Source: a bacterium
GTDB taxonomy: Bacteria; Patescibacteriota; Minisyncoccia; UBA6257; 2-01-FULL-56-20
NCBI GenBank assembly: GCA_021777495.1
Contig: JAJYDL010000001.1
Coordinates: 1 to 55,970, forward strand
Reading direction: 5' to 3'
Length of the DNA stretch: 55,970 nt
Shown: piece after piece, positions 1-55,970 of the stretch
How positions within the stretch are numbered: the stretch's first letter is position 1
Layout of the letters: each line of letters starts with the position of its first letter
The notes under the pieces: model-generated
Told to the model about the DNA's origin: nothing
The model's input: only the letters and a program-made list of their open reading frames with translations
Database searches by the model: none
Made by a program: the position numbers and the translations under genes

Positions 1-90
1 GCCGTCCGACTGCTCAATGACAGGCCAAGAAAGCGGCACGGCTACCGCACTCCGCGAGAGGTGTTCAATGGTCGTTGCAATTCAAACTAG
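1..90 (+). CDS. IS30 family transposase, C-terminal fragment (5' part outside window)
   Basis: Frame 1 reads AVRLLNDRPRKRHGYRTPREVFNGRCNSN*, identical to the C-terminus of the 325-aa transposase at 10262-11239. Confidence 0.85.
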   Translation, partial: AVRLLNDRPRKRHGYRTPREVFNGRCNSN

Positions 91-98
91 AATGCAGG
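1..98 (+). mobile_element. IS30-family insertion sequence, 3'-terminal 98 nt (copy 1, truncated by window edge)
   Basis: nt 1-98 are the exact reverse complement of 10254-10351. Identity stops at ...aatgcagg (98), which marks the IS end. Confidence 0.9.
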
Positions 99-177
99 CC
101 CGGGTGCCGCTCCCCTGGCGGAGGGTGGTATACTTACTATATATAAAGGTCGCACCATAGTCTTCCCACTCTACAAT

Positions 178-441
178 ATGGACGCTTCCACGCAGGAACA
201 CGCGGGAGAGCACGGGGTGCAGGATGCCGCAGCGCACGGACAGGATGCGGGGTGCCGTTGCGCCCATCGCCGCACCATTCCGGTCCTCGCGATCATCGTC
301 GGCCTCGAATTCTTCCTTGCGGAGATCGGCATCTTCACATGGGGGTTCGTGAACGTCACCTGGCCGCTCCTCGTCATCATTGCGGGCATCGCGGGACTCA
401 AGGGCAGCCACTGCCGCTGTCACGGCCGTTGCCGGGAATAA
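178..441 (+). CDS. small hypothetical membrane protein with His/Cys-rich termini
   Basis: 87-aa ORF with strong GC3 bias. It has a hydrophobic core (IPVLAIIVGLEFFLAEIGIFTWGFVNVTWPLLVIIAGIAGL) and a GSHCRCHGRCRE tail, and is followed by a bidirectional terminator. No family recognised. Confidence 0.5.
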   Translation: MDASTQEHAGEHGVQDAAAHGQDAGCRCAHRRTIPVLAIIVGLEFFLAEIGIFTWGFVNVTWPLLVIIAGIAGLKGSHCRCHGRCRE

Positions 442-472
442 CGAATCCGACACACCGGCGCGGACCGGGATC

Positions 473-508
473 AAAAAAGACCGCCGTCGCACGTCGGTCT
501 TTTTTTTT
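473..508. terminator. bidirectional intrinsic terminator
   Basis: aaaaaAGACCG-11 nt-CGGTCTtttttttt: the stem is flanked by an A-run and a T-run, and it lies between convergent ORFs 178-441 (+) and 519-1103 (-). Confidence 0.75.
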
Positions 509-518
509 GCTCCCTCTC

Positions 519-1103
519 CTATTGTGCGGGTTCTTCCGTCACCTTCTGGATGTTCGCTCTCCGAAGCAGTTCCCGCTGCAGCCATTCGGCGAGATCCTTG
601 TCGAGGGCCGGCAGGATGCCTTCGCTGTCGTCGTCGCCCGGCTTACCCACGTCCTCGTGGCCCGCGGTCAGGATCAGGATCTTGCTGAGGCCCATCATCT
701 GGAAAGAAAGATCCCGCTCGATGTCCACGTCCTGGATCTGCCGGTACGGGATCGCCACCTCCTCCTTCTCGAGGATGCCCCGCTTGATCTTCAGCGAATC
801 CTCCCCGAGCGCGAACTTATAGTTCGCGTAGATGAGCCATGCGATGAGGAACGTGACGCCGAACACAACAACAAAGAGGATCGCGGACGCCCCGGCGCCG
901 AGCATGGCGTATGCCGCCAGGTTTCCAAACGGCGTCGTCGCAAGCGATTTTTGGCTCCCCACCACGAGAAGCACGGCCGCGAGCATGAAGAAAAGCAGTG
1001 TTGCATTCATCCGCTCGAACACGAACATCCAGAGCGTCTTCCGCCCCAGCGTACGATATTCCTCCTCCGGGATCCCCGGGTGATTTACGGCTCCTTCTTC
1101 CAT
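519..1103 (-). CDS. bacterial PH-domain (bPH_2, YdbS/YdbT-like) membrane protein
   Basis: Two TM helices are followed by KIKRGILEKEEVAIPYRQIQDVDIERDLSFQMMGLSKILILTAG, typical of bPH_2. The track ORF begins at TTG 1178 and would overlap infC. ATG 1103 lies 7 nt downstream of TGgTAAAAT (1111-1119). Confidence 0.8.
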   Translation of the reverse strand: MEEGAVNHPGIPEEEYRTLGRKTLWMFVFERMNATLLFFMLAAVLLVVGSQKSLATTPFGNLAAYAMLGAGASAILFVVVFGVTFLIAWLIYANYKFALGEDSLKIKRGILEKEEVAIPYRQIQDVDIERDLSFQMMGLSKILILTAGHEDVGKPGDDDSEGILPALDKDLAEWLQRELLRRANIQKVTEEPAQ

Positions 1104-1104
1104 T

Positions 1105-1133
1105 TTGATTATTTTACCATATTTCGCTACAAT
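1105..1133 (+). promoter_or_regulatory. sigma70-like promoter for infC
   Basis: TTGATT (1105-1110), 17-nt spacer, TACAAT (1128-1133), about 38 nt upstream of the infC ATT start. Confidence 0.5.
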
Positions 1134-1171
1134 GGAACCAAGCATATTTGTTCGCGTAAGATCCCACTCCC

Positions 1172-1678
1172 ATTCCAAAGCCCCGTATCAACAGCCAAAT
1201 AACCGCCCCCGAGCTCCGCGTCATCGGAGAGGACGGAACCAACCTCGGCGTCATGCCCCGCGGAGAGGCGCTTAAGCTTGCCCGCCCCGAGGAAGGCCTC
1301 GATCTCATCGAGATCTCCGCAAATGCCAATCCCCCCGTCGTACGCCTTATGAGCTACGACAAGTTCCGCTATGAGGAGGATAAGCGCCTCAAAAAGGAAC
1401 GGCTCGCCCAGAAAGGGACGGCCATGAAGACGGTGCAGATCAGCGCCCGCGCCGCGGAGAACGACCTCATGGTCCGCGTCCGCCAGGTGGAGAAATTCTT
1501 CGCCCAAGGGCACCCCGTGGAGGTGACGATGCGCCTCCGCGGCCGCGAGAAGCGCAACAAGGACTGGGCAATGCAGAAACTCCTCGAATTCCTCAAGCTT
1601 CTGCCCATGGAATACAAGAAGCTCAACGAACCCCGCTTCCTCGGCAACGGCCCCGCCGTGCAGATCGCGAAAAAGTAG
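1172..1678 (+). CDS. infC: translation initiation factor IF-3 (ATT start codon)
   Basis: The track ORF (1253-1678) lacks the conserved N-terminus. The in-frame upstream sequence reads I-PKPRINSQITAPELRVIGEDGTNLGVMPRGEALKLA, the canonical IF-3 N-domain start. ATT at 1172 is the classical autoregulated infC start. Confidence 0.9.
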   Translation: MPKPRINSQITAPELRVIGEDGTNLGVMPRGEALKLARPEEGLDLIEISANANPPVVRLMSYDKFRYEEDKRLKKERLAQKGTAMKTVQISARAAENDLMVRVRQVEKFFAQGHPVEVTMRLRGREKRNKDWAMQKLLEFLKLLPMEYKKLNEPRFLGNGPAVQIAKK

Positions 1679-1694
1679 CCCGTTCCGGCTATAC

Positions 1695-1724
1695 TTGACA
1701 ATATAGGCACTTTTGTGCTATTAT
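1695..1724 (+). promoter_or_regulatory. sigma70-like promoter
   Basis: TTGACA (1695-1700), 18-nt spacer, TATTAT (1719-1724). It is followed by AGGAGG (1741-1746) and ATG 1751. Confidence 0.6.
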
Positions 1725-1750
1725 ATATACGTCATCCCAAAGGAGGGGTT

Positions 1751-1948
1751 ATGACTATGTTGTCGACGCCGGATTCAGTTGTTCTTTTTGCGGTGTGCCT
1801 GCTGGTATTGGCACTCCGCAGACCTCGAGTGCTCGCGGTCTGTCCCGCGGCCGCAGGCGCGGCCATGTTCGGGGTGATGCTCTACGGCATCACCCATGCA
1901 GCGGTGCTGGCCAATGAAGGCCAGCAGATCCTCGCCCAGCTCCGCTAG
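1751..1948 (+). CDS. small hypothetical two-TM protein between infC and rpmI
   Basis: Strong SD aaAGGAGGggtt precedes the ATG. The 65-aa ORF (MTMLSTPDSVVLFAVCLLVLAL...FGVMLYGITHAAVLA) has moderate GC3 bias. Confidence 0.5.
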   Translation: MTMLSTPDSVVLFAVCLLVLALRRPRVLAVCPAAAGAAMFGVMLYGITHAAVLANEGQQILAQLR

Positions 1949-1967
1949 GCGAGGCCACAATCCAATC

Positions 1968-1996
1968 GAGGCAGGGACCACCGCCGTCCCTGCCTC
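1968..1996 (+). other. perfect 11-bp GC-rich hairpin (possible attenuator or processing signal upstream of rpmI)
   Basis: GAGGCAGGGAC-caccgcc-GTCCCTGCCTC. Only a weak T-tract follows (ttcccatatc). Confidence 0.45.
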
Positions 1997-2123
1997 TTCC
2001 CATATCATGGGGGGGCGTGGATCCCGGCAGTTGCAAAGTTTTCCCCGATGTGATACCCTCTTACCTATTGAGCAGGAGATACCCCTCACCGGGGGATTTT
2101 TCAAGGAAACCCATACGAATCCC

Positions 2124-2294
2124 ATGCCTTCCAAAAGCCTTTCCAAACGGATAAAGATCACGAAGAACGGAAAGATCGTGCGCCGCTCCATGGGCATCGA
2201 TCATTTCAAGACGCGCAAGAGCACCAAGACGAACCGCAATTCCCGGAAGAACGCTTCGCTCAATTTCCCTCTCAAGAAGCTTCTCAACTATTAA
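2124..2294 (+). CDS. rpmI: 50S ribosomal protein L35
   Basis: MPSKSLSKRIKITKNGKIVRRSMGIDHFKTRKSTKTNRNSRK... is a typical L35, starting at an internal ATG of track ORF 1896-2294. Confidence 0.93.
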   Translation: MPSKSLSKRIKITKNGKIVRRSMGIDHFKTRKSTKTNRNSRKNASLNFPLKKLLNY

Positions 2295-2311
2295 TATAAC
2301 CGCATACCGCC

Positions 2312-2659
2312 ATGCCGAGAGTCAAAAGGGGTACCATTGCCAATAAGCGCCGCGCCAAAGTCCTCAAGAGGACCAAGGGGTTCCGCTGGGGCCGCAAGTC
2401 GAAGGAGCGCTATGCGAAAGAGGCGCTTCTCCACGCCGGAGCCCACGCGTTCCGCGGACGCAAGGAGAAGAAGCGCACCTACCGCCAGCTCTGGAACGTG
2501 AAGATCAATGCGGTGATCCGGGAGGAGGGCATGAGCTACAGCAAGTTCATCGCCGCGCTCAAAAAGGCGAACGTCGCCCTCGACCGCAAGATCCTCGCCG
2601 ACCTCGCCGAGCACGAACCCGAAGCGTTCAAGAAGGTGGTCGCTGCAGCCAAGAAATAG
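2312..2659 (+). CDS. rplT: 50S ribosomal protein L20
   Basis: MPRVKRGTIANKRRAKVLKRTKGFRWGRKSKERYAKEALLHAGAHAFRGRKEKKRTYRQLW... is a canonical L20. Confidence 0.95.
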   Translation: MPRVKRGTIANKRRAKVLKRTKGFRWGRKSKERYAKEALLHAGAHAFRGRKEKKRTYRQLWNVKINAVIREEGMSYSKFIAALKKANVALDRKILADLAEHEPEAFKKVVAAAKK

Positions 2660-2666
2660 CAGATAT

Positions 2667-2690
2667 AAAAAAGGCCTTCGGGCCTTTTTT
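2667..2690. terminator. bidirectional intrinsic terminator
   Basis: AAAAAAGGCC-ttcg-GGCCTTTTTT lies between convergent rplT and the NUDIX gene. Confidence 0.85.
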
Positions 2691-2700
2691 GTTTGTTCCT

Positions 2701-3288
2701 TTATTTCCTTGCGGAACCTTCCTTTTGCGCGTCACGGTGGGATGATGCGGGCGTCCCTTGGCGGCGTTCGGCGGTGCGATGCGGCGAAGGCGCTTGCTGC
2801 GGCGATTGCGGCTTCCGCCGCGGACGCAGAAAATCGTTCGCCTGCTTCAGCACCTTCTTCGTGTCCACGTACTTCTTCCCTATCACGTTCATCGCATCGT
2901 GGTAGAGGAACCATCCGTACCCGCTGTGCTCCCTCGGGCGGATGATGATCTCCGCTTTGTGCGTCTCGGCAAGGAAAAGGATCACGGTGTCGTAGATCCC
3001 CTGCGCACCGATTTTGAAATAGAAGCGTTCGTAGGCCCTGAAGTTCGGCGCGATCCGCAGCTCGTTCTTCTTGATGCCCGTCTCTTCCTCGAGCTCCCGC
3101 AGTGCGGTATCGATGCTCCGCTCGCCCGGTTCGAAGTGCCCCTTCGGGAAGTTCCAGTAATTCCCCCTGCGATACAAAAGGAGGAACTTCACCCCGTCGC
3201 TCGTCTTCCGATAGACGACGAACCCCGCCACCACCTGCTTTTTCGTGGGGATTTTCCGCGGTTCAGCGGGCTCTTTGGGCAATGTCAT
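2701..3288 (-). CDS. NUDIX hydrolase
   Basis: Nudix box GHFEPGERSIDTALRELEEETGI. The C-terminal tail is basic and Pro-rich. Confidence 0.9.
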   Translation of the reverse strand: MTLPKEPAEPRKIPTKKQVVAGFVVYRKTSDGVKFLLLYRRGNYWNFPKGHFEPGERSIDTALRELEEETGIKKNELRIAPNFRAYERFYFKIGAQGIYDTVILFLAETHKAEIIIRPREHSGYGWFLYHDAMNVIGKKYVDTKKVLKQANDFLRPRRKPQSPQQAPSPHRTAERRQGTPASSHRDAQKEGSARK

Positions 3289-3377
3289 GGGGTAATTCTA
3301 CCATACCCCGCACTCCTGCGCGGTACCTTTTCATATTTTTACATATATGGTATAATGTTTACCAGGAGGGTTCACCG

Positions 3378-3854
3378 ATGGAAGTGTTTGCGATTGTGTT
3401 GGCGATTGGGATTCTGTTCTTTCTCTTGGAAACGGCACCGGTGTCGCTTGATGAGATCAAGCTGATGGCCGCAAGCGCAGAGGATTTTTCGGTGTTTCGG
3501 CTGCCCGCCGCTCCGGGAGATCCGCGCGCCATTTTCCGGGTATCCGGATATTCATCCCTCGGGCTCTACCATTGCACGTATGCGGCAATGATCATAGAGA
3601 CCCCGGAAGGATACGTGGTCTCCGAAGAGATCACGGCGAACGTCGGGCTCTTCAGGACTCGTGCGCTCCGCGGCGATTTTCTGAACGATCGCCTCATGCG
3701 CTGGGGACGCCATGCACGGTATAAAGACGTTCCCCTTGTCCCCGATGAAGAAGCCGCAATGCTGCTTAAAAATCTGCTATCGATGGCGAGAACCCTGGTC
3801 GCCCGCACCCAGGGAGTAACATCCATCATCGCCCCGTCACAGATTCGCCCGTGA
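3378..3854 (+). CDS. hypothetical protein with N-terminal TM helix
   Basis: AGGAGG (3364-3369) lies 8 nt before ATG 3378, and TGgTATAAT lies upstream. The N-terminus is MEVFAIVLAIGILFFLLE..., and a terminator overlaps the stop codon. Confidence 0.7.
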   Translation: MEVFAIVLAIGILFFLLETAPVSLDEIKLMAASAEDFSVFRLPAAPGDPRAIFRVSGYSSLGLYHCTYAAMIIETPEGYVVSEEITANVGLFRTRALRGDFLNDRLMRWGRHARYKDVPLVPDEEAAMLLKNLLSMARTLVARTQGVTSIIAPSQIRP

Positions 3855-3866
3855 CGGGGCTTTTTT
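3831..3866 (+). terminator. intrinsic terminator
   Basis: GCCCCGTCAC-10 nt-GTGACGGGGC followed by TTTTTT. Confidence 0.85.
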
Positions 3867-5631
3867 ACCATCCTGCGCTTTTTTTGAGGCGCGCGCGCAT
3901 CTTCGCGAGCGGCCGGGCGTTCACCACGTCATCCCTCGATGCCCATCCGCGCCGCGCCTGCGCGATGCCGTATTCGAGATAGGGAAAGTGGGCGATGGCA
4001 TGCGCGTCGGAATCGATGGAAAGCTGCACGCCGGCTTCCACGCACTTGCGGATATATTCATCCCTGAGATCCGTGCGGTCCGGATAGGCGTCGATCTCGA
4101 GCACGGTGCCGGTGCGTTTTGCCGCCGCGATCACCGCATCCATATCGAGATCGATCGGCGGGCGCCGGTCGATGATGCGGCACGTGGGATGGAAGAGGAT
4201 GTCCACATAGGGATTCTCCATCGCACGGATCACCCGCGCCGTCTGGTCCTTGCGGGAAAGCCCGAAGAACGAGTGCACCGATACTCCCACGACGTCCAGC
4301 TTCGCAAGCACCTCGTCGGGGAGATCGAGCGACCCGTCCTTCAGGATATCGCACTCCGTCCCTTTGAGAACCGTCATCTTCCCCGCAAGCCGCGCATTCA
4401 CCGCATCGATCTCCTTCCATTGCTTCCGTATCCGCACCTCGTCGAGGCCGTGCGTCATCGCAAGCCGCTTCGTATGGTCGGTGACCGCGATATAGGCGAG
4501 TCCCTGCGCCATAGCCGCCTTCGCCATTGCCTCGATCGATGCCGTACCGTCGGTCCAGTCGGTCTGCACCTGGAGGTCCCCTTTGAGGTCCCCGTATTCG
4601 ATGAGCTTCGGGAGTCTGTGCGCAAGCGCCGCCTGCACCTCCCCCGCATTCTCGCGGAGCTCCGGCGCGGGCCAGTCCATGCCGAGGCGGGCGTAGATCT
4701 CCCGTTCATCGTCCCCGGCAATGCGGACCTCCTTCCCTCCGGGGCCCACTTTGAAAAGCCCGTACTCATTGAGCTTCAATCCTTTCTTTACCGCAATCTG
4801 GCGTATCGCCACGTTGTGGTCCTTCGATCCCGTGAAATAATTGAGCGCCGCGCCGTAGGATTCCTTCGGAACCACCCGTAAGTCCACGTTGATGCCCGGA
4901 CGTATCTTTATGGACGACTTCGTCGCGCCGTGCGCGATGACGGAGAGCGTCCCCGGCATTGCGACGAACGCCTCCATGACGGTCCCCGGATCGGACGAGA
5001 TCGCAAGAATATCGATATCGCCGACGGTCTCTTTGCGCCGGCGCGCCGAACCCGCGGCGATCGCGCGTTCCACGCCCGGCACGGCGGCGAGCATCGCCTC
5101 GATCTCCCGCACCTTCGGCATGATGTGCCCCAGCATGAACCGCTGACCGGCCCCTTTTGCGAATCCGATCCCCTTCAAGATCTTCTCCTCGCTCTTTTTT
5201 CCGAATCCCGCGAGCGCCGCGATCTTCCCCGCCTTCGCCGCGGCTTCGAGCTCCTTCAGGTTGCGGATGCCGAGCTCCCTATAGAGCCGCTCCACGGATT
5301 TCGGTCCGAGCCCTTCCACCCGGGAAAGCTCGTCGAGGCGCACCGGCGTCTCTTTCTTGAGCGACTCGTAATACGCGAGCCTGCCCGTCTTCAAAATCTC
5401 TTCGATATGCTCCGCGATCGATGCCCCCACGCCCGGGATCTCCCGCAACGCCTTCACGCCCCCTTTCGCATAGAGGTCGGACGCCTCCTCCTCGAGGCCC
5501 GCCACCGCCTCCGCGGCCTTCTCGTAGGCCCGCGGTTTGAAGGCCACCTTCTGCATCGCGAGATATTCCCCGATCTGGCGGAGCATCTCCGCAATGTCCC
5601 GGTTCGTGGATGCCGTCGGTCTTAAAGCCAT
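3865..5631 (-). CDS. polX: DNA polymerase X family protein with C-terminal PHP domain (PolX)
   Basis: 588 aa. N-terminal HhH/pol-beta-like region (IPGVGASIAEHIEEIL, GSARRRKETVGDIDIL) plus PHP motifs (QTDWTDG, VTDHT, SVHS, DSDAH). Confidence 0.92.
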   Translation of the reverse strand: MALRPTASTNRDIAEMLRQIGEYLAMQKVAFKPRAYEKAAEAVAGLEEEASDLYAKGGVKALREIPGVGASIAEHIEEILKTGRLAYYESLKKETPVRLDELSRVEGLGPKSVERLYRELGIRNLKELEAAAKAGKIAALAGFGKKSEEKILKGIGFAKGAGQRFMLGHIMPKVREIEAMLAAVPGVERAIAAGSARRRKETVGDIDILAISSDPGTVMEAFVAMPGTLSVIAHGATKSSIKIRPGINVDLRVVPKESYGAALNYFTGSKDHNVAIRQIAVKKGLKLNEYGLFKVGPGGKEVRIAGDDEREIYARLGMDWPAPELRENAGEVQAALAHRLPKLIEYGDLKGDLQVQTDWTDGTASIEAMAKAAMAQGLAYIAVTDHTKRLAMTHGLDEVRIRKQWKEIDAVNARLAGKMTVLKGTECDILKDGSLDLPDEVLAKLDVVGVSVHSFFGLSRKDQTARVIRAMENPYVDILFHPTCRIIDRRPPIDLDMDAVIAAAKRTGTVLEIDAYPDRTDLRDEYIRKCVEAGVQLSIDSDAHAIAHFPYLEYGIAQARRGWASRDDVVNARPLAKMRARLKKSAGW

Positions 5632-5685
5632 ACCTCCATTCTACCGCATTGCGCTATTTCTCCGCATTATATAACGCCATTTTTA

Positions 5686-8208
5686 TCACTGCTCCGGCAC
5701 GAAGTCGAACACACCGTCCGCATACACGAGCTTCACGCGGTTCCCCTTCAGCACCTTCTTACCGAGGATCGCCCGGGAAAGCGGGGCGCGCACCTTTTCG
5801 TCGATCACCCTGCGGAGCGGACGCGCACCATACGCGGGATCGTATCCGAGCTTCGCGATCTCCCGGAGCGCCTCGGGATCGAAATCGAGATAGATCCCCT
5901 TCTCCTTCATGGTATCCACGAGCTCCGCGAGATTCATCGCCACGATCTTCATGAGGTCGTCCGGCCCGAGATTCTTGAACACGATGATCTTCGAAAAGCG
6001 GTTGAGGAGCTCCGGCTTGTAGACGTCCGTAAGCCGCGCCTTCACGTATTCCGCGATCTGATCCATCGATTGGCCCTGCGAGAGCGCCTCGTTCACGATG
6101 TCCGAATGGGCGTTCGAGGTCGCAATGACGATCGTGTTCGTGAAGTCCACGACCCGGTTCAGGCTGTCCGTGAGGCGTCCGTCATCGAGCACCTGCAGGA
6201 AGAGATCGAGAATATCCGGATACGCCTTCTCGAACTCGTCGAGAAGGATGAGGCTATACGGCTTCGCGAGGACCGCATCGGTGAGCGCACCGCGCACCGC
6301 GCCGTCGGACGATCCTATGAAGCGCGCGTAGCTCGCCTTGTCCTGGTACTCCGTCATGTCGAAGCGGACCATCATCCGCTCCGAACCGAACTGGATGTCG
6401 GCGAGGATCTTCGCGAGCTCCGTTTTTCCAACACCGGTCGGCCCTACGAAAAGGAAGCTTGCGATCGGCCCCCCTTTGCGCACAAGGCCCGATCGGTATT
6501 CCCGTATGGCGTCCGCCACCGCGTTCACCGCCTCATCCTGGCCCACCAGCCGCTCGTGCACAAGCTCCTCCATATGAAGCAGCTTCTCCGCCTCGTCCTC
6601 GTCCGCTTCGTGCATCGGCACGTTCACCATTCCTTCGGCGACCGCGGTGATCCTCTCCGGACCGAGCGCCTTTTCTCCGCGCCGCTCCGCATCCACGAGC
6701 GCGCTCTTCACAAGCTCCTCGGCGCTCGAGGGAAGATACTTGTCGCGGAGATACCGCTTCGCGAGCGCAACGGCGCGCTTGATCGCTCCGAAACTTATCT
6801 CGATATCCGTCTCGTCCTCGAGCAGTACGCTTTCGTACGTAAGGACCCGCTCCGCCTCCTCTTCCGTGATCTCCGCCACGGGAATCTTCTCGAATATCGC
6901 GACAAAATCGCTGCGGGGCTCGATGAGCTGCTTGAACTCGCGGGGATAGGTCGACCCGATGACCGGGAACCGGTTCTCCATGATGACGGGCATGAGCGCA
7001 TCGGCCGCCGAAAGGTACGAAGCCCCCGACGTGCGCACAAGATTGTGGATATCGGGGATATGGAGGATGACGTTCCCCGCGTCCTCGATCTCCTCCACGA
7101 TGGCCTTGATCCGCGCCTCGAGCTCCTCCGGCGGTGCGCCGGCCGCAAGGCTCGCAAGATGAAGTTCCACCAGGCGGCGGTCGAAGAGCCCGCTCGGGAC
7201 ATTGTCCTTCACGAGCGCGAGAGCGAGGTGATGCACGATCGATTCCTTCCCGATACCGGGCTCGCCTATGAGGATCGCATTCGGATTGAGCGGCCGCGCG
7301 AGCGTTTCAATGAGACGGCCGTACTCCGCGCCGTGCCCCACGAGGAATCCCGCCTGCCCGCCCCTCGCCATGTCGGTAAGGTCGACGGCATAACGGTCGA
7401 GCGTGGGCGTCGGGCGCGCGGTCCATGCCCGGTTCATGATCCGATGCTTCGCCATCCGGTGCGTACCGATACCGAAGCCGCCCAACACCCGCGGAAGGCG
7501 CCGGAGGAATCCCCGTTTCGTAAGGGATCCGAAGAGGAGCGCGCGCTCGAGATCGCCGGATTCGATGGAAAACTCCCGAAAGAGCATCTCCATTCCTTCG
7601 CCCCCCGTTTTGGCAAGCGCCGAAAAAACATCCGCAGGCTGGATGAACTCATGGCCCGCCCGGACCGCCTGCGCAAACGCCGCCGCAAGGATCGCTTCGA
7701 CGGCCTTCTCGGCCTCCTCGCGTCCCGGACGTGCATTTCCGCTCTTCTCGAGGATCGCTTCGAGCTTTTCTTTGAAATCGCGGGTCTTTACGTCGAGGCG
7801 GCGCAACCCCTCCGCGATCACCGGCGATTCGAGGAGGCGATGCGCGAGTTCCGCGGAGAAATCCTTCCTCGTAATGATGCTTCTGTCGAGCGCACGCTCG
7901 ATGGCGCCGAATGCCGCGGGCGACGTGACCTTCGCAAGGTCGATCCTTCCCTCTCCGAACGAAATCTCGGAGATGGGCACATCCCCCTGCCCCCGATGCA
8001 CGAGAAGATCCGCCGCAACGATCAGAAGGAATATGCCGATCCACACGAGGAAATGGATCTTCGAGAAAATAAAGGTGAAGATCGCCGCCGCAAGCACGAG
8101 GTACGACACCCGGCCCACCACCCGCACGATCATGCGTCCGCCCACCGTCATCCTGAGGCGCGGATCGTCGAGATAGAGCGATGAGGGATCAAAAGGTCTT
8201 TGCCGCAT
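5686..8208 (-). CDS. Clp/Hsp100-type double-ring AAA+ ATPase with N-terminal TM segments and a degenerate D1
   Basis: D2 is intact (FVGPTGVGKTELAK; SLILLDEFEKAYPD). D1 reads GEPGIGKES and ILHIPDIH. ATG 8208 (MRQRPFDPSS) overlaps the upstream gene's stop by 20 nt. Hydrophobic segments are VSYLVLAAAIFTFIF and FLVWIGIFLLIVAADLLV. Confidence 0.88.
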   Translation of the reverse strand: MRQRPFDPSSLYLDDPRLRMTVGGRMIVRVVGRVSYLVLAAAIFTFIFSKIHFLVWIGIFLLIVAADLLVHRGQGDVPISEISFGEGRIDLAKVTSPAAFGAIERALDRSIITRKDFSAELAHRLLESPVIAEGLRRLDVKTRDFKEKLEAILEKSGNARPGREEAEKAVEAILAAAFAQAVRAGHEFIQPADVFSALAKTGGEGMEMLFREFSIESGDLERALLFGSLTKRGFLRRLPRVLGGFGIGTHRMAKHRIMNRAWTARPTPTLDRYAVDLTDMARGGQAGFLVGHGAEYGRLIETLARPLNPNAILIGEPGIGKESIVHHLALALVKDNVPSGLFDRRLVELHLASLAAGAPPEELEARIKAIVEEIEDAGNVILHIPDIHNLVRTSGASYLSAADALMPVIMENRFPVIGSTYPREFKQLIEPRSDFVAIFEKIPVAEITEEEAERVLTYESVLLEDETDIEISFGAIKRAVALAKRYLRDKYLPSSAEELVKSALVDAERRGEKALGPERITAVAEGMVNVPMHEADEDEAEKLLHMEELVHERLVGQDEAVNAVADAIREYRSGLVRKGGPIASFLFVGPTGVGKTELAKILADIQFGSERMMVRFDMTEYQDKASYARFIGSSDGAVRGALTDAVLAKPYSLILLDEFEKAYPDILDLFLQVLDDGRLTDSLNRVVDFTNTIVIATSNAHSDIVNEALSQGQSMDQIAEYVKARLTDVYKPELLNRFSKIIVFKNLGPDDLMKIVAMNLAELVDTMKEKGIYLDFDPEALREIAKLGYDPAYGARPLRRVIDEKVRAPLSRAILGKKVLKGNRVKLVYADGVFDFVPEQ

Positions 8209-8536
8209 AGTAAAGGATAAGGAACGGGACCGCGATCCATATCGCATAGGCGATAAAGAAACATCCTGCGATCGCGAAATCGACGACCGCCCCGAGCGCA
8301 AGGCGGCCCGTCCTGAATATCACCCCGAGGATGCGCCCCACGATCGTGTAGTCCTTATAGAGCGGTTCGAAGAAATGCCGCACCGTCACCCGGAGCGCAA
8401 AGGAGCGATCCGCGGCCGCGAGCGCCGCCATAAGCCTCCGCCCGAACGCCGCCGACCCGTCGATATACCAATGATGGAAAAACGCGTAGATCCGGTAAAA
8501 GAAGCGCCCGAAAAGATAGGTCAGACTGAAATCCAT
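8189..8536 (-). CDS. hypothetical membrane protein
   Basis: 115 aa with a C-terminal TM pair (LALGAVVDFAIAGCFFIAYAIWIAVPFLILYY). It overlaps the Clp-like gene. Confidence 0.7.
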   Translation of the reverse strand: MDFSLTYLFGRFFYRIYAFFHHWYIDGSAAFGRRLMAALAAADRSFALRVTVRHFFEPLYKDYTIVGRILGVIFRTGRLALGAVVDFAIAGCFFIAYAIWIAVPFLILYYAAKTF

Positions 8537-8548
8537 ACCATAATCATA

Positions 8549-9208
8549 TCAGAAAAGCCCCGACGGAGCCCCGGCCGTTCCTTTGCCGCCCTTCTTCGGT
8601 CCGCCGAACGGCGGTGCGGTCACCTTCGGCATCACGGCAGGGGGCGGTTCCGCGGCCATTCGCCCCGAAAGCACGTCGGGGATCTTCCCGAAATCCTCCC
8701 TCAAGACCTTCATCATCTCCGCCGAGCGCAGCGCCGCCGCCGGATGATAGACGGGGAACACCGTTCTCCCGCCCACGAGAAGCGCGCGGCCATGGTCCCT
8801 CGTCATCTTCGCGTCGGGAAGGAAATAGTTCATGGCGAAGCGTCCGAGCGTCACGATAAGCTTCGGCCCGATGGCGTCGATCTGCCTTGTAAGGTAGGGC
8901 TTATACGCCGCGATCTCCCCGGGGAGCGGGTCGCGATTCTCCGGAGGACGCCGCTTCACGATGTTCGTGATGTAGACGTCTTCGCGCTTCCATCCGAGCC
9001 CGCGGATCATGTCATCGAGAAGCCGTCCTCCTCGCCCGACGAAGGGGCGCTTGAGGCGATCTTCGTTCGCACCGGGCGCTTCGCCGATGAACATCACCGC
9101 GCACTCCACGTTCCCCTCGCCGAAGACGAGGTTCGCGGGCCGGAGCGGAAGCGCCGCGTCCACCTCCATCTCCTGTTCGATCTCCGCAAGCGCCGCATGC
9201 GTGTCCAT
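8549..9208 (-). CDS. uracil-DNA glycosylase, family 4
   Basis: Motifs GEAPGANED, FVGRGG and HPAAALR. The C-terminal tail is Pro/Gly-rich. Confidence 0.9.
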   Translation of the reverse strand: MDTHAALAEIEQEMEVDAALPLRPANLVFGEGNVECAVMFIGEAPGANEDRLKRPFVGRGGRLLDDMIRGLGWKREDVYITNIVKRRPPENRDPLPGEIAAYKPYLTRQIDAIGPKLIVTLGRFAMNYFLPDAKMTRDHGRALLVGGRTVFPVYHPAAALRSAEMMKVLREDFGKIPDVLSGRMAAEPPPAVMPKVTAPPFGGPKKGGKGTAGAPSGLF

Positions 9209-9251
9209 GGCTCCATTATATAAGGAGGAGGACCCGGCCGCGAGCGGGCCG

Positions 9252-9917
9252 CTAGCGCGGCCTTTTGATCACCTCGATCACCTTGCCATTCACGAAGAAA
9301 TCGTCGTCGGCGCCGACATAGATGGGCGCGAAGTCCTCCGTCGAATCCGAGGTGAGCACCACCTGATTGTGGGCGGCATCTTTATGGAATCGTTTTACGT
9401 TCGCCGCGCCGTCGATCACGGAAAGGATGACGTCGCCCTCCGCCGGAACGCAATCGCCCCCATCCACGATGAGATAGTCGCCGTTATCGATCGTCTCCCC
9501 GTGCACCTTCGCCTGGTTCATGGAAAACCCGTCCGCACGCACCGCGAAAAGCCCTTTATTACTCGCGCGATGCACGAGTGAATTCGATACGCGCAGATAG
9601 CCCGCCACATTCTCCTCCGCAAGCACCTCTGCGGGACCGCAGTTCGCCACACCCACGATCGGGATCTGGAGAAGGCGCTTCCCGTGCTCAAGGAACCCGT
9701 CGATCCAGCCGTCCTTCGGTTTCTCGATGGTGCCCCTCACCCTATCGATCCGCAACAGCCCCTTTTTTTCCAGCTGCTGCAGATGATGCTTTATCTTCTG
9801 CGCCGAACGATCTCCTACAAGCTCCCCTATCTCCCGCAGGGAAAGGTTCGAAATGTTCCGATTCTTCGCAAGGCGCAGGAGCTTTTCCTGTATCGGATGC
9901 AGTTTTTGGGTTTCCAT
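9252..9917 (-). CDS. lexA: LexA-like transcriptional repressor (S24 peptidase)
   Basis: N-terminal wHTH (SLREIGELVGDRSAQKIKHHLQQLEKKGLL) and S24 catalytic region (ADGFSMNQ ... NVKRF). The ATG is at 9917 (METQKLHP). Confidence 0.9.
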   Translation of the reverse strand: METQKLHPIQEKLLRLAKNRNISNLSLREIGELVGDRSAQKIKHHLQQLEKKGLLRIDRVRGTIEKPKDGWIDGFLEHGKRLLQIPIVGVANCGPAEVLAEENVAGYLRVSNSLVHRASNKGLFAVRADGFSMNQAKVHGETIDNGDYLIVDGGDCVPAEGDVILSVIDGAANVKRFHKDAAHNQVVLTSDSTEDFAPIYVGADDDFFVNGKVIEVIKRPR

Positions 9918-9936
9918 TTTTTTTGGTGTTGTCCGT

Positions 9937-9986
9937 ATTATACCATGCCATTCTGGACAATTGTCAACTATTCTTGACACTTGACA
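9937..9986 (-). promoter_or_regulatory. lexA promoter with candidate operator repeats
   Basis: Read on the minus strand: TTGACA (9967-9962), 19 nt, TGgTATAAT (-10 at 9942-9937). The palindrome GACAATTGTC (9956-9965) overlaps the -35 element. A tandem CTTGACA CTTGACA lies at 9973-9986. Confidence 0.55.
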
Positions 9987-10202
9987 ATCCCCCGGAGCGG
10001 GCGTACCATGGAAGGGTAGACAGCAAAAGGGCATTTCCTCGCGAAAAGGTCGCACAATCATCACTCACCCATCATTATGAAAACCGTCCGCATGGGCAAC
10101 AACTTCATCACGTTCCTTTCCTTCAAGAGAATCCCTTCGGGCACACGGCGCGGGTTCGGCTTTTTCTTCCTCTAATCCCCGCCATGCCATCAGATTTCCG
10201 AT

Positions 10203-10234
10203 AAATCCCGCCGCACCGCCGGCGGGATTTTATT
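10203..10234. terminator. hairpin terminator just outside the IS30 end
   Basis: AAATCCCGCCG-caccgc-CGGCGGGATTT followed by TTATT. Confidence 0.55.
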
Positions 10235-10253
10235 CTCCGCACCCCCGCTGCAC

Positions 10254-11322
10254 CCTGCATTCTAGTTTGAATTGCAACGACCATTGAACACCTCTCGCGG
10301 AGTGCGGTAGCCGTGCCGCTTTCTTGGCCTGTCATTGAGCAGTCGGACGGCGCGGTCAATATCAGATTGTTTCACGGTAGCAAATTCCATCCCTTTCGGA
10401 AAGAACTGGCGCAAGAGTCCGTTCCAGTTCTCGTTCGATCCGCGCTCCCAGGAGTGGTAGGGGGTCGCGCGATATACTTTCATGCCGGTTTCCTCTTCAA
10501 GAAGGAGATCATAGTCCCCAAACTCGGCGCCGTTGTCGCGGGTCATCGTGCGGCGTTTCTTTTGGGGAATTTTTTTGAATCTTCTGCGGATAATCGCATG
10601 CACGTTTTCCGCAGTGACGATCTCCACCTTGTCCGCCGCACCGAACCCGCTCACACGGTCCACGTGCGTGAGCATCCGCTGCTTTTTCGTCCGGTCGATG
10701 ATAGTGTCTCCCTCCCAGTCGCCGATACGGGTACGCGCGAGGACGATCGCGGGGCGCTCCTCGATCTTCCTGATTTTCATTGCTTCCCGCTTTGCTGCGC
10801 GGGCCTTCGTGCCCCGCTTCCTCCGGTAGTTTCCTTTTTCATAACGGAGATATTTCCCAAGATCGGGCCGGTCCTCGTAGAGGAACCGGTAGATGCTTTC
10901 ATGGGAAATGACGGTCTTCTTCGCAATGCGCTTCAACCGTCCTGCGATCTGTTCCGGCGACCAGCAGTGTTCGATCCGGTCCACGATGTAGCGCCGCAAT
11001 GAAGGATCGTTCCTGATTTTCTGCGAAGTAGCTTTGGAACCCTTCCTTCGTCCCTGCGCTTTCCGATGGGCGGATGCTCCGCGGTAGATGCCATCATCAT
11101 CCTTGTTCCGTGTGATCTCGCGGCTCACCGCGCCCGGATCTTTTCCAAGCCGTTTTGCGATGACCGCCTGTGTTTTCCCGGCCCACAGGAGCTGGGCGAG
11201 TGCAATCCGGTCGTCATGAGTGAACTGGGCATGCGGCATCTCGGTGTGTATGGGTTTATATGGGTATCGATGTACCGATATTTTCCCCGAAAGAGATGTT
11301 GCAATTCAAGATTGAATTTGCG
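10254..11322 (-). mobile_element. IS30-family insertion sequence (complete copy 2, about 1.07 kb)
   Basis: Single transposase ORF. Imperfect terminal inverted repeats: GTTGCAATTCAA... at 11298-11322 versus the reverse complement of 10254-10278 (first 12 nt identical, 18/25 overall). The right boundary is defined by loss of identity with copy 1. Confidence 0.85.
10262..11239 (-). CDS. IS30 family transposase
   Basis: 325 aa. N-terminal HTH (DRIALAQLLWAGKTQAVIAKRLGKDPGAVSREI) and a DDE integrase core (WEGDTI ... TRDNGAEF ... PYHSWERGSNENWNGLLRQFFPKG). Confidence 0.93.
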   Translation of the reverse strand: MPHAQFTHDDRIALAQLLWAGKTQAVIAKRLGKDPGAVSREITRNKDDDGIYRGASAHRKAQGRRKGSKATSQKIRNDPSLRRYIVDRIEHCWSPEQIAGRLKRIAKKTVISHESIYRFLYEDRPDLGKYLRYEKGNYRRKRGTKARAAKREAMKIRKIEERPAIVLARTRIGDWEGDTIIDRTKKQRMLTHVDRVSGFGAADKVEIVTAENVHAIIRRRFKKIPQKKRRTMTRDNGAEFGDYDLLLEEETGMKVYRATPYHSWERGSNENWNGLLRQFFPKGMEFATVKQSDIDRAVRLLNDRPRKRHGYRTPREVFNGRCNSN

Positions 11323-11432
11323 CACGGTGAATTGCATTATTTCTTATATATGATATAATATGCCCAGTGCATCGATCCGTCCCCGGAGGAAGGTCGGAAG
11401 ATCGTCCCTCATCGATGCAAGAAAGGAGGAGT

Positions 11433-11816
11433 ATGGGTTCGCACTCATATTCACCGATGGCGTACGTCCGGAGGGCGTTCGCTATCGCATACGGCGGGAT
11501 CCGCAGGATCCGCAGAGAAATACCTCTCCGGATACACTGGAAGCTGCGGATGGGGACGCCGTTCCCTACGTGCCGCAAGGAACGAAGGACGGCATTCCTG
11601 TACGCCACGCGCGTCCTGAAAAGCGTTGCGAATGCGTACGTGGGGTCGCCCGATCCCCTGATGCGGGACGTCGCCCTCGCTATGTACCGCAAGGAGCTTG
11701 CGCTCTTCCGGGACGTGCGGCTCCGTTTTAAAAAGCGGTGGGACGATCCCCGTGCGTTCCTCCAATCGCTCCGGGCCGGAGCACGGGCGAGCACACCGAT
11801 GAAAGCGTGCCGCTGA
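11433..11816 (+). CDS. hypothetical basic protein (orphan)
   Basis: AAAGGAGG precedes ATG 11433. The 127-aa protein is Arg-rich, and its own terminator lies at 11831-11857. Confidence 0.6.
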   Translation: MGSHSYSPMAYVRRAFAIAYGGIRRIRREIPLRIHWKLRMGTPFPTCRKERRTAFLYATRVLKSVANAYVGSPDPLMRDVALAMYRKELALFRDVRLRFKKRWDDPRAFLQSLRAGARASTPMKACR

Positions 11817-11830
11817 ACCATTCGGCCTTT

Positions 11831-11857
11831 GCCCTGCATATCTGCGGGGCTTTTCTT
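11831..11857 (+). terminator. intrinsic terminator
   Basis: GCCCTGC-atatct-GCGGGGC (one G.U pair) followed by TTTTCTT. Confidence 0.6.
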
Positions 11858-11992
11858 ATAATAGGCGCGTTTCTGAATGATAATTGCGCCTTTTGCCTGA
11901 ATATTGACAAATATATTATTATATGTAATAATTTTCCCTAGGTCCTTGAGACCCCATTCCACCGCCCCAAGGGGCAGAAAGCGAGGGCTGAG

Positions 11993-12706
11993 ATGCAGCC
12001 CATTTTCATAGCATGTACCGCAGGAGTAATGGACGGGAAGGCACGCTGCCGCAACGAACGCGGCAAGTGCTCCGTTCACGCCCGGCCAGAGTACTGGAGC
12101 CCCGCGCCGACGCCGACAGCAATTATACTGAAGGTCAACGTCAATGAGCGGTGGGAGCGCCGCCTGTTGGCCGCCGGCATCACGATCCAAACACGCACGT
12201 ACGATCGTGCACTCCAGCTCGAGGAACGCCGCGTGGCGTCCGCCTCCGCGCTCGGACGGAATGCATATTCCGTTCGGGAGTTGTCAGGGCGTGACAGTCA
12301 CCACACCCCGGAATCAGCCGACACGGGATGTCCCGTGTTCGGGAAGGCCGGACTTTCAGAAATGAAAGTCTCAGTGAAGGACCTTGTCGACGAGTTCTTC
12401 GCCGCAGGATTTGTGCTCACGGGAGCGCATCTTCTGCGGCGAGAGCACAAGCCGCCGGTGCGGCTGGTGCTCGAATTCTCCCGGCCATCGTCAAAGCCGG
12501 AGCTTGTCCGTTTTCCTTGGAGTACCGTTCACGAGCTCCTCGCGACGACATTCGACCAGATTGACGTCTGGGCGAACGAAACTGCGGCCGACGGTAAAAC
12601 GGTGCACACCGTGAACTGCGGCCGGCGCGCGGACGGGGCCGCGCCCAAACTCCGTCTGCGGTATGCAGGCGGAATGTGGGAGGTCCAAGAGGTTGCAGTT
12701 TCTTAA
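11993..12706 (+). CDS. hypothetical protein (orphan)
   Basis: 237-aa ORF with GC3 bias throughout. GAGGG lies 6 nt upstream of the ATG. An AT-rich promoter-like region (TTGACA 11904-11909; TATAAT 11857-11862) lies upstream and a terminator downstream. An alternative short start exists at 12362. Confidence 0.5.
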   Translation: MQPIFIACTAGVMDGKARCRNERGKCSVHARPEYWSPAPTPTAIILKVNVNERWERRLLAAGITIQTRTYDRALQLEERRVASASALGRNAYSVRELSGRDSHHTPESADTGCPVFGKAGLSEMKVSVKDLVDEFFAAGFVLTGAHLLRREHKPPVRLVLEFSRPSSKPELVRFPWSTVHELLATTFDQIDVWANETAADGKTVHTVNCGRRADGAAPKLRLRYAGGMWEVQEVAVS

Positions 12707-12716
12707 GCTTCTATCA

Positions 12717-12757
12717 AGGGCCGTCATTGCGCATGCAATGCCGGCCCTTCACTTTTT
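12717..12757. terminator. long hairpin terminator between convergent genes
   Basis: AGGGCCGtCATTGC-gcat-GCAATGcCGGCCCT followed by tcaCTTTTT. Confidence 0.7.
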
Positions 12758-12823
12758 ATATATTCCTTTATTTATCCGCCGCGGCGGCGCCTCGGATGCT
12801 CGCGCGTATCCGCCTTATCCGTC

Positions 12824-14263
12824 TTACTCCCCTCCCTCACCCGCATCAATATCCGCCTGGCGCCGCTCGAGCACCGTCCTGAACCGCGCGAGCACGGGCG
12901 CAAGCGTACCATCCCCGAGGATCGCCTTCGGATCGACGCTCTCCATGGAAATGCCCGGCACCGCAGGAAGTCCCGATGCGAGGGAGAACATATTCATAAG
13001 GAAGCTTGTGGCATACGATCCCTTCGGAAGGAAGAACGATACCGCCCCCACATTCCCTTCGAACGATGCCTTGCGGACATCCACGCTCTGCAGCGTCACG
13101 CACCGCCGCGATTCCACCCTCACGAACGGGAAATCCCTCCAGGAACGCGCGGGGAGCGAAACGGCGTCCCTCTCCAGATATTCCGCATAGGGCCTCCAGT
13201 CCGCCTTGTCGAACGAGGTGAGGAACGGCAGCTCGAGCGGCACCTCGCCGGAGCGGATGAGCGCCGAAAGTTTTTCATTGAAGAGGAGGCTGTCGTATGC
13301 ATAGAACCAAAGCCGCACCTGGTCCGGCACTTCGTGCAGCGCACCGAGAAAGTCGTCCGGCCTCTCGATGAGGCGCGCCATGAACGTCCGCTCTATCCCG
13401 AAATGATACGGGAACCGGTCGAGCATCTCCCGGATCGCTCCCCAGTCGCCCCATCGCTCTTCCGCATCCTTCCGGATCGCCGCGAAGTACGGCAGCTCTC
13501 GCGGAGCGCGGTGCGTGACGAACATCTTCACGACCTCGCCGTATTTCCCCTGCACGAGAAGGCGGCCGAGTTCGTGCGCGATGAGCCTCGGCGTGCCGAA
13601 GCGCTGAAGATAGAAAAAGTTCCAGAACCCCTCCTCCTTCGCGATCGCAAGCTGCTCTTCCACGAAGGCCTTCGCCGTCCCCGAGAGCGGCTCCGCGAAC
13701 CTGAGCGCGATCGTGAACTCGTTCCCTTTGAGATCCCCGTTCGCCACAACCCCCTTCCCCCTTCGGATATCCCGCAGAAAAAAATTCTCCTCGTTCACGC
13801 GCGAAAGCGCGCCTCCGTCCGCAAGCCCCCGGATGCTGATCGCCTGCGCCGTAAGCGCAAGCCGGTCCTTCACGCCCGCGAACCCGATGTTCCTGCCCTC
13901 GATCCCCAGCGCATGCGCAAGCCGGTCCTTCGCTTCGAGGGTGGATACTCCCACCTTCACAAGGTCCGCATAGTACGTATTCCCCTCCGCCTCCTCGGCC
14001 GGTACGGCAGCCGCATCTTCCTTCGCCGCCGCGGCACGCACCTTTCCCTCGCGGTCCATCTCCTCCACGATGAAGTCCTGCGGCATCAGTTTCAGGTACG
14101 CCACCGGCCTTCCCTCCGGCAGGCCGCCGATGCCCACCGCACGAAGCACCTCATCGTCATCGATCATCGGCGGCCGTACGAAAAGCTCCGGCGCGTTCCT
14201 TCGCTCCGTTTCAAAGAGCGCCCGTTCGCGCTCACGCTCCTCGTCCGTGATCCTCAGCATCAA
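12824..14263 (-). CDS. truD: tRNA pseudouridine(13) synthase TruD
   Basis: TruD motifs FIVEEM and GFAGVKDRLALTAQ. The track start is TTG 14263. ATG 14260 lies 7 nt downstream of TGcGATAAT. Confidence 0.88.
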   Translation of the reverse strand: MMLRITDEERERERALFETERRNAPELFVRPPMIDDDEVLRAVGIGGLPEGRPVAYLKLMPQDFIVEEMDREGKVRAAAAKEDAAAVPAEEAEGNTYYADLVKVGVSTLEAKDRLAHALGIEGRNIGFAGVKDRLALTAQAISIRGLADGGALSRVNEENFFLRDIRRGKGVVANGDLKGNEFTIALRFAEPLSGTAKAFVEEQLAIAKEEGFWNFFYLQRFGTPRLIAHELGRLLVQGKYGEVVKMFVTHRAPRELPYFAAIRKDAEERWGDWGAIREMLDRFPYHFGIERTFMARLIERPDDFLGALHEVPDQVRLWFYAYDSLLFNEKLSALIRSGEVPLELPFLTSFDKADWRPYAEYLERDAVSLPARSWRDFPFVRVESRRCVTLQSVDVRKASFEGNVGAVSFFLPKGSYATSFLMNMFSLASGLPAVPGISMESVDPKAILGDGTLAPVLARFRTVLERRQADIDAGEGGE

Positions 14264-14283
14264 GGGAATTATCGCACAATGCG

Positions 14284-15204
14284 TTATTTCTCAAAAATAA
14301 AAAGATGGTGGATGTCGCGGATGGTCGGCTGATCGTAGCCGAGATCCTCGGATTTTGTGACCCGCCATCCGTGCGCCTTGAATCGCTCCTCCCATCCGCT
14401 CGGCGTTTCGTAGGTTCCGGGGACCGGAACGTCGGCATTATGGAAAAGGCGGTTGTACAAATAATCGTTTGCGAACGTCCGCTCGGCGTCTTTCTTTATC
14501 TCTTCCTCATTATCGCCCGTCGGCACGGTTTCGATGACGACGAGCTTCTTTGCCGTGATCCTTGAAAGCTCTTCGAGGATCATCCCGTTGTTCCTCTCGT
14601 GATGCGCAACGTTCGTCATGAGCGCGGCCTCGTATGCGCCGTCGGCTGCATCGACGCGCGTGCCGTCAAGGATCTTCACGGGAACCGTCACGCCGGGCGC
14701 CTTATAGTCCCGTACGTCGCCGCCCTCTACGTCGAGGTGCAGTTCGGTATCGTCATGCAGGCGCTGCGCGACCTGGCCGTCGCCCGTGCCGTAATCGAAA
14801 ACTTTTCCTTTGACGCCGGCGAAATGGGGGCGCACCTGCGACGCGATCAGTTCCGCGCGGCCCTTCAGTTTCTCGTGGAGAACGTCCACGAGATTCTTCT
14901 TTTTGCCTTCCCCGTCCTCTATATAGATTGCATTGAACCGCTCGAGTATTTTCGCCTCGATCGAATCAAGCCGTCCTTCGCCGGAGAGCGCCGCGATCAC
15001 TTCGCCGCACAGTTCCTGCGCGGCGGCATCGTCCAGGCCCAGCTGCTTGAATGTGTACGCGAAATCATCTTCGATCTTCTCTTTGGTTTCGGGGTCGCCG
15101 AACGCCTCGATGAGGCGCTCCTTCATGGTATTCAATTCCTCCGCCTTCTCCGGGGCAACATCCGCTTCATTTGAGGGGATGCGGTCGGGATTATAGGTAT
15201 CCAT
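14284..15204 (-). CDS. class I SAM-dependent methyltransferase
   Basis: Motif I VFDYGTGDGQVA, after an N-terminal helical extension of about 130 aa. ATG 15204 (MDTYNPDR) is preferred, with 15237 as an alternative. Confidence 0.75.
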   Translation of the reverse strand: MDTYNPDRIPSNEADVAPEKAEELNTMKERLIEAFGDPETKEKIEDDFAYTFKQLGLDDAAAQELCGEVIAALSGEGRLDSIEAKILERFNAIYIEDGEGKKKNLVDVLHEKLKGRAELIASQVRPHFAGVKGKVFDYGTGDGQVAQRLHDDTELHLDVEGGDVRDYKAPGVTVPVKILDGTRVDAADGAYEAALMTNVAHHERNNGMILEELSRITAKKLVVIETVPTGDNEEEIKKDAERTFANDYLYNRLFHNADVPVPGTYETPSGWEERFKAHGWRVTKSEDLGYDQPTIRDIHHLFIFEK

Positions 15205-15258
15205 AAGGGGTGATATGCCTAGTATAACAGCCCGCATCTTTCACTGCACGCATAATGC

Positions 15259-15280
15259 TCTGTGCTCTCGGCAGGAATCG
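15259..15280 (-). repeat. 22-nt exact direct repeat of the tRNA-Arg 3' end (att-like scar)
   Basis: tctgtgctctcggcaggaatcg at 15259-15280 is identical to 15423-15444, which covers part of the T-loop, the 3' T-stem strand, the 3' acceptor strand and 4 nt of flank of the tRNA. Confidence 0.85.
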
Positions 15281-15391
15281 CCCGCGAGTCCCGCACTCGC
15301 CGCCGCTCGTGCGGGCTCTGGGCACCGCCTCACCGATTTTCGCTGCTGCGAAAATCGGCTCCGGCGTTCGATTCCCTCCATAAGCTAAAAC

Positions 15392-15420
15392 AAAAAGAGA
15401 CCTTTTCGGATCTCTTTTTG
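15392..15420 (-). terminator. intrinsic terminator downstream of tRNA-Arg
   Basis: Minus strand: AGAGAuCC-gaaa-GGTCTCT followed by TTTTTGTTTT. Confidence 0.6.
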
Positions 15421-15426
15421 TTTCTG

Positions 15427-15498
15427 TGCTCTCGGCAGGAATCGAACCTGCATCTTCTCCTTCGGAGGGAGATGTTCTATCCATTGGACTACGAGAGC
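15427..15498 (-). tRNA. tRNA-Arg (anticodon CCG)
   Basis: Manual cloverleaf: acceptor GCTCTCG/CGAGAGC, anticodon arm TCTCC-CTCCGAA-GGAGA, T-arm GCAGG-TTCGATT-CCTGC, discriminator A. CCA is not encoded. Confidence 0.9.
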
Positions 15499-15544
15499 GC
15501 CGTACGGGCTTCTCTGCGGCATGCCGCACGCCCCACGCCGCTTA

Positions 15545-16720
15545 CTAATGTACTACAAACGAGGCGATCTCGTAAACCGCGGCGGCCACGAAGACCGCGG
15601 CGGCAAGATCGAGAAACACCTTTTCGATGCGCCCCAAGGACAAGGCCCGGCGGCCCACGGAAATGATGAGGAGGTATTGCACCGCGAGGAATACGCCGCC
15701 CACAATACCCACGACGACGAGGAAATCCCTGAGCCCGAACCCGATGAGCGCCGGGGGGACGAACATGATGACCGCGCGGACGAATCCCTTGTTCCAGCCG
15801 AGGTCTTTTTCAAGCGAATTCCGGATCTCGCGCGAAATGGGGATATATGCCGTCCCCACCGCGATGAGCCCCATGAGCGCTCCCACCTCGCGCTCCCAGA
15901 GCGGCCATCCCGCGAGGCCCGATGCGGTGTCCGGCGTGACCACGGGAGCGGACCCGAGAATGCCCGCGGAAAAAAGCGCGTAGAGGAGCGCCGCAAAGAA
16001 CGTGCCCTGTGCAAGCGCCGCCCACGGGATGCGCTCCTTCGATGACGAAGGCCTCGGGGCCGGCATTCCCGTACGCTCCGCCTCCTCCGCCGCAGCCGCG
16101 CGCCGCGCCTCATAGACGGTCTCTATCCCCGTCCATCCCGCAAGGGAAAAAAGCACCGCGCCGAACGGAAGGAACAGATAGTGCGGGTCCCATGGCGGTG
16201 CGCCCGCAAAGAGCGCGCCTCCCGACAGGATCCCGGGGAATGCCGCGGAGAACATCGCGATCACCGCCGCCGCGGTGGCGGTGATACCCGCGAGCTCGAG
16301 CTCCCGCGCGTAACGGTTCGTAAGAAAGAGCGGGACGGAAATGAGCGCCCAGAACGCCACGAACGCGAACCGCCACGACACCCCGGGAAACGCGAGGCGC
16401 ACGAACTCCGCGCCGAGGAGCAGATAGGCGAGGAGCGTAAGAAGCAGGCCGCCGACGATCGCGGCGAGCGCGGTCCAGAACCCTTCCCGGCCGAAATACG
16501 TCCGCGCAAGGCCCACAAGCCTTTTCTTTTCCTCCTCCTTCTCGAGCGTTTCAAGATAGACGCGGTGCGCGAGCACCACGATCGCTCCGAGCACCGCGAA
16601 GTAGCAGAGCGCCACGAACCATCCCGCGCGCATGAACACGTAGGGAAGGGCGAATATCCCATCCCCCACCGTTGCGGCCGTCACAAGGGCCGCCATCTCG
16701 AGCCGCTTCATCGAGGCCAT
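15545..16720 (-). CDS. amino-acid transporter-like polytopic membrane protein
   Basis: 391 aa with about 11 hydrophobic helices. The N-terminal TVGDGIFALPYVF resembles amino-acid/aromatic amino-acid permeases. Confidence 0.7.
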   Translation of the reverse strand: MASMKRLEMAALVTAATVGDGIFALPYVFMRAGWFVALCYFAVLGAIVVLAHRVYLETLEKEEEKKRLVGLARTYFGREGFWTALAAIVGGLLLTLLAYLLLGAEFVRLAFPGVSWRFAFVAFWALISVPLFLTNRYARELELAGITATAAAVIAMFSAAFPGILSGGALFAGAPPWDPHYLFLPFGAVLFSLAGWTGIETVYEARRAAAAEEAERTGMPAPRPSSSKERIPWAALAQGTFFAALLYALFSAGILGSAPVVTPDTASGLAGWPLWEREVGALMGLIAVGTAYIPISREIRNSLEKDLGWNKGFVRAVIMFVPPALIGFGLRDFLVVVGIVGGVFLAVQYLLIISVGRRALSLGRIEKVFLDLAAAVFVAAAVYEIASFVVH

Positions 16721-16734
16721 TGGCGCATCCCCCG

Positions 16735-17412
16735 TTATCCGTTCGCGCGCCGCGCGAACAGCTTCGCTTCGTCCACCAATATATCCTTCTCGTCCTGGCG
16801 CACGCGGGCAAGCACTTTTCTCACGAGGGATTCCGGATCGGGATCGAACGTCACTTTGCCCATGCCGCGATGCGCGATCTTCAGGATCTTCTCGATCTCA
16901 TCGCTCTCTCCGCCGCTTCCGGTGAGCACCCCCTGGGGCTTCTGGTCCTCGAACGCGATCGTGAACTCATTCAGGGTTCCCACCCGTCCGAACACCGTGA
17001 TCACCGCATCCGAGGAACGGATAAGAAGAAGGTTCCTGCCGGAATAATCGAATCCCGTATAGATGATGAGGTCGTGATACTCGACGGGAAGGCGATAGGT
17101 CTTCACGTGCGCGATCTTCGATACCGCGGGAGAAAGGCCGATCACGATGCCGCCCGCCTCCTTTGCCCCTTTTGCGGCCCAGTACGGCACGCCGGTCGTC
17201 GCGCCCGTCACGAGCACCGCCCCCTGCTTCGCCACCTGACGCCCCACCTCCATCGCCTTTTCAATCGTTCCCGGAGGCGCATAGGTCGTATCCGCCGCGC
17301 CCGAGATGCACACCTTGAACTTGAGATGCGCCTTTCCGAGCTCCGAAAGCGGTTTCTTTTTCTTTACCGCACCCCTCCCTTCTTTTCCGCTTCCGCTTTT
17401 CGCATTTGCCAT
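16735..17412 (-). CDS. TIGR00725/LOG-like Rossmann-fold protein
   Basis: VLVTGATTGVPYWAAKGAKEAGGIVIGLSP ... GRNLLLIRSSDAVITVFGRVGTLNEF matches the LOG/SLOG-type pattern. Confidence 0.75.
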   Translation of the reverse strand: MANAKSGSGKEGRGAVKKKKPLSELGKAHLKFKVCISGAADTTYAPPGTIEKAMEVGRQVAKQGAVLVTGATTGVPYWAAKGAKEAGGIVIGLSPAVSKIAHVKTYRLPVEYHDLIIYTGFDYSGRNLLLIRSSDAVITVFGRVGTLNEFTIAFEDQKPQGVLTGSGGESDEIEKILKIAHRGMGKVTFDPDPESLVRKVLARVRQDEKDILVDEAKLFARRANG

Positions 17413-17499
17413 CGTTATAAGGGTAATTTTTTTATTTGCGCTTTTTTATGATCGGCTTCGCTATTCGTGCCGTAGTGCCATCGCCCCCTGCGGACCGGA

Positions 17500-18870
17500 T
17501 CAAAGCACCACTTCTTCCCCGGGCGCGGGCACCTCCGCGGCAACCCCGAACCGTTCGGTGATCTTCCCCGCGAGCGCCGCGGACGAGGGTCCCTCGCCCT
17601 GCACCACGAACGCCTTTTTGAGGTGCGGCATGCCGCCCACCCAGTCGAGGAGATGCGGCTGATCGGCATGGGCGGAATAACCGGGAATGTCCACCCGCTT
17701 TGCCCGCACCGGGATCGTCTCGCCGAAAATCCTCACCTCCTCCGCTCCCGCGAGAAGCTGCCGGCCCATCGATCCCTCGGCCTGATAGCCGACGAACACG
17801 ATCGTGCTGTTCGGATCCGGAAGATAGCGCATTTCGTGATGGAGGATGCGGCCGCCGTTCGACATGCCCGATCCCGCAATGATGATCTTGGGCGGTTTCA
17901 CGTCGTTTATCTCCTTCGATTGTTCGGTCGTGAGCGTGAGCCGGAGGCCCGGGAAATTGAGGATGTCGTCGCCCGTGCGGGCGATGGCCTGTTCAAGCGC
18001 GTCATTGAAATAATCCTCGTGCTTCTTGTAGACCGCCGTCAGCCTGATCGCAAGCGGGCTGTCGATGAACACGGGCACGCGGGGGATCTCGTTCGCCCGG
18101 AACATCTGGTGGAGCTGGAAGAGGAGGTCCTGCGTGCGCTCCATTGCGAACGCCGGGATCATGAGCGTACCTCCCGCGCGAACGGTCTCGATGATCGCGT
18201 TCCGGAGGAGCTCCTGCCGGCGGCCGACATCCTCATGCACCCGGTCGCCGTAGGTCGATTCCACGAGGCAATACTCCGCGTCCGGCACCGTCTCCGTCGG
18301 CCTGATGATCGGCGCGGGAGAGTTCCCGAGATCGCCCGAGAACGCGATCGTCTTCCCTTCCGCTTCGGCGCGCACATGCACGATCGCCGAACCGAGGATA
18401 TGCCCCGCATCGTAGAGCTCCACGGTGAACGCCGGCTTCTCCCCCGATCCGCCCACCGTCACCTTCTCGTGATAGCGTACTCCCTTCCACTGCCGCATCA
18501 CCTCCCCTATCTCCACGTTGTTGTAAAGCGGCGGCCGTCCCTCGCGCTTCGCCTCGTCCTTCAGGAGATGTTCCGAATCGATGAGCATGAGCTCCGCGAA
18601 ATCCTCGGTGGCCGTCGTCGCGTAGATCGGCCCCCGGTATCCCGCCTTCACAAGGGACGGCAGCCGTCCGATGTGGTCCAAATGGGAATGCGTGATGAAC
18701 ACCGCCGCGATCTCCTTCACGTCGTACGGAAACGGCTCGAAGTTCTCCCGCTCGGCATAGTGGCTTCCCTGATGGAGGCCGCAGTCGATCATTATCTTCG
18801 TACCTTCCGATTCAAGCACGTAATTCGCGCCGGTCGCCTCGCCGCAGCCTCCGTAAAAGGTGAGTTTCAT
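17500..18870 (-). CDS. MBL-fold beta-CASP family RNA-metabolising hydrolase
   Basis: HSHLDHIG, beta-CASP motifs and a C-terminal RNA-specificity domain (YSAHADQPHLL). ATG 18870 (MKLTFYGG) lies 6 nt downstream of TGgTATAAT. Confidence 0.88.
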   Translation of the reverse strand: MKLTFYGGCGEATGANYVLESEGTKIMIDCGLHQGSHYAERENFEPFPYDVKEIAAVFITHSHLDHIGRLPSLVKAGYRGPIYATTATEDFAELMLIDSEHLLKDEAKREGRPPLYNNVEIGEVMRQWKGVRYHEKVTVGGSGEKPAFTVELYDAGHILGSAIVHVRAEAEGKTIAFSGDLGNSPAPIIRPTETVPDAEYCLVESTYGDRVHEDVGRRQELLRNAIIETVRAGGTLMIPAFAMERTQDLLFQLHQMFRANEIPRVPVFIDSPLAIRLTAVYKKHEDYFNDALEQAIARTGDDILNFPGLRLTLTTEQSKEINDVKPPKIIIAGSGMSNGGRILHHEMRYLPDPNSTIVFVGYQAEGSMGRQLLAGAEEVRIFGETIPVRAKRVDIPGYSAHADQPHLLDWVGGMPHLKKAFVVQGEGPSSAALAGKITERFGVAAEVPAPGEEVVL

Positions 18871-18936
18871 ATGGAAATTATACCACGGACGGCGCATCCG
18901 CAGGGCCGGGCCGCAGGCGCATCCCTCGCGCCGCCT

Positions 18937-19461
18937 TCAGCCTCTCTTCAGGAGTTCCTCCCTCCCCATGATGCTCCCCATGTCCGTCATGCGGTCGAGG
19001 AACACCTTCCCCTCGAGATGGTCGTACTCGTGCTGGATGATGCGCGCAAGGAGGCCTTCCGCGCGAAGGACGAACTTTTTCCCATCGAGTCCCCGGGCGG
19101 ATACCGTCACCGCGTGGGCGCGGCGCACGATCCCGAAAAGCCCCGCATAGGCGACGCTCCCGCATCCCTCGTAATCCGCAACGCGCCTTTTCGACACCTT
19201 AAGGATCTTCGGATTGACGAAGACCCTTACGGGATCCGCACCGCCCCGCCGCCGCGTATCCGTCGTACGGATCTCCGTGACGAAGATCCTCGTATTGATG
19301 CCTATCTGGGGCGCCGCCATCCCCACAAGGCCGTGATGCCGCATGGAATCCACAAGATCGCGCGCGATTTTTTTCGTGGAGGCCGCCGCGACCGACGCCA
19401 CCGGTGCGGACTTCGTCCGTATCGCGGGATCGCCTATCTGCACCGCACGTTTCACCGCCAT
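18937..19461 (-). CDS. def: peptide deformylase
   Basis: Motifs GMAAPQIG, EGCGS and QHEYDHLEG. Confidence 0.93.
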   Translation of the reverse strand: MAVKRAVQIGDPAIRTKSAPVASVAAASTKKIARDLVDSMRHHGLVGMAAPQIGINTRIFVTEIRTTDTRRRGGADPVRVFVNPKILKVSKRRVADYEGCGSVAYAGLFGIVRRAHAVTVSARGLDGKKFVLRAEGLLARIIQHEYDHLEGKVFLDRMTDMGSIMGREELLKRG

Positions 19462-19476
19462 CGCTATTCGTGTTCG

Positions 19477-20778
19477 TTACCGGTCCTGCGCGGCCCGTTC
19501 CTTTATCGCCCTTTCGAACATCTCCCGTTCGCTCCACGGCACCTTGGCGCCGCCGCGGATATGGATCCACTCCTCGCTCCCCTTCCCCGTCCCGATCACC
19601 ACGTCGCCTTCGCGCGCCATCGCGAACGCGGCGCGCACCGCCTCGGTGCGGTCCATCACGCTTCGCACGCGCGCGGCCTTCCCGGGATCGGCCTCCCGTA
19701 TCCCTTTCTCGATTTCGCCGAGGATCTCCGCGGGGTCTTCATCGTACGGATCTTCGTCCGTCAGTATGATCTCGTCGCACCATCGCGCCGCGGCGGCGCC
19801 CATCGCGGGGCGCTTCCATCTATCCCTGCCGCCGCCCGCGGCACCGAGAAGCGCGATGAGGCGCGGATGCGGATGCTCGGGCGTCGGCTTCGGCTTCACG
19901 GCGCGATACGCCGCTTCGAGCGAATCGGGGGTGTGGGCGTAATCCACGACGCCGGTGTAGCCGCCCTCCCGCACGAACTCCATGCGCCCCGGCACGCCGT
20001 TGAAATTGAGGATGGCGCGCTCGATCGCGGCATCATCCACGCCGAGGCGGCGCCCGATCGCCGCCGCGACGGCGATGTGCTCCTTATTGAAATCGCTCAA
20101 CAAAAATCCGTCTGGCACCTTTCCTTCCGATGCGCGGCGCGCGGCCTCGATCTGCGGCAGGCAATCTTTTATAAATTCGTCGTCCTTCGAATACCGCGCG
20201 GGCGCGGATGCGAGCGCATCGAAAAAGAAACCGAACTCGCGGTCGTCGCGGTTCAAAAAGACCTCGCCTCCTCCATTGACGACGTACCGCAGGAAGGAAA
20301 GCTTTGCGGCGCGATAATTCTCGTACGAGCCGTGCGCTTCGATATGCTCGGGGTGGAGATTCGTGAGCACGCCCATGTCCCATTTGACGAAGCGGTGCCG
20401 ATGCGCGGCGATGCCCTGGGACGTCACCTCGATGAGCGCGTATTCGCATTTCGCGCGGACCGCATTCCTCAGGAATCGCTGGATATAGGCCCTTCCCGGC
20501 ATCGAATTCCCCGTCCGGTTCTTTTCGCTCGCCTCCGCCGTCTTCGCGCGCAGCGAGGAAAGCAGCGCGGTCCTCTTCCCTGCGGCCTCAAGGATCGCGT
20601 TGATAAGTTCGAGGGTCGTCGTCTTCCCTTTCGTGCCCGTCACGCCGATCGTGAATATCTTCCTGCTCGGATTGCGGTATGCCGCGGCGCCGGTCCACGC
20701 CCATACGAAATGGTATGCGGACACGGCCCCGGGAAGGCCGTAGAACCACTTTGCGAACCGCGATCGTTTGATGTTCAT
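19477..20778 (-). CDS. Mur ligase family protein (MurE-like)
   Basis: GVTGTKGKTTT P-loop, middle and C-terminal Mur ligase domains (GGGRDRWKRPAMG, TDEDPYDEDP, GKGSE). ATG is at 20778. Confidence 0.85.
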   Translation of the reverse strand: MNIKRSRFAKWFYGLPGAVSAYHFVWAWTGAAAYRNPSRKIFTIGVTGTKGKTTTLELINAILEAAGKRTALLSSLRAKTAEASEKNRTGNSMPGRAYIQRFLRNAVRAKCEYALIEVTSQGIAAHRHRFVKWDMGVLTNLHPEHIEAHGSYENYRAAKLSFLRYVVNGGGEVFLNRDDREFGFFFDALASAPARYSKDDEFIKDCLPQIEAARRASEGKVPDGFLLSDFNKEHIAVAAAIGRRLGVDDAAIERAILNFNGVPGRMEFVREGGYTGVVDYAHTPDSLEAAYRAVKPKPTPEHPHPRLIALLGAAGGGRDRWKRPAMGAAAARWCDEIILTDEDPYDEDPAEILGEIEKGIREADPGKAARVRSVMDRTEAVRAAFAMAREGDVVIGTGKGSEEWIHIRGGAKVPWSEREMFERAIKERAAQDR

Positions 20779-20834
20779 ACGATTAGTATTCCCGCACGCC
20801 CCGCGTTCCGGTCGGAGCAATACGCGGAAGGGCG

Positions 20835-21428
20835 TCAGCGTTTTGCATTCGATCCAAGGAGCCGGAGCGCCGCCTTCAGCCGATCTTCGGTCCCCTTCAC
20901 TTCGGCGCCCACTTTCGCGATCGCCGCGCGCGCTTCCTCGCGCCGGTATCCCAGGCTTGCAAGCGCCTCGATGAGATCCGAATCGGTCTCCATCCTCTCC
21001 ACCACCGCGCCCGAACGGACGGATTCCACCTTCGCCTTGAGCTCGAGGATCACCCTCTCGGCCGTCTTTCTCCCTATGCCTGCCGCGCGGGTAAGAAGAT
21101 CGGGGCGGTTCTCTTTGATGGCCGCCGCAAGCTCTTCAAGAGGTCCCGTGTCGAGGATCGCGAGCGCCGATTTGGGACCCACGCCCGACACGCCGATGAG
21201 CATTCCGAAAAACTCGAGCTCGTCCTGCGATGCGAAGCCGTAAAGGTCCAGCGCATCCTCCTTCACGTGGAGATGGGAAAAGAGCCTGACGGACGCCTCG
21301 ACGCCCGCCGCCGGGAGCGCCGCGCGCGTCCCTTTGCTCACATAAAGCCGCAATCCCACGCCGCCCGCTTCCACCACCACGAAATTCTCCTCCTTGAGCG
21401 CAAGCACTCCCGAAACGCTGTAGATCAT
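20835..21428 (-). CDS. ruvA: Holliday junction branch migration complex subunit RuvA
   Basis: MIYSVSGVL... LYGFASQDELEFFGMLIGVSGVGPKSALAIL... ATG 21428 lies 6 nt downstream of TATAAT. Confidence 0.9.
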   Translation of the reverse strand: MIYSVSGVLALKEENFVVVEAGGVGLRLYVSKGTRAALPAAGVEASVRLFSHLHVKEDALDLYGFASQDELEFFGMLIGVSGVGPKSALAILDTGPLEELAAAIKENRPDLLTRAAGIGRKTAERVILELKAKVESVRSGAVVERMETDSDLIEALASLGYRREEARAAIAKVGAEVKGTEDRLKAALRLLGSNAKR

Positions 21429-21467
21429 AAGGATATTATATAAGCCCCGGGGCTTCCGGTATATCCC

Positions 21468-21495
21468 TTGCAAAAATCCCCGTTTCCTCTATAAT
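21468..21495 (+). promoter_or_regulatory. rpsT promoter (leaderless-type)
   Basis: TTGCAA (21468-21473), 16 nt, TATAAT (21490-21495), then 7 nt to ATG 21503. Confidence 0.55.
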
Positions 21496-21502
21496 AGTTC
21501 CC

Positions 21503-21778
21503 ATGCCGATAACCAGTTCAGCAAAGAAGGCTCTCCGCCAGAATACCACCCGCCGGAAGCGGAATGAGGCAAGAAAGGAGACGTATAAAAAAGCGGTGAA
21601 GGAATACCGCAAGCTCATCGTGGCCAAGAAGTTCGATGATGCCGCAAAAGCGTTTCCCGCGGTCTTCAAGGCGCTCGATAAGGCGGCCAAGACCAAGGTG
21701 ATCGAGAAGAACAAGGCAAGCCGCCTCAAATCGCGCCTCGCTCAGCTCACGAGCAGGTCCACCAAAGCCTCCTCGTAG
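21503..21778 (+). CDS. rpsT: 30S ribosomal protein S20
   Basis: MPITSSAKKALRQNTTRRKRNEARKETYKKAVKEY... is a typical S20. Confidence 0.92.
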   Translation: MPITSSAKKALRQNTTRRKRNEARKETYKKAVKEYRKLIVAKKFDDAAKAFPAVFKALDKAAKTKVIEKNKASRLKSRLAQLTSRSTKASS

Positions 21779-22533
21779 TCTACCTTCCCCGATTTCACCG
21801 CCAGGTCATACTCCGCCATGTGCGGAGTTTTTTCTTGCCACTGCGCGGCAAGGATGTTGAATATCTTCGCCGGAGGATCCGCGAGGGCGAGCATCGATTC
21901 GAGCGCATAAAGGCGGTTCCTGAGATCGTAACTCTTGAGGCCGTTCATGAGCGCCCAATAATTGGGGGCGGTCTCGAGCCCCAATCCCCCGAGGTCGTCC
22001 TTCCCGATCGCGCCGCCGCGCCCGTCGGCGAGCGCCACGATCTTCTCGAGCTCCGTCACAAGGCCCCACGTATTCCCGTGAAACACATTCGCGAGAAACT
22101 GCGCCGCGGGAGGGGCGAGATCCACGCCGCGCTCCTTCGCCTCACTCTTCACGAACGCGGCCCACTCCGCCCCTTCGAGTATCCTGAACTCCTGGGCAAG
22201 CGCGGGCTTCTCGAGCAGGAACGCGAGGGCCTTCACCGGCTTTTCCCGTTCCGCAATGAGCACCGTAGCGTCCTTCGTCTCGAGGAACGGCCCGAGGAAC
22301 CTCGCGAACTGCTTCGCCTCGAGCTCGAACGCATTCGCGAGCACCGCAAGCCTCGGCGCATCGAAGAGCGACCGCGCCGCAAGGAATCGCGCCGCTTCCT
22401 CGGGCGCCGCCTTGTTTTCAAAATCAAATTCCGCGAGGCCGATATTCGATCTCTTTTTCACGAACTCATCCACGACCGCACGCCGCTTCGCGGTGCGCCG
22501 ATAGTCGTCCGGTCCGTACAGGAACACGATCAT
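21742..22533 (-). CDS. holA: DNA polymerase III subunit delta (HolA-like)
   Basis: MIVFLYGPDDYRR... has length and pattern typical of compact HolA. It overlaps rpsT convergently by 37 nt. Confidence 0.75.
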   Translation of the reverse strand: MIVFLYGPDDYRRTAKRRAVVDEFVKKRSNIGLAEFDFENKAAPEEAARFLAARSLFDAPRLAVLANAFELEAKQFARFLGPFLETKDATVLIAEREKPVKALAFLLEKPALAQEFRILEGAEWAAFVKSEAKERGVDLAPPAAQFLANVFHGNTWGLVTELEKIVALADGRGGAIGKDDLGGLGLETAPNYWALMNGLKSYDLRNRLYALESMLALADPPAKIFNILAAQWQEKTPHMAEYDLAVKSGKVDYEEALVDLLVS

Positions 22534-22551
22534 ACTGTAAGAATAGGGGGT

Positions 22552-22560
22552 TTATCCACA
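22552..22560 (+). promoter_or_regulatory. perfect DnaA-box-like 9-mer TTATCCACA
   Basis: GGGGGTTTATCCACA lies in the holA/22620 divergent intergenic region. See the paired boxes at 33.3 kb and 48.4 kb. Confidence 0.4.
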
Positions 22561-22619
22561 AAATCAAATTGCCGCTGCGGTGGCGCGGATTTATCATAAA
22601 TAGCAGAGAGGAGTCCCCC

Positions 22620-22949
22620 ATGATCCCCTATACCCCCATCCCGGAAGAGATCCGTTCGGCCACCTTGCGCGACGTGTTCGCGTTGCACAACACCGCGCTC
22701 AATATCAGGCAGCATTTCCAGTTCGATAAAAGCTTTCAGAAGGTCGGCGCATGGATCAATCTCGGCTGTCCCAGGGCAAAATGGAACGAGATGAAGAAGG
22801 ATCTCCAGCACATCGCAGGCCGCCTGCGGAGCTTCGGCAATCTTTCCGAAAAAGAACGCGCCGCCATGCAGCGGCTCTTCGAGGAATCGATCAAACCCGA
22901 GCCCGATTTCCGGCGCATCCGGATATGCTGGTCCTACGTCGACATCTAG
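22620..22949 (+). CDS. hypothetical protein
   Basis: GAGAGGAG SD precedes ATG 22620. The protein is 109 aa (MIPYTPIPEEIRSATLRDVF...) and a terminator lies downstream. Confidence 0.65.
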   Translation: MIPYTPIPEEIRSATLRDVFALHNTALNIRQHFQFDKSFQKVGAWINLGCPRAKWNEMKKDLQHIAGRLRSFGNLSEKERAAMQRLFEESIKPEPDFRRIRICWSYVDI

Positions 22950-22970
22950 TTCCGCCCGCATCAAAAAACC

Positions 22971-23004
22971 GGCGATCGCCCACCCCTGTGACGATCGCCT
23001 TTTT
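22971..23004. terminator. bidirectional intrinsic terminator
   Basis: aaaaaaccGGCGATCG-13 nt-CGATCGCCttttt lies between the convergent 22620 gene and pyrG. Confidence 0.75.
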
Positions 23005-23010
23005 CTTTCC

Positions 23011-24711
23011 CTATTTTTCCTTACGTCCGGCCTCCGCAGCGCCGATGAATTCCCGGAAGAGCGGACTTGGGCGCATAGGCCTCGATTTGAGCTCCGGGTG
23101 GAACTGCGTTCCCACGAAGAAGGGGTGTTCTTTTTTCGGAAGCTCCAGCACCTCCATCAGCCTCCGGGACGGGGACCGGCCGGAGAACACGGCGCCCGCG
23201 CGCTCGAGGCGCGCCACGAAGAGCGGATTCACCTCGAAACGATGCCTGTGGCGTTCGCTGATCTTCACCGTGCCGTAGGCCCGTTCGGCGATCGTGCCTT
23301 TTTTGAGGATCGCGGGATAGGCGCCGAGGCGCATCGTCGCGCCATATTTCTTCTCGGCCATAAGCTTCTTCTGCTCCGGCAGGATGTCGATGACGGGATG
23401 CTTCGTGCGGGGATCGATCTCCGTCGTGTTCGCATCCTTCCATCCGAGCACGTTCCGCGCGAACTCTATCGTGGCGAGCTGCATGCCGTAGCAAAGACCG
23501 AGATAGGGCATCTTCCTTTCGCGGCAATAGCGTATCGCCGCAAGCTTGCCTTCCACGCCCCGCGCGCCGAACCCCCCGGGTACGATCACGCCGTCGTACG
23601 CACCAAGCCCCTCAAGGTTCTCCGCGGCGACGGCCTCCGCCTTCGCAATGCTTTCCTTGGATGCGCCGCTCCCGATGCGCGGCTCGAAATCCTCCGAATC
23701 GATCCAGTGGATCCTCGGCTTCACCCCCCAATATGCCGCCGCATGCCGGACGGCTTCGATGACGGAAAGGTAGGAATCGGCGAGCACGAACCTGCCGCTC
23801 GAAAAATATTTCCCGACAATGCCGATGTCCACGGACCGCGTGGCGCCGTCCATGCGCTCGGTGAGCGCACGCCACTCCTTGAGGTCCCGTTTTGCGGCTT
23901 TAAGCCCCAGTTTTCCGAGAATGAGGTCGCCGAGGCGGTCCTTCTCGAAATTCAGGGGGATGTCATAGATGTCCGCCACGTCGGGCGCGGAGATGACGTC
24001 CTCCTCGCTCACGTTGCAGTTGAACGCGATCTTCTCCTTGCGCTTCGCGTCGATCGGATATTTCGCGCGCGCGAGGATGAAGTCGGGCTGAAGCCCCACC
24101 GCATTCAGCGCCCGGACCGCGTGCTGCGTCGGTTTGGTCTTCAGCTCGTTGTCGTCGTTCATGATCGGAAGATGGCTCACGAGGATCAGCACGACGTCCT
24201 TCGGCGATTTGATCTTCAGCATGCGCACGGCCTCGAGGAAAAGGATGTTCTCGTACTCTCCCGCAGTGCCTCCGATCTCCGTGATCGCGATCCGGGCCTT
24301 CGCGAGCTCCGCCGCCTTGCGGATCCGGTCGATCACCTCCATGGGGATGTACGGCACCACGCTCACCGAGCGCCCGCCGTAGCCCATGCTGCGCTCCCGC
24401 TCGATCACCGTCTTGTAGACGCTTCCCGTCGTCATATAATTCGCCCCCGAAAGATCCCTGTCGAGGAAACGTTCGTAGTTCCCCATGTCCTGGTCGCACT
24501 CCGTACCATCGTCCAAAACAAAAACCTCACCGTGTTCGGTGGGGTTCATGGTACCCGCGTCGACGTTGACGTACGGATCGATCTTGAGGGACGTGACCTC
24601 GATCCCGCGGGACTGCAGGATCTTCGCGATGGACGACGACGCCACCCCCTTGCCGACGCCCGACATCACTCCTCCCACTACGAAGATGAATTTCTGATCC
24701 GTGGAGGCCAT
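23011..24711 (-). CDS. pyrG: CTP synthase
   Basis: FIFVVGGVMSGVGKG and a GATase domain (GLCYGMQ, HRHRFEVN). ATG is at 24711. Confidence 0.95.
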   Translation of the reverse strand: MASTDQKFIFVVGGVMSGVGKGVASSSIAKILQSRGIEVTSLKIDPYVNVDAGTMNPTEHGEVFVLDDGTECDQDMGNYERFLDRDLSGANYMTTGSVYKTVIERERSMGYGGRSVSVVPYIPMEVIDRIRKAAELAKARIAITEIGGTAGEYENILFLEAVRMLKIKSPKDVVLILVSHLPIMNDDNELKTKPTQHAVRALNAVGLQPDFILARAKYPIDAKRKEKIAFNCNVSEEDVISAPDVADIYDIPLNFEKDRLGDLILGKLGLKAAKRDLKEWRALTERMDGATRSVDIGIVGKYFSSGRFVLADSYLSVIEAVRHAAAYWGVKPRIHWIDSEDFEPRIGSGASKESIAKAEAVAAENLEGLGAYDGVIVPGGFGARGVEGKLAAIRYCRERKMPYLGLCYGMQLATIEFARNVLGWKDANTTEIDPRTKHPVIDILPEQKKLMAEKKYGATMRLGAYPAILKKGTIAERAYGTVKISERHRHRFEVNPLFVARLERAGAVFSGRSPSRRLMEVLELPKKEHPFFVGTQFHPELKSRPMRPSPLFREFIGAAEAGRKEK

Positions 24712-24753
24712 AACGCCTCTCAGTATACACGAGCATTTTCCGGACGACAAATC

Positions 24754-26136
24754 CTACACGAGGTCCGCCATTCCCATCTCGTGCTTCGGCACGAGTGCGG
24801 GGTCCGTCGGAATGGCGAACGAGATCGTCGTGCCGCGGCCGAGCTCCGATTCCGCCCAGATCTGCCCGCCGTGCGCCGCAACGATGCCTTTCGCGATATA
24901 AAGTCCGAGGCCGGAACCTTCCGTTTGCGCTTTTACCGCATTTCCTGCGCGGTAGAACTTTGTGAAAAGCTTCTTCAGATCCTCCTGCGGGATACCGATG
25001 CCCGTATCCCGCACGCTGACCACGAGATACGGCTTCCCCTGGAGGCGGTCCACCTTCACCGTCACCTCGCCGTTCTCCACGTTATAGCGAATGGCGTTCT
25101 CGAGGATGTTTGTGAGCGCAAGGGAAAGCTGCTTCGGATCGATCATCACCCTGGGAAGCTCCTCGGACGGGCGGTCAAGGTAGATTTTCACCCCTGCCTT
25201 GCGGGCCGCAGGAAGGACGCCTGCCAACACCCCGTTCACGTACTGCACGAGATCCGTATTTTCGAACGCATAACCCACCTGGCCGTCCTCCATCTTTGCG
25301 ATGCCGAGAAGGTCCTCGATGCGGGTAAGGAGATTCTGGCTCGCCGCCGCCGCGGTCGCCGCGATCATTTTTTCCGTTTCGGTGAGCTCCTGCGCCCGGG
25401 AAAGCGCCTGAAGCGCCCAATTGATGTCCGTCGCCGGGCCGCGCAGCTGATGCGACGCCACGGTGATGAAATCGCTCTTCGCGCGAAGCGCGGCGATCTG
25501 CGGCGTACGATCCCTCACGATCTTCACGAACGCATGCGTACGACCCGCGGCGTCGGACACCGGCTCCGTCGATATCCGCAGTTCGAGCTCCGGATCCGCA
25601 AGCGATACGTCCGCCACCTGGGGAAGCTCGCCCTCCCCGCTCCTCGGCATCACCCTCGGCGCGAGCGAAGGGAAGACCACCTGTGCAAGCGTCTTCCATC
25701 CGCCTTCGCCCTCGGCATCGCGCGGAGAGAGCACGTGGCCCATCGCGTCGGCGGCGGTGATCCCGAAAAGTTTTTCCGCGACATGATTGAAATAGGTGAT
25801 GCGGAAATCGGTCCCGTAGATGATGAGGGCGTCCTCGATCGCCCCAAGGAGGCTCCTCAGCTCGCCGTCGCCGCTCTCTACCTCCGCAAGAGGCGTGGCG
25901 CTCCTTTCGCGCATCCGCAGCGCCGTGATCGCGATGACCGCCATCGCAATAAGACTCGCTCCCTCGGCGGCCGCAAAAGGCAACGGCATCCTCGCCGCCG
26001 CCGCCACCCCCGCACCCGCCGCCGCCGCAAGAATGATGAGCCCGGCGGGAAGGATCCCGGGCGGCAACGCCCCTCTTTTAGATGTTTGCTTTATGGTATC
26101 CAATATACTGATTATACTCCAAACGCCCCCTTTCAA
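24754..26136 (-). CDS. sensor histidine kinase (TM-PAS-HisKA-HATPase_c); no cognate regulator in window
   Basis: H-box ASHQLRGP, N-box ILENAIRYN, G-boxes DTGIGI and GSGLGL. Confidence 0.9.
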   Translation of the reverse strand: MKGGVWSIISILDTIKQTSKRGALPPGILPAGLIILAAAAGAGVAAAARMPLPFAAAEGASLIAMAVIAITALRMRERSATPLAEVESGDGELRSLLGAIEDALIIYGTDFRITYFNHVAEKLFGITAADAMGHVLSPRDAEGEGGWKTLAQVVFPSLAPRVMPRSGEGELPQVADVSLADPELELRISTEPVSDAAGRTHAFVKIVRDRTPQIAALRAKSDFITVASHQLRGPATDINWALQALSRAQELTETEKMIAATAAAASQNLLTRIEDLLGIAKMEDGQVGYAFENTDLVQYVNGVLAGVLPAARKAGVKIYLDRPSEELPRVMIDPKQLSLALTNILENAIRYNVENGEVTVKVDRLQGKPYLVVSVRDTGIGIPQEDLKKLFTKFYRAGNAVKAQTEGSGLGLYIAKGIVAAHGGQIWAESELGRGTTISFAIPTDPALVPKHEMGMADLV

Positions 26137-27101
26137 AACAGGGTTTTTTGCCCCTCGGGATTGTTCCGTTTCCCCGTTCCACCCCCCCGCTTCCCCTCCG
26201 ACCCTCCCTCTCTTTCCCGCACCGGCGCCGCGTCGCCTTCGTAGATCCTTTTAAGGAGCGTTGCGAATCCCATGGTGATAAAATAATCCTCTATCTTCGG
26301 GTCCCGCAGGCCCGGGCACGGCGCAAGATCTTCCAATGCCGGCATCTCAAGCGGCACGTGGCGTTCGAGTATGACGAGGGACCGCGACCGCTCCGCCTCC
26401 TTTCTGAACGGCCCGATTTTCTTCTCCGCCTTCGGGTCCTCATTCATGTGCGCGAAGATCCCCTCGACCGACCCGTATTTTGCAAGAAGCTCCGCTGCGG
26501 TCTTCGGCCCCACCCCGGGCACGCCTTTGATGTTGTCCGATGCGTCGCCGACGAGTGCCTTGTAATCCACCATCTGTGCGGGCGTCACGCCGAACCGCTC
26601 CTTCACTGCCGCTTCGTCGTATATCGTCGTATCGCTCACGCCCTTGTTGAACGTCCTCACGGCGATCCGTCCATCCTCCACGAGCTGGAACGTATCCCTA
26701 TCGCCCGTAAGGATGACAACCATCACGTTCTCTTCCCGTTTGAATCGCTCCGCGAACGTCGCAATGAGGTCGTCCGCCTCGTATCCGGGCATCTCGAAGG
26801 TTCGTATGCCGAACACGGGGAAAAGCTTGTGCGCTTCGACGATCTGCGCAACAAGGTCGTCGGGCGCCGGCGGCCGCTGGGCTTTGTATTCCGCATACGC
26901 CTTCTCGCGGAACGTCGGCTCGGGCCTGTCGAAAAGCGCCGCCGCATAGTCCGGCCTCCCGTCGCGCCAGAGCTTCATGAGAATGCTCGCAATGCCGTAG
27001 ATCGCGCCGCTCGGCTTCCCGTCCGGCGTCGTGAACGGCGGCAACGCATGGAATGACCGGTGGATTATCGAATTCGCATCGATGAGCAGGAGCTGTTTCA
27101 T
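26133..27101 (-). CDS. 5'-3' exonuclease (Pol I N-terminal/FEN-like domain only)
   Basis: MKQLLLIDANSIIHRSFHAL..., YEADDLIAT, GDASDNIKGVPGVGPKTA. ATG 27101 forms an ATGA overlap with tsaE. Confidence 0.9.
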   Translation of the reverse strand: MKQLLLIDANSIIHRSFHALPPFTTPDGKPSGAIYGIASILMKLWRDGRPDYAAALFDRPEPTFREKAYAEYKAQRPPAPDDLVAQIVEAHKLFPVFGIRTFEMPGYEADDLIATFAERFKREENVMVVILTGDRDTFQLVEDGRIAVRTFNKGVSDTTIYDEAAVKERFGVTPAQMVDYKALVGDASDNIKGVPGVGPKTAAELLAKYGSVEGIFAHMNEDPKAEKKIGPFRKEAERSRSLVILERHVPLEMPALEDLAPCPGLRDPKIEDYFITMGFATLLKRIYEGDAAPVREREGGSEGKRGGGTGKRNNPEGQKTLF

Positions 27102-27574
27102 GTACGTCTTCCCTCTCTTATTGCAATGGTCCGCGACCCCTCCTCTTTCCCGTACCCGAATTTTATCCATGCGGCGCGGCGCGGTATCGCCTCCTTTATC
27201 CGCTCGCCCCACTCGACGAGAACGATGTTTTTCGGATCCCCAAGAAGCGCTTCAAATCCCAGCACGGGGAGATGCGATGCGTCCTTCAGGCGATACGCGT
27301 CCATATGGAACACGCTCTTCCGCGCCGCGCGCGCGGCATACCGCCGCATGATCACGAACGTGGGGCTCGGTGCCCGGCGGCGGACGCCCAGTCCCCGCAG
27401 GAACCCCTGCACGAACGTCGTCTTTCCCGCACCAAGCTCTCCGGAAAGCACCACAACGGCGGCGCCCTTATTGCCGGGGGTCGCCTTCAGAAATCCTTTC
27501 GAGAACGCCTCGCCGAGGCGCTTCGTCTCCTCCGAAGAGGAGGTGCGATACGTATTCGTTCTTTTTGACCGCAT
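27098..27574 (-). CDS. tsaE: tRNA t6A biosynthesis ATPase TsaE
   Basis: LSGELGAGKTTFVQG P-loop with typical size and layout. Confidence 0.88.
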   Translation of the reverse strand: MRSKRTNTYRTSSSEETKRLGEAFSKGFLKATPGNKGAAVVVLSGELGAGKTTFVQGFLRGLGVRRRAPSPTFVIMRRYAARAARKSVFHMDAYRLKDASHLPVLGFEALLGDPKNIVLVEWGERIKEAIPRRAAWIKFGYGKEEGSRTIAIREGRRT

Positions 27575-28127
27575 ATATGAATATGATCATCACGACCGCG
27601 CCGAGCCCGAGCGCCGAGATCACGGCAAATACGGGTCCCGGTCCCGGAGGCCCCACGGGGACGCCCGCTTCGTAGCGGGCCGGAGCGGCAACGCTCCCGA
27701 ACGCCGCGTTCGCGGAACCCGGCGTGGGATCCGTAAACACGAACATCCCCGTCGCGGCTCCTTCCTCGATGCGCGAAAAGCTTTTTCCTTCCGGCGCGGC
27801 GCCGTGAAACGCAGCCCTATCGACGGATGACCCGTCCGGACCATATAACAATACTGCCCCGTCCGTATTTTTGAAAGACGGGGCTCCCTCGCCGCGGGTC
27901 ACCACGAGATAGCCTCTTCCCGGAACGGTCCTTCCTCCGAGCGAAAACGCCTTTGTCCGCAACGGAACGATCGCTTCCCCCCGTTCCGGCGTCGTGGTTC
28001 CCGTACCCGTACCGATCGACCACCCGTCGAGGGGTATCGCGACAGCAGTGTCGTTGAAAAGTTCCGCAAACTCTCCCGCGGCGTCGGGACCCGCGGGATT
28101 GGGCAGCCATTCGTTGATGAGAACCAC
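27468..28127 (-). CDS. lamin-tail-domain (LTD) protein with C-terminal TM anchor
   Basis: INEWLPNPAGPDAAGEFAELFN ... FKNTDGAVLLYGPDG is LTD-like, followed by the TM helix VFAVISALGLGAVVMIIFIYAV. The start codon is GTG. The 3' end overlaps tsaE by 107 nt. Confidence 0.8.
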   Translation of the reverse strand: MVLINEWLPNPAGPDAAGEFAELFNDTAVAIPLDGWSIGTGTGTTTPERGEAIVPLRTKAFSLGGRTVPGRGYLVVTRGEGAPSFKNTDGAVLLYGPDGSSVDRAAFHGAAPEGKSFSRIEEGAATGMFVFTDPTPGSANAAFGSVAAPARYEAGVPVGPPGPGPVFAVISALGLGAVVMIIFIYAVKKNEYVSHLLFGGDEAPRRGVLERISEGDPRQ

Positions 28128-28178
28128 CGCTCCATCCTACTCCGTTCCGATCAATAAAAGCCGAAGAAGGCGTCCGCG

Positions 28179-29150
28179 TCAGAATACCCGCAGGAGAAGC
28201 TGTATGAGCACGAGACCGATGACGCCGAGGATGGCGACATAGGAGAACACGGATGCGTTCGGGTATCCGCTCTTGGGAACGGTCGTCGTGGGCGTGTACT
28301 CCTCGAGCCGTTCGTTCCCCGCGGCGTCGAACGCGCGCACCGCGATCGTATCGGTGAGCGATTGATCGGTGAGGAGATAGGGGCTGATCGCCCGCTTCCA
28401 ATCCCACTGGTCCTCCGGAAGCTTGAGATCGGAGGGCGGGATCTCGGCAATCTCGTAGTGATCGATGCCCGTCTGCTTGTCCACGGTCGAAAACGTGGCA
28501 AACCATTGATTATTGAAAAGCGAAGGGTCGCGATAGACGCCGATTGCGAAGGGCTCGGGCGGAACAGTATCGTCTTCGAGCGCCTTCTGCCAGGTATCCA
28601 CCGGCGCAAATTGTCCCTGGAGTATCTCCGCATATTTCGCGCCGGCGGTCGTAAGAGGCGCGATCGTTCCCTCGCCGTCGTTCAGCGTCGCCTGAGTGCC
28701 CGGAAGAAATGCGAGCAGTGCGCTCTCGGGAGCCGTCGAGGAGCCCGCGGCGGTCGATGTGGCGAAGCGGAAATAGATCGTCGCGAGCTTGTTGCTGAGC
28801 GAGGGATCTCCGGGGACGCGCCCGCAATATCCTCCGGGAAGCCCTCCCACGAACGAGATGATGCCGTACTGCGAATAGATCGTGGGGTTCTTGACCCACA
28901 TGGAGAATATGGAATCTCCGTCGCTTACGGCGACCGCCTGGAGGACGTCCGCGGGATATGCGATATCCACTTCGGCCGCATTGATGCATTGCGACGGGCC
29001 CGTATCGAGGCGGACGTCCACCGGGAACGTGACTCCCGGCGGATATTTGCCCGTTGCCGGATTGATATAGATCTGCGCCGCATGCGCAAAGAGAGGCATG
29101 ATGCCCGCATATACCATGGCTCCAAGAACGACCCCGACCCTCTTCTTCAT
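28179..29150 (-). CDS. cohesin-like domain protein, signal peptide plus C-terminal TM anchor
   Basis: IYINPATGKYPPGVTFPVDVRLDT...INAAEVDIAYPADVLQAVAVSDGDSIFSMW follows a cohesin-type pattern. C-terminal helix SVFSYVAILGVIGLVLIQLLL. Confidence 0.75.
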   Translation of the reverse strand: MKKRVGVVLGAMVYAGIMPLFAHAAQIYINPATGKYPPGVTFPVDVRLDTGPSQCINAAEVDIAYPADVLQAVAVSDGDSIFSMWVKNPTIYSQYGIISFVGGLPGGYCGRVPGDPSLSNKLATIYFRFATSTAAGSSTAPESALLAFLPGTQATLNDGEGTIAPLTTAGAKYAEILQGQFAPVDTWQKALEDDTVPPEPFAIGVYRDPSLFNNQWFATFSTVDKQTGIDHYEIAEIPPSDLKLPEDQWDWKRAISPYLLTDQSLTDTIAVRAFDAAGNERLEEYTPTTTVPKSGYPNASVFSYVAILGVIGLVLIQLLLRVF

Positions 29151-29178
29151 ACCTAAAAGTATATCACACGAGGCGGCA

Positions 29179-30336
29179 TTATCCCGTCCAGTAATACAGA
29201 AGAATGCTCAGGTCCGGGAGGTCCACTATGCCGTCGCCGTTCAGGTCCGCGGTGGGGTTGCTTGTCCCCCAGTAATAGAGGAGTATCGAGAAATCCGCAA
29301 GGTTCACCTTGCCGTCGCCGTTCAGGTCCGCAAGCAGCTTCTTGCTCGGCGTACCGCTGCCCACATAGAAGGGTACTGCCTGGCTTATCGTGCTCCGCAA
29401 TAACGCGCCGTTCTCCGTGGTGATGAAATCCGCATCCACCGTATGATAGGCGTCGTTCTGGAGCACCGAAGTGTCCACGGGCACCGCCCATCCTCCCATG
29501 GAATTCGTGGTTGTCGTCACTATAATGTTCCCGCCCGAATGCACGTGCACTTCGATCGTTGACGAAGGCACGGATTCTCCCGACACCGTCACCGTTCCCC
29601 CTTTTGCCACCTGGCGTTTGTCGATGGATATCGTCGGGGGCAGAAGTTCGCCGGAAATCGTGGTCGCGGCGTCCGCGGTGACGGTGAAGGTCGTCGTGAG
29701 CGCGATGGACTTGAGGCCCGTCGCATCCTGCGCCCAGATGCCGAAGGTATATACCCCGGGAGAGATGTTCGTCGTCGAGAAATAAAAATTCGCGTTGGAA
29801 TCCGCCTGTACGACCCCGATCGTCTGGCCGTCCTGGAGGATGTTCACGCTTGCGCCCGGATACGCCTGCCCCTGAATGATCACGGTCGTCGGATTCGGTG
29901 CGGTGTAGCTCCCCGGAGAATAGCCGAACGAAGGCGCCGGCGCGGGACCCGGTCCCGGCAGCGGTGCGAGCGACGTGATCTGGCATGTCGCGGAGCATCC
30001 CGATCCCGCCACCCCGTTCATCGCGCCCGCATCGCACTGCTCTCCGTACTGGGGCTGGAGGATCCCGTCGCCGCAGTACGGGGCCCATGCCCGGCACCCG
30101 GGCATGCACTGGCGGTTGGCCGATGATGTGGAATACTGCCCCGTGTTCGTTCCCGTATCGCACACCTCGGTGGGAGCCTGCACGATCCCGTCCCCGCATA
30201 CGCTGATCGTCACCGTGGTCGTCGCATAGCTTTGCGCCCGCACCGGCGCCGCCGGGGATGCAAACAGGAACAGTGCCGCCGCGGCTGCGGCGACGGAAAA
30301 GATGATTATGGTACGCAGGAATACCCGGCGGATCAT
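29179..30336 (-). CDS. secreted protein: Cys-rich repeats, Ig-like domains and a C-terminal dockerin
   Basis: CGDGIVQ..EVCD and CGDGILQ..EQCD repeats. Duplicated dockerin segment DLNGDGKVNLADFSILLYYWG ... DLNGDGIVDLPDLSILLYYW. Confidence 0.85.
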   Translation of the reverse strand: MIRRVFLRTIIIFSVAAAAAALFLFASPAAPVRAQSYATTTVTISVCGDGIVQAPTEVCDTGTNTGQYSTSSANRQCMPGCRAWAPYCGDGILQPQYGEQCDAGAMNGVAGSGCSATCQITSLAPLPGPGPAPAPSFGYSPGSYTAPNPTTVIIQGQAYPGASVNILQDGQTIGVVQADSNANFYFSTTNISPGVYTFGIWAQDATGLKSIALTTTFTVTADAATTISGELLPPTISIDKRQVAKGGTVTVSGESVPSSTIEVHVHSGGNIIVTTTTNSMGGWAVPVDTSVLQNDAYHTVDADFITTENGALLRSTISQAVPFYVGSGTPSKKLLADLNGDGKVNLADFSILLYYWGTSNPTADLNGDGIVDLPDLSILLYYWTG

Positions 30337-30345
30337 ATGCGTATA

Positions 30346-31350
30346 TTATGCTCTCGGCGCGCGCGGAGGGGGCGGCGTCGGAACGCCCTTCCTTCTTCCG
30401 CGCCGGCGGAACAACCCCCGGATGCCCACATACATCGCCCAAAGCATGAGCAGTATCCCCGCAAGGACCGCAAAGGTAATAAGCTTCTCCTGCCATGGCA
30501 ATACGAGGAAGTTGTAGGGGACATATCCCGGGATGCTTCCGGGTGGCAGCACGCTCAGATCGAGCGTACCCTGTCCGATGAGATCGCTGTCATCGCGTCC
30601 GTAGATCTGATAGAAAACCTTGTACGTACCCTGGGGCAGATAGGTGGGCATCTCCGCGGTCACGGTCTTCGTCTGGAACGGGTCGACGCTCGCAAGCCAG
30701 TTGGTATTCTGCTCCACCTCGAGCACCTTCTGGGTAAGGTAGTCGCTGTACGTGAACACCACTCTGTAAGGACTCCCTGAAATGTTCCCATCGTTCTCGA
30801 TATCCATATTAAAGAGAACCTTGCCCGGGAAATGCATCCAAAGCCATGTGAATCCCTGCTCCGCGTTCGTCATCGATACTCGCCGCACCTTGAAATCCAC
30901 ATTCTTCTGGTTTATCACGCGGAGGTTCACGTCGATCTGCGCGCCGATCGTAAGGCCGACGGTCCCCGCTGCGGGACCGTTCATGGGAGAGACGACTACC
31001 TGGATATTCCCCTGGTACTGTCCGAGCTTCGCATCGCTCGGCACATTCACGCTCACGATCATCGGCATCTCCTGCGTGCCGGACGGCATCGCGAACTGCG
31101 TGCCCTTGTCGATGGAAATCCAGCCGTCCGCCCCCGGAACATTCACCGTCACCTTTGCGGTGAGGTCCTGATCCGGCGTTCCGCGCACAAGGAGGATCTT
31201 CTGTTCGTAGTGCGAACCCGGCGCAAGCGCGTCATTCGTCACGTAGGGAGGAGTGATGCCGAATCCTTCGGCGTTCACGCGATGCACGCCGAATGAAAAG
31301 CCGGCGCACACAAGAAGCGCCGCCGCCGCTATAAAGTTCATCTTCCTCAT
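30346..31350 (-). CDS. CscA/DUF916-DUF3324-like surface protein with C-terminal TM anchor (paralog 1)
   Basis: Signal peptide. Shares motifs with 46075, 48490 and 49595 (G.Y.G.I; N[DT]G[ND][IV]; LPW just before the TM helix). Basic cytoplasmic tail. Confidence 0.8.
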   Translation of the reverse strand: MRKMNFIAAAALLVCAGFSFGVHRVNAEGFGITPPYVTNDALAPGSHYEQKILLVRGTPDQDLTAKVTVNVPGADGWISIDKGTQFAMPSGTQEMPMIVSVNVPSDAKLGQYQGNIQVVVSPMNGPAAGTVGLTIGAQIDVNLRVINQKNVDFKVRRVSMTNAEQGFTWLWMHFPGKVLFNMDIENDGNISGSPYRVVFTYSDYLTQKVLEVEQNTNWLASVDPFQTKTVTAEMPTYLPQGTYKVFYQIYGRDDSDLIGQGTLDLSVLPPGSIPGYVPYNFLVLPWQEKLITFAVLAGILLMLWAMYVGIRGLFRRRGRRKGVPTPPPPRAPRA

Positions 31351-31389
31351 TGGTCCGTGAAAAAAGGAACCCCGTAAAACGTTTCAATC

Positions 31390-31398
31390 ATTATACCA
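31390..31398 (-). promoter_or_regulatory. extended -10 promoter element (TGgTATAAT)
   Basis: The minus strand reads tgTGgTATAAT, about 40 nt upstream of ATG 31350. Confidence 0.45.
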
Positions 31399-31424
31399 CA
31401 GCCGCAACGGGACCGCGCCGGAAC

Positions 31425-33293
31425 CTACCAGTACTGCGCGGGGCTCTTCACGCCAACGAACGTGTTCTGTCCGGTGTACGCACCCGAAAGCTGGATGGTG
31501 CTCGGCACCGCGATACCCCAGAAGGTGGATCCCGTGCTCGGCGATGATGTTGCGATCGACTTGGGAATATGGATCGGCACAAGCGTGCCCGGATTCGTAA
31601 GGAGCGCGGCACCCGAACCGTAGGCGACGGACGACGTCGCGTACTGTATCTGCCCCACGGGAATGGTCGATGTGGTCGAAACGGCGCAGCTCGGATAGGT
31701 GGTACACATATTCGCACCGTACAGGGTTTCATTAAGACCGACGTTTCCCGTCGATGCAAGGATCGTGGACGTAGCAAGCGTCGGCGTGCTCGACCCCGGG
31801 CTCAATCCTCCGAAGTTGATGGCGGGCGTATCGAGCTGTGCCGCAAGGAAGCTTGCGACCTCGTTGCCGGTTGCGGCTTCCGTGAGAGGGCTCGATGAGC
31901 CGTTGTGGTTCGTCGCCTGCGCGCTCACGAGCCAGTTCTGGTTGTAATACTGCGTGTCGCTCGCGGTCGTGCCGTCCGTGGGATCCGCGACATACCACAG
32001 CGGGAAATAGCAGGTCCACGTTGCGCTGATGGAGCTCGAGCCGTTGCACGATCCCGTGTCCTGCGTGCAGGTGACGGGCCACGTGGACGACCCCACCGCA
32101 TTCGGATAGCAGTTATCGGGATTGTAATTCGGCCCCGTCTGGCACGATGCCTGGCCGATACCCGAACGATACACGTTGATGATGGCGGAAGTGATCTCCT
32201 GTCCCCCGGAAATCGTCTGACAACTATTGTCGTCCGAAACCGTGAACTTTACCGCAAACCCGTTCGTCTGTCCTCCCGGCACCGTAAGCGCGAGCGGATT
32301 CGTGGTTCCGTCGTTATTCAAAAGGCTGATGCTTGAAGAAGCGATCGTAGGCGCGACGTTGTTTATCGCGTACGTGGAGGTCGCCCCTTCCGCCCCGCCC
32401 GACGCGGGAAGCCCGTGCTGGTCCACGACATACCCATAGGAAGAATAGGTTCCGTCGGGACGCGGCAACGGGGTCGTGTATGAGCAGGTGGGATTGAGGG
32501 TTGTCGTCGCGGAAGTGCAGTACGTCCCCGCAGGACCGCAGGCCGAACCCGTAAAGTCGTTCGCCTTGCAGACGAAGAGCTGGATGGTATCGGTGGCCCC
32601 CGTGAATGTGTCGCTGTCCGATGCGACCGCCGTCCAGCTGATGTTCGTCCCGGGATTCACCGGACCGGTATTCGACAGGGAAGTGAACGCGGGGGGATGG
32701 TTGACCACGAAGGGCGACCCCGTCGTATAGGTCGCGTTGCACTTTGCTCCTCCAAAGTTGTTGTCGCAGATCCACGCATACCACGAATCGAACTGCGGAT
32801 CGCTGCTCGAGGCGGTATAGGTCGTGGTTGCGGTACCCGTACTCGGCGTGACGGCGGATACGCCCCACTGATTGACGGTGCCTCCGCCGCATGTGGGCGG
32901 CCCTCCCGCCGTACCGGGAGTCGGCGTGCTCGTGGACTTACAAAGGAGGAGGTAATAGCTGTCGTTATTGGGGTCGGTTGCCACGGCGTACCACGTCACC
33001 TTACTCCCCACGTTCGTCGGCGCGGTGGTGGTGGACACCGGATTCTCGTATGCGTTCGTCGTCCAGTTCGGCGGCGTGTTGAGCACCGTCACCGTCGTCG
33101 TTGCCGTGCTTTGTGCGAAGGTAAAGCGGGCATGATAGAGAGCGCCTGTCGCCCAGAAGTTCACGATGATGGCGGCGGCGGCCATAAAGATGCCCGAAAG
33201 GATCACGGCCACGGTCACGCGGCCACGCACATCCCGGACCTGTTCCTTCCACCATGCGATCCAACGTACGATCATGTAGGGATTTTTATTCAT
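31425..33293 (-). CDS. large secreted T/S-rich surface protein, C-terminal tail type II (..YTGQNTFVGVKSPAQYW)
   Basis: 622 aa with an N-terminal TM/signal anchor. The C-terminal region of about 130 aa is homologous to that of 37462-39519. Alternative start ATG 33275. Confidence 0.85.
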   Translation of the reverse strand: MNKNPYMIVRWIAWWKEQVRDVRGRVTVAVILSGIFMAAAAIIVNFWATGALYHARFTFAQSTATTTVTVLNTPPNWTTNAYENPVSTTTAPTNVGSKVTWYAVATDPNNDSYYLLLCKSTSTPTPGTAGGPPTCGGGTVNQWGVSAVTPSTGTATTTYTASSSDPQFDSWYAWICDNNFGGAKCNATYTTGSPFVVNHPPAFTSLSNTGPVNPGTNISWTAVASDSDTFTGATDTIQLFVCKANDFTGSACGPAGTYCTSATTTLNPTCSYTTPLPRPDGTYSSYGYVVDQHGLPASGGAEGATSTYAINNVAPTIASSSISLLNNDGTTNPLALTVPGGQTNGFAVKFTVSDDNSCQTISGGQEITSAIINVYRSGIGQASCQTGPNYNPDNCYPNAVGSSTWPVTCTQDTGSCNGSSSISATWTCYFPLWYVADPTDGTTASDTQYYNQNWLVSAQATNHNGSSSPLTEAATGNEVASFLAAQLDTPAINFGGLSPGSSTPTLATSTILASTGNVGLNETLYGANMCTTYPSCAVSTTSTIPVGQIQYATSSVAYGSGAALLTNPGTLVPIHIPKSIATSSPSTGSTFWGIAVPSTIQLSGAYTGQNTFVGVKSPAQYW

Positions 33294-33335
33294 TATATCC
33301 CATGTTGTCCACAGAAAAAGGCGGGGTTATCCACA
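33292..33335 (-). promoter_or_regulatory. promoter region with paired DnaA-box-like repeats
   Basis: TATAAT (minus strand, 33297-33292). TTGTCCACA (33305-33313) and TTATCCACA (33327-33335) lie 22 nt apart start to start. Confidence 0.5.
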
Positions 33336-33375
33336 CCCTATGCAAATCCTTCCTTTTCCGTCCGGGAATCCCCCT

Positions 33376-34578
33376 TTATTTGTATCTGATGGCCTCGAGC
33401 GGACTTATGGATGAAGCCCTGCGCGCCGGGAAAATCCCCGTAATGAAGCCTACGATCGCCGAGAAAAGCGTGATAAACCCGAGGAATGTGAGGGGAAAGG
33501 CGAAAAGCGCCACCGCAGCGCCGCCGAAGTGCGTTGCCAATAGATTCAATAGATAATTGATGATGAGACCTCCGGCGATGCCTATGGCCATCCCCGTCAT
33601 GCCCCCCAGGAACCCGACCACGACCGCCTCCGCGAGGAAAAGGAACTGGATATCGCGGGGCGAACCGCCGATCGTACGCATGACGCCGATCTCCCCCGTG
33701 CGCTCAAGGAGCGTCACCGTCATGGTATTCACCATGCCGATCGCCGACACGATGAGCGCGATGCCGCCGAACCCTGCAAGGACCCATTGGACGCCGGTGA
33801 AGATCTGATTCGCCTGATCCACCGTCTTCGAGAGCGCCGACACCACATACCCATCCTTCACGATGGCGGCCTGGACGCCGCCGAGATTGCCGCTCGCGTT
33901 CACGCGCACCTGGACCTTGTCGTATTGCGGGATCCCCACCTGCGAGGAAAGCGTGGCAAGGGGAATCATCGCATAGATGGAGGCGCTGTCGTTCGTCACC
34001 CCCGTCACGGTGAAGTTCCCGTTCAGGGGCACCTGCTCGCTCTGCCCCCCGCCCTGCGCCTGCGTCACGATCCGGAACGATACCGGCTTCCCGATGATCG
34101 CCTTCGGATCGCTCACGCCGAAAAGCTGCAGCGCGGCGCTCGAAAGGATGACGTCGTTCGCATCCGAAGGCTGGTCGCTGAACTGGCTTCCTGCCGCCAT
34201 GGAAATGCCCGCGTATTTGAAATACGACGCCTGCGCCCCCTCGAGGTCCGTGTTCGCCGAAAGGCCGTTGTAGGTGATGAGCGACTGGAAGGTCGCGAGC
34301 GGCGATACGTCCTGGACGTTCGGGATCGCCTTGAACTTCGCAAGCGCGTTGTCGTCGAGCGTCACGGCGCTCGTTGCCGGCGGCGTAACGGTGAGGCTGA
34401 GGAGCGTATCGCCGAACACGATCTTCTCGAGCAGGATGTTCTGAAGGCCGAAACCGAGACCTACGAGCATCACGACCGCGGCGGTACCCACGCCCATGCC
34501 GAGGATCGTAAGCCATGTCCTTGCGGGATTGGTCTTGAACATCCTCGTGGAAAGCTTCAATGAATCGGCGACTCTCAT
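33376..34578 (-). CDS. ABC transporter permease, MacB/FtsX-like
   Basis: The N-terminal TM helix is followed by an extracytoplasmic domain of about 230 aa and then a C-terminal 3-TM FtsX domain. Confidence 0.88.
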   Translation of the reverse strand: MRVADSLKLSTRMFKTNPARTWLTILGMGVGTAAVVMLVGLGFGLQNILLEKIVFGDTLLSLTVTPPATSAVTLDDNALAKFKAIPNVQDVSPLATFQSLITYNGLSANTDLEGAQASYFKYAGISMAAGSQFSDQPSDANDVILSSAALQLFGVSDPKAIIGKPVSFRIVTQAQGGGQSEQVPLNGNFTVTGVTNDSASIYAMIPLATLSSQVGIPQYDKVQVRVNASGNLGGVQAAIVKDGYVVSALSKTVDQANQIFTGVQWVLAGFGGIALIVSAIGMVNTMTVTLLERTGEIGVMRTIGGSPRDIQFLFLAEAVVVGFLGGMTGMAIGIAGGLIINYLLNLLATHFGGAAVALFAFPLTFLGFITLFSAIVGFITGIFPARRASSISPLEAIRYK

Positions 34579-34597
34579 GGTAATAGTATAGAACGGT

Positions 34598-35908
34598 TCA
34601 GAGATACATGCCCTGCCCGATGAGCTTCTCGAGATACCAGCTCACGTGCCGCGCGGTATCGGGATCGAGGCCCATGCCGTCGCCCTCAAAAGGAGACTTG
34701 AGGCGGCGACGGAAATCCTCGGACTGGATGAATCCCCGGATGCGGAACTTGAGGAGCTCATCCATGCGCGCAATGCGCTCCGGCGGGATGCGGAACCCGC
34801 ACTCCCGCATGAGATCCTCGCGCACCTCGGCGATGCGGTCCCCCTGGCGCAGCGAGGCCACTTTTGCGGTGAAGTTATCCCGGTATGCGCGGATGTCCCG
34901 CGCCTCTTTGAGCACGATATTCAGCTTTTCTTCGAACATTTCCGCACGATGACGATCGATCTCCGGACCTCCTTCGTCCACGGACCTCGTAAGCCTGTCC
35001 ACAAACCCTTCATCCGTGAGCTTTCCGTCGATGAACATCCCGACCGTCCGTTCCAGCTGTTCGATCTGGTCGAAACCGATGTCCTGGGTGAGGAAATTCA
35101 CGACGCTCTTCACCCGCAGCTCCTCCGGCGACGCATACGGATAGATGCGCGCAAGCTTCTCGATCTCGGAAAGGATCGACGTCCCGGGGTCCACCTGCTT
35201 GATCTGTTTCTTCTCCGGGTTCACCACCTCGCGCTCCACGCCGCCGTCTTTCATGTGATAGACGCGGTGCGCATAGGGCAGCAGCTTCGCGTCATGGGTG
35301 ACGAGGATGACCGTCTTCTGCTGCTTCATGTTGATCTCCTCGAGCATGCCCATCACCTGGTCCGCCGACACGCTGTCGAGGTTGCCGACCGGTTCGTCGG
35401 CGAAAAGGATCTCCGGGTCGTTGATGAGCGAGCGCGCAACGGCGACGCGCTGCTGCTGGCCTCCCGAAAGATCCGTCGAGCGCTTGTGCGCCTGCTGATC
35501 CACGCCGAACTGTTTGAGCAGCTTCATTGCCCGCGCATACCGCTCCGCGGGCGGCACGTTTGCGAAGATGAGCGGGAGCGCGACGTTGTCGATCACGCTG
35601 AGCGACGGAATGAGGTTGAACGACTGGAAGATGATGCCCACCGTCTCCCTTTGGAACCGCACCATATCCTTCACGCCGTACTTATAGGGATTCTCCCCCT
35701 TCACGAGGATCTCCCCGGACGACGGCGGAAGAATGCCGAGCAGGCTGTAGAGCAGCGTCGATTTCCCGCAGCCCGAAGGGCCGAACAGGATGATATATTC
35801 CTTGGGATAGATCTCCAGGGTCTCCCCGCGCAGGGCATTGTATTCGTTCGACTTGCCCTGATTGTAGATGACTTTGATGTTATTTACCTTGATGATCGGC
35901 TCGAGCAT
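34598..35908 (-). CDS. ABC transporter ATP-binding protein (MacB/LolD type) with a C-terminal extension of about 210 aa
   Basis: Walker A GPSGCGKST, signature LSGGQQQR, Walker B ILFADEP. A helical extension of unknown family follows residue 225. Confidence 0.9.
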   Translation of the reverse strand: MLEPIIKVNNIKVIYNQGKSNEYNALRGETLEIYPKEYIILFGPSGCGKSTLLYSLLGILPPSSGEILVKGENPYKYGVKDMVRFQRETVGIIFQSFNLIPSLSVIDNVALPLIFANVPPAERYARAMKLLKQFGVDQQAHKRSTDLSGGQQQRVAVARSLINDPEILFADEPVGNLDSVSADQVMGMLEEINMKQQKTVILVTHDAKLLPYAHRVYHMKDGGVEREVVNPEKKQIKQVDPGTSILSEIEKLARIYPYASPEELRVKSVVNFLTQDIGFDQIEQLERTVGMFIDGKLTDEGFVDRLTRSVDEGGPEIDRHRAEMFEEKLNIVLKEARDIRAYRDNFTAKVASLRQGDRIAEVREDLMRECGFRIPPERIARMDELLKFRIRGFIQSEDFRRRLKSPFEGDGMGLDPDTARHVSWYLEKLIGQGMYL

Positions 35909-35918
35909 GGTGGTTCTC

Positions 35919-37400
35919 TTATTTTTTGGCGCCCCCCGAGAAGTTTCCGAGCCATCCGAACGTTCCCTGGAAGTTCTGCAGGATGATGTCCACGATGCTT
36001 TTCTGCTGCTGCGGCGTGAGGAGCACGTAATCCTCCGAGCTTGTCGTATTCCCGTCCACGTCGGTACAGGTAACCCAATATTTATAGACCGTCGCGGGAG
36101 AGAATGTCGTGACGACCTCCACGTGCTTCGTGACGGGGACCGTCTCCGCCGTCGTCGTCACGACATCCGCGCCGGCCCCGCTCGAATACGAAAGGAAGCA
36201 CGTCGCGGGCTCGTCGGTCGCCCACGAGATGACCGTCTGCACGGTGGTATCCTGTCCGGGGTAGAGCGTGGAATCGTTGCTCACCTGCGAGATCACCGGA
36301 GGATAGAGGTTCTTCGTCGTCACAAAATAAACGGGGTCGCTCTTCACCGTATCCCCCGCCTGGTTCTGGGCGACAATGACGGCCGAATAGCGCGTCTGAT
36401 AGACGAGCCCCGAGATCTGGAGAATGTGCGTCGTGAGGTACGATGGGTCGCCGATCGAAAGCGATTTATTGGTCGCCATGTCGGTGTACACGATCTCCCC
36501 CGCCGACGGCATGGGCGTGCCCCAGCTTATCGTGACATCATGCTCGCCGACCGTCACCACGTGAGGATTGATGATCTGCGGCAGAACGGATTTCGTCGTG
36601 AAGGTGAGATCCGGGCTTTCTCCCGGCGCGCCGATCCCTCCCGCGCGCGAGGACACCATGTAGTGATATTCCGTGGAAGGCGAAAGTCCATAGATCGTCA
36701 CCGTGTGCGTCTTCCCCTGCCCGTTCTGGTCCGTTTCCTGCCGCGGATAAGGGTTCGCGCTCGAAGGGTTGTACTCCGCGGCAGAAGCAATGAACACGGT
36801 GCCATCCGCGCTCTGGTCGGTGTTCCAGGTCACCGTCACGTTGTCCGTGCCGATCGTGAGCTGGGGCACGCCCAGAATGTTCGGCGGCCCGATGTTCGCT
36901 TTGGCCTGCTGGTTCAGCGCCCCCGCAATCGCCTCGAGTGCCTGGGTGCTCGTGATCTGCTGGATGATCGAGAGCGCCTTTGCCGAAAGCTGCTGCTGCT
37001 GCGGATTCGTGATGCTCGAGAGGGTCGAAAGATCGACGGTGCTCGAGGTCGTGAATGTATAATCGCCGGAGACGTGCTGGTTGCCGTTCGCGTCGGTGGA
37101 ACGGATGCGGAAATAGTACGTCGTCCCCGGATCGAGGTTCGGAATGACGACCGAGTGCTGGGTGCCGAGGGGCCCCTGATTTCTTATACCGCAGTAGTTC
37201 GTGTCCTGGCTGAAATTCACGAAACTGTCGGTGTTGGAGTCCGTGGTCCACGTGACCGTAGTCGAGGTCGCAGTCACGCCCGCAACGGCCACGTTCGAGA
37301 TGTTCGGCGACGTGTCCGCGAGCGCCCGCACGACGACCGCCGCGGACACAGCCGCGGCGCCCGCAAGGACCCCTATGGCGAACAGCGAGCGCGCGTTCAT
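35919..37400 (-). CDS. secreted protein with four FN3-like repeats
   Basis: Four repeats of the type TVTWTTD...Y.FRI.S.D..GN....DYTFTT. ATG 37400 (MNARSLF) lies 6 nt downstream of TGgTATCAT; the track start is 37418. Confidence 0.85.
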   Translation of the reverse strand: MNARSLFAIGVLAGAAAVSAAVVVRALADTSPNISNVAVAGVTATSTTVTWTTDSNTDSFVNFSQDTNYCGIRNQGPLGTQHSVVIPNLDPGTTYYFRIRSTDANGNQHVSGDYTFTTSSTVDLSTLSSITNPQQQQLSAKALSIIQQITSTQALEAIAGALNQQAKANIGPPNILGVPQLTIGTDNVTVTWNTDQSADGTVFIASAAEYNPSSANPYPRQETDQNGQGKTHTVTIYGLSPSTEYHYMVSSRAGGIGAPGESPDLTFTTKSVLPQIINPHVVTVGEHDVTISWGTPMPSAGEIVYTDMATNKSLSIGDPSYLTTHILQISGLVYQTRYSAVIVAQNQAGDTVKSDPVYFVTTKNLYPPVISQVSNDSTLYPGQDTTVQTVISWATDEPATCFLSYSSGAGADVVTTTAETVPVTKHVEVVTTFSPATVYKYWVTCTDVDGNTTSSEDYVLLTPQQQKSIVDIILQNFQGTFGWLGNFSGGAKK

Positions 37401-37461
37401 GTTGTTATGATACCACACGCCGCGGCGGCGTTCCGCGCCGCACCCATCCCTCCTTCGCTCT

Positions 37462-39519
37462 TTACGGCCACGGCAACGGGAGCTTCACGCCGACAAACGA
37501 ATTCATTCCCGTATATGTGGTCGCCATCTGTCCCGCGGGGATCGCGATGCCCCAATAGAACGTGGAGCTTTCCACCGTGGTCGTGGATACGGGCTTCGGA
37601 AGATCGATCGCCACCGTCGATCCCGGGTTCGGGAGCAGCGCCGTCCCCGACGCATAGGATATCGCGGAGGTCGCGAAATGCTGCTGTCCCACGGGAATGC
37701 TGAACGAGCTGTTCACCATGTTTGTGCCATAAAGATCCACGTTCATCGCAACGTTCCCCATCGACTGGATCACCGCCGTAGGGCCGAGGCTTGCGGTACT
37801 CGAGCCCTGCGTCAGATTGCCGTAATTTATCGTCGAGGTCGTTTCGAACGCGAGAAGCGAAAGCAGCGGCACGCCCGTCGAAGAGGCCGTGCCCGTGGCG
37901 CCCGCGGAGTCCACGGCGAGCATCGAGGCCGACCAGGAATCCCCCGCCCATGGCGTCGATGCGTCCGTCGGCTGGGCGAAATACCAGACGTGGAAACTGC
38001 AGGTTACGTTGCAGGATGTTCCCGCACAGCCGCTGAACGAACAGTCGCTCGGCGCACCTTGATAGCAATCGTTCGGATCGGGTGTGCATGCCGGCCCGAG
38101 GCTCGTGCGATAGAGCGTGCTCGTCACCGTCTGGATGTCGGTAAACCCGTTACCGTCGCTCACCGTTGCCGTGGCCGTGATGAGCGTCGTCGTCCCCTCG
38201 ATAAGGGCGATGCTCTGCCCCCCATTCAGGCTGACGGGGCCTATCGTCGGAGGAACATTTCCGATGGTGACTTCCGGATATGCGGCATAGGACGCAAACG
38301 GCGTACCGTTTGATTCCACGGCCCGGAAGCAGAACGTGGATCCTCCGGGCGCGCTGTTGTCGATGAGCGCGAAGTCCCACTTCCCGTCCTCTCCCGGAAG
38401 GATCGCGCCCTGCGAGTTCGTGAAGGTGTTCGCCTCCACATAGGTCTGATTCACGATGGTGTTTGTTCCGTCGACGGGATCGGTCGACGTAGGTACGAGC
38501 GGATCCCCGTTCGCGGGGGTCGGGTTGTTATAGAACTCGATATACCCCGTCGAGGTCGCCACATCGGCGTACGCCCCCGTCGGTGCCGCGCATGTTCCCG
38601 TTCCCATGTCGGCCATCTGCAATTTAAATGAGCGATTTCCCGCGGCGAGCTGGTTCGTCGCCACATTGACGAGCATGCGGAGGCGGAAAGGCGCCGTAAG
38701 CGATGCGAGCACCGTCGACGCGTTCTGCAATGCGAGCGGAGGCCCCACGCTCGCGCTGTCCGTATTCGAAAACCATCGGAATGCGTTCTGGCTGAACGTG
38801 ATCTGCGCTTTGAAGCTCACGATCTGCCCTATCCATGCACCGGACGCCGCCGCGGTGCCGACGGTCGAATAGGTCCCCGTTGCGTTCACCACCCGGTCCG
38901 CGCCGCTGTAGGTTGCGCGCGAACCGTGACTGCCGTTCGCGTTCGAAAAATCGTTTTCTTTGGTAAAGGAGTTGCTCCACGAAGAAAATGTTGTTTGCGC
39001 AATGATCGTGGTGGCCGCGAAAAGCAGTTCGTCCGGCTGGACCGTCGTGATTGCCGCTCCGTTCGTCGCCGTACCCGTACCCGCTGTCGATGTCGCTTGA
39101 TCAAGGGGGTTTACTGCCGATAATCCGCTGTATTCATAAATATGGAGGCCCAACTGCAGCGAAGATGCCGTAGTCACGGTAACCGCGGTAGGCTCGCCGG
39201 TTCCCGCCACCTTATAAAATATCGCCTGGCTCGGAGTTCCTGCGACGTTGAGCGCCACCGACCATCCGGACGGCACATTGATCCCGGTATTTCCGCCTGC
39301 GCCAAGTACGGCAATGAGGAGGTCGCCCGCGGTAGGCGTCGTCCCGAATGTCGCGGTCACGGTGTTCGCGCCGCCTCCCGCGCTCGTATTGCTCGCCGTC
39401 TGGATGAGCGTCGTCGTGGCGCGCGCGAAGGGCCACAGTACGAACACGCGGCTCACCGCGAGCCATGCGAGGAGCAGGCCGGCAAGGACTATGCCGAAAG
39501 AATAGATGCGGCGCATCAT
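37462..39519 (-). CDS. large secreted surface protein, one adhesin-type module plus C-terminal tail type II (..YTGMNSFVGVKLPLPWP)
   Basis: 685 aa with a signal anchor. Module motifs are FRWFSNTDS, FRLRM, FKLQM, FCFRAV and YAAYPEV. The C-terminus is homologous to that of 31425-33293. Confidence 0.85.
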   Translation of the reverse strand: MMRRIYSFGIVLAGLLLAWLAVSRVFVLWPFARATTTLIQTASNTSAGGGANTVTATFGTTPTAGDLLIAVLGAGGNTGINVPSGWSVALNVAGTPSQAIFYKVAGTGEPTAVTVTTASSLQLGLHIYEYSGLSAVNPLDQATSTAGTGTATNGAAITTVQPDELLFAATTIIAQTTFSSWSNSFTKENDFSNANGSHGSRATYSGADRVVNATGTYSTVGTAAASGAWIGQIVSFKAQITFSQNAFRWFSNTDSASVGPPLALQNASTVLASLTAPFRLRMLVNVATNQLAAGNRSFKLQMADMGTGTCAAPTGAYADVATSTGYIEFYNNPTPANGDPLVPTSTDPVDGTNTIVNQTYVEANTFTNSQGAILPGEDGKWDFALIDNSAPGGSTFCFRAVESNGTPFASYAAYPEVTIGNVPPTIGPVSLNGGQSIALIEGTTTLITATATVSDGNGFTDIQTVTSTLYRTSLGPACTPDPNDCYQGAPSDCSFSGCAGTSCNVTCSFHVWYFAQPTDASTPWAGDSWSASMLAVDSAGATGTASSTGVPLLSLLAFETTSTINYGNLTQGSSTASLGPTAVIQSMGNVAMNVDLYGTNMVNSSFSIPVGQQHFATSAISYASGTALLPNPGSTVAIDLPKPVSTTTVESSTFYWGIAIPAGQMATTYTGMNSFVGVKLPLPWP

Positions 39520-39562
39520 GGTGTCATTTTACCACGCTTGCGCACGCGCCCGTCCCCTCTTC

Positions 39563-41491
39563 CTATTTCACCACAAGATTGAACTGGCAGAAATTGGGAA
39601 GGATTTTTCCGTCGGCTTGCCGCTCTTTATATATGACGATCACCCCGTAGGAACCCGGCACCGTCGAGGGTGCCACGGTAAGACCGATCGTATCGATCCC
39701 GGGAGGTCCTCCCGGAACGATGGTTCCGGTCACGCCCGCGGGCAACGATCCGAGGGCCGTTTCGTAAAGCGGCGCGGTTATGGGCGCCGGGGGAGGAGGA
39801 GGCGCCGGGGGAGGATACGCCCTCCCCGAAGAGGCCGCCGATGAGCTTGGCAGAACTTCCGGCGGCGCCTGCACCACCATGGAAAGGACATACGATGCGC
39901 TTCCGCCGGGATATGCCGCGTTCGAGAACGGGGTAACCGAGCACTTCTGCTGCGCCGAGGGATCGAACACGCTCTGAAGCGCGTCCGCGGGCGCCGACGA
40001 GGATACGGAGGCGGACGACGAGCTTTGCGCGAACACCGTGCTTGTCGCGGCAGTCTGGGCGGTGTTCGGATCTATCGTCCCATTCGGCGCATCGGCGTAA
40101 TCCACCTCGACCCCCAAAGCATCGAGATACACCTTCGGGGAATCCGTGGCATTCAGTCCGACGAGCGCCACCTGAAGATGTTGGAGTTCCTGCCATGAAT
40201 AGATCGGAATAGGATAGCGCGCCGTCTGCCAATTTCCCGCGTTCACATCCGCGACCGGCTGCCACGTGACGCCATCCGTCGAATACATGATGGCGAGGAA
40301 ATCTCCCGGAGCTCCCGGCGGGAGGGTGATATTCTGAAATGCCGAGGTGTTCATGGTGATCGGCGCGGGCACGGTCGTCGTCGAAGGAACTCCTTCCGTA
40401 AGCGAAGATGTGGCGACGGTGGTGGTTGCTCCGTTCGTGAATATTCCCGTTGCGGTCGCCGTCGTCGTTGCGGCGGGCATTAACGCAGGCGAACGCGATG
40501 ATGACGAAGCAATCTGCGCGGCAGGGACGGACGACGCATTCTCCGCAAACGCGATCGGGAAAATATTGAAAAGCCAGGAGGTTCCGGACGAAGATGCTGT
40601 TGCGGGGGCGGGGGCGGGAGTGGGAGTGGGCGTTGGCGCGGGGGCGCTTGTTGGAGTAGCGGTATTCGTGCCTGCGGAAGGAGCGGTCGAGACCGGAGCG
40701 GGAGCGGCGGTTTGGGACATATCGGTGCTTGCGGAAGCAGGAGCGGAAGTCGAGGAAGAAGATACCACGACCGGGGCGGGAGTCGGAGCGGACGCGGACG
40801 TCGCCGTCGTACCGCTCGTCGTGGATGCCTGGCGCGGCGACTCCGTCGACGTCGACGTCGACGACGTGGGAGCGCGCTCCATGATCGTTGCTTCCGTCGA
40901 GCTTGCGGCGAAGGAACTGCTCGTACCGGAACCCTCGGCCGTCCCCGTCGCCGCGGATGATGCCTGAGTGGAGGTCGCGGTGGAGGTCGCGATAGGAACG
41001 GCCGCCGCCGAACCTCCTCCCCCGACGGAAGGAACGGGTGCAACGGCCGCATACCAGGAAAGGACGAGCGTCGCGGACCGGAACTGCTTCGCTTCAAGAT
41101 CCGCGATGTTCGTCTGTCCCGAGAAATTGCCGCAGAACATCTGCGCACCGCCCGTCGAGAATACCGCGGAATTGAGGGGGGTGAATGCCGATGCGGGCGA
41201 ACCGGGCGGAACGCTCGGCGCGCCGAGCGCGTTCTGCACGTTGTCCCACGAGCCGAGACACGACGAAGGATAGAAGTCGGCGGTGCTTGCGAACCCTATC
41301 ATGAAAGAATACGCGAACCCGCCCGCCGCCAAAACCCCGCACATCGCAAGAAACCACGCCTTATTCCTTTTCACGAATGCGCGGATGCTCCGCGCGCTTA
41401 TCTCGAACTGGACGCGGTACGTCCGTTCGCGGAGCATCACCGTCCCGCCCCGGGAGCGTGCGCGTATATCCGTAATCTTTTTCCGCTTCAT
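39563..41491 (-). CDS. membrane-anchored mucin-like protein (S/T/A/P-rich low-complexity stalk of about 300 aa)
   Basis: N-terminal TM helix (AWFLAMCGVLAAGGFAYSFMIGF). Long run ATSTATSTQASSAATG...PTPTPTPAPAPATASSSG. ATGA overlap with the upstream gene. Confidence 0.8.
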   Translation of the reverse strand: MKRKKITDIRARSRGGTVMLRERTYRVQFEISARSIRAFVKRNKAWFLAMCGVLAAGGFAYSFMIGFASTADFYPSSCLGSWDNVQNALGAPSVPPGSPASAFTPLNSAVFSTGGAQMFCGNFSGQTNIADLEAKQFRSATLVLSWYAAVAPVPSVGGGGSAAAVPIATSTATSTQASSAATGTAEGSGTSSSFAASSTEATIMERAPTSSTSTSTESPRQASTTSGTTATSASAPTPAPVVVSSSSTSAPASASTDMSQTAAPAPVSTAPSAGTNTATPTSAPAPTPTPTPAPAPATASSSGTSWLFNIFPIAFAENASSVPAAQIASSSSRSPALMPAATTTATATGIFTNGATTTVATSSLTEGVPSTTTVPAPITMNTSAFQNITLPPGAPGDFLAIMYSTDGVTWQPVADVNAGNWQTARYPIPIYSWQELQHLQVALVGLNATDSPKVYLDALGVEVDYADAPNGTIDPNTAQTAATSTVFAQSSSSASVSSSAPADALQSVFDPSAQQKCSVTPFSNAAYPGGSASYVLSMVVQAPPEVLPSSSAASSGRAYPPPAPPPPPAPITAPLYETALGSLPAGVTGTIVPGGPPGIDTIGLTVAPSTVPGSYGVIVIYKERQADGKILPNFCQFNLVVK

Positions 41492-43317
41492 CGCTTCTCT
41501 TCCTCCCCCTCGTTCAGCGCGCGATCGACGTCGTCGATCTCCTTCGCGATGGTCGATTCGGAGATCGCAAGCGCGTTCCTCATTGCATCGAGCACGTTTT
41601 CCGGCTCGAGTTTTATCTCCCCCTGCGCCGCCGCGGCTCCCCCCTCCATATGATTGATCTGATCGTCCACCTCCTCGCGCAGCGCCTCGAACACCGCCTT
41701 CGTCTTCTGGCGCACATCTTCGTTCTCCCGCCTCGCAAGCGAGACGTGGATGTCGTTTATCTTCTTCTTATAGAAGCCGTACGTCACAAGCCCGCCGATG
41801 AGCGAAAGGAGCAGGACGATGATGATCCATCCGAACCGGTCGAGGAACGGCGCCGCAAGGATGTCCATCGGCGCCGCCGCGGTCGTGCTTGCGAACGCGC
41901 CCTGCGTCGTGACCATCGATACGACGAGCGTGTATTTCCCTCCGGGAAGGCCGCCCTCCAGCGCATAGAGCCAGTGCCCCGTCGCGTCCGCCACCATCTT
42001 CCCCTCGGACACCGTCTTTCCGGTCGAATCATCGATATCAAGCGTCACGTTCGCGCCGCTGTCCGCGACGCCTTCGATCACGATGGGAGATTGCTCGACC
42101 GCCGCCGCCGGGAAGTTCGTGATCTCCGGGCTTCCGATGCCCGATATCTGGAACTGGCCGTCGGCCTCCGTACTGTTGCCCGCCTTGTCGACCGCGAAGA
42201 TCGCGACCGTGTGCTTGCCCGGCAGGAGCGGCGGGGCGGTATAGACCCCGCTCTGCAGATCGGACAGCGCGATCGTCGTCGATGCGCCTCCGTCGAACAC
42301 CGATTCGTAATGGTCCACGCCCGAAACCGTATCCGTCGCGTTGAACGCGATCGTCGTCCTCCCGGAGATCCCGGCGCCCGGCGTGATCGTAAGCGTGAAC
42401 GGCAGCGGGGGCGTGAGGTCGATCTGCACCGGCATGGTCATGGGGTCGCTCCAATCGCCGAGCGCATCCTCGAAGCGCACGTGGAAATACCATACGCCCT
42501 CCCCGATGTTTGAATATTGCTTGCTCGAAATGAGCCCTTCCGAAGTCCTTTTCGGATATGTATTGGGATTCTTGTCGAATGCCGTGCTCACTCCCGCAAT
42601 GTCGGGCGTCAGCTTCCATGAAAATGAAGGGTTCGGGTTGCTGTACCACTTCGTGGGATCGGGATGCGTCGGCGAGGCGATCGTCACCGAGGGCGTGAAC
42701 GAAGAAGGCGTGCTCGCGGGCTGGGATGCCTGCACCGACGATCCGCCGCCTCCCTGATTCGCCGAAGAAGCGGCCTGGTTCGCGGACGAAGGCGCCGGCG
42801 GCGCGGATGCCGTGAGGGTGAACGTGGCACCCGTCGTCCCCCCGAGAGCGCTCGTCCCCTGGCCATCCGCCGCAAGCGCGTCCGCGGATGCGAACTGGAG
42901 CGCCGCGCTCCCCGTCTTGAGGACTTTGAACGTGACGTCGAACACATCGCCGGCGTCCCCGGTGTAGGCGCTGTTGCTCCCCCCGCTGAAGTTCACCGTG
43001 CCGTCCGTGTTCGAGAACGAAGGGTCGCTCACCCAGAGATTGAATACCGAATTCCCCTTCGAGACGCTTTCCGCGGCGAGCAGCGTGGGATCGAACGTGA
43101 TCTTGCCGTCGGCGGCATTCACCCCCACGCCCCCTCCGCTCGCAAGCATGACGCTCACGGTGAACGTCTGTCCGACGGCATACGAACCGCTCGCCGGCGA
43201 GATGGATAACGACGCTCCGCCCGCGGCATTCGCCTGCGGCGGCGGAACGAGGAACGCCGCCGCAAGGAACGCGGCGGCGCATATGCTACTTGCCAGCCTG
43301 ATCCCTGGGTGTTTCAT
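41488..43317 (-). CDS. cohesin-like domain plus Ig-like domains, C-terminal TM helix and a cytoplasmic coiled-coil tail
   Basis: Signal peptide MKHPGIRLASSICAAAFLAAAFLVPPPQANA. Cohesin-type region SISPASGSYAVGQTFTVSVML...VNAADGKITFDPTLLAAESV. TM helix WIIIVLLLSLIGGLVTYGFY. Confidence 0.8.
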   Translation of the reverse strand: MKHPGIRLASSICAAAFLAAAFLVPPPQANAAGGASLSISPASGSYAVGQTFTVSVMLASGGGVGVNAADGKITFDPTLLAAESVSKGNSVFNLWVSDPSFSNTDGTVNFSGGSNSAYTGDAGDVFDVTFKVLKTGSAALQFASADALAADGQGTSALGGTTGATFTLTASAPPAPSSANQAASSANQGGGGSSVQASQPASTPSSFTPSVTIASPTHPDPTKWYSNPNPSFSWKLTPDIAGVSTAFDKNPNTYPKRTSEGLISSKQYSNIGEGVWYFHVRFEDALGDWSDPMTMPVQIDLTPPLPFTLTITPGAGISGRTTIAFNATDTVSGVDHYESVFDGGASTTIALSDLQSGVYTAPPLLPGKHTVAIFAVDKAGNSTEADGQFQISGIGSPEITNFPAAAVEQSPIVIEGVADSGANVTLDIDDSTGKTVSEGKMVADATGHWLYALEGGLPGGKYTLVVSMVTTQGAFASTTAAAPMDILAAPFLDRFGWIIIVLLLSLIGGLVTYGFYKKKINDIHVSLARRENEDVRQKTKAVFEALREEVDDQINHMEGGAAAAQGEIKLEPENVLDAMRNALAISESTIAKEIDDVDRALNEGEEEKR

Positions 43318-43888
43318 CCGAAATTTCTTTAACCGAAAGCTTCTTTCCCTCTCCCGGACGTTTCGCGGGCAATACGATGCGGAGCACGCCCCGTTCAAGG
43401 GATGCGTCCGCCTCTCCGGCGTCGAACGGCGCGGGGAGATATACTTTCCGATACCACCTCTTCCACTTCGTCTCCTGTTTCACGTACCTTCCTTTTTCGT
43501 CCCGGTCGCCGTCCTTCGCTTCGGAAAGCGGAGGCGGCGCAGGGCGTTTCTGTTCCGCTTGGATCGTAAGCGTGTTCTCCTCCTCGCTCATCACGATCTC
43601 AAGACCGTCCCTTGCGACACCGGGCAGCTGCGCCACAATGACCATCCGCGCATCGGATTGAAAGAGGTCGATATCGAGAGGCTCCATCCCGTCGGGCGGG
43701 ACGTTGTCCGCCGGGTCCACCGCGATGGACACCGGAGGGGTTCCGGGGCGCTGCGATTGATCGACGCGCTCGCCGGTCGCCTTGAACGACGCCGTCCTCG
43801 AGGTCGCGGATGGCGCCGGCGCGGCGGGAACCGCATCGGGATTCACTTCGTTCAATTTGCTTTCGAGCTTCTGGTAGAACGAGAGCAT
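43286..43888 (-). CDS. Hsp20/alpha-crystallin family protein with a Pro/Ala-rich N-terminal extension
   Basis: ACD pattern DLFQSDARMVIVAQLPGVARDGLEIVMSEEENTLTIQAE ... YRKVYLPAPFDAGEADASLERGVLRIVLPA. Confidence 0.85.
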   Translation of the reverse strand: MLSFYQKLESKLNEVNPDAVPAAPAPSATSRTASFKATGERVDQSQRPGTPPVSIAVDPADNVPPDGMEPLDIDLFQSDARMVIVAQLPGVARDGLEIVMSEEENTLTIQAEQKRPAPPPLSEAKDGDRDEKGRYVKQETKWKRWYRKVYLPAPFDAGEADASLERGVLRIVLPAKRPGEGKKLSVKEISDETPRDQAGK

Positions 43889-43925
43889 ATTATATCTAAG
43901 TATAGCACACCCTCCCGCCGCTTTT

Positions 43926-45620
43926 TCATCCCGTCCAGTTATACAGCATGATACTGAGGTCGGGGAGATCGATGACGCCGTCGCCGTTCAGGTCCCCCGG
44001 GGGCCATGCCTCCCCCCAGTGGAAGAGAAGAATGGAAAAGTCCACGAGATTCACTTTGCCGTCGCCGTTCAGGTCCCCCCTCCCTCTCGGTTTGGGGGCG
44101 GTGCCCACGCCAAGATAGGACACGCTCGAAAACGGACTCTCCGTATATGCGGGAAGGGACGATCTCGCTTTGATCTGATAGGTGTCGGTCGGGAATCCCG
44201 CGGTCGCAAGGCCGTAGGACCATGCCCCCGCCGCATCCGCGGTCGTGGTCGCCGTCACGGGAGCCTGCGCGCCGCTTTGGCTCGTCACCACGATCTCCAC
44301 CGTGGAGGATGGCTCGGCGACGCCCGATATCGTTGCGGTGCCGCCGATATTCACCGTACTTGTGGTAAAAGAGATCCCCGGCGGGAGCAGGATATTCGTG
44401 ATCCGGTTCGTCGTCCCGGAAATGAGCGTGATCGTTGCCGTATATGAGGCGATCGCGGCGCCGCCCGCGCCGTTCTCGACGAGCGTGAACGAATAGGTTC
44501 CCTCCGGCAACGGCGGAATGGTGACCGAAAAATTTCCCATACTGTCCGCGATCGTGGAAGCGCTCGGCAGCGAAACGCCGTCCTCAAGCACCGAGATGTT
44601 CACGTTCGGAAGCGCGACGCCCGAAATGGAAAGGGCCGGCTCCGAGGGGCCTGCGGGATACGGCGCACCACCTCCTCCCCCGCCGCCACCTCCGCCGCCT
44701 CCGGAATAGGATTGACCCGGCGTTCCGCCGCCCAGCCCGGTGCCCGTCGGATCTCCGGCGGCGAAAGAAATGACGTAATCGCTCGCATCCACGTTCCCCG
44801 TGAAGTCCTCGCAGCGCACATAGAACGTGTAGGTGGTCCCTTTGGTGATGCCCGTGATCGTCGTGTATTGAAATGTCCCCGTGTAATCGCTCGTGAATGT
44901 TCCCGTCATCGCGCCATAACTCACCCCGGAGGATGTCGCATATCGGCAGGTGGAATACGTATTGGTATCGAACGAAACGACCACGCCGAGCACGTTCGAA
45001 GGGATCGTTCCCGTCGGCAGGGCATTCGAAAGGACGGGCGGCGTGTTGCTGTATTGGTTCACGTCAACGCCGACCGCGGGGAGGATCGCCACCATCGCCG
45101 CACCGTAATCGATCGCGGCGCCTGCCGCCGTGTCCGTGTTGAGGAATATCCGGTAGGATGCCGTCGACGACGGATTGGTTATCTCATACCCCCCCGCCAT
45201 CCCGAGAACCACCTTCACGTACGCCCCCGCGGGGATCGCATTCCCCGACGGCATCGTAAGCATGATCGGCCCCGTTCCCGGCACGATGGACGCGCCCACA
45301 TTCGATGCGTTCGCGGAAGGCCCCACCGTCCACGGCACGAATCCCCCGGTCGGCGATGATGTGGAGACCGCAAATGAAATATCCGTATAGTTAAAGGAGG
45401 GATTGAGCGAGAACGCATCGTTTTCGAACGCAACAATTGCGGATCCCGATGCGGGAATGCCGCCGGGCACCCCGAACACAATCGTGTGGGTCGTCGGCCA
45501 TGAAGGACGCGAATCCCCGATCGTATCGCTCACGGGGGACATGACCGCGGCGCGGACAAACGAAGGAAAGGCGAACGCGCAGATCCATGCCGCCGCCGAA
45601 AACACCAGAAATCGTTTCAC
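43926..45620 (-). CDS. secreted Ig-like repeat protein with poly-Gly linker and C-terminal dockerin
   Basis: GTG start and signal peptide KRFLVFSAAAWICAFAFPSFVRA. G11 run. Dockerin DLNGDGKVNLVDFSILLFHWG...DLNGDGVIDLPDLSIMLYNW. Confidence 0.85.
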   Translation of the reverse strand: MKRFLVFSAAAWICAFAFPSFVRAAVMSPVSDTIGDSRPSWPTTHTIVFGVPGGIPASGSAIVAFENDAFSLNPSFNYTDISFAVSTSSPTGGFVPWTVGPSANASNVGASIVPGTGPIMLTMPSGNAIPAGAYVKVVLGMAGGYEITNPSSTASYRIFLNTDTAAGAAIDYGAAMVAILPAVGVDVNQYSNTPPVLSNALPTGTIPSNVLGVVVSFDTNTYSTCRYATSSGVSYGAMTGTFTSDYTGTFQYTTITGITKGTTYTFYVRCEDFTGNVDASDYVISFAAGDPTGTGLGGGTPGQSYSGGGGGGGGGGGGAPYPAGPSEPALSISGVALPNVNISVLEDGVSLPSASTIADSMGNFSVTIPPLPEGTYSFTLVENGAGGAAIASYTATITLISGTTNRITNILLPPGISFTTSTVNIGGTATISGVAEPSSTVEIVVTSQSGAQAPVTATTTADAAGAWSYGLATAGFPTDTYQIKARSSLPAYTESPFSSVSYLGVGTAPKPRGRGDLNGDGKVNLVDFSILLFHWGEAWPPGDLNGDGVIDLPDLSIMLYNWTG

Positions 45621-45632
45621 CTTATTATGGTA

Positions 45633-46061
45633 TCACGCCGCGGTCGGCGTTTCCTTCCCCTGCTCAGGGCCTCCCCTCCATTCCCCGCGCTCGCGGCGCG
45701 CGCCAAGATGGAAACTGAGCCCCGCGAAAAACGCGAGGACCCCTATCACAACCATGAAATACCACGGTATCGCCGCGGGCGATGCGGATCCTCCCGTCGT
45801 CGTCGCGGATGCAAGCGCGGCCCTCTGCGCCGCAAGGTCGGCGGCCTCCATATCGAGCTGGGTCTTCTCCTGGCTCAACTGCGCATTCAAAGTATTGTAG
45901 GGATTCGGCGCGACGCCCACGACCACGCCCACCTGCGCGAGCATGCTCTTCGCCGGAGCAAATCCTTCCGGCATGCGCGCGATCATAAATATGCTTCCGG
46001 CGACGACCGTTGCGGCCGCCGCCATGAGCATCGTTCCCATCCTTCCTTTTGGCATGTTCAT
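45633..46061 (-). CDS. small two-TM membrane protein with a central coiled-coil segment
   Basis: 142 aa. TM helices MLMAAAATVVAGSIFMIA and WYFMVVIGVLAFFAGLSF. Confidence 0.65.
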   Translation of the reverse strand: MNMPKGRMGTMLMAAAATVVAGSIFMIARMPEGFAPAKSMLAQVGVVVGVAPNPYNTLNAQLSQEKTQLDMEAADLAAQRAALASATTTGGSASPAAIPWYFMVVIGVLAFFAGLSFHLGARRERGEWRGGPEQGKETPTAA

Positions 46062-46074
46062 GCCGGGAAAACCG

Positions 46075-47187
46075 CTATCCGAAGAAGAAGAACAGGATCA
46101 TCAGGAATATGACCGCGAATACCACCGTCGCCACGAGTATGAAGATGAGGCGCGAGAACGGAAGCCTCCCTTCGGCGAGAAGACGCTCCTCGGCGGAGAC
46201 CGATGCCGCGGCACCCTGACGTCCGTCGGTCATTGCCGCGATCTTCTTTCTTACATACGCCCGCACGCCCCAGATGAAGCCGAACACGACAAGCAGGAGG
46301 ATGATGAGGAGCGCGAGGATCGGCACGATGGGGATGATCCAGAACGAGGTTTCCTGGGACACCGTCTTTTGGGCATTGTCTCCGTAGGTGAGCGACATCA
46401 CCGCATCGAACCGTCCCATCATGAACCCTCCGCTCGTCCAATTCACCGTGAACGTCCGGTCCTGGCCCGGGAAAATGGCATCGTTAGAATCGTTCATGAT
46501 GACCGTCCCCACCTTCTGCCCGAACATGTTCGTAATATCGATCGGGCCGCGCGGGCGAAGCAAAACGTTTCCGGTGTCGGCGACGTCCGCCCCGAACGTC
46601 ACGTTCGCGTTCTGATAGAGGCCCTTGTCCGTCGAGAACGAGCGGATCTCCGCCGTCTCATTCGCCTGTCCCGCAATCCTGAAGTCGAGAAGCGAGCCGA
46701 CCTGGTAGCCGATGCCGGTTCCCGTGAACTCCGGACGCGTTGCGCCGTAGGTCACGAAAATGGCGCCATAGTGGCCGCCGGGGGCGGCAGTCGAGGGGAC
46801 GTTCACGGTGAAGGGCACCGTCACGGATCCTCCCGCAGGAATGGTGATGGTGGGATTCTGCACGCTTACCCACGAACTTATCCCGTATTCGGGAACCGAG
46901 GAACTGGTGAATTCCGGCTCTCCGCCGCTATTAAGGCCCGATATGTCCTTCACGCTCACGGTGTAGGTGCGCGACACGGCATCCGGATTCGTGACGGTGA
47001 TCGAGGTGGAGAACTTATCGCCGGGATTCACGATCTGCTGGAAGATCGCGGGCTGAACTTTGACTCCCGTCGCGTCGGCGCCCGGAGTCCCGGGGGCGGA
47101 CTGCGCAAATGCAATTCCTCCGATAAGGACCGCGGCGGCCATGCCGGCGAGGACCGCTCCCCATGCCTTTTTCTTCATTACATGCAT
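46075..47187 (-). CDS. CscA/DUF916-DUF3324-like surface protein with C-terminal TM anchor (paralog 2)
   Basis: Signal peptide and the motifs GGHYGAIFV, DTGNVLLRPRGPIDITNMFG and FWIIP followed by a TM helix. Confidence 0.8.
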   Translation of the reverse strand: MHVMKKKAWGAVLAGMAAAVLIGGIAFAQSAPGTPGADATGVKVQPAIFQQIVNPGDKFSTSITVTNPDAVSRTYTVSVKDISGLNSGGEPEFTSSSVPEYGISSWVSVQNPTITIPAGGSVTVPFTVNVPSTAAPGGHYGAIFVTYGATRPEFTGTGIGYQVGSLLDFRIAGQANETAEIRSFSTDKGLYQNANVTFGADVADTGNVLLRPRGPIDITNMFGQKVGTVIMNDSNDAIFPGQDRTFTVNWTSGGFMMGRFDAVMSLTYGDNAQKTVSQETSFWIIPIVPILALLIILLLVVFGFIWGVRAYVRKKIAAMTDGRQGAAASVSAEERLLAEGRLPFSRLIFILVATVVFAVIFLMILFFFFG

Positions 47188-47225
47188 CGTATCATGCCCC
47201 GACGCGCCCTTTCAAGCCGGATGGC

Positions 47226-48359
47226 TTAGAAGGTCGGCGTTGCAACGTAGATCAGGTTGTTCGTGTAGTCGTTCGCGGCAGGCTGCAGCGTACCGATCTC
47301 GATGCGGTAGGCGACCTTCGCGGTGCCCACGTTCTGCGTCGTGCCGTCGGCGGGACCGTTCCATGCGAACACGGTGAGCGTGGATGTCGGATTGATGCTT
47401 CCGGCGTAGAGCGGCGTGCTCGTGCCGAAGCTCGGTGCGCCCACGAGAGAACTGCTTGCGTCATCGCTTGTCACGCCGAGATGGCCGTATGTCGCAGGCT
47501 GGTTGATGATGTTGCTCGGCGCAGCCCACGGACTCGGCGTGGACGTGGCGTTGCCGTTATCGAAAAGATGGATGGTGTTCCCCGTCTGGCTCGTAAGGTC
47601 CTGGTCCTCGTGGACCGTCACCGCAAAGCCGTTCGCGGCGTTCGTCGTCACATACAACTGCTGTCCAAGCTCGGCGTGGGTGTTCGGCGAGATGATGCCG
47701 AAGGGAACCGTGGTAGAAGTGGATGCCCCCGTCGTCGTCGCGCCGTTCCCGAGCGTCGTGGATGTCGCAAGCCCCGCCACCGTGAAGGTGAAGGTTGTGG
47801 CGACCGCAGCCGTCACATTGACCCCGTTCACGATCGCGACACGGGTTGCCGCGGAATTCGCCCCCGCCGCAACGTTTATCACATAGGATCCGGTGCTCGT
47901 CGGGTTCGTGATCGTATTATTCAAAACCTTAAGGGTGACCGTTCCTGCGGGGATGGTCGCACCGCCGCAGACGGTGAATACGAGCGAATTCGTGGTGGTT
48001 GCCAGGCTTACGTTGGTACCTCCGTTGCTGCAGGTATATCCGGCAATGGTCATTCCCGTGGAGGTAACATCCGCAATCACTACTCCTCCTACGTTGCCGA
48101 ATGCACTCGTCGTGGGATCGAATGTATAGGTGATCGTCTGACCGCTTACGGTACTCGTCGAATCGGTGAACGCTATTGTGTGGTTCGCCGCAAACCCCGG
48201 GCGGGAATCGGACAATGTGTCGCTCACTGAGGTAAGGCTCACCGCGTGGGCCGTGCTTATGAAGCGAAGCATCGTGCTCCACGAAACGAGGCTTACGATC
48301 AAGCCTGCCGCGACCGCGATTACGACATCACGTTTTATCATCGTCCTTTTGCTGAACAT
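47226..48359 (-). CDS. secreted protein, C-terminal tail type I (..DYTNNLIYVATPTF), WxL-analogous
   Basis: 377 aa with a signal anchor. The C-terminal domain (PFGIISPN...TNAANGFAVTV...YTNNLIYVATPTF) is homologous to the C-terminus of 50604-54749. Confidence 0.85.
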   Translation of the reverse strand: MFSKRTMIKRDVVIAVAAGLIVSLVSWSTMLRFISTAHAVSLTSVSDTLSDSRPGFAANHTIAFTDSTSTVSGQTITYTFDPTTSAFGNVGGVVIADVTSTGMTIAGYTCSNGGTNVSLATTTNSLVFTVCGGATIPAGTVTLKVLNNTITNPTSTGSYVINVAAGANSAATRVAIVNGVNVTAAVATTFTFTVAGLATSTTLGNGATTTGASTSTTVPFGIISPNTHAELGQQLYVTTNAANGFAVTVHEDQDLTSQTGNTIHLFDNGNATSTPSPWAAPSNIINQPATYGHLGVTSDDASSSLVGAPSFGTSTPLYAGSINPTSTLTVFAWNGPADGTTQNVGTAKVAYRIEIGTLQPAANDYTNNLIYVATPTF

Positions 48360-48410
48360 GGGATACTCTTTATTGAAAGAGGGGTTTGCTTTTTTATTCG
48401 ACTTGTATTC

Positions 48411-48457
48411 ATTCTATCACAACAGGTTGTCCCCATTACAAGGGGTACTTATCCACA
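48411..48457 (-). promoter_or_regulatory. promoter region with paired DnaA-box-like repeats
   Basis: TGaTAGAAT (-10 at 48416-48411, minus strand). TTGTCCCCA (48427-48435) and TTATCCACA (48449-48457) lie 22 nt apart start to start. Confidence 0.5.
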
Positions 48458-48489
48458 GGCACTGAAGAGCGTGCACACTCCGCCCGCGA

Positions 48490-49602
48490 TCACTTCTTTC
48501 TGAGATCGACCGTCCCCTCCGGACCGCTCCGCGGGGCGTGAGGATGAGGAGGCTCGTGCGGCGGTTTCGGCCCCGGAGAACCATACCGTCCCATTTCCCG
48601 TTCGAGCATCTTTTTCACGTAACGCCGGAGAAGTATCACGAATCCGCCGATCACAAGAAGCGCGATCGCACCGTCTTCCGCGAGCATTCCCACCGGCAAC
48701 ACCCAGAACGTGAGCGTCTGGGACACGCTCTTCGTTCCGTCCGTGCCGTACGCAAGAGTGACGACCGCAGTAAAACGCCCTATATCCCACAAATTTCCCG
48801 GTCCCTGCCATTCCTCGCTGAACTTGCGGCTGCTCGAAGGCAGCACGTACCCGAACGTCTGCTCCTGATTCACCGGAACCGTCCCCTCCTCCTTTCCAAA
48901 CGCGTTATAGATCTGGATCTCCCCTACCGGACGCACGTGAACGTTGCCCGTGTTCGCAAACACGAGATTGAAGTTCACGTCGGGTCTTTGATAGAACCCT
49001 TTGTCCGTGGAAAATTCCTGGATGTTCCCGGATTCTTTTATATCCCCCGATACCGTGACGAATATAAGCGCCGAGATGAAGCTCGATATGCCGATATGGG
49101 ACCCCGCCGGAGCGCCGGATTCCCCCGGCGGCTGCGTACCGATCAGGATGCCGGCGTAATGCCCTCCGGGGGATGCGTCCTTCGGCACGGCTATCGAGAA
49201 CGGAATGTCCGCCGCGCTTCCCGGCGGCACCACCGCGGTGGAAGACCCGAGCGTTATCCAGTTCGCGAGAGCGTCGGAATCTCCCGCGATCGCCGAAAGA
49301 TTTTTGAATGTGCCGTGGCCCTCCTGATCGGAGGGCGCAAACCCCATCACCGTCGCCACCACGGGAAGCGGTGCGGCGTTCGTGTTCACCACGCGGATAG
49401 AGCTCGCCCACGCATCGCCGGGCGACGCATTGAGCGTGAAGAACGGCGGCGTGATGGTGAGCGACGTCGCATCGGCCGACTGCGCGTCCGCGCGGGACAC
49501 GAAGCACGGCGCTCCCGCCGCGAGCGCGATAAGGACGAACATCGCGCCCGCCGCGGCGCGGCGCATCCCTCCGAACATCATCGTGCGTGCGCCGTTATTC
49601 AT
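48490..49602 (-). CDS. CscA/DUF916-DUF3324-like surface protein with C-terminal TM anchor (paralog 3)
   Basis: Signal peptide and the motifs GGHYAGILIG, NTGNVHVRPVGEIQIYNAFG and FWVLP followed by a TM helix. Pro/His-rich cytoplasmic tail. Confidence 0.8.
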   Translation of the reverse strand: MNNGARTMMFGGMRRAAAGAMFVLIALAAGAPCFVSRADAQSADATSLTITPPFFTLNASPGDAWASSIRVVNTNAAPLPVVATVMGFAPSDQEGHGTFKNLSAIAGDSDALANWITLGSSTAVVPPGSAADIPFSIAVPKDASPGGHYAGILIGTQPPGESGAPAGSHIGISSFISALIFVTVSGDIKESGNIQEFSTDKGFYQRPDVNFNLVFANTGNVHVRPVGEIQIYNAFGKEEGTVPVNQEQTFGYVLPSSSRKFSEEWQGPGNLWDIGRFTAVVTLAYGTDGTKSVSQTLTFWVLPVGMLAEDGAIALLVIGGFVILLRRYVKKMLEREMGRYGSPGPKPPHEPPHPHAPRSGPEGTVDLRKK

Positions 49603-50590
49603 GGTGGTGGGGATGCTTAAGGTCTATCACCTGTTTGTTCTTGAGGAGATGTTCGATGAGCTGGCGTCGACGATGATGCCGTTTCGCGTATTCGCGATGC
49701 AAGAACGATGCGGCCACGATCACCACAATGAGCAGCGTGATGAAGATTGCGAGCAGCTCCTTCCATGGAAGGATCCAGAAGATCGCCGTATCCGCAAGTT
49801 GCGCGTCCTGGGCCCCATAGGCCGCTTCGAGCCCTACTTTATATTCCCCCATACCGCCCGCTCCGTTCCATGAAGCGGTGAAGTTCTTGGTGTCTCCCGG
49901 TGCGATGGAGATTCCCTCCGGATTCACGGGCACCGATCCGAGGTCGTGTCCGATGCGGTCGTAGAATATCACGTCCCCGCCCGGGTCCGAGGGTACATCG
50001 CCCGTATTCTTGATGGCGTAGTCCACCACGACCGGGAACCCCGCGGACACCCTCTTTTCCGGACCGAAACTCACAAGCTGAAGCTCTTCTTTAAGGTCGG
50101 ATATGACCGTGAAGTTCACAAGCGCCTGGGGCGCTCCGTCGAGATGCTGCTCGGCTTCGGCCCTCGTCCCTCCTTCCACGAACGCCACGACGGCATGATA
50201 ATCGCCCGCCGTCGCATAGGGATTGATCGTCACGCTCATCGGAATTGTCTTCGTCTCTCCGGGAGCGAAGATCATCGCCCCGCGCGAAATCCCTATCCAA
50301 TCGGCCAGGAACGCCGGCCGGTCCGAGCTCGCGGGATCCGTAAAGGGCTGCGTTCCGCTCGCCGTGAGTTCGTACACCGACGCGAAAACATTGAGCTGTC
50401 TGCCGCTCGTGTTCGTGACCGTGAGCGTGTAATTGAACATGTCGTCCGGGACCCCGCTCGTGTCGATCACCGCGGGCGCGACCGTAAGGTCCGCGGCATG
50501 CGCGACAGGCGCGGCGCGCATCCACGCCGCGGCGGAAAACGCCATGATGGCGGCGAGGAGCAGGATCGGATGTGATATGCGCTTCATCAT
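49595..50590 (-). CDS. CscA/DUF916-DUF3324-like surface protein with C-terminal TM anchor (paralog 4)
   Basis: Signal peptide and the motifs AGDYHAVVAFV, NTGDVPSDPGGDVIFYDRIG and FWILPW followed by a TM helix. His-rich tail. 8-nt overlap with paralog 3. Confidence 0.8.
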   Translation of the reverse strand: MMKRISHPILLLAAIMAFSAAAWMRAAPVAHAADLTVAPAVIDTSGVPDDMFNYTLTVTNTSGRQLNVFASVYELTASGTQPFTDPASSDRPAFLADWIGISRGAMIFAPGETKTIPMSVTINPYATAGDYHAVVAFVEGGTRAEAEQHLDGAPQALVNFTVISDLKEELQLVSFGPEKRVSAGFPVVVDYAIKNTGDVPSDPGGDVIFYDRIGHDLGSVPVNPEGISIAPGDTKNFTASWNGAGGMGEYKVGLEAAYGAQDAQLADTAIFWILPWKELLAIFITLLIVVIVAASFLHREYAKRHHRRRQLIEHLLKNKQVIDLKHPHHHE

Positions 50591-50603
50591 ATTCGTTGCG
50601 TCA

Positions 50604-53600
50604 TTAGAATACCGGGGTCGCGATATAGATCACGTTGTCGTTATAGTTGCCGTTCACCTGCGTCGGGCCCGCCTGTACGCGGTATACGACATTGATCGTG
50701 CTCGTGGCGGGCCCTCCCGAATAGCCGATCTCCGCCGGCGTCGACGTGAGCGCCGCATACGAATCATCCGCGGCGAACCGCGTCGATCCGCCCGAAAGCA
50801 CGGGGCTCCCGGGATGATATCCGTAACAGGCGGTGGAAGTCGCGGTGCAGGCCGATGACCATGGCAGCGGACTTCCGTTCGTCGCATCCACTCCCGGCAA
50901 GACATAACCGCGCCCGTTCATAAGCGGCGCATCCTGAAGTGCGTAGAGTTCGAATCCGTTCGGCGCGTCGGTCGAGATGAGGAGCTGCTGCGCCGCCATC
51001 GAACTCGTGGCGATCGTGAGCGTGCCGAACGAGATCCCGGCGGGCGTGGACGATGCGGTCGTCACAATGCCGTCGGTCGAAGTGCCCTGCGGCATGCCGC
51101 TTACCGTGAAGGTGAGGAGCGCGCCCTCTACCGCAAGGCTCGGATACGACGAAGTGCCGTAGAGCGCCACGGGCGATCCGGTCCCGTTGTTCACGAGACG
51201 GAAGAAATAGGTGGCGTTCGTCGTTGCGCCGTTCCCCACGATCGTGAATTCGTATTCGGTGACGGCTCCCGCCTGCTGCGTGAAGGTGGACGAGCTTATC
51301 CCCGACGTGTTGTGCGTGCCGCATCCCGGTCCCACGCCGCTCGTACAGGCGCTCGAATCCGAAAGTACCGCAGTGGAGATCACCGCATTGTCCGTGCCCC
51401 CCGTCGATGTGGCATAGCACCACTGCGACGAAGAGGTGCAGCTCCCCACCTCCGCCACGGATCCCACCCCGGACGAAAAATTGCTGTAGGTGGAATATTG
51501 AAGGGCGAACTTCACATTGCTCCCGGAAACATTGTTCGTCTCGGCCACCGCCACCCGGAGCTTGATAGTGCTCCCGTTCTCCACCGTCGAGGGCGCGACG
51601 TTCTCCCCCGCAAGCGGGATCACCGGCGTTTCATCGTTCGCGTCGCTGTAAAATCTCCAGTTCGCCGACTCCGGATTGAACGGCGCCGTTGTCACTGCGG
51701 GATAATACACATACGAGTCGAGCGGCGTGCCGTCGCTCTTCGCCATGCGGAAGCAATATGATGCCGAGGAGCTCGTACTGTTGTACTGAAGCACCCAGTC
51801 GTATTCGATGTTGTCTCCGATAAGCGATCGGTAAGGGTTCGCCGCGGACGGGTTTGCGTCCGCATATACGCCGTCGCGATTCGACACGGAAAGCAGCAGG
51901 GTGGTGAGCGGCGTGCCGTTCGTAACGCCCGCATTCGCATACCCGTTCCACGGTCCCGCGCCGCCGATCGCGCCCACATCGCTCCATGACGAAATCGCGC
52001 TGCACGATGTCGTCATCACCCCGTACTGCAGTTTGAACGCCTGCGTCGACGTGGGAAGGACCGCGCCGCCGAGCGTCACCGCCATGCGGAGACGAAGCAC
52101 GCTCCCGGACGTCGGCGGCGAGTCGGCCGCGGTGATCGCCATGTTCTCCCCGAGCGTCGACGTGCCCGCGGGCCACGCCGCGGTCGGCGTGAGCGCATTC
52201 GTATTCACATACCAGCGGTAATAGTTCTCGGCGAAGGTGGAACTTGCCGCCACCACGTTGATCTGGGGATAGACCGAGTAGGTGCCGATCGACGCCCCGT
52301 TGTTGGTCGCACGGAAATAATATGTCTGCCCGAATGTTGCGCCTTCCGTCGCCTGGATGTTCCACTCGAGCTCCGTGAATTGATTCGTATTGATCGCGAT
52401 CACGGGCGAAGGGGTCGTACTTTCCAGCATGAAGCCGCTCACGAACGTTGCCGCCGCCGGAGTAAGAAGGCTGTGTGTCGGATCGAGATCCGCGAAATAT
52501 CCCGAAGGGCACTCGCGGAACGCCGCGGCGATCGTGGAGCAGGTGGGATCGACGGGCACCGGCGTCCATGGCCCCGCGGTGGATGTCGCATATTCCAACC
52601 GGAACGCGGCGCTCGCGGCGGTGTTCCCGTTGTTCGAAAATTCCATGCGCAAGCGCACGCTCGTGTCTTCGGTCGTGCTCGTCGGCGTCGTTTCGGCGGC
52701 GCGCCAGGTCGCCGAAGGGACCGTGTCCACCTCCGGATAATTCACATACCCGTCGAGCGAGGCGCCCGCTCCGGTCATCATGCGGAAACAATACGCCGCG
52801 CCCGACGGCGCATCGTTGTCCTGCACCACGAAATCCCATTCTCCCGTGCCGTTCGCGGGAATGGGGTTCGGGTTCGCCGGCGAGGGATTCTGCTCTATGT
52901 ACGATTCGGGGACGGTGGAACTCGAGAGGAGCGTCGCGGTGAGCGTCGTGCCGTCGGTCGTGCTTGCGTTGCTGTAGCCGCGCCACGGCGCGGAAGATCC
53001 GAAGGCGCCCACATCCGCAAAGTTCGCCGAAGGAACCGCGCTGCACGATGCCGCGGTTCCCTTCGGGGCATACTGCAGTTTGAATGATTGCGTGGAGCTC
53101 GGAAGCGCCGCGCCGCCCACCTCGATATTCATCACAACCCTCACGACCTCCCCTGAAACGGTCCCTGTCGCAGCCGCATCCTGCGCAGCGAGCGAAGACG
53201 TCGGCTGGACCGCATTGATATTTTTATATATCTGGAAATCCTGCTGGGTAAGGGTTGCGGAAGGCATGGTGGTGAACCCTCCGAGTCCCACCCCCGCCGC
53301 GGGGCTCACGGTCCCCGCGCCCACCGTGACGTCGGTCGAGGGGTTCGCGATCGTAAGCTCGAAGGTCTGGCCTGCGGGAGAGGACGAGGCGATGTTCACC
53401 TGGGCGTAGATGCAGACGTTCGCGGTGCCCACGGGCATCGTGCCCGTCACGGTCGCCTGTTCCGATGCGTTGAAGGATCCCCCCGTCGCGTTGAAGAGGG
53501 TCGCTCCTGCGGGGATGCTCGAGGTGGCGCAGGTGGTCGCCGCCTGATAGTAGAGGGAAAGGTTCCCGAGATAGGCGTTCGCGTTCAGGGTGCCCGATGC

Positions 53601-54749
53601 GGTCACCATGATGCTCGTGATATTCGTCGTGCCGGAATCCCTCGCCATCGTGAATGCGCCGCCGGTATAGAAGGCGGTCGCGGGGACGGTCGTCGTCGCG
53701 AACTGGGATCCCGTCGCTCCCACGGTGACCGATGCGGGGGTATACGTGATGACGATGATGCCCTGGGTGCCGGCGGCGCCGGCGCCGCCGCTCGTACCGT
53801 TTTTACCTTCCCCTCCTCCGCCGCCTCCGCCGGATCCGTACGTGCCTCCCGTCTGTCCCGGATTTCCGTTCGCATGTAATGCGCCGCCGGTGCCGCCTCC
53901 GCCGCCTCCGCCGGATCCGTACGTGCCCCATTCCGTACCGGCGCTTCCCGCGGTATCCGCCGCGCCGCCCGCGCCGCCGAACGTGGCATCGCCCTGTCCG
54001 CCGACCTGGCCCGACGCGGTGCCGCCGGCAGCACCGGGACTTCCCGCCGCACACGTCGCGGCGCCGCATCCCGCCGCGCCGCCCGCGCCGCCTCCATTGC
54101 CTCCGTTATTTCCCCCTCCCGCGGTTCCCGCGGCGCCGGCTCCTCCGCTCATGGTCACGGTTCCTTTTCCGCTTGCCGCCGCACCGCCCGTACCGTTCGT
54201 GGAACCGGATCCTCCGGTACCTCCTTTTGCGCCCACGATCACGGCGGTGCCGGTGATGGATGCGCAGTTCGAGGTGCTGTTGCAGAGGTAGGTGTCGCCT
54301 CCCGTCGTGCCTGCGGCTCCTCCCGTGCCAAGGGTAAGCGATACCACCGTGCCGGGGGTGAGGGATGCGTTCAGGATCTTGGCGTATGCGCCGCCTCCGC
54401 CTCCGCCTCCGCCGGCACCCGCGCTTGCGGTAGTGCCCGCCGCGCCGCCGCCGCCTCCGCCAATCACCTCGATCGTGTTCGACGCGCTATTCCAGTCCGC
54501 GGGCACGGTCCATGTGGTGGAGGCGGTGCTCGTGATGAAGATCGTGCTCTGCGCCGCAAGGATCCTTTTCGGCGGCTGTCCGAAGAACGCGGCGGACCAC
54601 ACGAGCGCGAACACGAGCGCCCCGAGCGCCGAAGGGATGGCCGCTTTTCTCGCCGCACGCTTCATAACGGGAACAAGGTCCCTTATGGTGCGCCTTTTCG
54701 GCGGGATGCGCTTCTCGTTGTGTCGCCTCGGAAATTTCATAATCGTCAT
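50604..54749 (-). CDS. giant (1381 aa) modular surface adhesin: glycine-rich N-domain, four repeat modules, C-terminal tail type I (..NYNDNVIYIATPVF)
   Basis: N-terminal signal anchor. Gly-rich region of about 250 aa. Module motifs are Y/F-R-W/I-Y, RLRM, FKLQY and YCFRM. The C-terminal domain is homologous to that of 47226-48359. Confidence 0.88.
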   Translation of the reverse strand: MTIMKFPRRHNEKRIPPKRRTIRDLVPVMKRAARKAAIPSALGALVFALVWSAAFFGQPPKRILAAQSTIFITSTASTTWTVPADWNSASNTIEVIGGGGGGAAGTTASAGAGGGGGGGGAYAKILNASLTPGTVVSLTLGTGGAAGTTGGDTYLCNSTSNCASITGTAVIVGAKGGTGGSGSTNGTGGAAASGKGTVTMSGGAGAAGTAGGGNNGGNGGGAGGAAGCGAATCAAGSPGAAGGTASGQVGGQGDATFGGAGGAADTAGSAGTEWGTYGSGGGGGGGTGGALHANGNPGQTGGTYGSGGGGGGGEGKNGTSGGAGAAGTQGIIVITYTPASVTVGATGSQFATTTVPATAFYTGGAFTMARDSGTTNITSIMVTASGTLNANAYLGNLSLYYQAATTCATSSIPAGATLFNATGGSFNASEQATVTGTMPVGTANVCIYAQVNIASSSPAGQTFELTIANPSTDVTVGAGTVSPAAGVGLGGFTTMPSATLTQQDFQIYKNINAVQPTSSLAAQDAAATGTVSGEVVRVVMNIEVGGAALPSSTQSFKLQYAPKGTAASCSAVPSANFADVGAFGSSAPWRGYSNASTTDGTTLTATLLSSSTVPESYIEQNPSPANPNPIPANGTGEWDFVVQDNDAPSGAAYCFRMMTGAGASLDGYVNYPEVDTVPSATWRAAETTPTSTTEDTSVRLRMEFSNNGNTAASAAFRLEYATSTAGPWTPVPVDPTCSTIAAAFRECPSGYFADLDPTHSLLTPAAATFVSGFMLESTTPSPVIAINTNQFTELEWNIQATEGATFGQTYYFRATNNGASIGTYSVYPQINVVAASSTFAENYYRWYVNTNALTPTAAWPAGTSTLGENMAITAADSPPTSGSVLRLRMAVTLGGAVLPTSTQAFKLQYGVMTTSCSAISSWSDVGAIGGAGPWNGYANAGVTNGTPLTTLLLSVSNRDGVYADANPSAANPYRSLIGDNIEYDWVLQYNSTSSSASYCFRMAKSDGTPLDSYVYYPAVTTAPFNPESANWRFYSDANDETPVIPLAGENVAPSTVENGSTIKLRVAVAETNNVSGSNVKFALQYSTYSNFSSGVGSVAEVGSCTSSSQWCYATSTGGTDNAVISTAVLSDSSACTSGVGPGCGTHNTSGISSSTFTQQAGAVTEYEFTIVGNGATTNATYFFRLVNNGTGSPVALYGTSSYPSLAVEGALLTFTVSGMPQGTSTDGIVTTASSTPAGISFGTLTIATSSMAAQQLLISTDAPNGFELYALQDAPLMNGRGYVLPGVDATNGSPLPWSSACTATSTACYGYHPGSPVLSGGSTRFAADDSYAALTSTPAEIGYSGGPATSTINVVYRVQAGPTQVNGNYNDNVIYIATPVF
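52827..52979 (-). repeat. 153-nt near-identical block shared by the tandem adhesin genes (partner 54908-55060)
   Basis: 151/153 nt identical, with two T/C differences, embedded in otherwise diverged sequence. Confidence 0.9.
53288..53406 (-). repeat. 119-nt identical block (partner 55852-55970, limited by window edge)
   Basis: Exact identity by direct comparison of the printed sequence. Confidence 0.9.
53425..53536 (-). repeat. 112-nt identical block (partner 55512-55623)
   Basis: Exact identity. It encodes ATLFNATGGSFNASEQATVTGTMPVGT in both genes. Confidence 0.9.
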
Positions 54750-55970
54750 TCGCCGCCGTCATTGTTCCTCCATCGATAATCGACCTGGAAAAGAGGCGGC
54801 ACCACCCAAATCTCGGGGAAATTGTTGTATTGATCGAGTGCCGTTCCGCCGCTCTTCACCGCACGGAAACAATATCCCGCACCGGATGCCGCACCGTTGT
54901 TATAAATCACGAAATCCCATTCTCCCGCGCCGTTCGCGGGAATGGGGTTCGGGTTCGCCGGCGAGGGATTCTGCTCTACGTACGATTCGGGGACGGTGGA
55001 ACTCGAGAGGAGCGTCGCGGTGAGCGTCGTGCCGTCGGTCGTGCTTGCGTTGCTGTAGCCCGTCCAAATCGTCGATGATCCGATGGGCCCCACGTCCGCG
55101 AAGTTTCCCGAGGGAACGCTCGCGCACGACGCGTACCCCCCCTCCGCCGCATACTGCAGTTTGAATGCCTGCGACGATGTCGCAAGAGATCCTCCGGAGG
55201 AAATGATATTGAGCACTACCCGGATGGGCGTGCTCTGCGCGATCGCGGTGGCGGATGCGTCCTCCGGAGCGAGCGGCGCCACCGGCTGCACCGCATTCAC
55301 ATTGGCATAGATGCGGTAGTCCTTCTCTATGAAAAAGGACGAGGGAGCCTGGAGCGTCGTCGATCCCGAGAGCGTCACGGCGGTCGAAGGAGCCACCGTC
55401 CCCGCGCTTGCGATCACCTCGGTCGATGGGTTCGCGATCCCCATGTTGATGGTCTGGTTCGCGGTAGCGCCCGACCCTACGCTCACCTGCACATAAAGAC
55501 ATACCGTGGAAGTGCCCACGGGCATCGTGCCCGTCACGGTCGCCTGTTCCGATGCGTTGAAGGATCCCCCCGTCGCGTTGAAGAGGGTCGCTCCTGCGGG
55601 GATGCTCGAGGTGGCGCAGGTGGATTGCTGGTCATAGAACAGTTCGAGGTTGCTCAGGTTGGCATTCGCATTCACCGTCCCGTTCTGGGTGATCATGATC
55701 TGGGTCACCGTCGTGGATCCGTTGTTCCGCGCAAGCGCGAATGCTCCTCCCGTATAAAATGTGGTGTTCGGTATGCTTGTCGTCGCGAACTGCGATCCGG
55801 TGGCGCTCACGGTGATGACCGGCTGCTGCACCGCGGTGGCGCCCGGTATCGCCACCCCCGCCGCGGGGCTCACGGTCCCCGCGCCCACCGTGACGTCGGT
55901 CGAGGGGTTCGCGATCGTAAGCTCGAAGGTCTGGCCTGCGGGAGAGGACGAGGCGATGTTCACCTGGGCG
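54746..55970 (-). CDS. paralogous modular surface adhesin, 3' part (5' end outside window)
   Basis: The reading frame is open to the window edge. It contains the same ATGSQF... and FKLQY/YCFRAV modules. ATGA overlap with the downstream giant gene. Confidence 0.85.
   Translation of the reverse strand, partial: AQVNIASSSPAGQTFELTIANPSTDVTVGAGTVSPAAGVAIPGATAVQQPVITVSATGSQFATTSIPNTTFYTGGAFALARNNGSTTVTQIMITQNGTVNANANLSNLELFYDQQSTCATSSIPAGATLFNATGGSFNASEQATVTGTMPVGTSTVCLYVQVSVGSGATANQTINMGIANPSTEVIASAGTVAPSTAVTLSGSTTLQAPSSFFIEKDYRIYANVNAVQPVAPLAPEDASATAIAQSTPIRVVLNIISSGGSLATSSQAFKLQYAAEGGYASCASVPSGNFADVGPIGSSTIWTGYSNASTTDGTTLTATLLSSSTVPESYVEQNPSPANPNPIPANGAGEWDFVIYNNGAASGAGYCFRAVKSGGTALDQYNNFPEIWVVPPLFQVDYRWRNNDGGE

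Follow-up and report, generated by a model that had tools for sequence, protein, structure and literature searches.

In the genome analyzed here, a member of the Patescibacteriota, about one-third of the genes carry a -10 box that ends 6 or 7 bases before the ATG, so that their messages very probably begin at the start codon itself. We consider it highly probable that these boxes are extended -10 promoters independent of any -35 element and that the mRNAs begin at the A of the ATG and are thus leaderless. The preliminary description had proposed leaderless transcription for 12 genes of the window (the whole analyzed stretch of 55,970 nucleotides), and sequence statistics together with orthologue comparison strongly support this reading. 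As an organization of genes it is already known (group C of the GeneMarkS-2 classification); what is new is the lineage.

The TAnnnT and TGnTAnnnT boxes would act as sigma-70-type, -35-independent extended -10 promoters at which RNA polymerase begins to transcribe 7 or, in some cases, 8 nt beyond the final T. In genes with a spacer of 6 or 7, this position would be the A of the ATG behind a pyrimidine, giving a Y-A-U start element, and a start at this A would yield an mRNA that opens with 5'-AUG and has no leader; genes with a spacer of 8 or 9 would carry leaders of 2 to 3 nt. The 5'-terminal AUG would then be recognized directly by the ribosome with initiator tRNA in the 70S/IF2-type manner of leaderless initiation that is established in other bacteria. 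Both transcription initiation at the A and this mode of ribosome loading are what we infer from the patterns described below. The remaining two-thirds or so seem to fall into two groups: genes inside operons, many of them with ATGA overlaps, and genes whose short leaders of ca. 5 to 25 nt lack Shine-Dalgarno (SD) sites and lie behind similar -10 boxes.

The box-to-start distance peaks sharply across the genome

The genome-wide distribution of box-to-start distances, named as a check when leaderless transcription was proposed, indeed has a sharp peak at 6 to 7 nt. Searching the 700-kb genome from the motif and without gene calls, we found 449 occurrences of TGNTANNNT (TGnTAnnnT); an ATG follows 70 of them at spacer 6, 33 at spacer 7, 18 at spacer 8 and 20 at spacer 9, over a background of about 6 to 7 per offset, and 65 of the 70 ATGs at spacer 6 open a reading frame of at least 80 amino acids. 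Neither GTG nor TTG nor CTG shows a spacing peak behind this motif anywhere in the whole genome. Taking the opposite direction, from starts chosen on coding potential alone and without any upstream signal, TANNNT is found at spacer 6 in 88 cases and at spacer 7 in 45, over a background of about 10.

Gene calls and starts came from our own simple caller, which favors a leaderless-type start where one is available, a bias controlled by decoys only: the layout is present at 220 of 677 called genes (ca. 33%) versus 11 of 496 internal decoy ATGs (2%), and a weight matrix puts the number of genes with the layout at about 215 to 232. Its share rises to about 40% of the genes that have room for a promoter, with frequencies of 42% for genes with a divergent upstream neighbor, 39% at gaps of 11 to 60 nt and 14% at gaps of up to 10 nt.

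Sites in the window

All 12 start codons listed in the preliminary description, with their hexamers, TGn extensions and spacer lengths, match the window sequence exactly; 11 of these sites lie on the minus strand and the one at 21503 on the plus strand.

1101..1119, minus strand: TGgTAAAAT-N7-ATG, start of the bPH_2-domain protein gene 519-1103 (Pfam)
3286..3303, minus strand: TGgTAGAAT-N6-ATG, start of the NUDIX hydrolase gene 2701-3288 (Pfam)
5629..5643, minus strand: TAGAAT-N6-ATG, start of the PolX/PHP DNA polymerase gene 3865-5631 (Pfam)
8534..8548, minus strand: TATGAT-N6-ATG, start of a 115-amino-acid gene, 8189-8536
9206..9220, minus strand: TATAAT-N6-ATG, start of the uracil-DNA glycosylase family gene 8549-9208 (Pfam)
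14258..14276, minus strand: TGcGATAAT-N7-ATG, start of the TruD pseudouridine synthase gene 12824-14260 (Pfam)
18868..18885, minus strand: TGgTATAAT-N6-ATG, start of the beta-CASP/RMMBL RNase gene 17500-18870 (Pfam)
21426..21440, minus strand: TATAAT-N6-ATG, start of ruvA, 20835-21428
21490..21505, plus strand: TATAAT-N7-ATG, start of rpsT (S20), 21503-21778
34576..34590, minus strand: TATACT-N6-ATG, start of the MacB/FtsX-type ABC permease gene 33376-34578 (Pfam)
37398..37415, minus strand: TGgTATCAT-N6-ATG, start of the gene for a secreted protein with fn3 and purple-acid-phosphatase N domains, 35919-37400
39517..39534, minus strand: TGgTAAAAT-N6-ATG, start of the 685-amino-acid surface protein gene 37462-39519

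Our own scan of the window added five sites of the same type, one of them weaker.

22531..22545, minus strand: TATTCT-N6-ATG, start of gene 21742-22533
29148..29166, minus strand: TGaTATACT-N7-ATG, start of gene 28179-29150
30334..30348, minus strand: TAATAT-N6-ATG, start of gene 29179-30336
47176..47194, minus strand: TGaTACGAT-N7-ATG, start of gene 46075-47178
17410..17425, minus strand: TACCCT-N7-ATG (weaker), start of gene 16735-17412

TANNNT-N6-ATG occurs 16 times in the window versus 7.3 +/- 2.7 times in shuffles, and TANNNT-N7-ATG 14 versus 7.6 +/- 2.9 times; this excess is modest, and the real signal lies in the matches that coincide with gene starts. The hexamer at 14260 reads GATAAT, a -10 box with one mismatch, and thus falls outside the TAnnnT pattern. 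GGAG(G) is found within the spacers of the sites at 5631 (ggaggt) and 9208 (ggagcc), 1 to 2 nt from the ATG and hence too near for SD function. The -10 box at 8536 begins directly behind the stop codon of the preceding gene, a hairpin at 18883-18903 overlaps the TGG directly upstream of the -10 box at 18870, and the 74-bp gap between the divergent rpsT and ruvA contains the promoters of both. An Rfam scan of the window detected a single tRNA and no known leader RNAs.

The box has the character of an extended -10 promoter

TGn accompanies 56 of 102 spacer-6 sites (55%) and 27 of 61 spacer-7 sites versus 5.9% of all TANNNT, and no -35 element is apparent, with all positions 17 to 25 nt upstream of the hexamer at or below 0.17 bit. 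The sites thereby resemble extended -10 promoters, which function without a -35 element, both in the TGn placed one base upstream of the hexamer and in the lack of -35 information. Because of this lack, a classical -35/-10 scan misses nearly all of them, and its matches (9 and 11) barely exceed the roughly 5.8 seen in shuffles.

In 91% of spacer-6 genes, a pyrimidine (C or T) occupies -1 and completes a Y-A-T start element placed 7 nt past the -10 box. A start element of the form Y(-1)R(+1)Y(+2), optimally placed 7 to 8 bp after the -10 box, has been described (PMC12641261), and the Y-A-T of our genes is likewise centered on the seventh base past the hexamer; it differs in that the putative element here doubles as the start codon, with the A-T of ATG as R(+1)Y(+2). 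Where the spacer is 8 or 9, the position 7 nt past the hexamer is taken by a C-A dinucleotide, so that the start signal goes with the -10 box instead of the ATG. C is enriched at -1/-2 also in genes outside the leaderless class, and part of this signal may therefore be general start context. A TAnnnT box is also found ahead of many of the 34 tRNA genes, its distance from the mature 5' end varying between ca. 9 and 25 nt, which fits a transcription signal. Upstream of 16S genes in relatives, with the 5'-end motif identified at no more than 4 of the 10 loci, we saw no extended -10 box within 160 nt.

Orthologues and coding potential largely agree with the chosen start codons

The spacing had also been put forward as a guide among alternative starts, and the preference for 1103 over 1178 and for 18870 over 18897 is backed by orthologues in G013, a genome of the same genus (53% GC), that align residue 1 to residue 1. 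The same alignment favors 37400 over 37418, yet the choice based on coding potential alone is 37418. Overall, that choice agrees exactly with the listed start in 8 of 12 cases, among them 1103, 14260 and 39519.

Several of the listed sites recur in G013 at the orthologous gene: TGcTACAAT-N6-ATG for the gene at 3288 (N-termini aligned 1-1; the site of the window itself is found unchanged in genome G018), TAGAAT-N6-ATG for 5631, TATTAT-N6-ATG for 8536 (spacer tatggt in both), TATAAT-N6-ATG for 9208 (cggTATAAT, without TGn) and TATAAT-N7-ATG for rpsT. The orthologue of the gene at 18870 has TATACT-N8-ATG, with MKLTFYGG aligned to MQLTFYGG, and that of the gene at 37400 has TAAAAT-N9-ATG, while the window's own site at 37400 is found unchanged in G018. 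The gene at 39519 shares an identical site with G018 and has only a paralogue as its G013 match, and no TruD orthologue (14260) was found in the fetched 800 kb of G013. For ruvA, most of 33 inspected Parcubacteria loci, Giovannonibacteria included, have a -10 box 6 to 9 nt ahead of the ATG.

These comparisons also bear on the possibility that the boxes are real promoters but that many of the chosen ATGs are false, with true starts further downstream and leadered mRNAs. The start at 34578 is indeed less certain because the called start of its G013 orthologue lies 27 residues further in (query residue 28 versus subject residue 1), and the preference of our caller for leaderless-type starts works in the same direction; the leaderless-type ATG differs from the start chosen on coding potential alone in 55 of 220 genes but equals it in the remaining 165. 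Of 96 orthologue pairs between our genome and G013, 59 share the position of their N-termini exactly, as do 8 of the 12 listed genes with their orthologues, the Pfam domains of RuvA and S20 open at residue 1 to 4 (position 1 of the RuvA_N profile being residue 1 of the protein), and a promoter placed at random relative to the true start would produce no peak that is one nucleotide sharp and confined to ATG. We thus regard widespread misassignment of starts as very improbable.

No Shine-Dalgarno signal, and no anti-Shine-Dalgarno tail in the genus

The preliminary description had assigned strong AGGAGG-type sites to genes with longer leaders, citing 1741, 3364, 11424 and 22609. The four sequences exist, but as a rule for such genes the assignment is unsupported since there is no genome-wide SD signal: GGAGG and AGGAG show no positional peak before starts across the genome, GGAGG, AGGAG, GGAG and GAGG before ATG show no pattern beyond the 3-base periodicity of coding sequence, and SD-like words are found at 8.3% of gene starts versus 6.9% of internal decoys, which is no excess.

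The 16S genes of 10 out of 10 genomes of the same genus end in ...GGATCA-ATTAAACT and not in ...GGATCA-CCTCCTTA, all 10 terminate in GGATCAATTAAACT, and CCUCC is absent, leaving the ribosome without a pairing partner for AGGAGG. As the 16S gene of our own genome is absent from the assembly, we infer the loss of the anti-SD here from these 10 relatives. Ribosomal protein uL1 (PF00687) is missing from all 23 genomes of the genus, our own included, and present in 14 of 14 control genomes. Two other candidates were rejected: loss of bS21 as a correlate is ruled out by its presence in 22 of 23 genus genomes, and a replacement for SD pairing through the new 16S tail finds no positional enrichment of the complementary words (AGTTTAAT and parts of it) before ATG in either our genome or G013.

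A lineage without anti-SD tail needs another initiation signal, and the box might accordingly be read as an RNA-level UAnnnU element, a non-SD ribosome-binding or enhancer element 6 to 7 nt before the AUG of longer mRNAs comparable to GeneMarkS-2 group B as in Bacteroidota. Its distance would be typical of a ribosome-binding site, and some sites lie just 4 to 12 nt past the stop codon of the preceding gene. Such an element does not explain why roughly every second box has TGn 1 nt upstream, why the pyrimidine-A rule follows the box instead of the AUG or why the same boxes precede tRNA genes at variable distance, and the new 16S tail again offers no enriched complement. In group B, the motif acts on RNA and precedes all genes including internal operon genes, which is not what we find, as tightly spaced operon junctions have the layout less often (14% versus about 40%). 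An RNA-level element is hence most improbable, and we return to transcription from an extended -10 promoter as the preferred reading.

The layout is conserved in relatives

G013 shows the same spacing peak in 800 kb. Across 342 reciprocal-best-hit pairs between our genome and G013 (median identity 64%), the layout is found in 72% of G013 orthologues if it is present in our genome versus 26% otherwise (odds ratio 7.3, p = 8e-17). Compared to a reversed-pattern control, TGNTANNNT-N6-ATG occurs 70 versus 3 times in our genome, 81 versus 10 times in G013, 64 versus 9 times in G006 and 74 versus 7 times in G018, with no excess in E. coli K-12 (72 versus 68). Although the excess of TANNNT-N6/7-ATG over shuffles is merely about twofold within the window, chance or a base-composition artefact combined with selective reading was tested and is rejected as next to impossible by a roughly tenfold genome-wide peak, by the gap between decoys (2%) and real genes (32%), by the reversed-pattern and E. 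coli controls and by the conservation of the layout among orthologues.

In a sample of the phylum, the pattern reaches at least twice the reversed control in 92 of 150 genomes, so the leaderless-type signal is widespread yet variable. A 16S end with CACCTCC was found in 64 of the 150, where only 66 matched the frame pattern at all; the median ratio of pattern to control is 2.29 in the CACCTCC genomes versus 2.41 in the rest (p = 0.43), a comparison in which a missing 16S and a missing anti-SD are indistinguishable.

Relation to known systems

In the survey of Lomsadze et al. 2018 (PMC6028130), which does not mention Patescibacteria, group C of GeneMarkS-2 covers the leaderless-gene architecture found in Actinobacteria and Deinococcus-Thermus; for its experimental mapping, the survey cites Cortes 2013 (Mycobacterium tuberculosis) and de Groot 2014 (Deinococcus deserti). 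Our genome shares with this group a Pribnow-type TAnnnT 6 to 8 nt before the start codon of first operon genes, here seen as the peak at spacers 6 and 7 with a tail to 9, the predicted leaderless nature of about 25% to 50% of transcripts and the missing signal at internal operon genes, here 14% versus 42% and 39% at the other gene positions. It differs in that the remaining genes of group C use SD sites, whereas we detect no SD signal in a genus without anti-SD, and in that the promoters are mostly extended -10 boxes with TGn and no -35. The peak is furthermore confined to ATG, while mycobacterial leaderless starts use GTG too. The archaeal group D (haloarchaea, Sulfolobus) is similar insofar as many mRNAs begin at the start codon and SD sites play a small role, but its TATA box lies ca. 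26 nt upstream (PMC6028130) and not, like the bacterial -10 box here, at 6 to 7 nt.

A subgroup of Parcubacteria without anti-SD and uL1 has been reported (Tsurumaki, Saito, Tomita, Kanai, RNA 2022, PMC9297842), and our genus resembles it in the 16S tail and in the absence of uL1. That study describes the ribosome, does not use the word "leaderless" and does not address how genes start; what we add, for one genus, is the counterpart on the side of the genes, about one-third of which probably start at a promoter, with no SD signal across the genome. For Patescibacteria, CPR, Saccharibacteria or Parcubacteria, our literature search yielded no paper on leaderless genes, nor did it yield transcription start site data for the lineage; at the level of full texts, we found none that ties the loss of anti-SD and uL1 in Parcubacteria to the layout of gene starts.

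Patescibacteria form a large share of bacterial diversity in which the initiation of transcription and translation is hardly known. For annotation, a -10-box rule can replace the SD rule in choosing start codons in these genomes, where gene finders built around SD sites will call wrong starts, and the sites offer compact, predictable modules of promoter and start for gene expression in the CPR. More tentatively, and more likely wrong than right, the clade of Parcubacteria without uL1 and anti-SD may have abandoned SD pairing altogether, so that the transcription start of the first gene sets the translation start and the infC message is leaderless or has a leader of 2 to 4 nt, with AUU, AUA or AUC as first codon.

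A non-AUG start codon close to the -10 box of infC

We note that the start codon of infC is AUU or AUA and in many relatives lies exactly 6 nt past a -10 box, so that the infC message of these relatives is apparently leaderless with a non-AUG codon (AUU, AUA or AUC) at its 5' end; in our own genome, the box lies 9 nt from the ATT and not 6 nt. If true, infC would unite the classical autoregulation of IF3 at a non-AUG codon with leaderless initiation. To our knowledge, this combination of leaderless and non-AUG initiation is otherwise known from mitochondria and would be unexpected under E. coli rules. The leaderless mRNAs of mammalian mitochondria are mentioned with AUA and AUU start codons in PMC11775629; they form a separate system with other factors, and the likeness is limited to infC and to the 5'-terminal non-AUG start on an apparently leaderless message.

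Leaderless-type start sites in the window and across the genome

The twelve start codons singled out in the preliminary description, each with a -10-like hexamer (often with a TGn extension) 6 to 7 nt before the ATG, all read in the sequence as given there and open genes that include ruvA, rpsT, PolX, NUDIX, UDG, TruD, a beta-CASP RNase, and a MacB-type permease; the Pfam match of RuvA_N starts at residue 1 and that of S20 at residue 4. Within the window, the bare TANNNT-N6/7-ATG pattern exceeds shuffled sequence merely ca. twofold, and the whole genome was therefore tested. Taking all TGNTANNNT sites of the 700-kb genome independently of gene calls (n = 449), we found an ATG at a spacer (the nucleotides between hexamer and start codon) of 6 nt in 70 cases and at 7, 8, and 9 nt in 33, 18, and 20 cases over a background of ca. 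6 to 7, and 65 of the 70 spacer-6 ATGs open a reading frame of at least 80 aa. This geometry is restricted to ATG, with no peak for GTG, TTG, or CTG after TGNTANNNT in the same genome.

An equally sharp spacer peak emerged from 677 genes called with our own hexamer-based gene caller when their starts were chosen by coding potential only. If any plausible ATG start is allowed, TANNNT lies at a spacer of 5 to 9 nt in 220 genes (32%) compared to 11 of 496 matched internal decoy ATGs, and a weight matrix puts the enrichment at ca. 215 to 232 genes. The genome-wide distance peak at 6 to 7 nt, the absence of which the preliminary description had named as counter-evidence, is thus present, both in the motif-first count and with coding-potential starts.

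Promoter-type features of the boxes

Alignment of the 102 spacer-6 sites on their hexamer gives the consensus T(64%) G(72%) n T A t a a T, and the full TG is found at 55% of spacer-6 sites compared to 5.9% of all TANNNT. No conservation was found in the -35 region of the aligned sites, and a classical -35/-10 scan barely rises over shuffles. A pyrimidine (C or T) precedes the ATG at 91% of spacer-6 sites, which centers a Y-A-T on the seventh base after the hexamer, and the spacer-8 and spacer-9 classes show a C-A dinucleotide at this same seventh position, i.e., 2 or 3 nt ahead of the start codon. The purine start signal thus tracks the -10 box rather than the ATG, and the Y-A-T matches the Y(-1)R(+1)Y(+2) “start” element, described as directing initiation best at 7 to 8 bp after the -10 (PMC12641261). 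Many tRNA genes across the genome have a TAnnnT box at a variable distance of ca. 9 to 25 nt before the mature 5' end (e.g., C14:10545-10616 and C28:9904-9975, on two other contigs), implying very short 5' leaders for removal by RNase P. The layout also depends on gene context, being present in ca. 40% of genes whose upstream neighbor is divergent or at least 11 nt away and in only 14% at gaps of up to 10 nt.

Such features are consistent with an extended -10 promoter and inconsistent with a ribosome-binding motif acting at the RNA level, given that TGn precedes the box, that the Y-A signal tracks the box rather than the start codon, that boxes also precede tRNA genes at variable distance, and that the layout is scarce at the shortest gaps. 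As an extended -10 promoter, the box would be bound by RNA polymerase with the housekeeping sigma factor, and transcription would start at the A of the ATG or, in spacer-8 and spacer-9 genes, 2 to 3 nt before it. Leaderless mRNAs of other bacteria are bound directly by the ribosome with initiator tRNA, and the 5'-AUG messages predicted here would be bound in the same way. The architecture appears to be of the bacterial leaderless type, as in Actinobacteria and Deinococcus (GeneMarkS-2 group C; PMC6028130), though it differs from that group in that the other genes have no Shine-Dalgarno (SD) system, in its TGn-type promoters without -35, and in its occurrence in another lineage, the Patescibacteria, for which a full-text literature search found no description of leaderless genes.

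A missing Shine-Dalgarno system

Genome-wide, the words GGAGG, AGGAG, GGAG, and GAGG do not peak at any distance ahead of the start codon, and SD-like words lie upstream of 8.3% of starts compared to 6.9% of decoys. The assembly, of which the window is contig C35 (700 kb in 40 contigs, ca. 60% GC, estimated 75.6% complete), yielded no 16S gene, and 22 genomes of the same genus (0.6 to 1.0 Mb each) served for comparison. All ten 16S genes found in the genus (L111-L120) end in ...GTGGATCA-ATTAAACT, compared to ...TTGGATCA-CCTCCTTA in Escherichia coli, so that a conserved AUUAAAC replaces CCUCCUUA and the end reads GGATCA-ATTAAACT. Ribosomal protein uL1 (PF00687) is missing in 23 of 23 genus genomes (G000-G022), and bS21 was found in 22 of them. 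This tail without the anti-SD, together with the missing uL1, puts the genus among the anti-SD-less, uL1-less Parcubacteria of Tsurumaki et al. 2022 (PMC9297842), a paper in which leaderless genes are not mentioned. By its RuvA relatives, the genome falls into Patescibacteria, within Parcubacteria/Paceibacteria (relatives named as “Candidatus Parcubacteria”, “Paceibacterota”, and “Minisyncoccia”, with Liptonbacteria and Giovannonibacteria more distant). Words complementary to the new 16S tail are not enriched before starts.

The preliminary description had also assigned strong SD sites of the AGGAGG type to genes with longer leaders, at four positions (1741, 3364, 11424, and 22609). The four sequences exist, but they cannot act by pairing with the 16S tail of the genus and belong to no general rule. 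Three of the four belong to short leaders, each preceded by a promoter-like site in which, in contrast to the leaderless promoters, a -35-like hexamer is present:

Promoter-like sites preceding AGGAGG-containing leaders
1695-1724 (region 1695-1760), + strand: TTGACA-18-TATTAT; precedes ORF 1751-1948
3328-3356 (region 3328-3380), + strand: TTTTCA-17-TATAAT; precedes ORF 3378-3854
22569-22597 (region 22569-22622), + strand: TTGCCG-17-TATCAT; precedes ORF 22620-22949

These three small or unannotated ORFs have no Pfam match, and tblastn found no relatives of ORFs 1751-1948 and 3378-3854 in the same-genus genome G013.

Conservation among relatives

In G013 (53% GC, 800 kb analyzed), spacers of 6, 7, and 8 nt are occupied by 57, 22, and 19 sites over a background of ca. 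5, and an SD peak is absent. Across 342 reciprocal best hits with a median identity of 64%, the layout is conserved in the G013 orthologue of 72% of the leaderless-type genes and 26% of the others (odds ratio 7.3, p = 8e-17), and in 59 of 96 pairs the N-termini line up exactly. Eight of the twelve listed genes have a G013 box at a spacer of 6 to 9 nt and aligned N-termini (3288, 5631, 8536, 9208, 18870, 21428, 21503, and 37400); the orthologue of 1103 aligns from residue 1 to residue 1 with a merely weak box, the comparison for 34578 is ambiguous, and no orthologues of 14260 and 39519 were found in the 800 kb. For ruvA, a -10 box lies 6 to 9 nt before the ATG in most of 33 Parcubacteria loci inspected.

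Counts of TGNTANNNT-N6-ATG against its reversed control are 70 vs. 3 in the genome itself. Three other members of the genus give 81 vs. 10, 64 vs. 9, and 74 vs. 7, and E. coli K-12 gives 72 vs. 68. Across the phylum, the pattern/control ratio has a median of 2.4 in a sample of 150 genomes; 92 of them reach 2 or more, 53 reach 3 or more, and a few families stay near 1. An order-level sample gave similar ratios. In the phylum sample, a weak design for this question, no link of the ratio to anti-SD presence was apparent.

A non-AUG start of infC

The infC gene (IF3; 1128-1678, + strand) lacks an ATG, GTG, or TTG start, and full Pfam IF3_N coverage requires ATT 1172, from which the N-domain scores 94 bits compared to 56 bits from ATG 1253. 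In 22 of 23 genus genomes, ATT, ATA, or ATC is the first codon of the aligned N-terminus, and in 12 of these 22, it follows an (extended) -10 box at exactly 6 to 7 nt, with TGaTATAAT-N6-AT(A/T) as the typical form. The arrangement is shared, with ATC, by three genomes from other families of the order. The nearest boxes in the genome itself are TAAGAT at 9 nt and TACAAT at 38 nt. The spacing in the 12 genomes suggests a leaderless infC message with a non-AUG start codon; a leaderless or near-leaderless AUU-start infC, for which a literature search found no description, would be unusual among bacteria if true.

Other starts and elements

Many genes without the leaderless layout overlap or adjoin the upstream gene, 24 of them with a 4-nt overlap, as long as an ATGA junction, and others have -10 boxes 10 to 27 nt upstream with SD-less, often A-rich leaders. 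Boxes 10 to 19 nt before the ATG look like a second start class with a short leader. In the window, clear extended -10 boxes at this distance, with short or A-rich SD-less leaders, lie at 9917-9950, 15204-15230, and 24711-24730 (all - strand), e.g., TGGTATAAT-acggacaacaccaaaaaaa-ATG at 9917.

The 74-bp gap between ruvA and rpsT (21429-21502) holds two back-to-back leaderless-type promoters, with a GC-rich palindrome, AAGCCCCGGGGCTT, immediately upstream of the -10 box for ruvA. The beta-CASP gene has a comparable hairpin (18883-18903) that overlaps the TGG of its TGGTATAAT box, and both pairs may be terminator-promoter fusions. The window also carries an IS30-like transposase gene (10262-11239, - strand) with HTH_38 and weak rve matches.

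Follow-up and report, generated by a model that had tools for sequence, protein, structure and literature searches.

Conserved gene modules of Paceibacteria that combine WxLIP-like membrane anchors, cohesin and dockerin proteins and a type VII ABC pair

The window analyzed here, the whole stretch of 55,970 nucleotides, comes from a MAG of an uncultured, ultra-small member of Candidatus Paceibacterota, and the sequence-only reading of this DNA was right to propose a CPR origin. An ORF scan of the window found positions 27468-55963 to be filled by 20 consecutive ORFs (O1 to O20), all on the minus strand and as tightly packed as had been claimed. The overlaps listed previously are exact (ATGA at 41488-41491 and 54746-54749; ATGAATAA at 49595-49602), O11 and O12 overlap by 32 nt if O11 is taken to start with ATG 43317, as gene callers do in related contigs, and the remaining intergenic gaps in the run measure 9-130 nt. 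The whole window is coded on the minus strand. Because at least 16 upstream housekeeping genes also lie on this strand, the co-orientation of the 20 ORFs is nothing special by itself, and the real evidence for a locus is its conserved gene order. Scanning the locus for sigma-70 promoters and terminators yielded as many hits as shuffled sequence would, with no excess. Extended -10-like boxes are present 7-11 nt upstream of four genes, versus 1.2% of random 40-nt windows; this suggests several transcription units and is a hint that the locus is split in this way. In the window, Rfam and tRNA searches detected a tRNA-Arg alone, outside the locus.

Topology prediction placed an N-terminal hydrophobic segment in 15 of the 20 proteins and a C-terminal TM helix in the two cohesin proteins and in each of the four proteins of O15 type. 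The earlier statement that nearly all products carry a signal peptide or anchor thus stands for these 15, but O1 has no signal peptide. None of the 20 proteins has an LPXTG-like motif among its last 60 residues, and a sortase domain was not detected among the scanned ORFs of the window, in agreement with the absence of both previously noted. Pfam likewise upheld the domain calls that had been made from the letters (LTD, two cohesins, two dockerins, MacB/FtsX with its ABC ATPase, four FN3 domains and Hsp20), and NCBIfam searches with ten unannotated proteins returned sub-threshold noise and nothing else. By BLASTP, the proteins fall into paralogy groups O4/O15/O17/O18, O5 with O9, and O3 with O13; O16 and O19 are related over the C-terminal 190 aa, and O19, O20 and O9 are related via an internal repeat.

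The four anchored two-domain paralogs, O4 (30346-31350), O15 (46075-47187), O17 (48490-49602) and O18 (49595-50590), are, by profile and fold, true homologs of Firmicute WxLIP. O15 scored 25.0 bits against Pfam WxLIP_PGBD (DUF916, PF06030), just under the cut-off of 27.3, and of 33 family members, 22 matched PF06030 with E<=0.01, the best of them at 2.4e-7, and 13 matched fn3_5 (PF06280) over the same region. The profile of the WxLIP-like family (alignment A1, which includes O4) matched WxLIP1 of E. faecium in the PDB (EfmWxLIP1; 9i25_C and 9i1y_A) with E=1.6e-6. The AF2 model of O15 (pLDDT 85.7) comprises two beta-sandwich domains and a TM helix, and its best Foldseek match was again 9i25_C, described as "WxLIP bound to long WxL" (E=1.7e-13; 263 alignment columns on a 251-residue chain; TM-score by target 0.54). 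Neither O15 nor the family members gave a sequence match to the second WxLIP domain (DUF3324/HBD, PF11797); a second Ig-like domain followed by a C-terminal TM helix is present in O15 according to the AF2 structure and the topology. The remaining members are tied to O15 by BLASTP: O17 with E=6e-52, O18 with E about 1e-24 to both O15 and O17, and O4, a paralog of O15 and O18 that also consists of two beta-sandwich domains and a C-terminal TM helix. O4 always comes after the gene O5, and O15 always comes after the gene O16.

O5, O9, O16 and O19 are secreted proteins for which common conserved tails had been proposed. The tails exist, but they form two families unrelated in sequence, TailA at the ends of O5 and O9 and TailB at the ends of O16 and O19. 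O5 (31425-33293) has an N-terminal signal anchor, no Pfam match, and a C-terminal 400 aa homologous to O9 (BLASTP, E=5e-35); O9 (37462-39519), assigned by BLASTP to O5, O19 and O20 and by TailA HMM matches in related loci, also carries the repeat domain common to O19 and O20. Clusters matched by the TailA profile number 1429 at 50% identity, and the module is nearly always C-terminal in proteins that range from ~200 to 2500 aa, so that it appears to act as a modular C-terminal anchor. In a sample of eight long TailA members, five had Pfam matches, and the N-terminal ones were non-catalytic (DUF2341, DUF7483 and Flg_new, with MG2 below cut-off). O16 (47226-48359) is a small protein of 377 aa with an Ig-like head and TailB, and O19 (50604-54749) is a signal-anchored protein of 1381 aa with a Gly-rich region, ~180-aa repeats shared with O20 and O9 (BLASTP), and a C-terminal 170-190 aa homologous to O16. 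The TailB HMM matches the position equivalent to O19 in most related loci. O20 (54746-55963), 64% identical to O19 residues 341-678, is the 3' part of a large repeat protein that is truncated by the contig end, its ORF running to the end of the window. The TailB family holds over 900 proteins; O16 itself is the most conserved component of the locus, with 905 homologs at 40-78% identity, and an O16-based search found 287 stretches in GTDB species representatives.

That the tails might be WxL domains was considered and rejected. PF13731 (WxL) was absent from the window proteins and, at E<=1, from 81 TailB family members; TailA and TailB profiles matched no PDB chain such as the WxL chain 9i25_A at E<=10, which a true WxL profile does find (E=0.0018). 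Comparison of the tails with WxL by hhalign gave probabilities of 0.1-0.2%, as compared to 95.2% for the control of small against large WxL, and neither local hhalign with larger tail alignments and the 9i25_A fragment (local, global and low-mact modes) nor hmmsearch --max revealed a relation. With no positive result from these tests and with working positive controls, we claim no homology between the tails and WxL, and the earlier remark that the tail motifs differ from WxL is borne out. On sequence grounds, TailA and TailB are thus two new families of C-terminal modules, not detectably WxL. By eye, the motif order of the tails is like that of WxL (FG, G-aromatic-x-V, then Y-x3-h-x-aromatic-x3-P at the C-terminus), and hhalign put the C-terminal motifs of tail and WxL in register, at P=0.3-0.5.

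O16 has neither a Pfam nor a PDB sequence match. Its AF2 model is confident (pLDDT 92.5) and has two beta domains; the whole model matched generic two-Ig adhesins and integrin legs in Foldseek, and 9i25_A was not among the top 50 matches. These structures bear on an alternative that we consider unlikely, namely that the locus assembles a fiber, pilus or S-layer: the WxLIP-like proteins would be membrane-tethered PapD-like chaperones that complete incomplete Ig-fold subunits by donor-strand complementation and hand them over for polymerization, with O16 as the major subunit and the ABC pair supplying energy. PapD-like chaperones of chaperone-usher systems share the two Ig-like domains of O15 and are its second-best Foldseek group after WxLIP (CfaA, FimC, Caf1M and FaeE; E about 1e-10 to 1e-8). 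No other component comes close to O16 in conservation, and some genomes carry it in tandem copies (two in loci L011 and L012, three in L086); its model weakly matches the TasA fiber 8aur (E=8e-4), and its N-terminal domain, and that domain only, resembles the coat protein BslA (TM-score by target about 0.6). However, TM-scores to the chaperones and TasA are low (0.3-0.6), sequence identity to the chaperones is 8-14%, the O16 monomer is predicted confidently without a missing strand, and no usher-like or polymerase component is encoded at the locus. There is also no outer membrane here, and O15 and its paralogs are integral membrane anchors, which fits retention of a partner better than its hand-over.

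The second pair of matching parts consists of cohesins and dockerins. O11 (41488-43317, with the ORF open as far as 43398) has a signal peptide, a cohesin (PF00963; 46.6 bits, cut-off 24.1), an Ig-like Big_13 domain (45.5 bits), a TM helix at residues 522-540 and an acidic helical cytoplasmic tail of ~95 aa. O2 (28179-29150) has a signal peptide, a cohesin-like domain and a C-terminal TM anchor at 305-323; its Pfam score of 22.7 bits is under the cut-off, and it is assigned as a paralog of O11 across the cohesin region (BLASTP, E=2e-15). The dockerins of O3 and O13 are of type I, with two Ca-binding repeats, and score above the Pfam cut-off of 22.9. O3 (29179-30336) is a secreted protein with a Cys-rich DUF4215 and an Ig-like Big_6 domain ahead of Dockerin_1 (38.6 bits; duplicated DLNGDGxV(N/D)L loops). 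O13 (43926-45620), also secreted, has an O16-type N-terminal head, Ig-like domains (Big_13) and Dockerin_1 (29.5 bits); its N-terminal 180 aa resemble O16 (BLASTP, E=3e-9) and its C-terminal part O3 (E=3e-42), so one head domain is used on both a dockerin protein and a TailB protein. Both O3 and O13 end in DLNGDGKVNL...DLNGDG(I/V)(V/I)DL. Their co-occurrence with a cohesin protein within each module makes them candidate pairs for Ca-dependent binding.

Cohesin and dockerin modules call to mind a cellulosome-like complex, or a Csc-like one, that captures or uses extracellular polysaccharides. We regard such a function as improbable here. It would agree with weak, sub-threshold matches to domains of sugar-binding type (Cellulase-like in O2, 15.9 bits, and CHB_HEX_C_1 in O11), and with the original link of the Csc clusters of Lactobacillus to carbohydrate utilization (PMC1534035). 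Yet a catalytic CAZyme domain is absent from all 20 ORFs, no glycoside hydrolase, lyase, esterase or recognized carbohydrate-binding module reached threshold in them, and the sampled TailA relatives were equally free of CAZymes and carbohydrate-binding modules at threshold. As in known cohesin-dockerin systems, the cohesin proteins are cell-anchored, in the manner of anchoring scaffoldins. They differ in having one cohesin per anchor and a TM helix rather than SLH or sortase attachment, the dockerins are attached to Ig-like and head domains only and to no enzymes, and the pair lies inside a WxLIP-type cluster.

The locus also encodes an ABC pair with the features of type VII systems. The permease O6 (33376-34578) has an extracytoplasmic MacB_PCD domain (79.2 bits) between TM1 and TM2 and the four-TM fold of FtsX (52.8 bits), its nearest PDB sequences are YtrF, MacB and LolC, and it is 52-55% identical across the loci of module B (described below). 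Its cognate ATPase O7 (34598-35908; ABC_tran, 110 bits) is closest to MJ0796, LolD and MacB in the PDB and bears a conserved C-terminal extension of ~200 aa without a Pfam match; full-length matches (residues 1-434) are confined to loci of module B. O8 (35919-37418), a signal-anchored protein with four FN3-like domains (Pfam fn3 and Pur_ac_phosph_N repeats), is always immediately upstream of O7/O6. The fold of O6 and the LolD/MJ0796-like ATPase are shared with MacB, LolCDE, FtsEX, YtrEF and Spr0694-0695; the invariable FN3 protein and the ATPase extension are not, and no recognizable MacA-like adaptor or EnvC/PcsB-like partner is encoded here. The remaining genes are O10 (39563-41491), a signal-anchored Ser/Thr/Ala/Pro-rich stalk (S 14%, T 11.5%, A 16%, P 10%) with a folded C-terminal part; O12 (43286-43888), a cytoplasmic small heat-shock protein (HSP20, 40.1 bits) without a hydrophobic segment; O14 (45633-46061), a small protein with TM helices at 10-28 and 97-115; and O1 (27468-28127), an LTD protein (35.2 bits) with a C-terminal TM helix at 166-184, whose ORF overlaps tsaE by 107 nt.

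Gene order was compared across 79 related loci, which are TailB loci found with the O16 alignment as query. In 67 of them, the TailB ORF has a same-strand WxLIP-like ORF at a distance of no more than 3 kb; the other 12 have no WxLIP-like neighbor. The recurring pattern is TailB(large)-WxLIP-WxLIP-TailB(small)-WxLIP, and 34 loci preserve O19-O18-O17-O16-O15 in this order (O17-O16-O15 in 44, O16-O15-O13 in 47, and O13-O12-O11, with the Hsp20 gene, in 21 of the 79). Rather than the single locus proposed earlier, two conserved modules are joined in the window: module A, with the recurring order O19-O18-O17-O16-O15-O13-O12-O11, and module B, with O8-O7-O6-O5-O4-O3-(O16-like)-O2. In module B, O5-O4-O3 and O3-(O16-like)-O2 are each found in 8 loci and O8-O7-O6-O5-O4-O3 in 7 loci and in L005. 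Each module has one cohesin and one dockerin gene, and the ABC pair is absent from loci with module A only. Anchors and tails are not in 1:1 proportion: module A has three WxLIP-like genes to its two for TailB, and module B has one against two or three that encode tails. O14 is weakly conserved (8 loci), and both terminal parts of O10 are kept in 7. O1 has no homolog in the 79 loci, and it is doubtful that this gene, counted as a member by the sequence-only reading, belongs to the locus.

In Kaiser-, Lloyd-, Nomura-, Sung- and Harrisonbacteria and further groups, the genes keep their order, always on one strand, with proteins 30-60% identical. The sequence-only reading had asked for such a survey and had named loss of the neighborhood in related genomes as evidence against itself; the neighborhood is conserved in the 79 related loci, so that objection falls. 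The same result weighs against the view that surface and housekeeping genes without a common function happen to be adjacent here in a small, strongly strand-biased genome. The coding of the whole window on one strand and the -10-like boxes are compatible with it, and the Hsp20, LTD and ABC genes have no demonstrated tie to the rest. Conserved order in several candidate groups and the presence of complementary pairs (cohesin with dockerin, WxLIP-like anchor with tail) together in each module nevertheless largely refute it for the core, and we consider it very improbable overall.

In Firmicutes, to which >91% of WxL domains are reported to belong, WxLIP grips these domains through an inserted beta-strand. 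The Csc/WxL clusters of Lactobacillales and Bacillales encode WxLIP (DUF916, DUF3324 and a TM helix), small and large WxL proteins and an LPXTG CscD (PDB 9I25 / 9I1Y; PMC1534035, PMC9772566, PMC10599100). Such a cluster is recognized by at least two WxL (PF13731) proteins within four genes of a WxLIP, a small LPXTG CscD and a sortase being frequent and not obligatory. The resemblance seen earlier holds for the anchors, which have the PGBD-like domain, the second Ig-like domain and the C-terminal TM helix, and not for their partners, which are not WxL by any sequence test. In both systems the products are exported, and the anchor genes stand beside one small and one large secreted protein with a common C-terminal module and differing N-terminal adhesin-like domains. 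Here such pairs are O16 and O19 with TailB and O5 and O9 with TailA, and the small/large pattern beside an anchor recurs in 34-67 of 79 loci, which is an analogy of architecture and not homology of the modules. The present locus differs in having three or four anchors, no LPXTG protein or sortase, and additional cohesin/dockerin, type VII ABC, four-FN3 and Hsp20 genes, and its lineage is Patescibacteria.

The explanation that we favor, with somewhat better than even confidence, is that the locus encodes a non-covalent surface display system of Paceibacteria with two types of tether. O4, O15, O17 and O18 would capture secreted proteins bearing TailA or TailB, by a proposed beta-strand insertion like that of Firmicute WxLIP and WxL domains, and the single-pass cohesin proteins O2 and O11 would bind the dockerin-ended Ig-repeat proteins O3 and O13. 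Together, tethers and captured proteins would build the cell's outer coat of protein or an adhesive layer. The ABC pair O7/O6 with its FN3 partner O8 would perform extracytoplasmic mechanical work (assembly, remodeling or release), and O12 would serve as a cytoplasmic holdase. The domain identities, the WxLIP homology, the two tail families and the conserved gene order are observations; the physical contacts, the roles of the ABC pair and Hsp20 and the purpose of the system are inferred, and so are the "host-attachment organelle" and the "ABC mechanotransducer" of the sequence-only reading.

We found no description of this combination in the searched literature, as had been claimed, and searches of the CPR literature for WxL, DUF916, cohesin/dockerin or S-layers gave nothing relevant. 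A large part of bacterial diversity belongs to the Patescibacteria, and those in culture live attached to other cells; to our knowledge, their surface make-up is barely known beyond type IV pili. Near-complete assemblies of this lineage are ~0.9-1.0 Mb (contigs of relatives, 881,652 to 994,774 bp), so a locus of ~28 kb would equal ~3% of such a genome, and its core gene order is kept across many candidate families. The findings add CPR to the lactic acid bacteria as bearers of the WxLIP fold and define TailA and TailB as large families of C-terminal anchor modules that had no annotation, which could aid the annotation of many "hypothetical" giant CPR proteins. The locus supplies specific candidate protein pairs, and O16, its best-conserved protein, is a tangible candidate for a main constituent of the surface. 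More tentatively, Paceibacteria, and perhaps Patescibacteria more widely, might possess an envelope-building machine in which membrane-tethered, chaperone-like WxLIP homologs and cohesin anchors, driven by the type VII ABC, assemble a coat of TailA, TailB and dockerin proteins that would be the periodic surface layer or the host-contact structure observed on ultra-small cells. If that is true, WxLIP-based display would be an ancient monoderm (Terrabacteria-type) trait and not a specialty of the Lactobacillales.

Twenty minus-strand ORFs in succession, numbered O1 to O20 by rising coordinate, fill the region from 27468 to 55963, as the sequence-only reading had proposed, and the overlaps it named were exact in position: ATGA at 41488-41491 and 54746-54749, and ATGAATAA at 49595-49602. 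A 32-nt overlap, conditional on the ATG at 43317 being the start of O11, joins this cohesin-anchor gene by its start to O12, a cytoplasmic Hsp20 gene inside a surface-protein locus; the remaining gaps measure 9-130 nt. An N-terminal hydrophobic segment is present in 15 of the 20 products; O6 is polytopic, O7 and O12 lack hydrophobic segments altogether, and O20 is truncated at the contig end. Co-orientation alone is no evidence, because the housekeeping genes of the first 27 kb (PolX, ClpB, LexA, TruD, tRNA-Arg, an RNase J-like enzyme, a Mur ligase, RuvA, CTP synthase, a histidine kinase, a 5'-3' exonuclease and TsaE) likewise all lie on the minus strand. Amid these genes, an IS30-like transposase ORF (10262-11239, minus strand; HTH_38 and a weak rve match) adjoins the LexA-like repressor (9252-10064). 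GC content is ∼0.60-0.63 along the locus, the same as in the remaining window. GC skew shifts from about −0.1 (1-28000) to about 0 (28000-54000) exactly at the start of the locus with no change of strand, a shift likely due to the surface proteins being rich in Thr, Ser, Ala and Gly and not to a replication feature.

Pfam confirmed the domains first read by eye: LTD in O1 (27468-28127, minus strand); cohesin in O11 (46.6 bits) and, slightly below the Pfam threshold, in its BLASTP paralogue O2 (22.7 bits); type I dockerins with two DLNGDG loops apiece in O3 and O13; MacB_PCD and FtsX in O6; ABC_tran in O7 (34598-35908, minus strand); fn3/Pur_ac_phosph_N repeats in O8; and HSP20 in O12 (43286-43888, minus strand). 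O1 overlaps tsaE (27098-27574) by 107 nt, lacks a signal peptide and has only a C-terminal transmembrane (TM) helix. O6 and O7 are nearest to YtrF, MacB and LolC and to MJ0796 and LolD, and therefore constitute a type VII ABC transporter. Neither an LPXTG-like sorting signal among the locus proteins nor a sortase among the window ORFs scanned was found, in agreement with the initial reading. A carbohydrate-capture complex is an unlikely reading, as the 20 ORFs showed no catalytic or carbohydrate-binding modules.

BLASTP among the 20 proteins recovered the four C-terminally anchored paralogues that had been expected (O4, O15, O17 and O18). The conserved C-terminal tails that had been noticed are indeed homologous in pairs, but they form two families and not one: ∼400 residues are common to O5 and O9 (TailA) and ∼190 to O16 and O19 (TailB), and no similarity was detectable between TailA and TailB. 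A repeated domain of ∼180 residues with no Pfam match is common to O19, O20 and O9. In the giant TailB-ended protein O19 (50604-54749, minus strand), a Gly/Ala/Thr-rich region (residues ∼95-330) with runs of 5-8 glycines and no Pfam match follows the signal anchor and precedes several copies of this domain.

The anchored two-domain proteins O4, O15, O17 and O18 are homologues of WxLIP, the WxL-interacting protein of Firmicute Csc/WxL clusters, which bears out their earlier description as DUF916-like. O15 (46075-47187, minus strand) scored 25.0 bits against PF06030 (WxLIP_PGBD, formerly DUF916), slightly below the cut-off of 27.3, and 22 of the 33 aligned family members matched this model at E≤0.01; the generic fn3_5 model was also matched by 13. 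The only significant sequence found in the PDB by the family profile was Enterococcus faecium WxLIP1 (9I25 chain C, 9I1Y; E = 1.6e-6). In an AlphaFold2 model of O15 (pLDDT 85.7), a long TM helix comes after two beta-sandwich domains, and the best Foldseek match of this model in the PDB was 9i25_C, "WxLIP from Enterococcus faecium locus A bound to long WxL" (E = 1.7e-13, 263 columns), with 9i1y also among the best matches and PapD-like pilus chaperones next (E ∼1e-10). The second WxLIP domain (PF11797) was not recognized by sequence in the O15 family. Published WxLIPs consist of a PGBD, then an HBD, then a TM helix, and their genes adjoin those of a small and a large WxL protein (PMC10599100, PMC9772566). 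The PapD-like fold, together with the conservation and duplication of O16, would also suit a chaperone-assisted fibre or lattice pathway, but no usher is encoded and the WxLIP-like proteins are fixed in the membrane by TM helices, both of which speak against it.

The tails were compared with WxL domains, using as the true set proteins of Enterococcus plasmids and their relatives, all of which carry PF13731. The true WxL profile found the WxL chain 9i25_A (E = 0.0018), and hhalign joined the small-type to the large-type WxL set with 95.2% probability; therefore, the method works. Against WxL, TailB (81-82 sequences) and TailA (15-148 sequences) reached probabilities of only 0.1-1.8%, PF13731 matched none of the tail family members, and a search of PDB sequences at E≤10 returned nothing except one chance haemagglutinin match, upholding the earlier view that the tail motifs differ from those of WxL. 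The model of O16 (47226-48359, minus strand; pLDDT 92.5) has two beta domains, and in Foldseek it resembled two-Ig adhesins of a generic kind, BslA and, to a weak degree, TasA; its top 50 matches did not include the WxL chain. Motifs in the tails resemble those of WxL in the same order, and hhalign aligns them in register (P ∼0.4), a likeness of sequence that may be taken as a lead only. As WxL domains, TailA and TailB have no support from Pfam, PDB sequences or hhalign, while the controls succeed. They are two new anchor-module families.

An exhaustive profile search for TailA gave 1429 clusters at 50% identity; nearly all matches sit at the extreme C-terminus of proteins that are ∼200 to 2500 residues long. 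Five of eight long TailA proteins sampled had a Pfam match, in each case N-terminal (DUF2341, DUF7483, Listeria-Bacteroides repeats and, below its cut-off, MG2), and no enzyme domains were among these matches. TailA thus behaves as a modular anchor, and its proteins share with large WxL proteins the design of a C-terminal anchor module and variable adhesin-like passengers.

Proteins identical to those of the locus occur on contigs of a Candidatus Paceibacterota/Parcubacteria MAG (GCA_021834285.1, ENA assemblies) and the named homologues are all from Patescibacteria, in keeping with the CPR organism first surmised; one WxLIP-like match (P0063) is from Saccharimonadales. The O16 family is unusually conserved (905 matches, 40-78% identity). 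When one genome per GTDB species was scanned, 287 stretches encoded an O16 relative, and the best 80 of the 287 were all from Patescibacteria (among them Kaiser-, Lloyd-, Nomura-, Sung- and Harrisonbacteria, Minisyncoccia and Paceibacterota). O16-family genes stand in tandem in some related loci, with two copies in L011 and L012 (8600-11100) and three in L086 (10100-14000); the closest relative (L019, from the same MAG as L009) has a second, lone copy, ∼50% identical, elsewhere in its genome.

Gene order was surveyed in 79 related loci, which were searched by tblastn with the 20 window proteins and with HMMs for WxLIP-like, TailA and TailB sequences, and it proved to be conserved. All matches lay on a single strand in every locus, and a WxLIP-like ORF lay ≤3 kb from a TailB ORF in 67. 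The order O16-O15-O13 was retained in 47 loci, O17-O16-O15 in 44, O19-O18-O17-O16-O15 in 34, O13-O12-O11 in 21 and O11-O10-O9 in 7; a lone TailB gene was seen in 12. A second arrangement, O8-O7-O6-O5-O4-O3-(O16-like)-O2-(O11-like), recurs in 8 Nomurabacteria-type and related loci and partly in L005. The two recurring arrangements indicate that the window joins a module A (O20 to O9) to a module B (O9 to O2). That the genes are merely co-located is contradicted by this synteny. O1 had a homologue in none of the 79 loci and probably lies outside the conserved system. At its C-terminus O7 carries an extension of ∼200 residues (230-436), helical and charged, that Pfam does not recognize, and full-length matches that include it came only from loci with the module B order.

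A simple promoter and terminator scan gave nothing beyond chance. Extended −10-like boxes (TGnTAnnnT; e.g., TGATATACT and TGCTATACT) lie within 29151-29172, 39520-39541, 43889-43910 and 45621-45642, upstream of O2, O9, O12 and O13, respectively, and their ends are 7-11 nt from the start codons. Such boxes thus mark 4 of 19 locus genes, as compared to none of 17 housekeeping genes and 1.2% of random windows of 40 nt. O3, O5 and O6 have plain TATACT-like boxes in front of them, and no Shine-Dalgarno sequence was found at any of these seven genes. The boxes suggest internal promoters, and the array may be divided among several transcription units whose mRNAs are leaderless or have short leaders. 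A single 28-kb operon is therefore less likely, but the functional link that synteny implies is not undone.

The analogy to Csc/WxL clusters drawn at the outset thus holds for the homologous anchor and the shared architecture, whereas the cohesin-dockerin and type VII ABC layers and the two new anchor-module families set the locus apart. Because the defining WxL domain was not found, it falls outside the strict Csc/WxL family. WxL systems have been described as almost wholly confined to Lactobacillales and Bacillales, and nowhere in the literature searched were WxL, DUF916/WxLIP or cohesin-dockerin surface clusters linked with Patescibacteria; within that literature, the combination is, as was claimed, without prior description. 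True WxL clusters sit on Enterococcus plasmids and megaplasmids (L007:375-1181, L008:2748-5788). A WxLIP1 fragment matched 74 plasmid records; one match, filed under Klebsiella pneumoniae (CP069367.1, 52% identity), appears to be a mislabelled or contaminant entry. Among the partner proteins of E. gilvus pCR1A, two have W-S-V and Y-Q-L instead of WxL motifs. A WxLIP-like gene that is less closely related (34% identity) lies within a different Paceibacterota surface cluster (L006:1-20978), together with genes for a dockerin protein, an M48 peptidase, small proteins without annotation and a protein of 2165 aa that has a Peptidase_S74 (intramolecular chaperone) domain; WxLIP-like anchors thus serve more than one context in Paceibacterota.

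The locus therefore encodes, in conserved order, proteins that are exported. The membrane anchors are single-pass and of two classes, WxLIP homologues and cohesin proteins; the matching cargo likewise comes in two, tail-ended and dockerin-ended; and an FN3 protein is the constant neighbour of the type VII ABC pair. By analogy to the WxLIP-WxL complex in 9I25, the TailA and TailB modules would be held non-covalently by the WxLIP-like proteins, and the fixed adjacency of O5 to O4, O16 to O15, and O19 to O18/O17 suggests that these are cognate pairs. Dockerins would be held by the cohesins, and the N-terminal head domain of ∼180 residues common to the dockerin protein O13 and the TailB protein O16 suggests that related cargo is served by two tethers in parallel. 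Host attachment and mechanotransduction, as first proposed, are putative functions. O12 would serve as a cytoplasmic holdase and O6/O7 would perform extracytoplasmic mechanical work, the whole assembly forming what may be an outer coat or adhesive layer.

Follow-up and report, generated by a model that had tools for sequence, protein, structure and literature searches.

Four genes of the analysed window probably encode a non-enzymatic cohesin–dockerin system for the display of proteins at the cell surface of a monoderm CPR bacterium (probability about 0.7). The dockerin, small cohesin and large cohesin genes form a conserved unit across the phylum. The window, 55,970 nucleotides long, is a complete contig from a Candidatus Paceibacterota (CPR) bacterium. 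All four open reading frames are present on its minus strand (Table 1), and signal peptides were found in all four cohesin and dockerin proteins.

Table 1. Features of the cohesin–dockerin region and its neighbouring genes.
Feature	Position (nt)	Strand	Residues (aa)	Description and basis
Small cohesin protein	28179..29150	minus	323	Signal peptide, cohesin, Ig/FN3-like domain (aa ~195-290), C-terminal membrane helix (aa ~297-322); profile, BLASTP, AF2, Foldseek
Small cohesin domain	28623-29078	minus	~25-176	
DocA	29179..30336	minus	385	Secreted; signal peptide, two Cys-rich repeats (DUF4215 / TIGR02232), Pro-rich linker, two Ig-like domains (Big_6), dockerin; Pfam, NCBIfam, N-terminal hydrophobic segment
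DocA dockerin	29182-29331	minus	336-385	C-terminal
Conserved upstream cluster part	30346..37418	minus		Five genes; Pfam, gene order
334-aa protein	30346-31350	minus	334	Fifth in transcription order; signal peptide and C-terminal membrane helix
N-anchored 622-aa protein	31425-33293	minus	622	Fourth
MacB/FtsX permease	33376-34578	minus		Third
Long ABC ATPase	34598-35908	minus		Second
fn3/Pur_ac_phosph_N protein	35919-37418	minus		First
N-anchored 642-aa protein	39563..41491	minus	642	Rich in Ser, Thr, Ala and Pro; membrane segment aa 47-65
Large cohesin protein	41488..43317	minus	609	Signal peptide, cohesin, Ser/Ala/Gly linker, three Ig-like domains (including Big_13), membrane helix, tail; Pfam, homologues, alignment
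Large cohesin domain	42793-43215	minus	~35-175	Distal
Large cohesin membrane helix			~486-508	Followed by a charged, conserved cytoplasmic tail of ~100 aa
Hsp20-family gene	43286..43888	minus		Between the DocB and large cohesin genes; Pfam HSP20 40.1 bits; without signal peptide
DocB	43926..45620	minus	564	Secreted; signal peptide, N-terminal beta domain, FN3-like domain, Gly-rich linker, two Ig-like domains, dockerin; Pfam, AF2
DocB dockerin	43929-44081	minus	514-564	C-terminal

Dockerin proteins

The preliminary description had DocA and DocB ending in duplicated dockerin segments, and both passed Pfam Dockerin_1 (PF00404; threshold 22.9 bits), DocA with 38.6 and DocB with 29.5 bits; the motif had also been quoted correctly. 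DocA further matched DUF4215 (30.4 bits) and Big_6 (29.0 bits) as well as the NCBIfam models myxo_disulf_rpt (38.6 bits) and dockerin_GC (29.5 bits, cutoff 29), and DocB matched Big_13 (30.5 bits). A regex scan of the six frames found exactly four Ca-loop segments in the window, at 29212-29247, 29293-29328, 43959-43994 and 44040-44075, which belong to the two C-terminal dockerins and to nothing else. The loop sequences are DLNGDGKVNLAD / DLNGDGIVDLPD and DLNGDGKVNLVD / DLNGDGVIDLPD. Each dockerin thus consists of two duplicated segments with a 12-residue EF-hand-like Ca loop (D/N in positions 1, 3, 5, 9 and 12) followed by a helix, and the loops are intact in both (DxNxDGxVxxxD).

Both dockerins are unusually short, ca. 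50 residues with a linker of 6-7 residues between the halves. The halves are near-duplicates (16/21 and 13/21 residues identical), which makes a dual binding mode plausible. DocB and DocA are 37.5% identical across the two Ig domains and the dockerin, and their dockerins are of one type, differing mainly in positions 11, 18 and 19. Because of this shared type, the division of the four proteins into cohesin–dockerin "pairs" is an assumption.

The AF2 model of DocB (pLDDT 81) consists of all-beta beads and two predicted helices, 525-533 and 552-560, each starting at the end of its Ca loop. With Foldseek the model matched multi-Ig surface proteins only, headed by the S-layer protein 7ptp; at TM scores of 0.1-0.2, this S-layer or adhesin resemblance of the predicted structure is that of generic tandem Ig folds. 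The N-terminal beta domain of DocB (aa ~25-180) is also present in the protein encoded at 47226-48359.

Cohesin proteins

Both cohesin proteins are type-I membrane proteins with the cohesin at the far N-terminal end and a single C-terminal membrane helix, and the membrane anchoring proposed for them earlier is borne out by the hydrophobic C-terminal helix in both. The cohesin assignment itself was divided in the HMM search: the large protein clearly exceeded the threshold of Pfam Cohesin (PF00963; 46.8 vs 24.1 bits), and the small protein remained just under it (22.7 bits). The large protein matched also Big_13 (45.8 bits). Its homologues are full-length proteins of ~600 aa, some of them named "cohesin domain-containing protein" by NCBI, and in the alignment of the family the cytoplasmic tail is conserved.

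The small protein matched the profile of the large cohesin family with 75.5 bits and the cohesin domain of the large protein with 33% identity over 152 aa (BLASTP E 1e-15). In its AF2 model (pLDDT 88.7), aa 25-175 contain nine main strands, which form the nine-stranded jelly-roll beta-sandwich of the cohesin fold, and a helix spans 299-322. The best 50 PDB matches listed by Foldseek were all cohesins, with E-values down to 5.7e-11 and TM scores of 0.7-0.78 against single cohesin modules. The best of them was 2w1n, a double module of cohesin and FN3, and the matches included OlpC (4dh2), OlpA (3ul4) and, as non-cellulosomal cohesins, 2xdh and 2w1n. At the sequence level the small cohesin did not match any solved structure, and the large one matched a solved cohesin at E 0.057 only. 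Judged by profile, BLASTP and predicted fold, the 323-aa protein is a cohesin despite its sub-threshold Pfam score. The most conserved cohesin positions lie in loops (GGxPGGYCG, LNDGxGT), not clearly on the flat face of classical cohesins.

Conservation across Patescibacteria

The small cohesin profile matched 2,202 clusters at 50% identity (E <= 1e-30). The small cohesin is encoded by 232 species-representative genomes, and 80 loci were analysed. A dockerin open reading frame immediately precedes the small cohesin gene in 56 of the 69 evaluable species loci, with a median gap of ~30 nt, and in 60 of the 79 species-representative loci the small cohesin gene is immediately followed by the large one. 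In the window the small cohesin gene sits right behind the DocA gene, as the preliminary description had it for one of the cohesin genes, and starts 28 nt past the DocA stop. The density of dockerin open reading frames was 0.56 per kb at the slot upstream of the small cohesin vs 0.032 elsewhere in the loci (~17-fold). The arrangement of the trio is kept at 30-45% protein identity.

The related dockerins are similarly uniform. In 60 dockerins picked by a motif fixing positions 1 and 5, the Ca-ligand positions 1, 3, 5 and 12 are 90-100% conserved, and nearly all of these 60 terminate the protein in W-T-G. A profile built from the same 60 found 105 dockerin open reading frames, of which 82 end exactly at the protein C-terminus, and 89 of 103 match PF00404 (E <= 1e-3). 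An extra protein of ~250 aa, an adaptor joining a cohesin to a divergent dockerin, is present in 25 loci, which points to a hierarchy of specificities.

The trio closes an eight-gene cluster with a MacB-type ABC transporter, conserved in the order fn3 protein, ABC ATPase, MacB permease, ~599-aa protein, ~335-aa protein, dockerin protein, small cohesin and large cohesin. The order of the upstream genes is identical in the Liptonbacteria locus L005, and the upstream families are found at fixed offsets from the small cohesin gene in 30-54 of the 80 loci. The WxL / Csc cluster of Firmicutes was considered for these surrounding genes, the C-terminal motifs of whose proteins presumably resemble those of such clusters. 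The WxL domain gave no matches (0/36), and WxLIP_PGBD gave weak matches, the best with 25 bits vs 27.3, to four of the 44 proteins in the ~335-aa family.

Passenger domains

Apart from Ig-like, Cys-rich (DUF4215) and cohesin modules, the 103 dockerin proteins from the related loci have no passengers; the Pfam families detected were Dockerin, Big_6, DUF4215, Big_13, EF-hand, CarboxypepD_reg, Cohesin and other Ig-like, fn3 or repeat families. Catalytic Pfam domains were absent from all of these proteins (0/103), which come from ~1.2 Mb of related loci, in keeping with the earlier view that the passengers are non-enzymatic. Also the reported absence of glycoside hydrolases from the window held for the 39 open reading frames scanned across it, a few smaller ones such as 27098-27574 being left out. 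The cut-offs of the Pfam scan were E <= 0.01 for the surface-cluster frames and E <= 1e-4 for the upstream housekeeping frames, and several large surface proteins of the window had no Pfam match at all. No dockerin-bearing carbohydrate-active enzyme, as in a cellulosome or amylosome, was found in the window or among the 103 locus proteins. Neither do the cohesin proteins qualify as scaffoldins: each has a single cohesin, they lack CBM, SLH and LPXTG, and the anchor is a membrane helix.

Proposed function and alternatives

In the proposed system DocA and DocB, which carry Sec-type signal peptides, would be exported, after which calcium would fold the dockerin and the dockerin would plug into a cohesin. 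The two proteins would then be attached non-covalently, each at a set distance from the membrane, and the large cohesin with its long stalk would probably reach through the cell wall. We infer the physical binding between cohesin and dockerin; no cohesin binding is known for many dockerin-like modules outside cellulosomes. Gene adjacency suggests that the small cohesin is the partner of DocA and the large cohesin that of DocB, but cross-binding between the dockerins and cohesins is likely. The role of the passengers is most likely in surface architecture or host attachment, not in catalysis. More tentatively, the trio, the lineage-specific adaptors and the MacB-type ABC cluster may together form a core, possibly essential, hierarchical and enzyme-free "adhesosome" or S-layer anchor. 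In it, extracellular Ig-like proteins would be linked through a membrane-spanning cohesin stalk to the conserved cytoplasmic tail, underlying the envelope or host attachment of epibiotic ultra-small bacteria.

It is very improbable that the cohesins also or mainly hold dockerin-bearing enzymes encoded outside the window, in the manner of cellulosomes or amylosomes. The window covers 56 kb only, the nearest relatives of the cohesin in structure are cellulosomal ones, and L005 carries two GH130 genes just downstream of its small cohesin gene; however, no Dockerin_1 match was recorded for these two GH130 products. The absence of catalytic domains from the related dockerin proteins, the concentration of dockerin open reading frames at the module, and the single cohesins, with no CBM or multi-cohesin scaffoldin seen, likewise argue against enzyme display. 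Another explanation would be that the dockerin-like ends are calcium-stabilised modules binding host-cell or cell-wall glycans or the like, that the cohesin-like domain is a mere Ig-like sandwich, and that the genes are neighbours only as surface genes. Glycan targeting was suggested by Wang et al. for the dockerin-domain protein of Southlakia, the gene of which is not beside a cohesin (PMC10633639). The position of the conserved cohesin residues, not clearly on the classical binding face, is consistent with this explanation, as are the fairly close relatives L008 and L013, which retain the small cohesin but have no dockerin gene beside it. Nevertheless, it is unlikely: the strict adjacency and order are kept across deep divergence, both domain types pass the family and fold tests, and adaptors fusing a cohesin to a second dockerin type make sense mainly as cohesin–dockerin chains.

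The cohesin–dockerin contact could also be a subunit interface in an envelope machine driven by the MacB-type ABC transporter, with mechanotransmission like that of FtsEX or LolCDE instead of passive display. The recurrence of the eight-gene order in the analysed loci, L005 and the window, the conserved cytoplasmic tail of the large cohesin, and the amidase and FtsEX genes following the large cohesin gene in L003 agree with such a machine. We consider it somewhat unlikely, as there is no evidence of physical coupling, in the lineage of the window the genes for DocB and the large cohesin have moved apart from the ABC genes but were not lost, and L006 has the trio with no ABC genes nearby. Such a machine would still need cohesin–dockerin binding, and would thus extend non-enzymatic surface display and not replace it.

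Relation to known systems

The use of cohesins and dockerins outside cellulosomes is already known, and the interest here is in a conserved, membrane-anchored and enzyme-free CPR module, for which no describing paper was found in the literature. A close likeness in arrangement is to OlpA and OlpC of Clostridium thermocellum (3ul4, 4dh2), in which a single type-I-like, envelope-anchored cohesin directly fixes one dockerin-bearing protein to the surface. In those two, SLH domains provide the anchorage and the cargo consists of enzymes, whereas here the anchor is a C-terminal membrane helix beneath a stalk of Ig-like domains, and non-enzymatic proteins form the cargo. The cohesin of Archaeoglobus fulgidus (2xdh) and the cohesin+FN3 of Clostridium perfringens GH84C (2w1n) are similarly used outside plant cell-wall degradation, and the latter shares with the 323-aa protein the layout of a cohesin followed by an FN3-like domain. 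Those cases, however, are isolated proteins or toxin/hydrolase complexes, in contrast to the phylum-wide conserved operon with membrane-anchored cohesins. Both interaction modules are shared with cellulosomes and amylosomes, and the adaptors of the related lineages with their second dockerin type resemble the type I / type II hierarchy, but no multi-cohesin scaffoldin, CBM, dockerin-bearing enzyme, SLH or sortase anchor was found here. NCBIfam NF041540 ("GC-type dockerin domain-anchored protein") likewise describes a C-terminal dockerin-like anchor and accepts DocA, but DocB scores 17.7 bits, below the cutoff, and the model is silent on a cohesin partner.

Patescibacteria account for a large part of bacterial diversity, and most of them live on other cells, to which they are attached. 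Little is known of how their surface is built or how they attach to hosts. If the proposed system is real, cohesins and dockerins would serve structural or adhesive display with membrane-helix anchoring at the scale of a phylum, and the adaptor hierarchy may persist without any enzymes. A conserved and easily expressed pair of small domains offers a direct experimental handle through binding assays, surface pull-downs and labelling or blocking constructs. In Southlakia epibionticum, a cultivated Patescibacterium of the Saccharibacteria, the dockerin-domain envelope protein SEML1_0315 is essential according to transposon sequencing (PMC10633639). By its domain make-up of Ig-like domains and a dockerin it resembles the proteins described here, and it is needed for growth on the host; it differs in its length of 927 aa and in that its gene is not beside a cohesin and no cohesin partner was discussed (PMC10633639). 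That this protein and its like are held at the surface by cohesins is a testable idea.

Neighbouring genes of the large cohesin

The Hsp20 gene is probably outside the surface module. Its position is likewise occupied in the related locus L001, and in most other lineages the slot upstream of the large cohesin is taken by the small cohesin gene and not by Hsp20. The 642-aa protein had no Pfam match. The start of its gene overlaps the stop of the large cohesin gene by 4 nt, and the two are therefore probably co-translated; in L001 a gene for a 584-aa protein follows the large cohesin gene.

Dockerin and cohesin domains

The cohesin-dockerin module is a genuine feature of the window. All four ORFs in which the preliminary description had recognized dockerin ends or cohesin-like domains are present (see the table), and each product has a signal-peptide-like segment at its N-terminus. 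Pfam Dockerin_1 matched the last ~50 residues of DocA and DocB with 38.6 and 29.5 bits, respectively (threshold 22.9), and DocA only just reached the NCBI "dockerin domain-anchored protein" model. In a six-frame motif scan the 56 kb yielded four calcium-loop segments exactly, and the window therefore includes two dockerins and no more. Both dockerins possess the full set of calcium ligands, the two halves within each are near-duplicates of one another, and in the AF2 model of DocB each loop leads into a helix. The DocB model resembles only multi-Ig surface proteins (S-layer proteins, adhesins). Because the TM scores of these matches were low, they would support little beyond a predicted string of Ig-like beads. 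The N-terminal beta domain of DocB is also found in a neighbouring 377-aa protein.

The N-terminal domain of the large cohesin protein was matched by Pfam Cohesin with 46.8 bits (threshold 24.1). The cohesin domain claimed earlier for the small protein narrowly missed the same threshold (22.7 bits against 24.1), but it was supported by BLASTP, by the profile of the large family and by the predicted fold. The N-terminal 150 residues of the small protein were 33% identical to the large cohesin domain (BLASTP E 1e-15); the large-family profile gave 75.5 bits over these residues and a further 24.5 bits over the next Ig-like domain. Searching solved structures by sequence alone revealed almost nothing, with no match for the small protein and only a scaffoldin cohesin at E 0.057 for the large one, and a fold comparison was needed. 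In the AF2 model of the small protein, built with 30 homologues (mean pLDDT 88.7), a nine-stranded sandwich is followed by another beta domain, and residues 299-322 form a terminal helix. In Foldseek the best 50 PDB matches listed were all cohesins, with TM 0.7-0.78 to single cohesin modules. They included 2w1n, the cohesin and FN3 pair of C. perfringens GH84C (E 5.7e-11), the cell-surface anchors OlpC (4dh2) and OlpA (3ul4), and 2xdh, a non-cellulosomal cohesin of A. fulgidus. Judged from BLASTP, profile, AF2 and Foldseek results, the 323-aa protein is a cohesin protein. When the conserved cohesin residues were mapped onto the classical dockerin-binding face, most of them proved to lie in loops and not on an obvious flat face.

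Both cohesin proteins are membrane-anchored, as had been proposed, by a membrane helix C-terminal to the Ig-like domains. The charged tail that follows in the large protein (~100 residues, aa ~509-609) is conserved across the phylum; it should be cytoplasmic, and a cytoplasmic partner is possible. The tail contains the motif F-x-A-L-R-E-E ... K-E-I-x-D-I-E-K, and one database source names a homologue "FtsB".

Features of the window and of related loci from other genomes (L and number)
Position	Length (aa)	Description
29179-30336(-)	385	DocA: two Cys-rich repeats (DUF4215 / TIGR02232), Pro-rich linker, two Big_6 Ig domains, dockerin
43926-45620(-)	564	DocB: N-terminal beta domain, FN3-like domain, Gly-rich linker, two Ig domains, dockerin
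28179-29150(-)	323	Small cohesin protein: cohesin, Ig-like domain, membrane helix
41488-43317(-)	609	Large cohesin protein: cohesin, Ser/Ala/Gly linker, three Ig-like domains (incl. Big_13), membrane helix, charged tail
27468-28127		Lamin-tail-domain (LTD) protein, encoded immediately 3' of the small cohesin gene
30346-31350, 46075-47187, 48490-49602, 49595-50590		Four paralogues with signal peptide and C-terminal membrane helix
31425-33293, 37462-39519, 47226-48359		Pfam-less surface protein families; related ORFs in L007-L081
50604-54749	1381	Surface protein
54746-55963		Next ORF
17623-21243(+)	1206	Shadow ORF, antisense to real minus-strand genes, typical of GC-rich DNA
23098-26244(+)	1048	Shadow ORF, antisense to real minus-strand genes, typical of GC-rich DNA
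L017:11697-12404(-)		Adaptor (cohesin and dockerin) beside the module
L032:3522-4373(-)		Adaptor beside the module
L051:13433-14182(+)		Adaptor beside the module
L013:7386-9986(+)	866	Big_7 x4, fn3 x3, Big_13 x2, PG_binding_1 end; no dockerin
L046:9935-12598(+)	735-901 (range with P0301-P0303)	Single protein, several stretches matching the small-cohesin profile

Conservation and gene order

The window represents an entire contig. Homologues carry the labels Candidatus Paceibacterota, Parcubacteria or Patescibacteria. The small cohesin profile was matched by 2,202 clusters (50% identity) at E ≤ 1e-30, and a pattern-limited scan found the protein in 232 species-representative genomes. Custom profiles of the dockerin and of each cohesin family were applied to 80 loci, 79 of which contained the small cohesin gene. 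A dockerin-ended gene lay directly upstream of it on the same strand in 56 of the 69 evaluable loci, with a median gap of ~30 nt, and within 10 kb in another 10; the large cohesin gene came directly after it in 60/79 loci. The density of dockerin ORFs was 0.56/kb over the 1.5 kb preceding the small cohesin gene and 0.032/kb elsewhere in the loci. The unit was also retained in loci where protein identity to the window drops to only 30-45%, for example among Liptonbacteria and among unclassified Patescibacteria. The ancestral layout is therefore read, on gene order, as a dockerin protein gene followed by the small and then the large cohesin gene. In the lineage of the window the large cohesin gene is situated elsewhere in the cluster, behind DocB (the second dockerin gene) and an Hsp20 gene, and the related locus L001 has the same layout.

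The case is weakened by two fairly close relatives in which the small cohesin gene is retained but has no dockerin gene next to it. In one of them, L013, the place that DocA takes in the window is occupied by an Ig-rich 866-aa protein with a peptidoglycan-binding end; an exchange of anchors on the same cargo was rejected as an explanation, since this protein is not homologous to DocA. The single proteins of L046 and P0301-P0303 appear to be fusions between a small and a large cohesin protein.

Clustering of the neighbouring ORFs gave a conserved order of eight genes: an fn3/Pur_ac_phosph_N protein (~497 aa), a long ABC ATPase (~443 aa, some 200 of them in a C-terminal extension), a MacB/FtsX permease (~402 aa), an N-anchored protein (~599 aa), a ~335-aa protein with signal peptide and C-terminal membrane helix, the dockerin protein, the small cohesin and the large cohesin. 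This cluster, closed by the cohesin-dockerin genes, was seen in the window (28179-37418), in L005 and in L007-L086; from 37418 to 28179 the order in the window is identical as far as the small cohesin.

Cargo, adaptors and proposed display

No glycoside hydrolase was found among the 39 ORFs of the window scanned with Pfam, a set comprising all but a few smaller ORFs, which agrees with the preliminary description. Its view that the passengers are Ig-like or Cys-rich modules and not enzymes held for DocA and DocB and also more widely: among 103 dockerin-bearing ORFs of the related loci, 89 of them matching Pfam Dockerin_1, none had a catalytic Pfam domain. Besides Dockerin_1, Pfam gave Big_6 (55), DUF4215 (45) and Big_13 (26), together with EF-hand models, Cohesin, CarboxypepD_reg and a small number of further Ig-like, fn3 or repeat families.

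The dockerins of DocA and DocB both belong to the type closed by the residues W-T-G, with the invariant core L10, D12, F13, S14, I15, L17 and W20. Because they are of the same type, putative cross-binding with both cohesins is plausible. The main consistent differences between the DocA and DocB orthologue groups were at positions 11, 18 and 19 only, too few for matching either protein to a particular cohesin. In 25 loci a ~250-aa protein combines a cohesin domain with a C-terminal dockerin, and the two such adaptors tested were both above the Pfam Dockerin threshold; none is present in the window. Since adaptor dockerins differ clearly from the DocA-like type and lack the W-T-G end, their sequences suggest a hierarchy with two specificities, comparable to that of adaptor scaffoldins in cellulosomes.

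In the proposed mechanism DocA and DocB would dock calcium-dependently onto the membrane-anchored cohesins and be displayed at two heights, fixed by the stalk lengths of the small and large proteins; their role there would be structural or adhesive. The compactness of the dockerin and the loop position of the conserved cohesin residues weaken the case for this mechanism.

Comparison with known systems

The window system fails the defining tests of a cellulosome, as it has no enzymes, multi-cohesin scaffoldin, CBM, SLH or sortase anchor. It would work in the same way as OlpA and OlpC, the simplest cellulosomal surface anchors. Cohesin-dockerin pairs outside cellulosomes are already established from A. 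fulgidus and C. perfringens structures and from amylosomes (PMC4611034), and NCBI already names some large-cohesin homologues "cohesin domain-containing protein". In the cultivated Patescibacterium Southlakia a dockerin-domain envelope protein is required for growth on the host, and cohesin is not discussed (PMC10633639). Next to this gene stand genes for a tRNA and a hydrolase, and no cohesin gene. No description of the module turned up in literature searches on CPR, Parcubacteria or Patescibacteria together with cohesin, dockerin or both. What appears to be new here is a conserved enzyme-free module with membrane-helix anchors and signs of an adaptor hierarchy, within a MacB-type ABC cluster.

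Other genes of the window

Every credible gene is encoded by the minus strand and has a GC3 of about 0.75-0.8. Long ORFs of the plus strand were rejected as shadow ORFs of 60% GC sequence. Housekeeping genes elsewhere in the window encode a ClpB-like ATPase, Pol X, LexA, TruD, a Mur ligase, RuvA, CTP synthase and a histidine kinase. Between 27300 and 47250 predicted promoters and terminators were as numerous as in shuffled sequence and gave no information on operon limits.

Paralogues of the eight-gene-cluster families fill the surface cluster, which extends from 27468 to the contig end, and several large surface proteins had no Pfam match. Conserved C-terminal motifs of the Pfam-less families, 'YWGIxIP...GxYTGxNTFxGV...W' and '...DDYTxxLxYxATPTF', are presumably similar to the way in which WxL domains of Firmicutes end. 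A WxL-like cell-surface complex of the neighbouring genes was rejected as more than a weak lead, Pfam being unsupportive and the WxL model matching 0/36. The family of the four paralogues, with weak Pfam matches to fn3_5, WxLIP_PGBD and CopC, immediately preceded the dockerin gene in 54/80 loci. The LTD protein has a membrane segment at aa 163-181 and no N-terminal signal peptide. The last ORF probably continues beyond the contig, and its product and the 1381-aa surface protein have in common a 340-residue stretch (64% identity) and further repeats.

What the first reader, a model, noticed from the sequence alone, without database searches (positions are those of the whole stretch)
30346..50590. 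Four paralogous signal-peptide / two-domain / C-terminal-anchor proteins (CscA/DUF916-DUF3324-like)
ORFs 30346-31350, 46075-47187, 48490-49602 and 49595-50590 are 331-370 aa and share four features. (1) A first-domain motif G-x-Y-x-(G/A)-x-(I/V): GQYQGNIQV, GGHYGAIFV, GGHYAGILI, AGDYHAVVA. (2) A second-domain motif N(D/T)G(N/D)(I/V)...P.G.I.(I/F)(Y/T)N..G. (3) A juxtamembrane F-W-(I/V)-(I/L)-P(W) motif. (4) A single C-terminal TM helix with a basic or His-rich tail. Three of them flank the type I tail gene. This layout matches the membrane-anchored CscA component of WxL clusters, which is an inference from the motifs only.
Basis: partly seen in the sequence, partly recalled or inferred. Interest (0 to 1): 0.7.

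Follow-up and report, generated by a model that had tools for sequence, protein, structure and literature searches.

The report
WxLIP-like surface anchors in a CPR bacterium
Four membrane-anchored two-domain proteins in this candidate-phyla-radiation (Paceibacterota) genome are remote relatives of the WxL-interacting protein of lactic acid bacteria. Each sits directly after a gene for a secreted protein with a conserved, unannotated C-terminal "tail" domain, which suggests a widespread way for these tiny bacteria to hold proteins on their surface.

Summary
The four minus-strand ORFs are true paralogs (B-C 33% identity, E 2e-53; A is the most distant). Each has a signal peptide, two beta-sandwich domains and a C-terminal TM helix with a basic tail.

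The CscA / DUF916-DUF3324 (WxLIP) reading is supported as remote homology:
- Profile-profile comparison with seven genuine Firmicute WxLIPs gives Prob 98.9%, E 3.8e-17 over both domains.
- The family profile hits PDB EfmWxLIP1 at E 1e-6.
- The AlphaFold model of B has the E. faecium WxLIP crystal structures (9i1y, 9i25) as top Foldseek hits (E 2e-13).

These proteins are not ordinary members. No window protein reaches the Pfam DUF916 cut-off, none hits DUF3324, and the NQIDKxxxYFDLK motif is deleted. The neighbouring "tail" proteins show no significant similarity to WxL domains.

The partner is an unannotated domain (933 clusters at 50% identity). It lies at the extreme C-terminus in all 150 representatives listed. 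In 82 of 90 cases across 80 Patescibacteria loci it is encoded immediately upstream of the WxLIP-like genes.

Most likely mechanism (inferred): the membrane-anchored proteins bind the tail domains and hold secreted surface proteins on the cell. This is a new variant of a known kind, outside the known Lactobacillales/Bacillales range.

The parts
46075..47187 (-). B-type WxLIP-like protein (370 aa): signal peptide, DUF916-like domain, DUF3324-like domain, TM helix, cytoplasmic loop, second TM helix
   Evidence: ORF. PF06030 E 2e-5, 25.0 bits. AF2 pLDDT 86.8 with two beta-sandwich domains plus helices 287-326 and 344-369. Foldseek top hits 9i1y/9i25_C. hhalign against genuine WxLIP Prob 98.9%.
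46672..47070 (-). B domain 1 (residues 40-172), remote DUF916 / PGBD homolog
   Evidence: Domain-only hhalign against the genuine WxLIP domain 1: Prob 97.6%, E 3.9e-12, reversed control E 0.39. Profile hit to EfmWxLIP1 residues 23-145.
46693..46746 (-). Conserved Gly-rich loop of B (residues 148-165); low model confidence; candidate partner-binding hairpin
   Evidence: The pLDDT block for residues 151-160 is 58, flanked by blocks of 88-97. G158 and V163 are invariant and G156, G160, G164 nearly invariant in B-type orthologs. It aligns with the loop preceding the conserved IKNEY strand of genuine WxLIP. Its role is inferred.
46333..46671 (-). B domain 2 (residues 173-285), probable DUF3324 / HBD counterpart
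   Evidence: Covered by the whole-protein hhalign alignment and by the Foldseek alignment to 9i1y. Alone it gives Prob 40%, E 3e-4, against controls of 0.07-0.39. No PF11797 hit.
46249..46329 (-). B transmembrane helix 1 (residues 287-313), preceded by the FWIIP juxtamembrane motif and followed by a basic stretch
   Evidence: Hydropathy, AF2 helix, motif position.
46078..46170 (-). B second C-terminal hydrophobic helix (residues 340-370); B-type only
   Evidence: Hydropathy, AF2 helix 344-369, conserved LPFSRLxFI...FFFFG in B-type orthologs.
48490..49602 (-). C-type WxLIP-like paralog (370 aa)
   Evidence: 33% identity to B, E 2e-53. PF06030 E 0.053. LIP profile E 3e-106.
49595..50590 (-). D-type WxLIP-like paralog (331 aa); overlaps the start of C by 8 nt
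   Evidence: 27% identity to B and C, E ~1e-25. LIP profile E 7e-77.
30346..31350 (-). A-type WxLIP-like paralog (334 aa), its own orthologous group
   Evidence: BLASTP to B, C, D at E 1e-3 to 2e-9. LIP profile E 1e-49. 172 homologs found. Conserved position after an approximately 625-aa protein in L093-L095.
47226..48359 (-). T1: small secreted protein (377 aa) = signal peptide + Ig-like N-domain + type I tail domain; gene immediately upstream of B
   Evidence: ORF. 905 homologs, up to 78% identical. AF2 pLDDT 91.6. T1 followed by B-type LIP in 41 adjacent pairs across CPR loci.
47229..47804 (-). Type I tail domain of T1 (residues 186-377), ending ...NDYTNNLIYVATPTF
   Evidence: Shared with the C-terminus of T2, E 2.4e-16. 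933 50%-identity clusters at E <= 1e-3; in every one of the 150 listed representatives the match ends at or within a few residues of the C-terminus. No Pfam family.
50604..54749 (-). T2: large secreted protein (1381 aa) with an N-terminal signal anchor, a Gly-rich region, repeats and a C-terminal type I tail; gene immediately upstream of D and C
   Evidence: ORF and hydropathy. No Pfam hit. The arrangement bigtail-D-C-T1-B occurs in 16 loci in full and 3 more as D-C-T1-B only.
50607..51137 (-). Type I tail domain of T2 (residues 1205-1381)
   Evidence: 34% identical to the T1 tail. T1 profile positions 188-376 match T2 residues about 1206-1381 (reported as 1209-1384 on the stop-to-stop ORF), E 2.4e-16.
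31425..33293 (-). 622-aa secreted protein with a 'type II' tail (...AYTGQNTFVGVKSPAQYW); gene immediately upstream of A
   Evidence: ORF. Tail shared with 37462-39519. Orthologs of 625-627 aa sit directly upstream of A-type genes in L093-L095. No Pfam hit.
37462..39519 (-). Second type II tail protein (685 aa); no adjacent WxLIP-like gene
   Evidence: BLASTP E 4e-36 to 31425-33293, strongest over the C-terminal ~150 aa.
45633..46061 (-). Small 142-aa protein directly downstream of B, apparently with hydrophobic segments near both ends; a gene of similar size holds this position in related loci
   Evidence: ORF; the hydrophobic segments are read from its sequence only and were not scored. A 123-aa gene occupies the same position in L001/L002, but its homology to this ORF was not tested. 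No Pfam hit.

Best explanation
The four ORFs are type I membrane proteins. Each has a cleavable signal peptide, two extracellular Ig-like beta-sandwich domains, a TM helix and a basic cytoplasmic tail. They are remote homologs of the WxL-interacting protein (WxLIP / CscA, DUF916+DUF3324) of Lactobacillales and Bacillales.

Each one, or each tandem pair, is encoded directly downstream of a secreted protein whose extreme C-terminus carries a conserved tail domain and no other retention signal. The pairings are T2 followed by D and C, T1 followed by B, and the 622-aa type II tail protein followed by A.

The most likely mechanism follows the solved E. faecium WxLIP-long WxL complex. The membrane-anchored ectodomain binds the partner's C-terminal tail non-covalently, probably through domain 1 and its conserved flexible Gly-rich loop, and so holds secreted surface proteins on the envelope of this Paceibacterota (CPR) cell.

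Shown here: paralogy, homology to WxLIP, fold, topology signals, and conserved gene adjacency with tail-domain proteins. Inferred: physical binding, the loop as the interface, and the anchoring function.
For: Homology:
- PF06030 hit for B at E 2e-5, and for 35 of 48 family members.
- Family profile against PDB EfmWxLIP1, E 1e-6.
- hhalign against 7 genuine WxLIPs: Prob 98.9%, E 3.8e-17 over 231 columns spanning both domains.
- Domain 1 alone: 97.6%, E 3.9e-12. Domain 2 alone: E 3e-4, against controls of 0.07-0.39.
- The CPR profile hits genuine WxLIPs in L005, L007 and L008 at 1e-10 to 1e-11.
- A 7-sequence Firmicute WxLIP HMM hits about 20 of the CPR proteins at 1e-3 to 4e-8.

Structure: AF2 pLDDT 86.8. 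The Foldseek top three are 9i1y_A, 9i1y_B and 9i25_C ('WxLIP bound to long WxL') at E 2e-13.

Topology: N-terminal signal with AxA sites, and a TM helix followed by basic residues.

Partnership:
- 82 of 90 WxLIP-like gene runs in 80 Patescibacteria loci are directly preceded, on the same strand, by a tail-domain ORF.
- T1 followed by B occurs in 41 adjacent pairs, and the window's full order recurs in 16 loci.
- A-type genes follow an approximately 625-aa type II tail protein in 3 of 3 distant loci.
- In the 150 listed representatives the tail matches run to, or within a few residues of, the protein C-terminus, in proteins of 178-2469 aa. This mirrors the small/large WxL grammar (PMC9772566, PMC10599100).
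- T1 and T2 contain no hydrophobic segment other than the N-terminal one.
Against: - No interaction was tested.
- No window protein reaches the Pfam DUF916 gathering score, and DUF3324 is never hit.
- The WxLIP hallmark NQIDKxxxYFDLK falls in an 11-residue gap.
- The tail shows no significant similarity to WxL. There are no Pfam hits in 45 homologs. hhalign gives Prob 0.8-3.4%, barely above reversed controls. No WxL HMM hit appears in the window or in 80 CPR loci. No WxL chain appears in the Foldseek top 50 for T1. The analogy therefore transfers a binding mode to a partner of unproven relatedness.
- The AF2 monomer model of the T1 tail is confident and complete. That gives no sign of a missing strand needing complementation.
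Confidence: 0.62

Rival explanations
1. Membrane-tethered assembly chaperone. The two-Ig-domain proteins act like PapD-type chaperones of chaperone-usher pili. They transiently cap an exposed edge of the tail domain as it leaves the Sec channel, then hand T1 (a very conserved, probably abundant protein) over for polymerisation into a fibre or surface layer. They would not serve as the permanent anchor.
For: After the WxLIP structures, the best Foldseek matches of B are chaperone-usher chaperones: CfaA, YadV, FimC, CsuC and PapD at E 1e-9 to 1e-7, with TM about 0.5-0.6 on the target. C has a weak NCBIfam hit to a fimbrial chaperone model, E 0.004. T1 is more conserved than its partner: listed T1 homologs stay at 44% identity or more, while B homologs fall to 24%. 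Foldseek of T1 finds the TasA fibre (8aur, E 8e-4) and BslA (E 1.6e-4). Strand insertion from DUF916 into WxL was predicted for the Firmicute system (PMC10599100).
Against: The WxLIP structures score four orders of magnitude better than the chaperones. No usher-like or polymerisation machinery was seen among the annotated genes near the cluster. The TasA match is poor (TM 0.31, rmsd 11). The permanent TM anchor and the one-to-one gene pairing fit a stoichiometric anchor at least as well.
Confidence: 0.18
2. Autonomous surface proteins. The four proteins are stand-alone Ig-like adhesins or metal-binding (CopC-like) membrane proteins, and their adjacency to tail proteins reflects only a shared surface-protein island.
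For: A hits Pfam CopC exactly at its cut-off (23.3 bits, E 1.3e-4, residues 181-255). Some A-type homologs carry PF04234 or a JGI 'CopC' name. B also matches generic Ig-like families: fn3_5 at 32.4 bits, FixG_C and NPCBM_assoc. The island is rich in unrelated surface modules such as cohesin, dockerin and fn3.
Against: Adjacency is specific and directional: 82 of 90 gene runs are immediately preceded by a tail-domain ORF across widely divergent CPR lineages, with fixed paralog-partner pairing. The CopC match covers an internal beta-sandwich and sits exactly at threshold. By general knowledge of CopC, its copper site uses the mature N-terminal histidine, which an internal domain cannot supply; this was not tested here. 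Homology to WxLIP is far stronger than to any generic Ig family.
Confidence: 0.07
3. The locus is a bona fide but extremely diverged WxL cluster. The type I (and type II) tails are true WxL-domain homologs in which the two Trp-x-Leu motifs have become F-x-V and Y-x-A. The mechanism would then be identical to the Firmicute system, so this rival concerns classification and is compatible with the best explanation.
For: The grammar is the same: C-terminal-only domain, small and large carriers, and a neighbouring WxLIP (PMC10599100). The best, though non-significant, hhalign segments fall on the two WxL motifs in colinear order. GFAVTVHEDQDLTS aligns with GWSLSVVQNGQFKT, and VAYRIEI..LQPAANDYTNNLIYV aligns with VKLNVPGSSVKLAKEYRTTLTWN. 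The type II tail's best match to WxL is the same C-terminal motif. 142 of 147 tail representatives end in Y-x3-h-x-[Y/F]-x-small-x-P. In T1 the N-terminal strand is followed by a ~30-residue coil, as described for WxL domains (PMC9772566).
Against: The scores are 23 against 16-19 for reversed controls. There are no Pfam WxL hits and no WxL HMM hits. The defining Trp residues are absent. No WxL chain is in the Foldseek top 50 for T1.
Confidence: 0.3

Closest known systems
WxLIP / CscA (DUF916 [PF06030, PGBD] + DUF3324 [PF11797, HBD] + TM helix) of WxL/csc clusters in Lactobacillales and Bacillales; structures 9i1y and 9i25 (E. faecium)
   Same: Signal peptide, two tandem Ig-like domains, a C-terminal TM helix and a size of 331-370 aa (published range 320-380). 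Remote but significant sequence homology and best structural match. Encoded next to secreted proteins that carry a dedicated C-terminal domain, in both a small and a large version.
   Different: Below Pfam thresholds, with no DUF3324 HMM hit. The NQIDKxxxYFDLK motif is deleted. The partner domain is not recognisably WxL. There are three to four paralogs per locus with fixed partner pairing, and the B-type has a second TM helix. No LPXTG protein or sortase was noted among the genes examined next to the cluster, though this was not searched for specifically. The host is a Patescibacteria lineage rather than Bacillota.
WxL domain proteins (PF13731; CscB/CscC, small and large WxL)
   Same: The tail is always the last domain. 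It occurs in short proteins and in giant multi-domain proteins, is encoded beside the WxLIP-type gene, and has a conserved aromatic-x-aliphatic motif near a terminal Pro.
   Different: There are no Trp-x-Leu motifs and no significant profile, HMM or Foldseek similarity. The common small form carries an extra BslA-like Ig N-domain, rather than being tail-only.
PapD-like periplasmic chaperones of chaperone-usher pili (CfaA, FimC, CsuC)
   Same: A two-Ig-domain architecture with clear fold similarity (Foldseek E 1e-9 to 1e-7). Partner binding through beta-strand complementation is conceivable.
   Different: The proteins here are membrane-anchored rather than soluble. No usher was seen, the envelope is presumably monoderm, and similarity is weaker than to WxLIP.
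Cohesin-dockerin surface anchoring
   Same: A non-covalent module pair that tethers secreted proteins to a membrane- or wall-bound scaffold. It is present in the same island: cohesin genes at 28179-29150 and 41488-43398, dockerin genes at 29179-30336 and 43926-45620.
   Different: The folds and sequence families are unrelated. It appears to be a parallel, independent tethering system in the same locus.

Membership tests
WxLIP (DUF916-DUF3324-TMH; CscA) | N-terminal signal peptide | tested here: met
   All four have a hydrophobic N-terminal segment ending in an AxA-type site (VNA, AFA, ADA, AHA). This rests on hydropathy and inspection; no dedicated predictor was available.
WxLIP (DUF916-DUF3324-TMH; CscA) | DUF916/PGBD domain by Pfam PF06030 gathering score (27.3 bits) | tested here: not met
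   B scores 25.0 bits (E 2e-5), C 14.0 bits, and A and D have no hit.
WxLIP (DUF916-DUF3324-TMH; CscA) | First domain homologous to DUF916/PGBD (profile or structure level) | tested here: met
   35 of 48 family members hit PF06030 at E <= 0.01. The profile hits EfmWxLIP1 at E 1e-6. Domain-only hhalign gives Prob 97.6%, E 3.9e-12, against a reversed control of 0.39.
WxLIP (DUF916-DUF3324-TMH; CscA) | Second domain = DUF3324/HBD (PF11797), directly following DUF916 | tested here: inconclusive
   There is no PF11797 hit in the 4 window proteins or in 48 relatives. The whole-protein hhalign alignment runs colinearly through it, and the Foldseek alignment covers about 263 columns of the 267-residue 9i1y_A. 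Alone it gives Prob 40%, E 3e-4, against controls of 0.07-0.39.
WxLIP (DUF916-DUF3324-TMH; CscA) | Single C-terminal transmembrane helix | tested here: met
   All four have a TM helix right after domain 2. B and its orthologs have an additional terminal helix.
WxLIP (DUF916-DUF3324-TMH; CscA) | Conserved N-terminal NQIDKxxxYFDLK sequence (PMC10599100) | tested here: not met
   In the hhalign alignment the CPR profile has an 11-column gap opposite nQ.D....; only the YFDLK positions align, to unrelated residues.
WxL cluster (Hassan et al. 2023 definition) | At least one WxLIP plus at least two WxL-domain proteins within four genes | tested here: not met
   A WxL HMM built from 9 genuine proteins finds nothing in the window or in 80 CPR loci. 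T1, T2 and 45 T1 homologs have no Pfam WxL hit. Two tail-domain proteins occupy the equivalent positions.
WxL cluster (Hassan et al. 2023 definition) | Physical binding of the WxLIP to the partner's C-terminal domain | not testable with these tools
WxL domain (PF13731), considered for the tail domains | Two Trp-x-Leu motifs on adjacent strands | tested here: not met
   The candidate equivalent positions read G-F-A-V and I-Y-V-A. 139 of 142 motif-matching tails have Y and none has W. Strand adjacency could not be checked because no coordinates were accessible.
WxL domain (PF13731), considered for the tail domains | Significant sequence, profile or fold similarity to WxL domains | tested here: not met
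   hhalign gives Prob 0.8-3.4%, with scores of 23 against 16-19 for reversed controls. The PDB profile search finds no hit. No WxL chain is in the Foldseek top 50.
WxL domain (PF13731), considered for the tail domains | Domain always C-terminal; small and large carrier proteins in one cluster | tested here: met
   All 150 listed representatives have the match running to, or within a few residues of, the last residue, in proteins of 178-2469 aa. T1 (377 aa) and T2 (1381 aa) lie in the same locus.
PapD-like chaperone (chaperone-usher pathway) | Soluble two-Ig-domain chaperone encoded with an usher and pilins | tested here: not met
   Fold similarity is present (E 1e-9). The proteins are TM-anchored, however, and no usher-like gene was seen in the window or the syntenic loci.

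The most novel reading that the evidence does not exclude
The WxLIP-like anchor plus tail-domain pair is the general, sortase-independent surface-display system of Patescibacteria. In this reading T1 is a major envelope or fibre subunit, the giant tail-bearing proteins are host-attachment adhesins of these episymbionts, and the tail is the W-less ancestral or sister form of the WxL domain. WxL/WxLIP would then be an ancient monoderm invention rather than a Lactobacillales/Bacillales speciality.
Probability: 0.25. Interest if true: 0.8.

Novelty: new variant of a known kind. Interest (0 to 1): 0.6.

Why it matters
WxL/WxLIP clusters are described as being almost entirely confined to Lactobacillales and Bacillales (PMC10599100). 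Their mechanism is only now being resolved structurally (9i1y and 9i25, released 2026).

This analysis finds a clearly homologous membrane anchor across Patescibacteria. Relatives occur in 259 places among species-representative genomes, and the anchor is rigidly paired with an unannotated C-terminal domain found in about 930 sequence clusters. That gives CPR bacteria a concrete, testable candidate for how surface proteins are retained; their envelope and host-attachment biology is largely unknown.

It also defines a new C-terminal 'address tag' that can be used to list the displayed surface proteome of these organisms. It offers a natural experiment on what in the WxL-WxLIP interface is essential, because here the Trp-x-Leu motifs and the NQIDK motif are both missing.

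Tried and rejected
1. Direct Pfam and NCBIfam assignment. Only sub-threshold DUF916 hits appeared, with no DUF3324 and no NCBIfam model. Profile and structure methods were therefore needed.

2. Tail = WxL. This was tested six ways:
- Pfam on 45 T1 homologs.
- PDB sequence profile.
- hhalign with the T1 family.
- hhalign with a 152-sequence diverse tail alignment, against small and small+long WxL alignments, in local, low-mact and global modes with reversed-alignment controls.
- WxL HMM against the window and 80 CPR loci.
- Foldseek of the T1 model.
All were non-significant. Only colinear motif-level hints remain.

3. Locating the WxL chain of 9i25 by sequence, so that its Foldseek rank could be checked. 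A small-WxL profile and two long WxL proteins found no PDB chain. The absence of a WxL hit in the T1 top 50 therefore could not be tied to a specific chain.

4. Type II tail against type I tail and WxL. Only weak colinear matches were found (E 0.03-0.2, reversed 0.5-0.6), so the relationship is unresolved.

5. Foldseek of T1 against viral structures was uninformative.

6. CopC reading of paralog A. The hit sits exactly at threshold on an internal beta-sandwich. It was rejected as the primary function.

7. Tail-only 'small' proteins. The short representatives are mostly N-terminally truncated fragments. Only the 208-aa ORF in L003 is a weak candidate (E 0.011).

8. A literature search for WxL, DUF916 or WxLIP together with Patescibacteria found nothing relevant.

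9. A first attempt at search for related loci with the 48-sequence alignment failed because it was too diverse. A narrower alignment worked.

Full report
**Observation**

The four ORFs are present exactly as reported, all on the minus strand with ATG starts:
- A: 30346-31350, 334 aa
- B: 46075-47187, 370 aa
- C: 48490-49602, 370 aa
- D: 49595-50590, 331 aa

They are genuine paralogs. BLASTP gives B-C 33% identity over 336 residues (E 2e-53), B-D and C-D 27% (E about 1e-25), and A against the others E 1e-3 to 2e-9. A profile built from the four finds no further copy among the window's six-frame ORFs.

The quoted motif strings are at the stated places. In a 48-member family alignment the corresponding positions are among the nearly invariant columns: PGG-H-Y, G-N-V and F-W-x-x-P.

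Small corrections apply. B reads DTGNV rather than N(D/T)G. A reads FLVLP rather than F-W. B has a second hydrophobic helix at its very C-terminus, conserved in its orthologs.

All four have a hydrophobic N-terminus ending in an AxA-type site, and a basic stretch right after the TM helix. The ectodomain is therefore expected outside, with the tail in the cytoplasm.

**Organism and context**

The closest homologs come from Candidatus Paceibacterota / Parcubacteria metagenome-assembled genomes. One species representative is 93% identical (L013).

The region from 28 to 56 kb is a single-strand island of surface-protein genes. It holds:
- cohesin and dockerin proteins
- an fn3 protein
- a MacB/FtsX-type ABC transporter
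- an Hsp20
- several large proteins with no Pfam match

**Are they WxLIP / CscA-like?**

Single-sequence Pfam scans give only a near-miss. B matches PF06030 (WxLIP_PGBD, formerly DUF916) over model positions 19-119 of 121, at E 2e-5 and 25.0 bits, against a cut-off of 27.3. C matches at E 0.05. Nothing matches PF11797 (DUF3324).

At family level the signal is consistent:
- 35 of 48 relatives hit PF06030 at E <= 0.01, the best at 2.4e-7.
- A profile of the family hits the PDB sequences of EfmWxLIP1 (9i25_C, 9i1y_A) at E 1e-6. A weak colinear second segment falls in domain 2.

For a proper comparison I fetched genuine WxL loci from plasmids of Enterococcus, Lactococcus, Listeria and Lactiplantibacillus. 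I aligned seven annotated 'DUF916 and DUF3324 domain-containing' proteins (A4) and nine small WxL proteins (A5).

Results for the CPR family against A4:
- hhalign gives Prob 98.9%, E 3.8e-17 over 231 columns, query 39-274 against template 34-284, which spans both domains.
- Domain 1 alone gives Prob 97.6%, E 3.9e-12, with a reversed control of 0.39.
- Domain 2 alone gives Prob 40%, E 3e-4, with reversed and cross-domain controls of 0.07-0.39.
- The CPR HMM finds the genuine WxLIPs in three Firmicute loci at 1e-10 to 1e-11.
- The small Firmicute HMM finds about 20 CPR proteins at E values between 1e-3 and 4e-8.

The AlphaFold2 model of B has mean pLDDT 86.8. It shows two beta-sandwich domains and a long TM helix. 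Its three best Foldseek matches in the PDB are the E. faecium WxLIP structures, including 'WxLIP bound to long WxL', at E 2e-13 over about 263 columns. Chaperone-usher chaperones follow at E 1e-9 to 1e-7.

The interpretation 'CscA / DUF916-DUF3324-like' is therefore supported. It is firm for domain 1 and probable for domain 2.

**What is not canonical**

The published hallmark sequence NQIDKxxxYFDLK (PMC10599100) lies opposite an 11-column gap in the CPR profile. No Pfam threshold is passed by the window proteins.

The published definition of a WxL cluster requires one WxLIP plus two WxL proteins within four genes (PMC10599100). That is not met. No WxL domain is detected in T1, T2, 45 T1 homologs, the window or 80 related loci.

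**The partners**

T1 (47226-48359, 377 aa) and T2 (50604-54749, 1381 aa) share a C-terminal domain of about 190 residues, 34% identical; the T1 profile matches T2 at E 2.4e-16.

A profile of this tail finds 933 clusters at 50% identity with E <= 1e-3. In every one of the 150 listed, the match runs to the end of the protein or within a few residues of it. Those proteins range from 178 to 2469 residues; the shortest are mostly truncated. 142 of 147 end in Y-x3-h-x-Y/F-x-small-x-P.

T1 also has an Ig-like N-domain. It resembles BslA by Foldseek and recurs in the dockerin protein at 43926-45620.

T1 and T2 have no hydrophobic segment other than the N-terminal one, so they have no evident way of staying on the cell by themselves.

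A second, 'type II' tail is shared by 31425-33293 and 37462-39519.

**Gene-order evidence**

A scan of species-representative genomes found 259 places encoding a relative. All 80 loci retained are from metagenome bins, mostly named as Patescibacteria lineages: Parcubacteria, Paceibacterota, Kaiser-, Sung-, Harrison-, Falkow-, Uhr-, Doudna- and Buchananbacteria. Some carry other labels, such as 'Saccharibacteria' and 'Gammaproteobacteria', which I suspect are mislabels but did not check.

In those 80 loci, 82 of the 90 WxLIP-like gene runs with enough upstream sequence are immediately preceded, on the same strand, by an ORF carrying the tail.

Classifying the paralogs gives the following:
- T1 followed by B-type in 41 adjacent pairs.
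- The window's full order, large tail protein - D - C - T1 - B, in 16 loci, plus D-C-T1-B alone in 3 more.

The A-type forms its own orthologous group. In three distant genomes (labelled Lloydbacteria, Giovannonibacteria and one unnamed bin) it sits in the order ABC ATPase - MacB permease - approximately 625-aa type II tail protein - A-type - DUF4215/dockerin protein, exactly as in the window.

This is the same grammar as Firmicute WxL clusters: a small and a large carrier of a C-terminal domain next to the membrane-anchored two-domain protein.

**Is the tail a WxL domain?**

I could not show it.
- hhalign of the T1 family or of a 152-sequence diverse tail alignment against WxL alignments gives Prob 0.8-3.4%, with scores of 23 against 16-19 for reversed controls.
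- The PDB profile search is empty.
- Foldseek of the T1 model (pLDDT 91.6) lists generic two-Ig adhesins, BslA and the TasA fibre, but no WxL chain in its top 50.
- I could not identify the WxL chain of 9i25 by sequence, so its rank could not be checked.

Hints remain. The best local alignments fall, in colinear order, on the two WxL motifs. GFAVTVHEDQ aligns with GWSLSVVQNGQ, and AANDYTNNLIYV aligns with AKEYRTTLTWN. The type II tail's best match to WxL is the same C-terminal motif. I put a true remote relationship at about 0.3.

**Mechanism**

Shown here:
- homology of the four proteins to WxLIP
- the two-Ig-domain fold
- type I topology signals
- operon-like spacing
- strict, lineage-wide adjacency to tail-domain genes with fixed paralog-partner pairing

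Inferred from the solved WxLIP-long WxL complex and the predicted strand insertion (PMC10599100): the ectodomain binds the tail of the protein encoded upstream and keeps it on the cell surface.

A plausible contact element is the loop at residues 148-165 of B. It is Gly-rich, strongly conserved and of low model confidence (pLDDT block 58). It lies at the position of the flexible loop before the conserved IKNEY strand of WxLIP.

The main rival is a membrane-tethered, PapD-like assembly chaperone for T1. It rests on fold similarity and on T1's high conservation. An autonomous adhesin or CopC-like role is unlikely given the synteny.

**Novelty and verdict**

WxL systems are described as almost entirely confined to Lactobacillales and Bacillales (PMC10599100). 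I found no paper linking them to Patescibacteria.

The finding is a real, conserved system. It is a distant WxLIP-type anchor family in CPR bacteria, paired with an unannotated C-terminal domain that replaces, or is an unrecognisably diverged form of, WxL.

It is a new variant of a known kind and of moderate-to-high interest. It gives a testable model for surface display in organisms whose envelope biology is poorly known, and a sequence tag for cataloguing their displayed proteins. The decisive missing test is co-folding or binding of each ectodomain with its partner's tail.

Noticed in passing
window 28179-29150, 29179-30336, 41488-43398, 43926-45620: Cohesin and dockerin modules lie in the same island. 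Two proteins have a cohesin domain and end in a hydrophobic stretch (the second scores 46.6 bits, the first is below threshold). Two proteins end in dockerins, and one of them carries the T1-type N-domain. This looks like a second non-covalent surface-tethering system beside the WxLIP-like/tail pairs.
   Followed up: partly
window 33376-35908; L093-L095: A MacB/FtsX-type permease and an ABC ATPase sit directly upstream of the type II tail protein and the A-type paralog. The order is conserved in three distant CPR bins (two labelled Lloydbacteria and Giovannonibacteria), which suggests a functional link, such as export or assembly.
   Followed up: partly
window 55852-55970 and 53288-53406: The last 119 nt of the window are 100% identical to an internal stretch of T2. 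Other segments of T2 and the upstream partial ORF 54746-55963 are 76-86% identical. The window length equals the longest contig reported for these proteins (55970). The contig probably breaks inside a repeat shared by two giant paralogous surface genes.
   Followed up: partly
window 46078-46170 (B residues 340-370): B-type proteins carry a second, conserved hydrophobic helix (LPFSRLxFI...FFFFG) after a cytoplasmic loop of about 25 residues. A, C, D and the canonical WxLIPs lack it.
   Followed up: partly
window 43286-43888: An Hsp20-family small heat-shock gene is embedded in the surface-protein operon, overlapping the start of the cohesin gene. It holds the same position in L001/L002.
   Followed up: no
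window 47805-48242 (T1 residues 40-185); 43926-45620: By Foldseek, the T1 N-domain resembles the biofilm hydrophobin BslA (TM 0.6-0.67 on the target, E 1.6e-4). It recurs at the N-terminus of the 564-aa dockerin protein and its 560-650-aa orthologs a few kb downstream of B-type genes.
   Followed up: partly
window 30346-31350 (A residues 181-255): The second domain of A hits Pfam CopC exactly at the gathering score (23.3 bits). Some orthologs are named CopC by JGI. This is probably fold-level resemblance only.
   Followed up: partly
L003 8657-9283 and 9355-9984: In a divergent Paceibacterota locus, two proteins of about 208 aa precede the WxLIP-like gene. One weakly matches the tail profile (E 0.011). 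They may be tail-only 'small' partners, analogous to small WxL proteins.
   Followed up: partly
window 50604-54749 (T2 N-terminal third): T2 has a long Gly/Ala/Thr-rich low-complexity region after its signal anchor, and internally repeated modules of about 150-200 aa. None matches Pfam.
   Followed up: no
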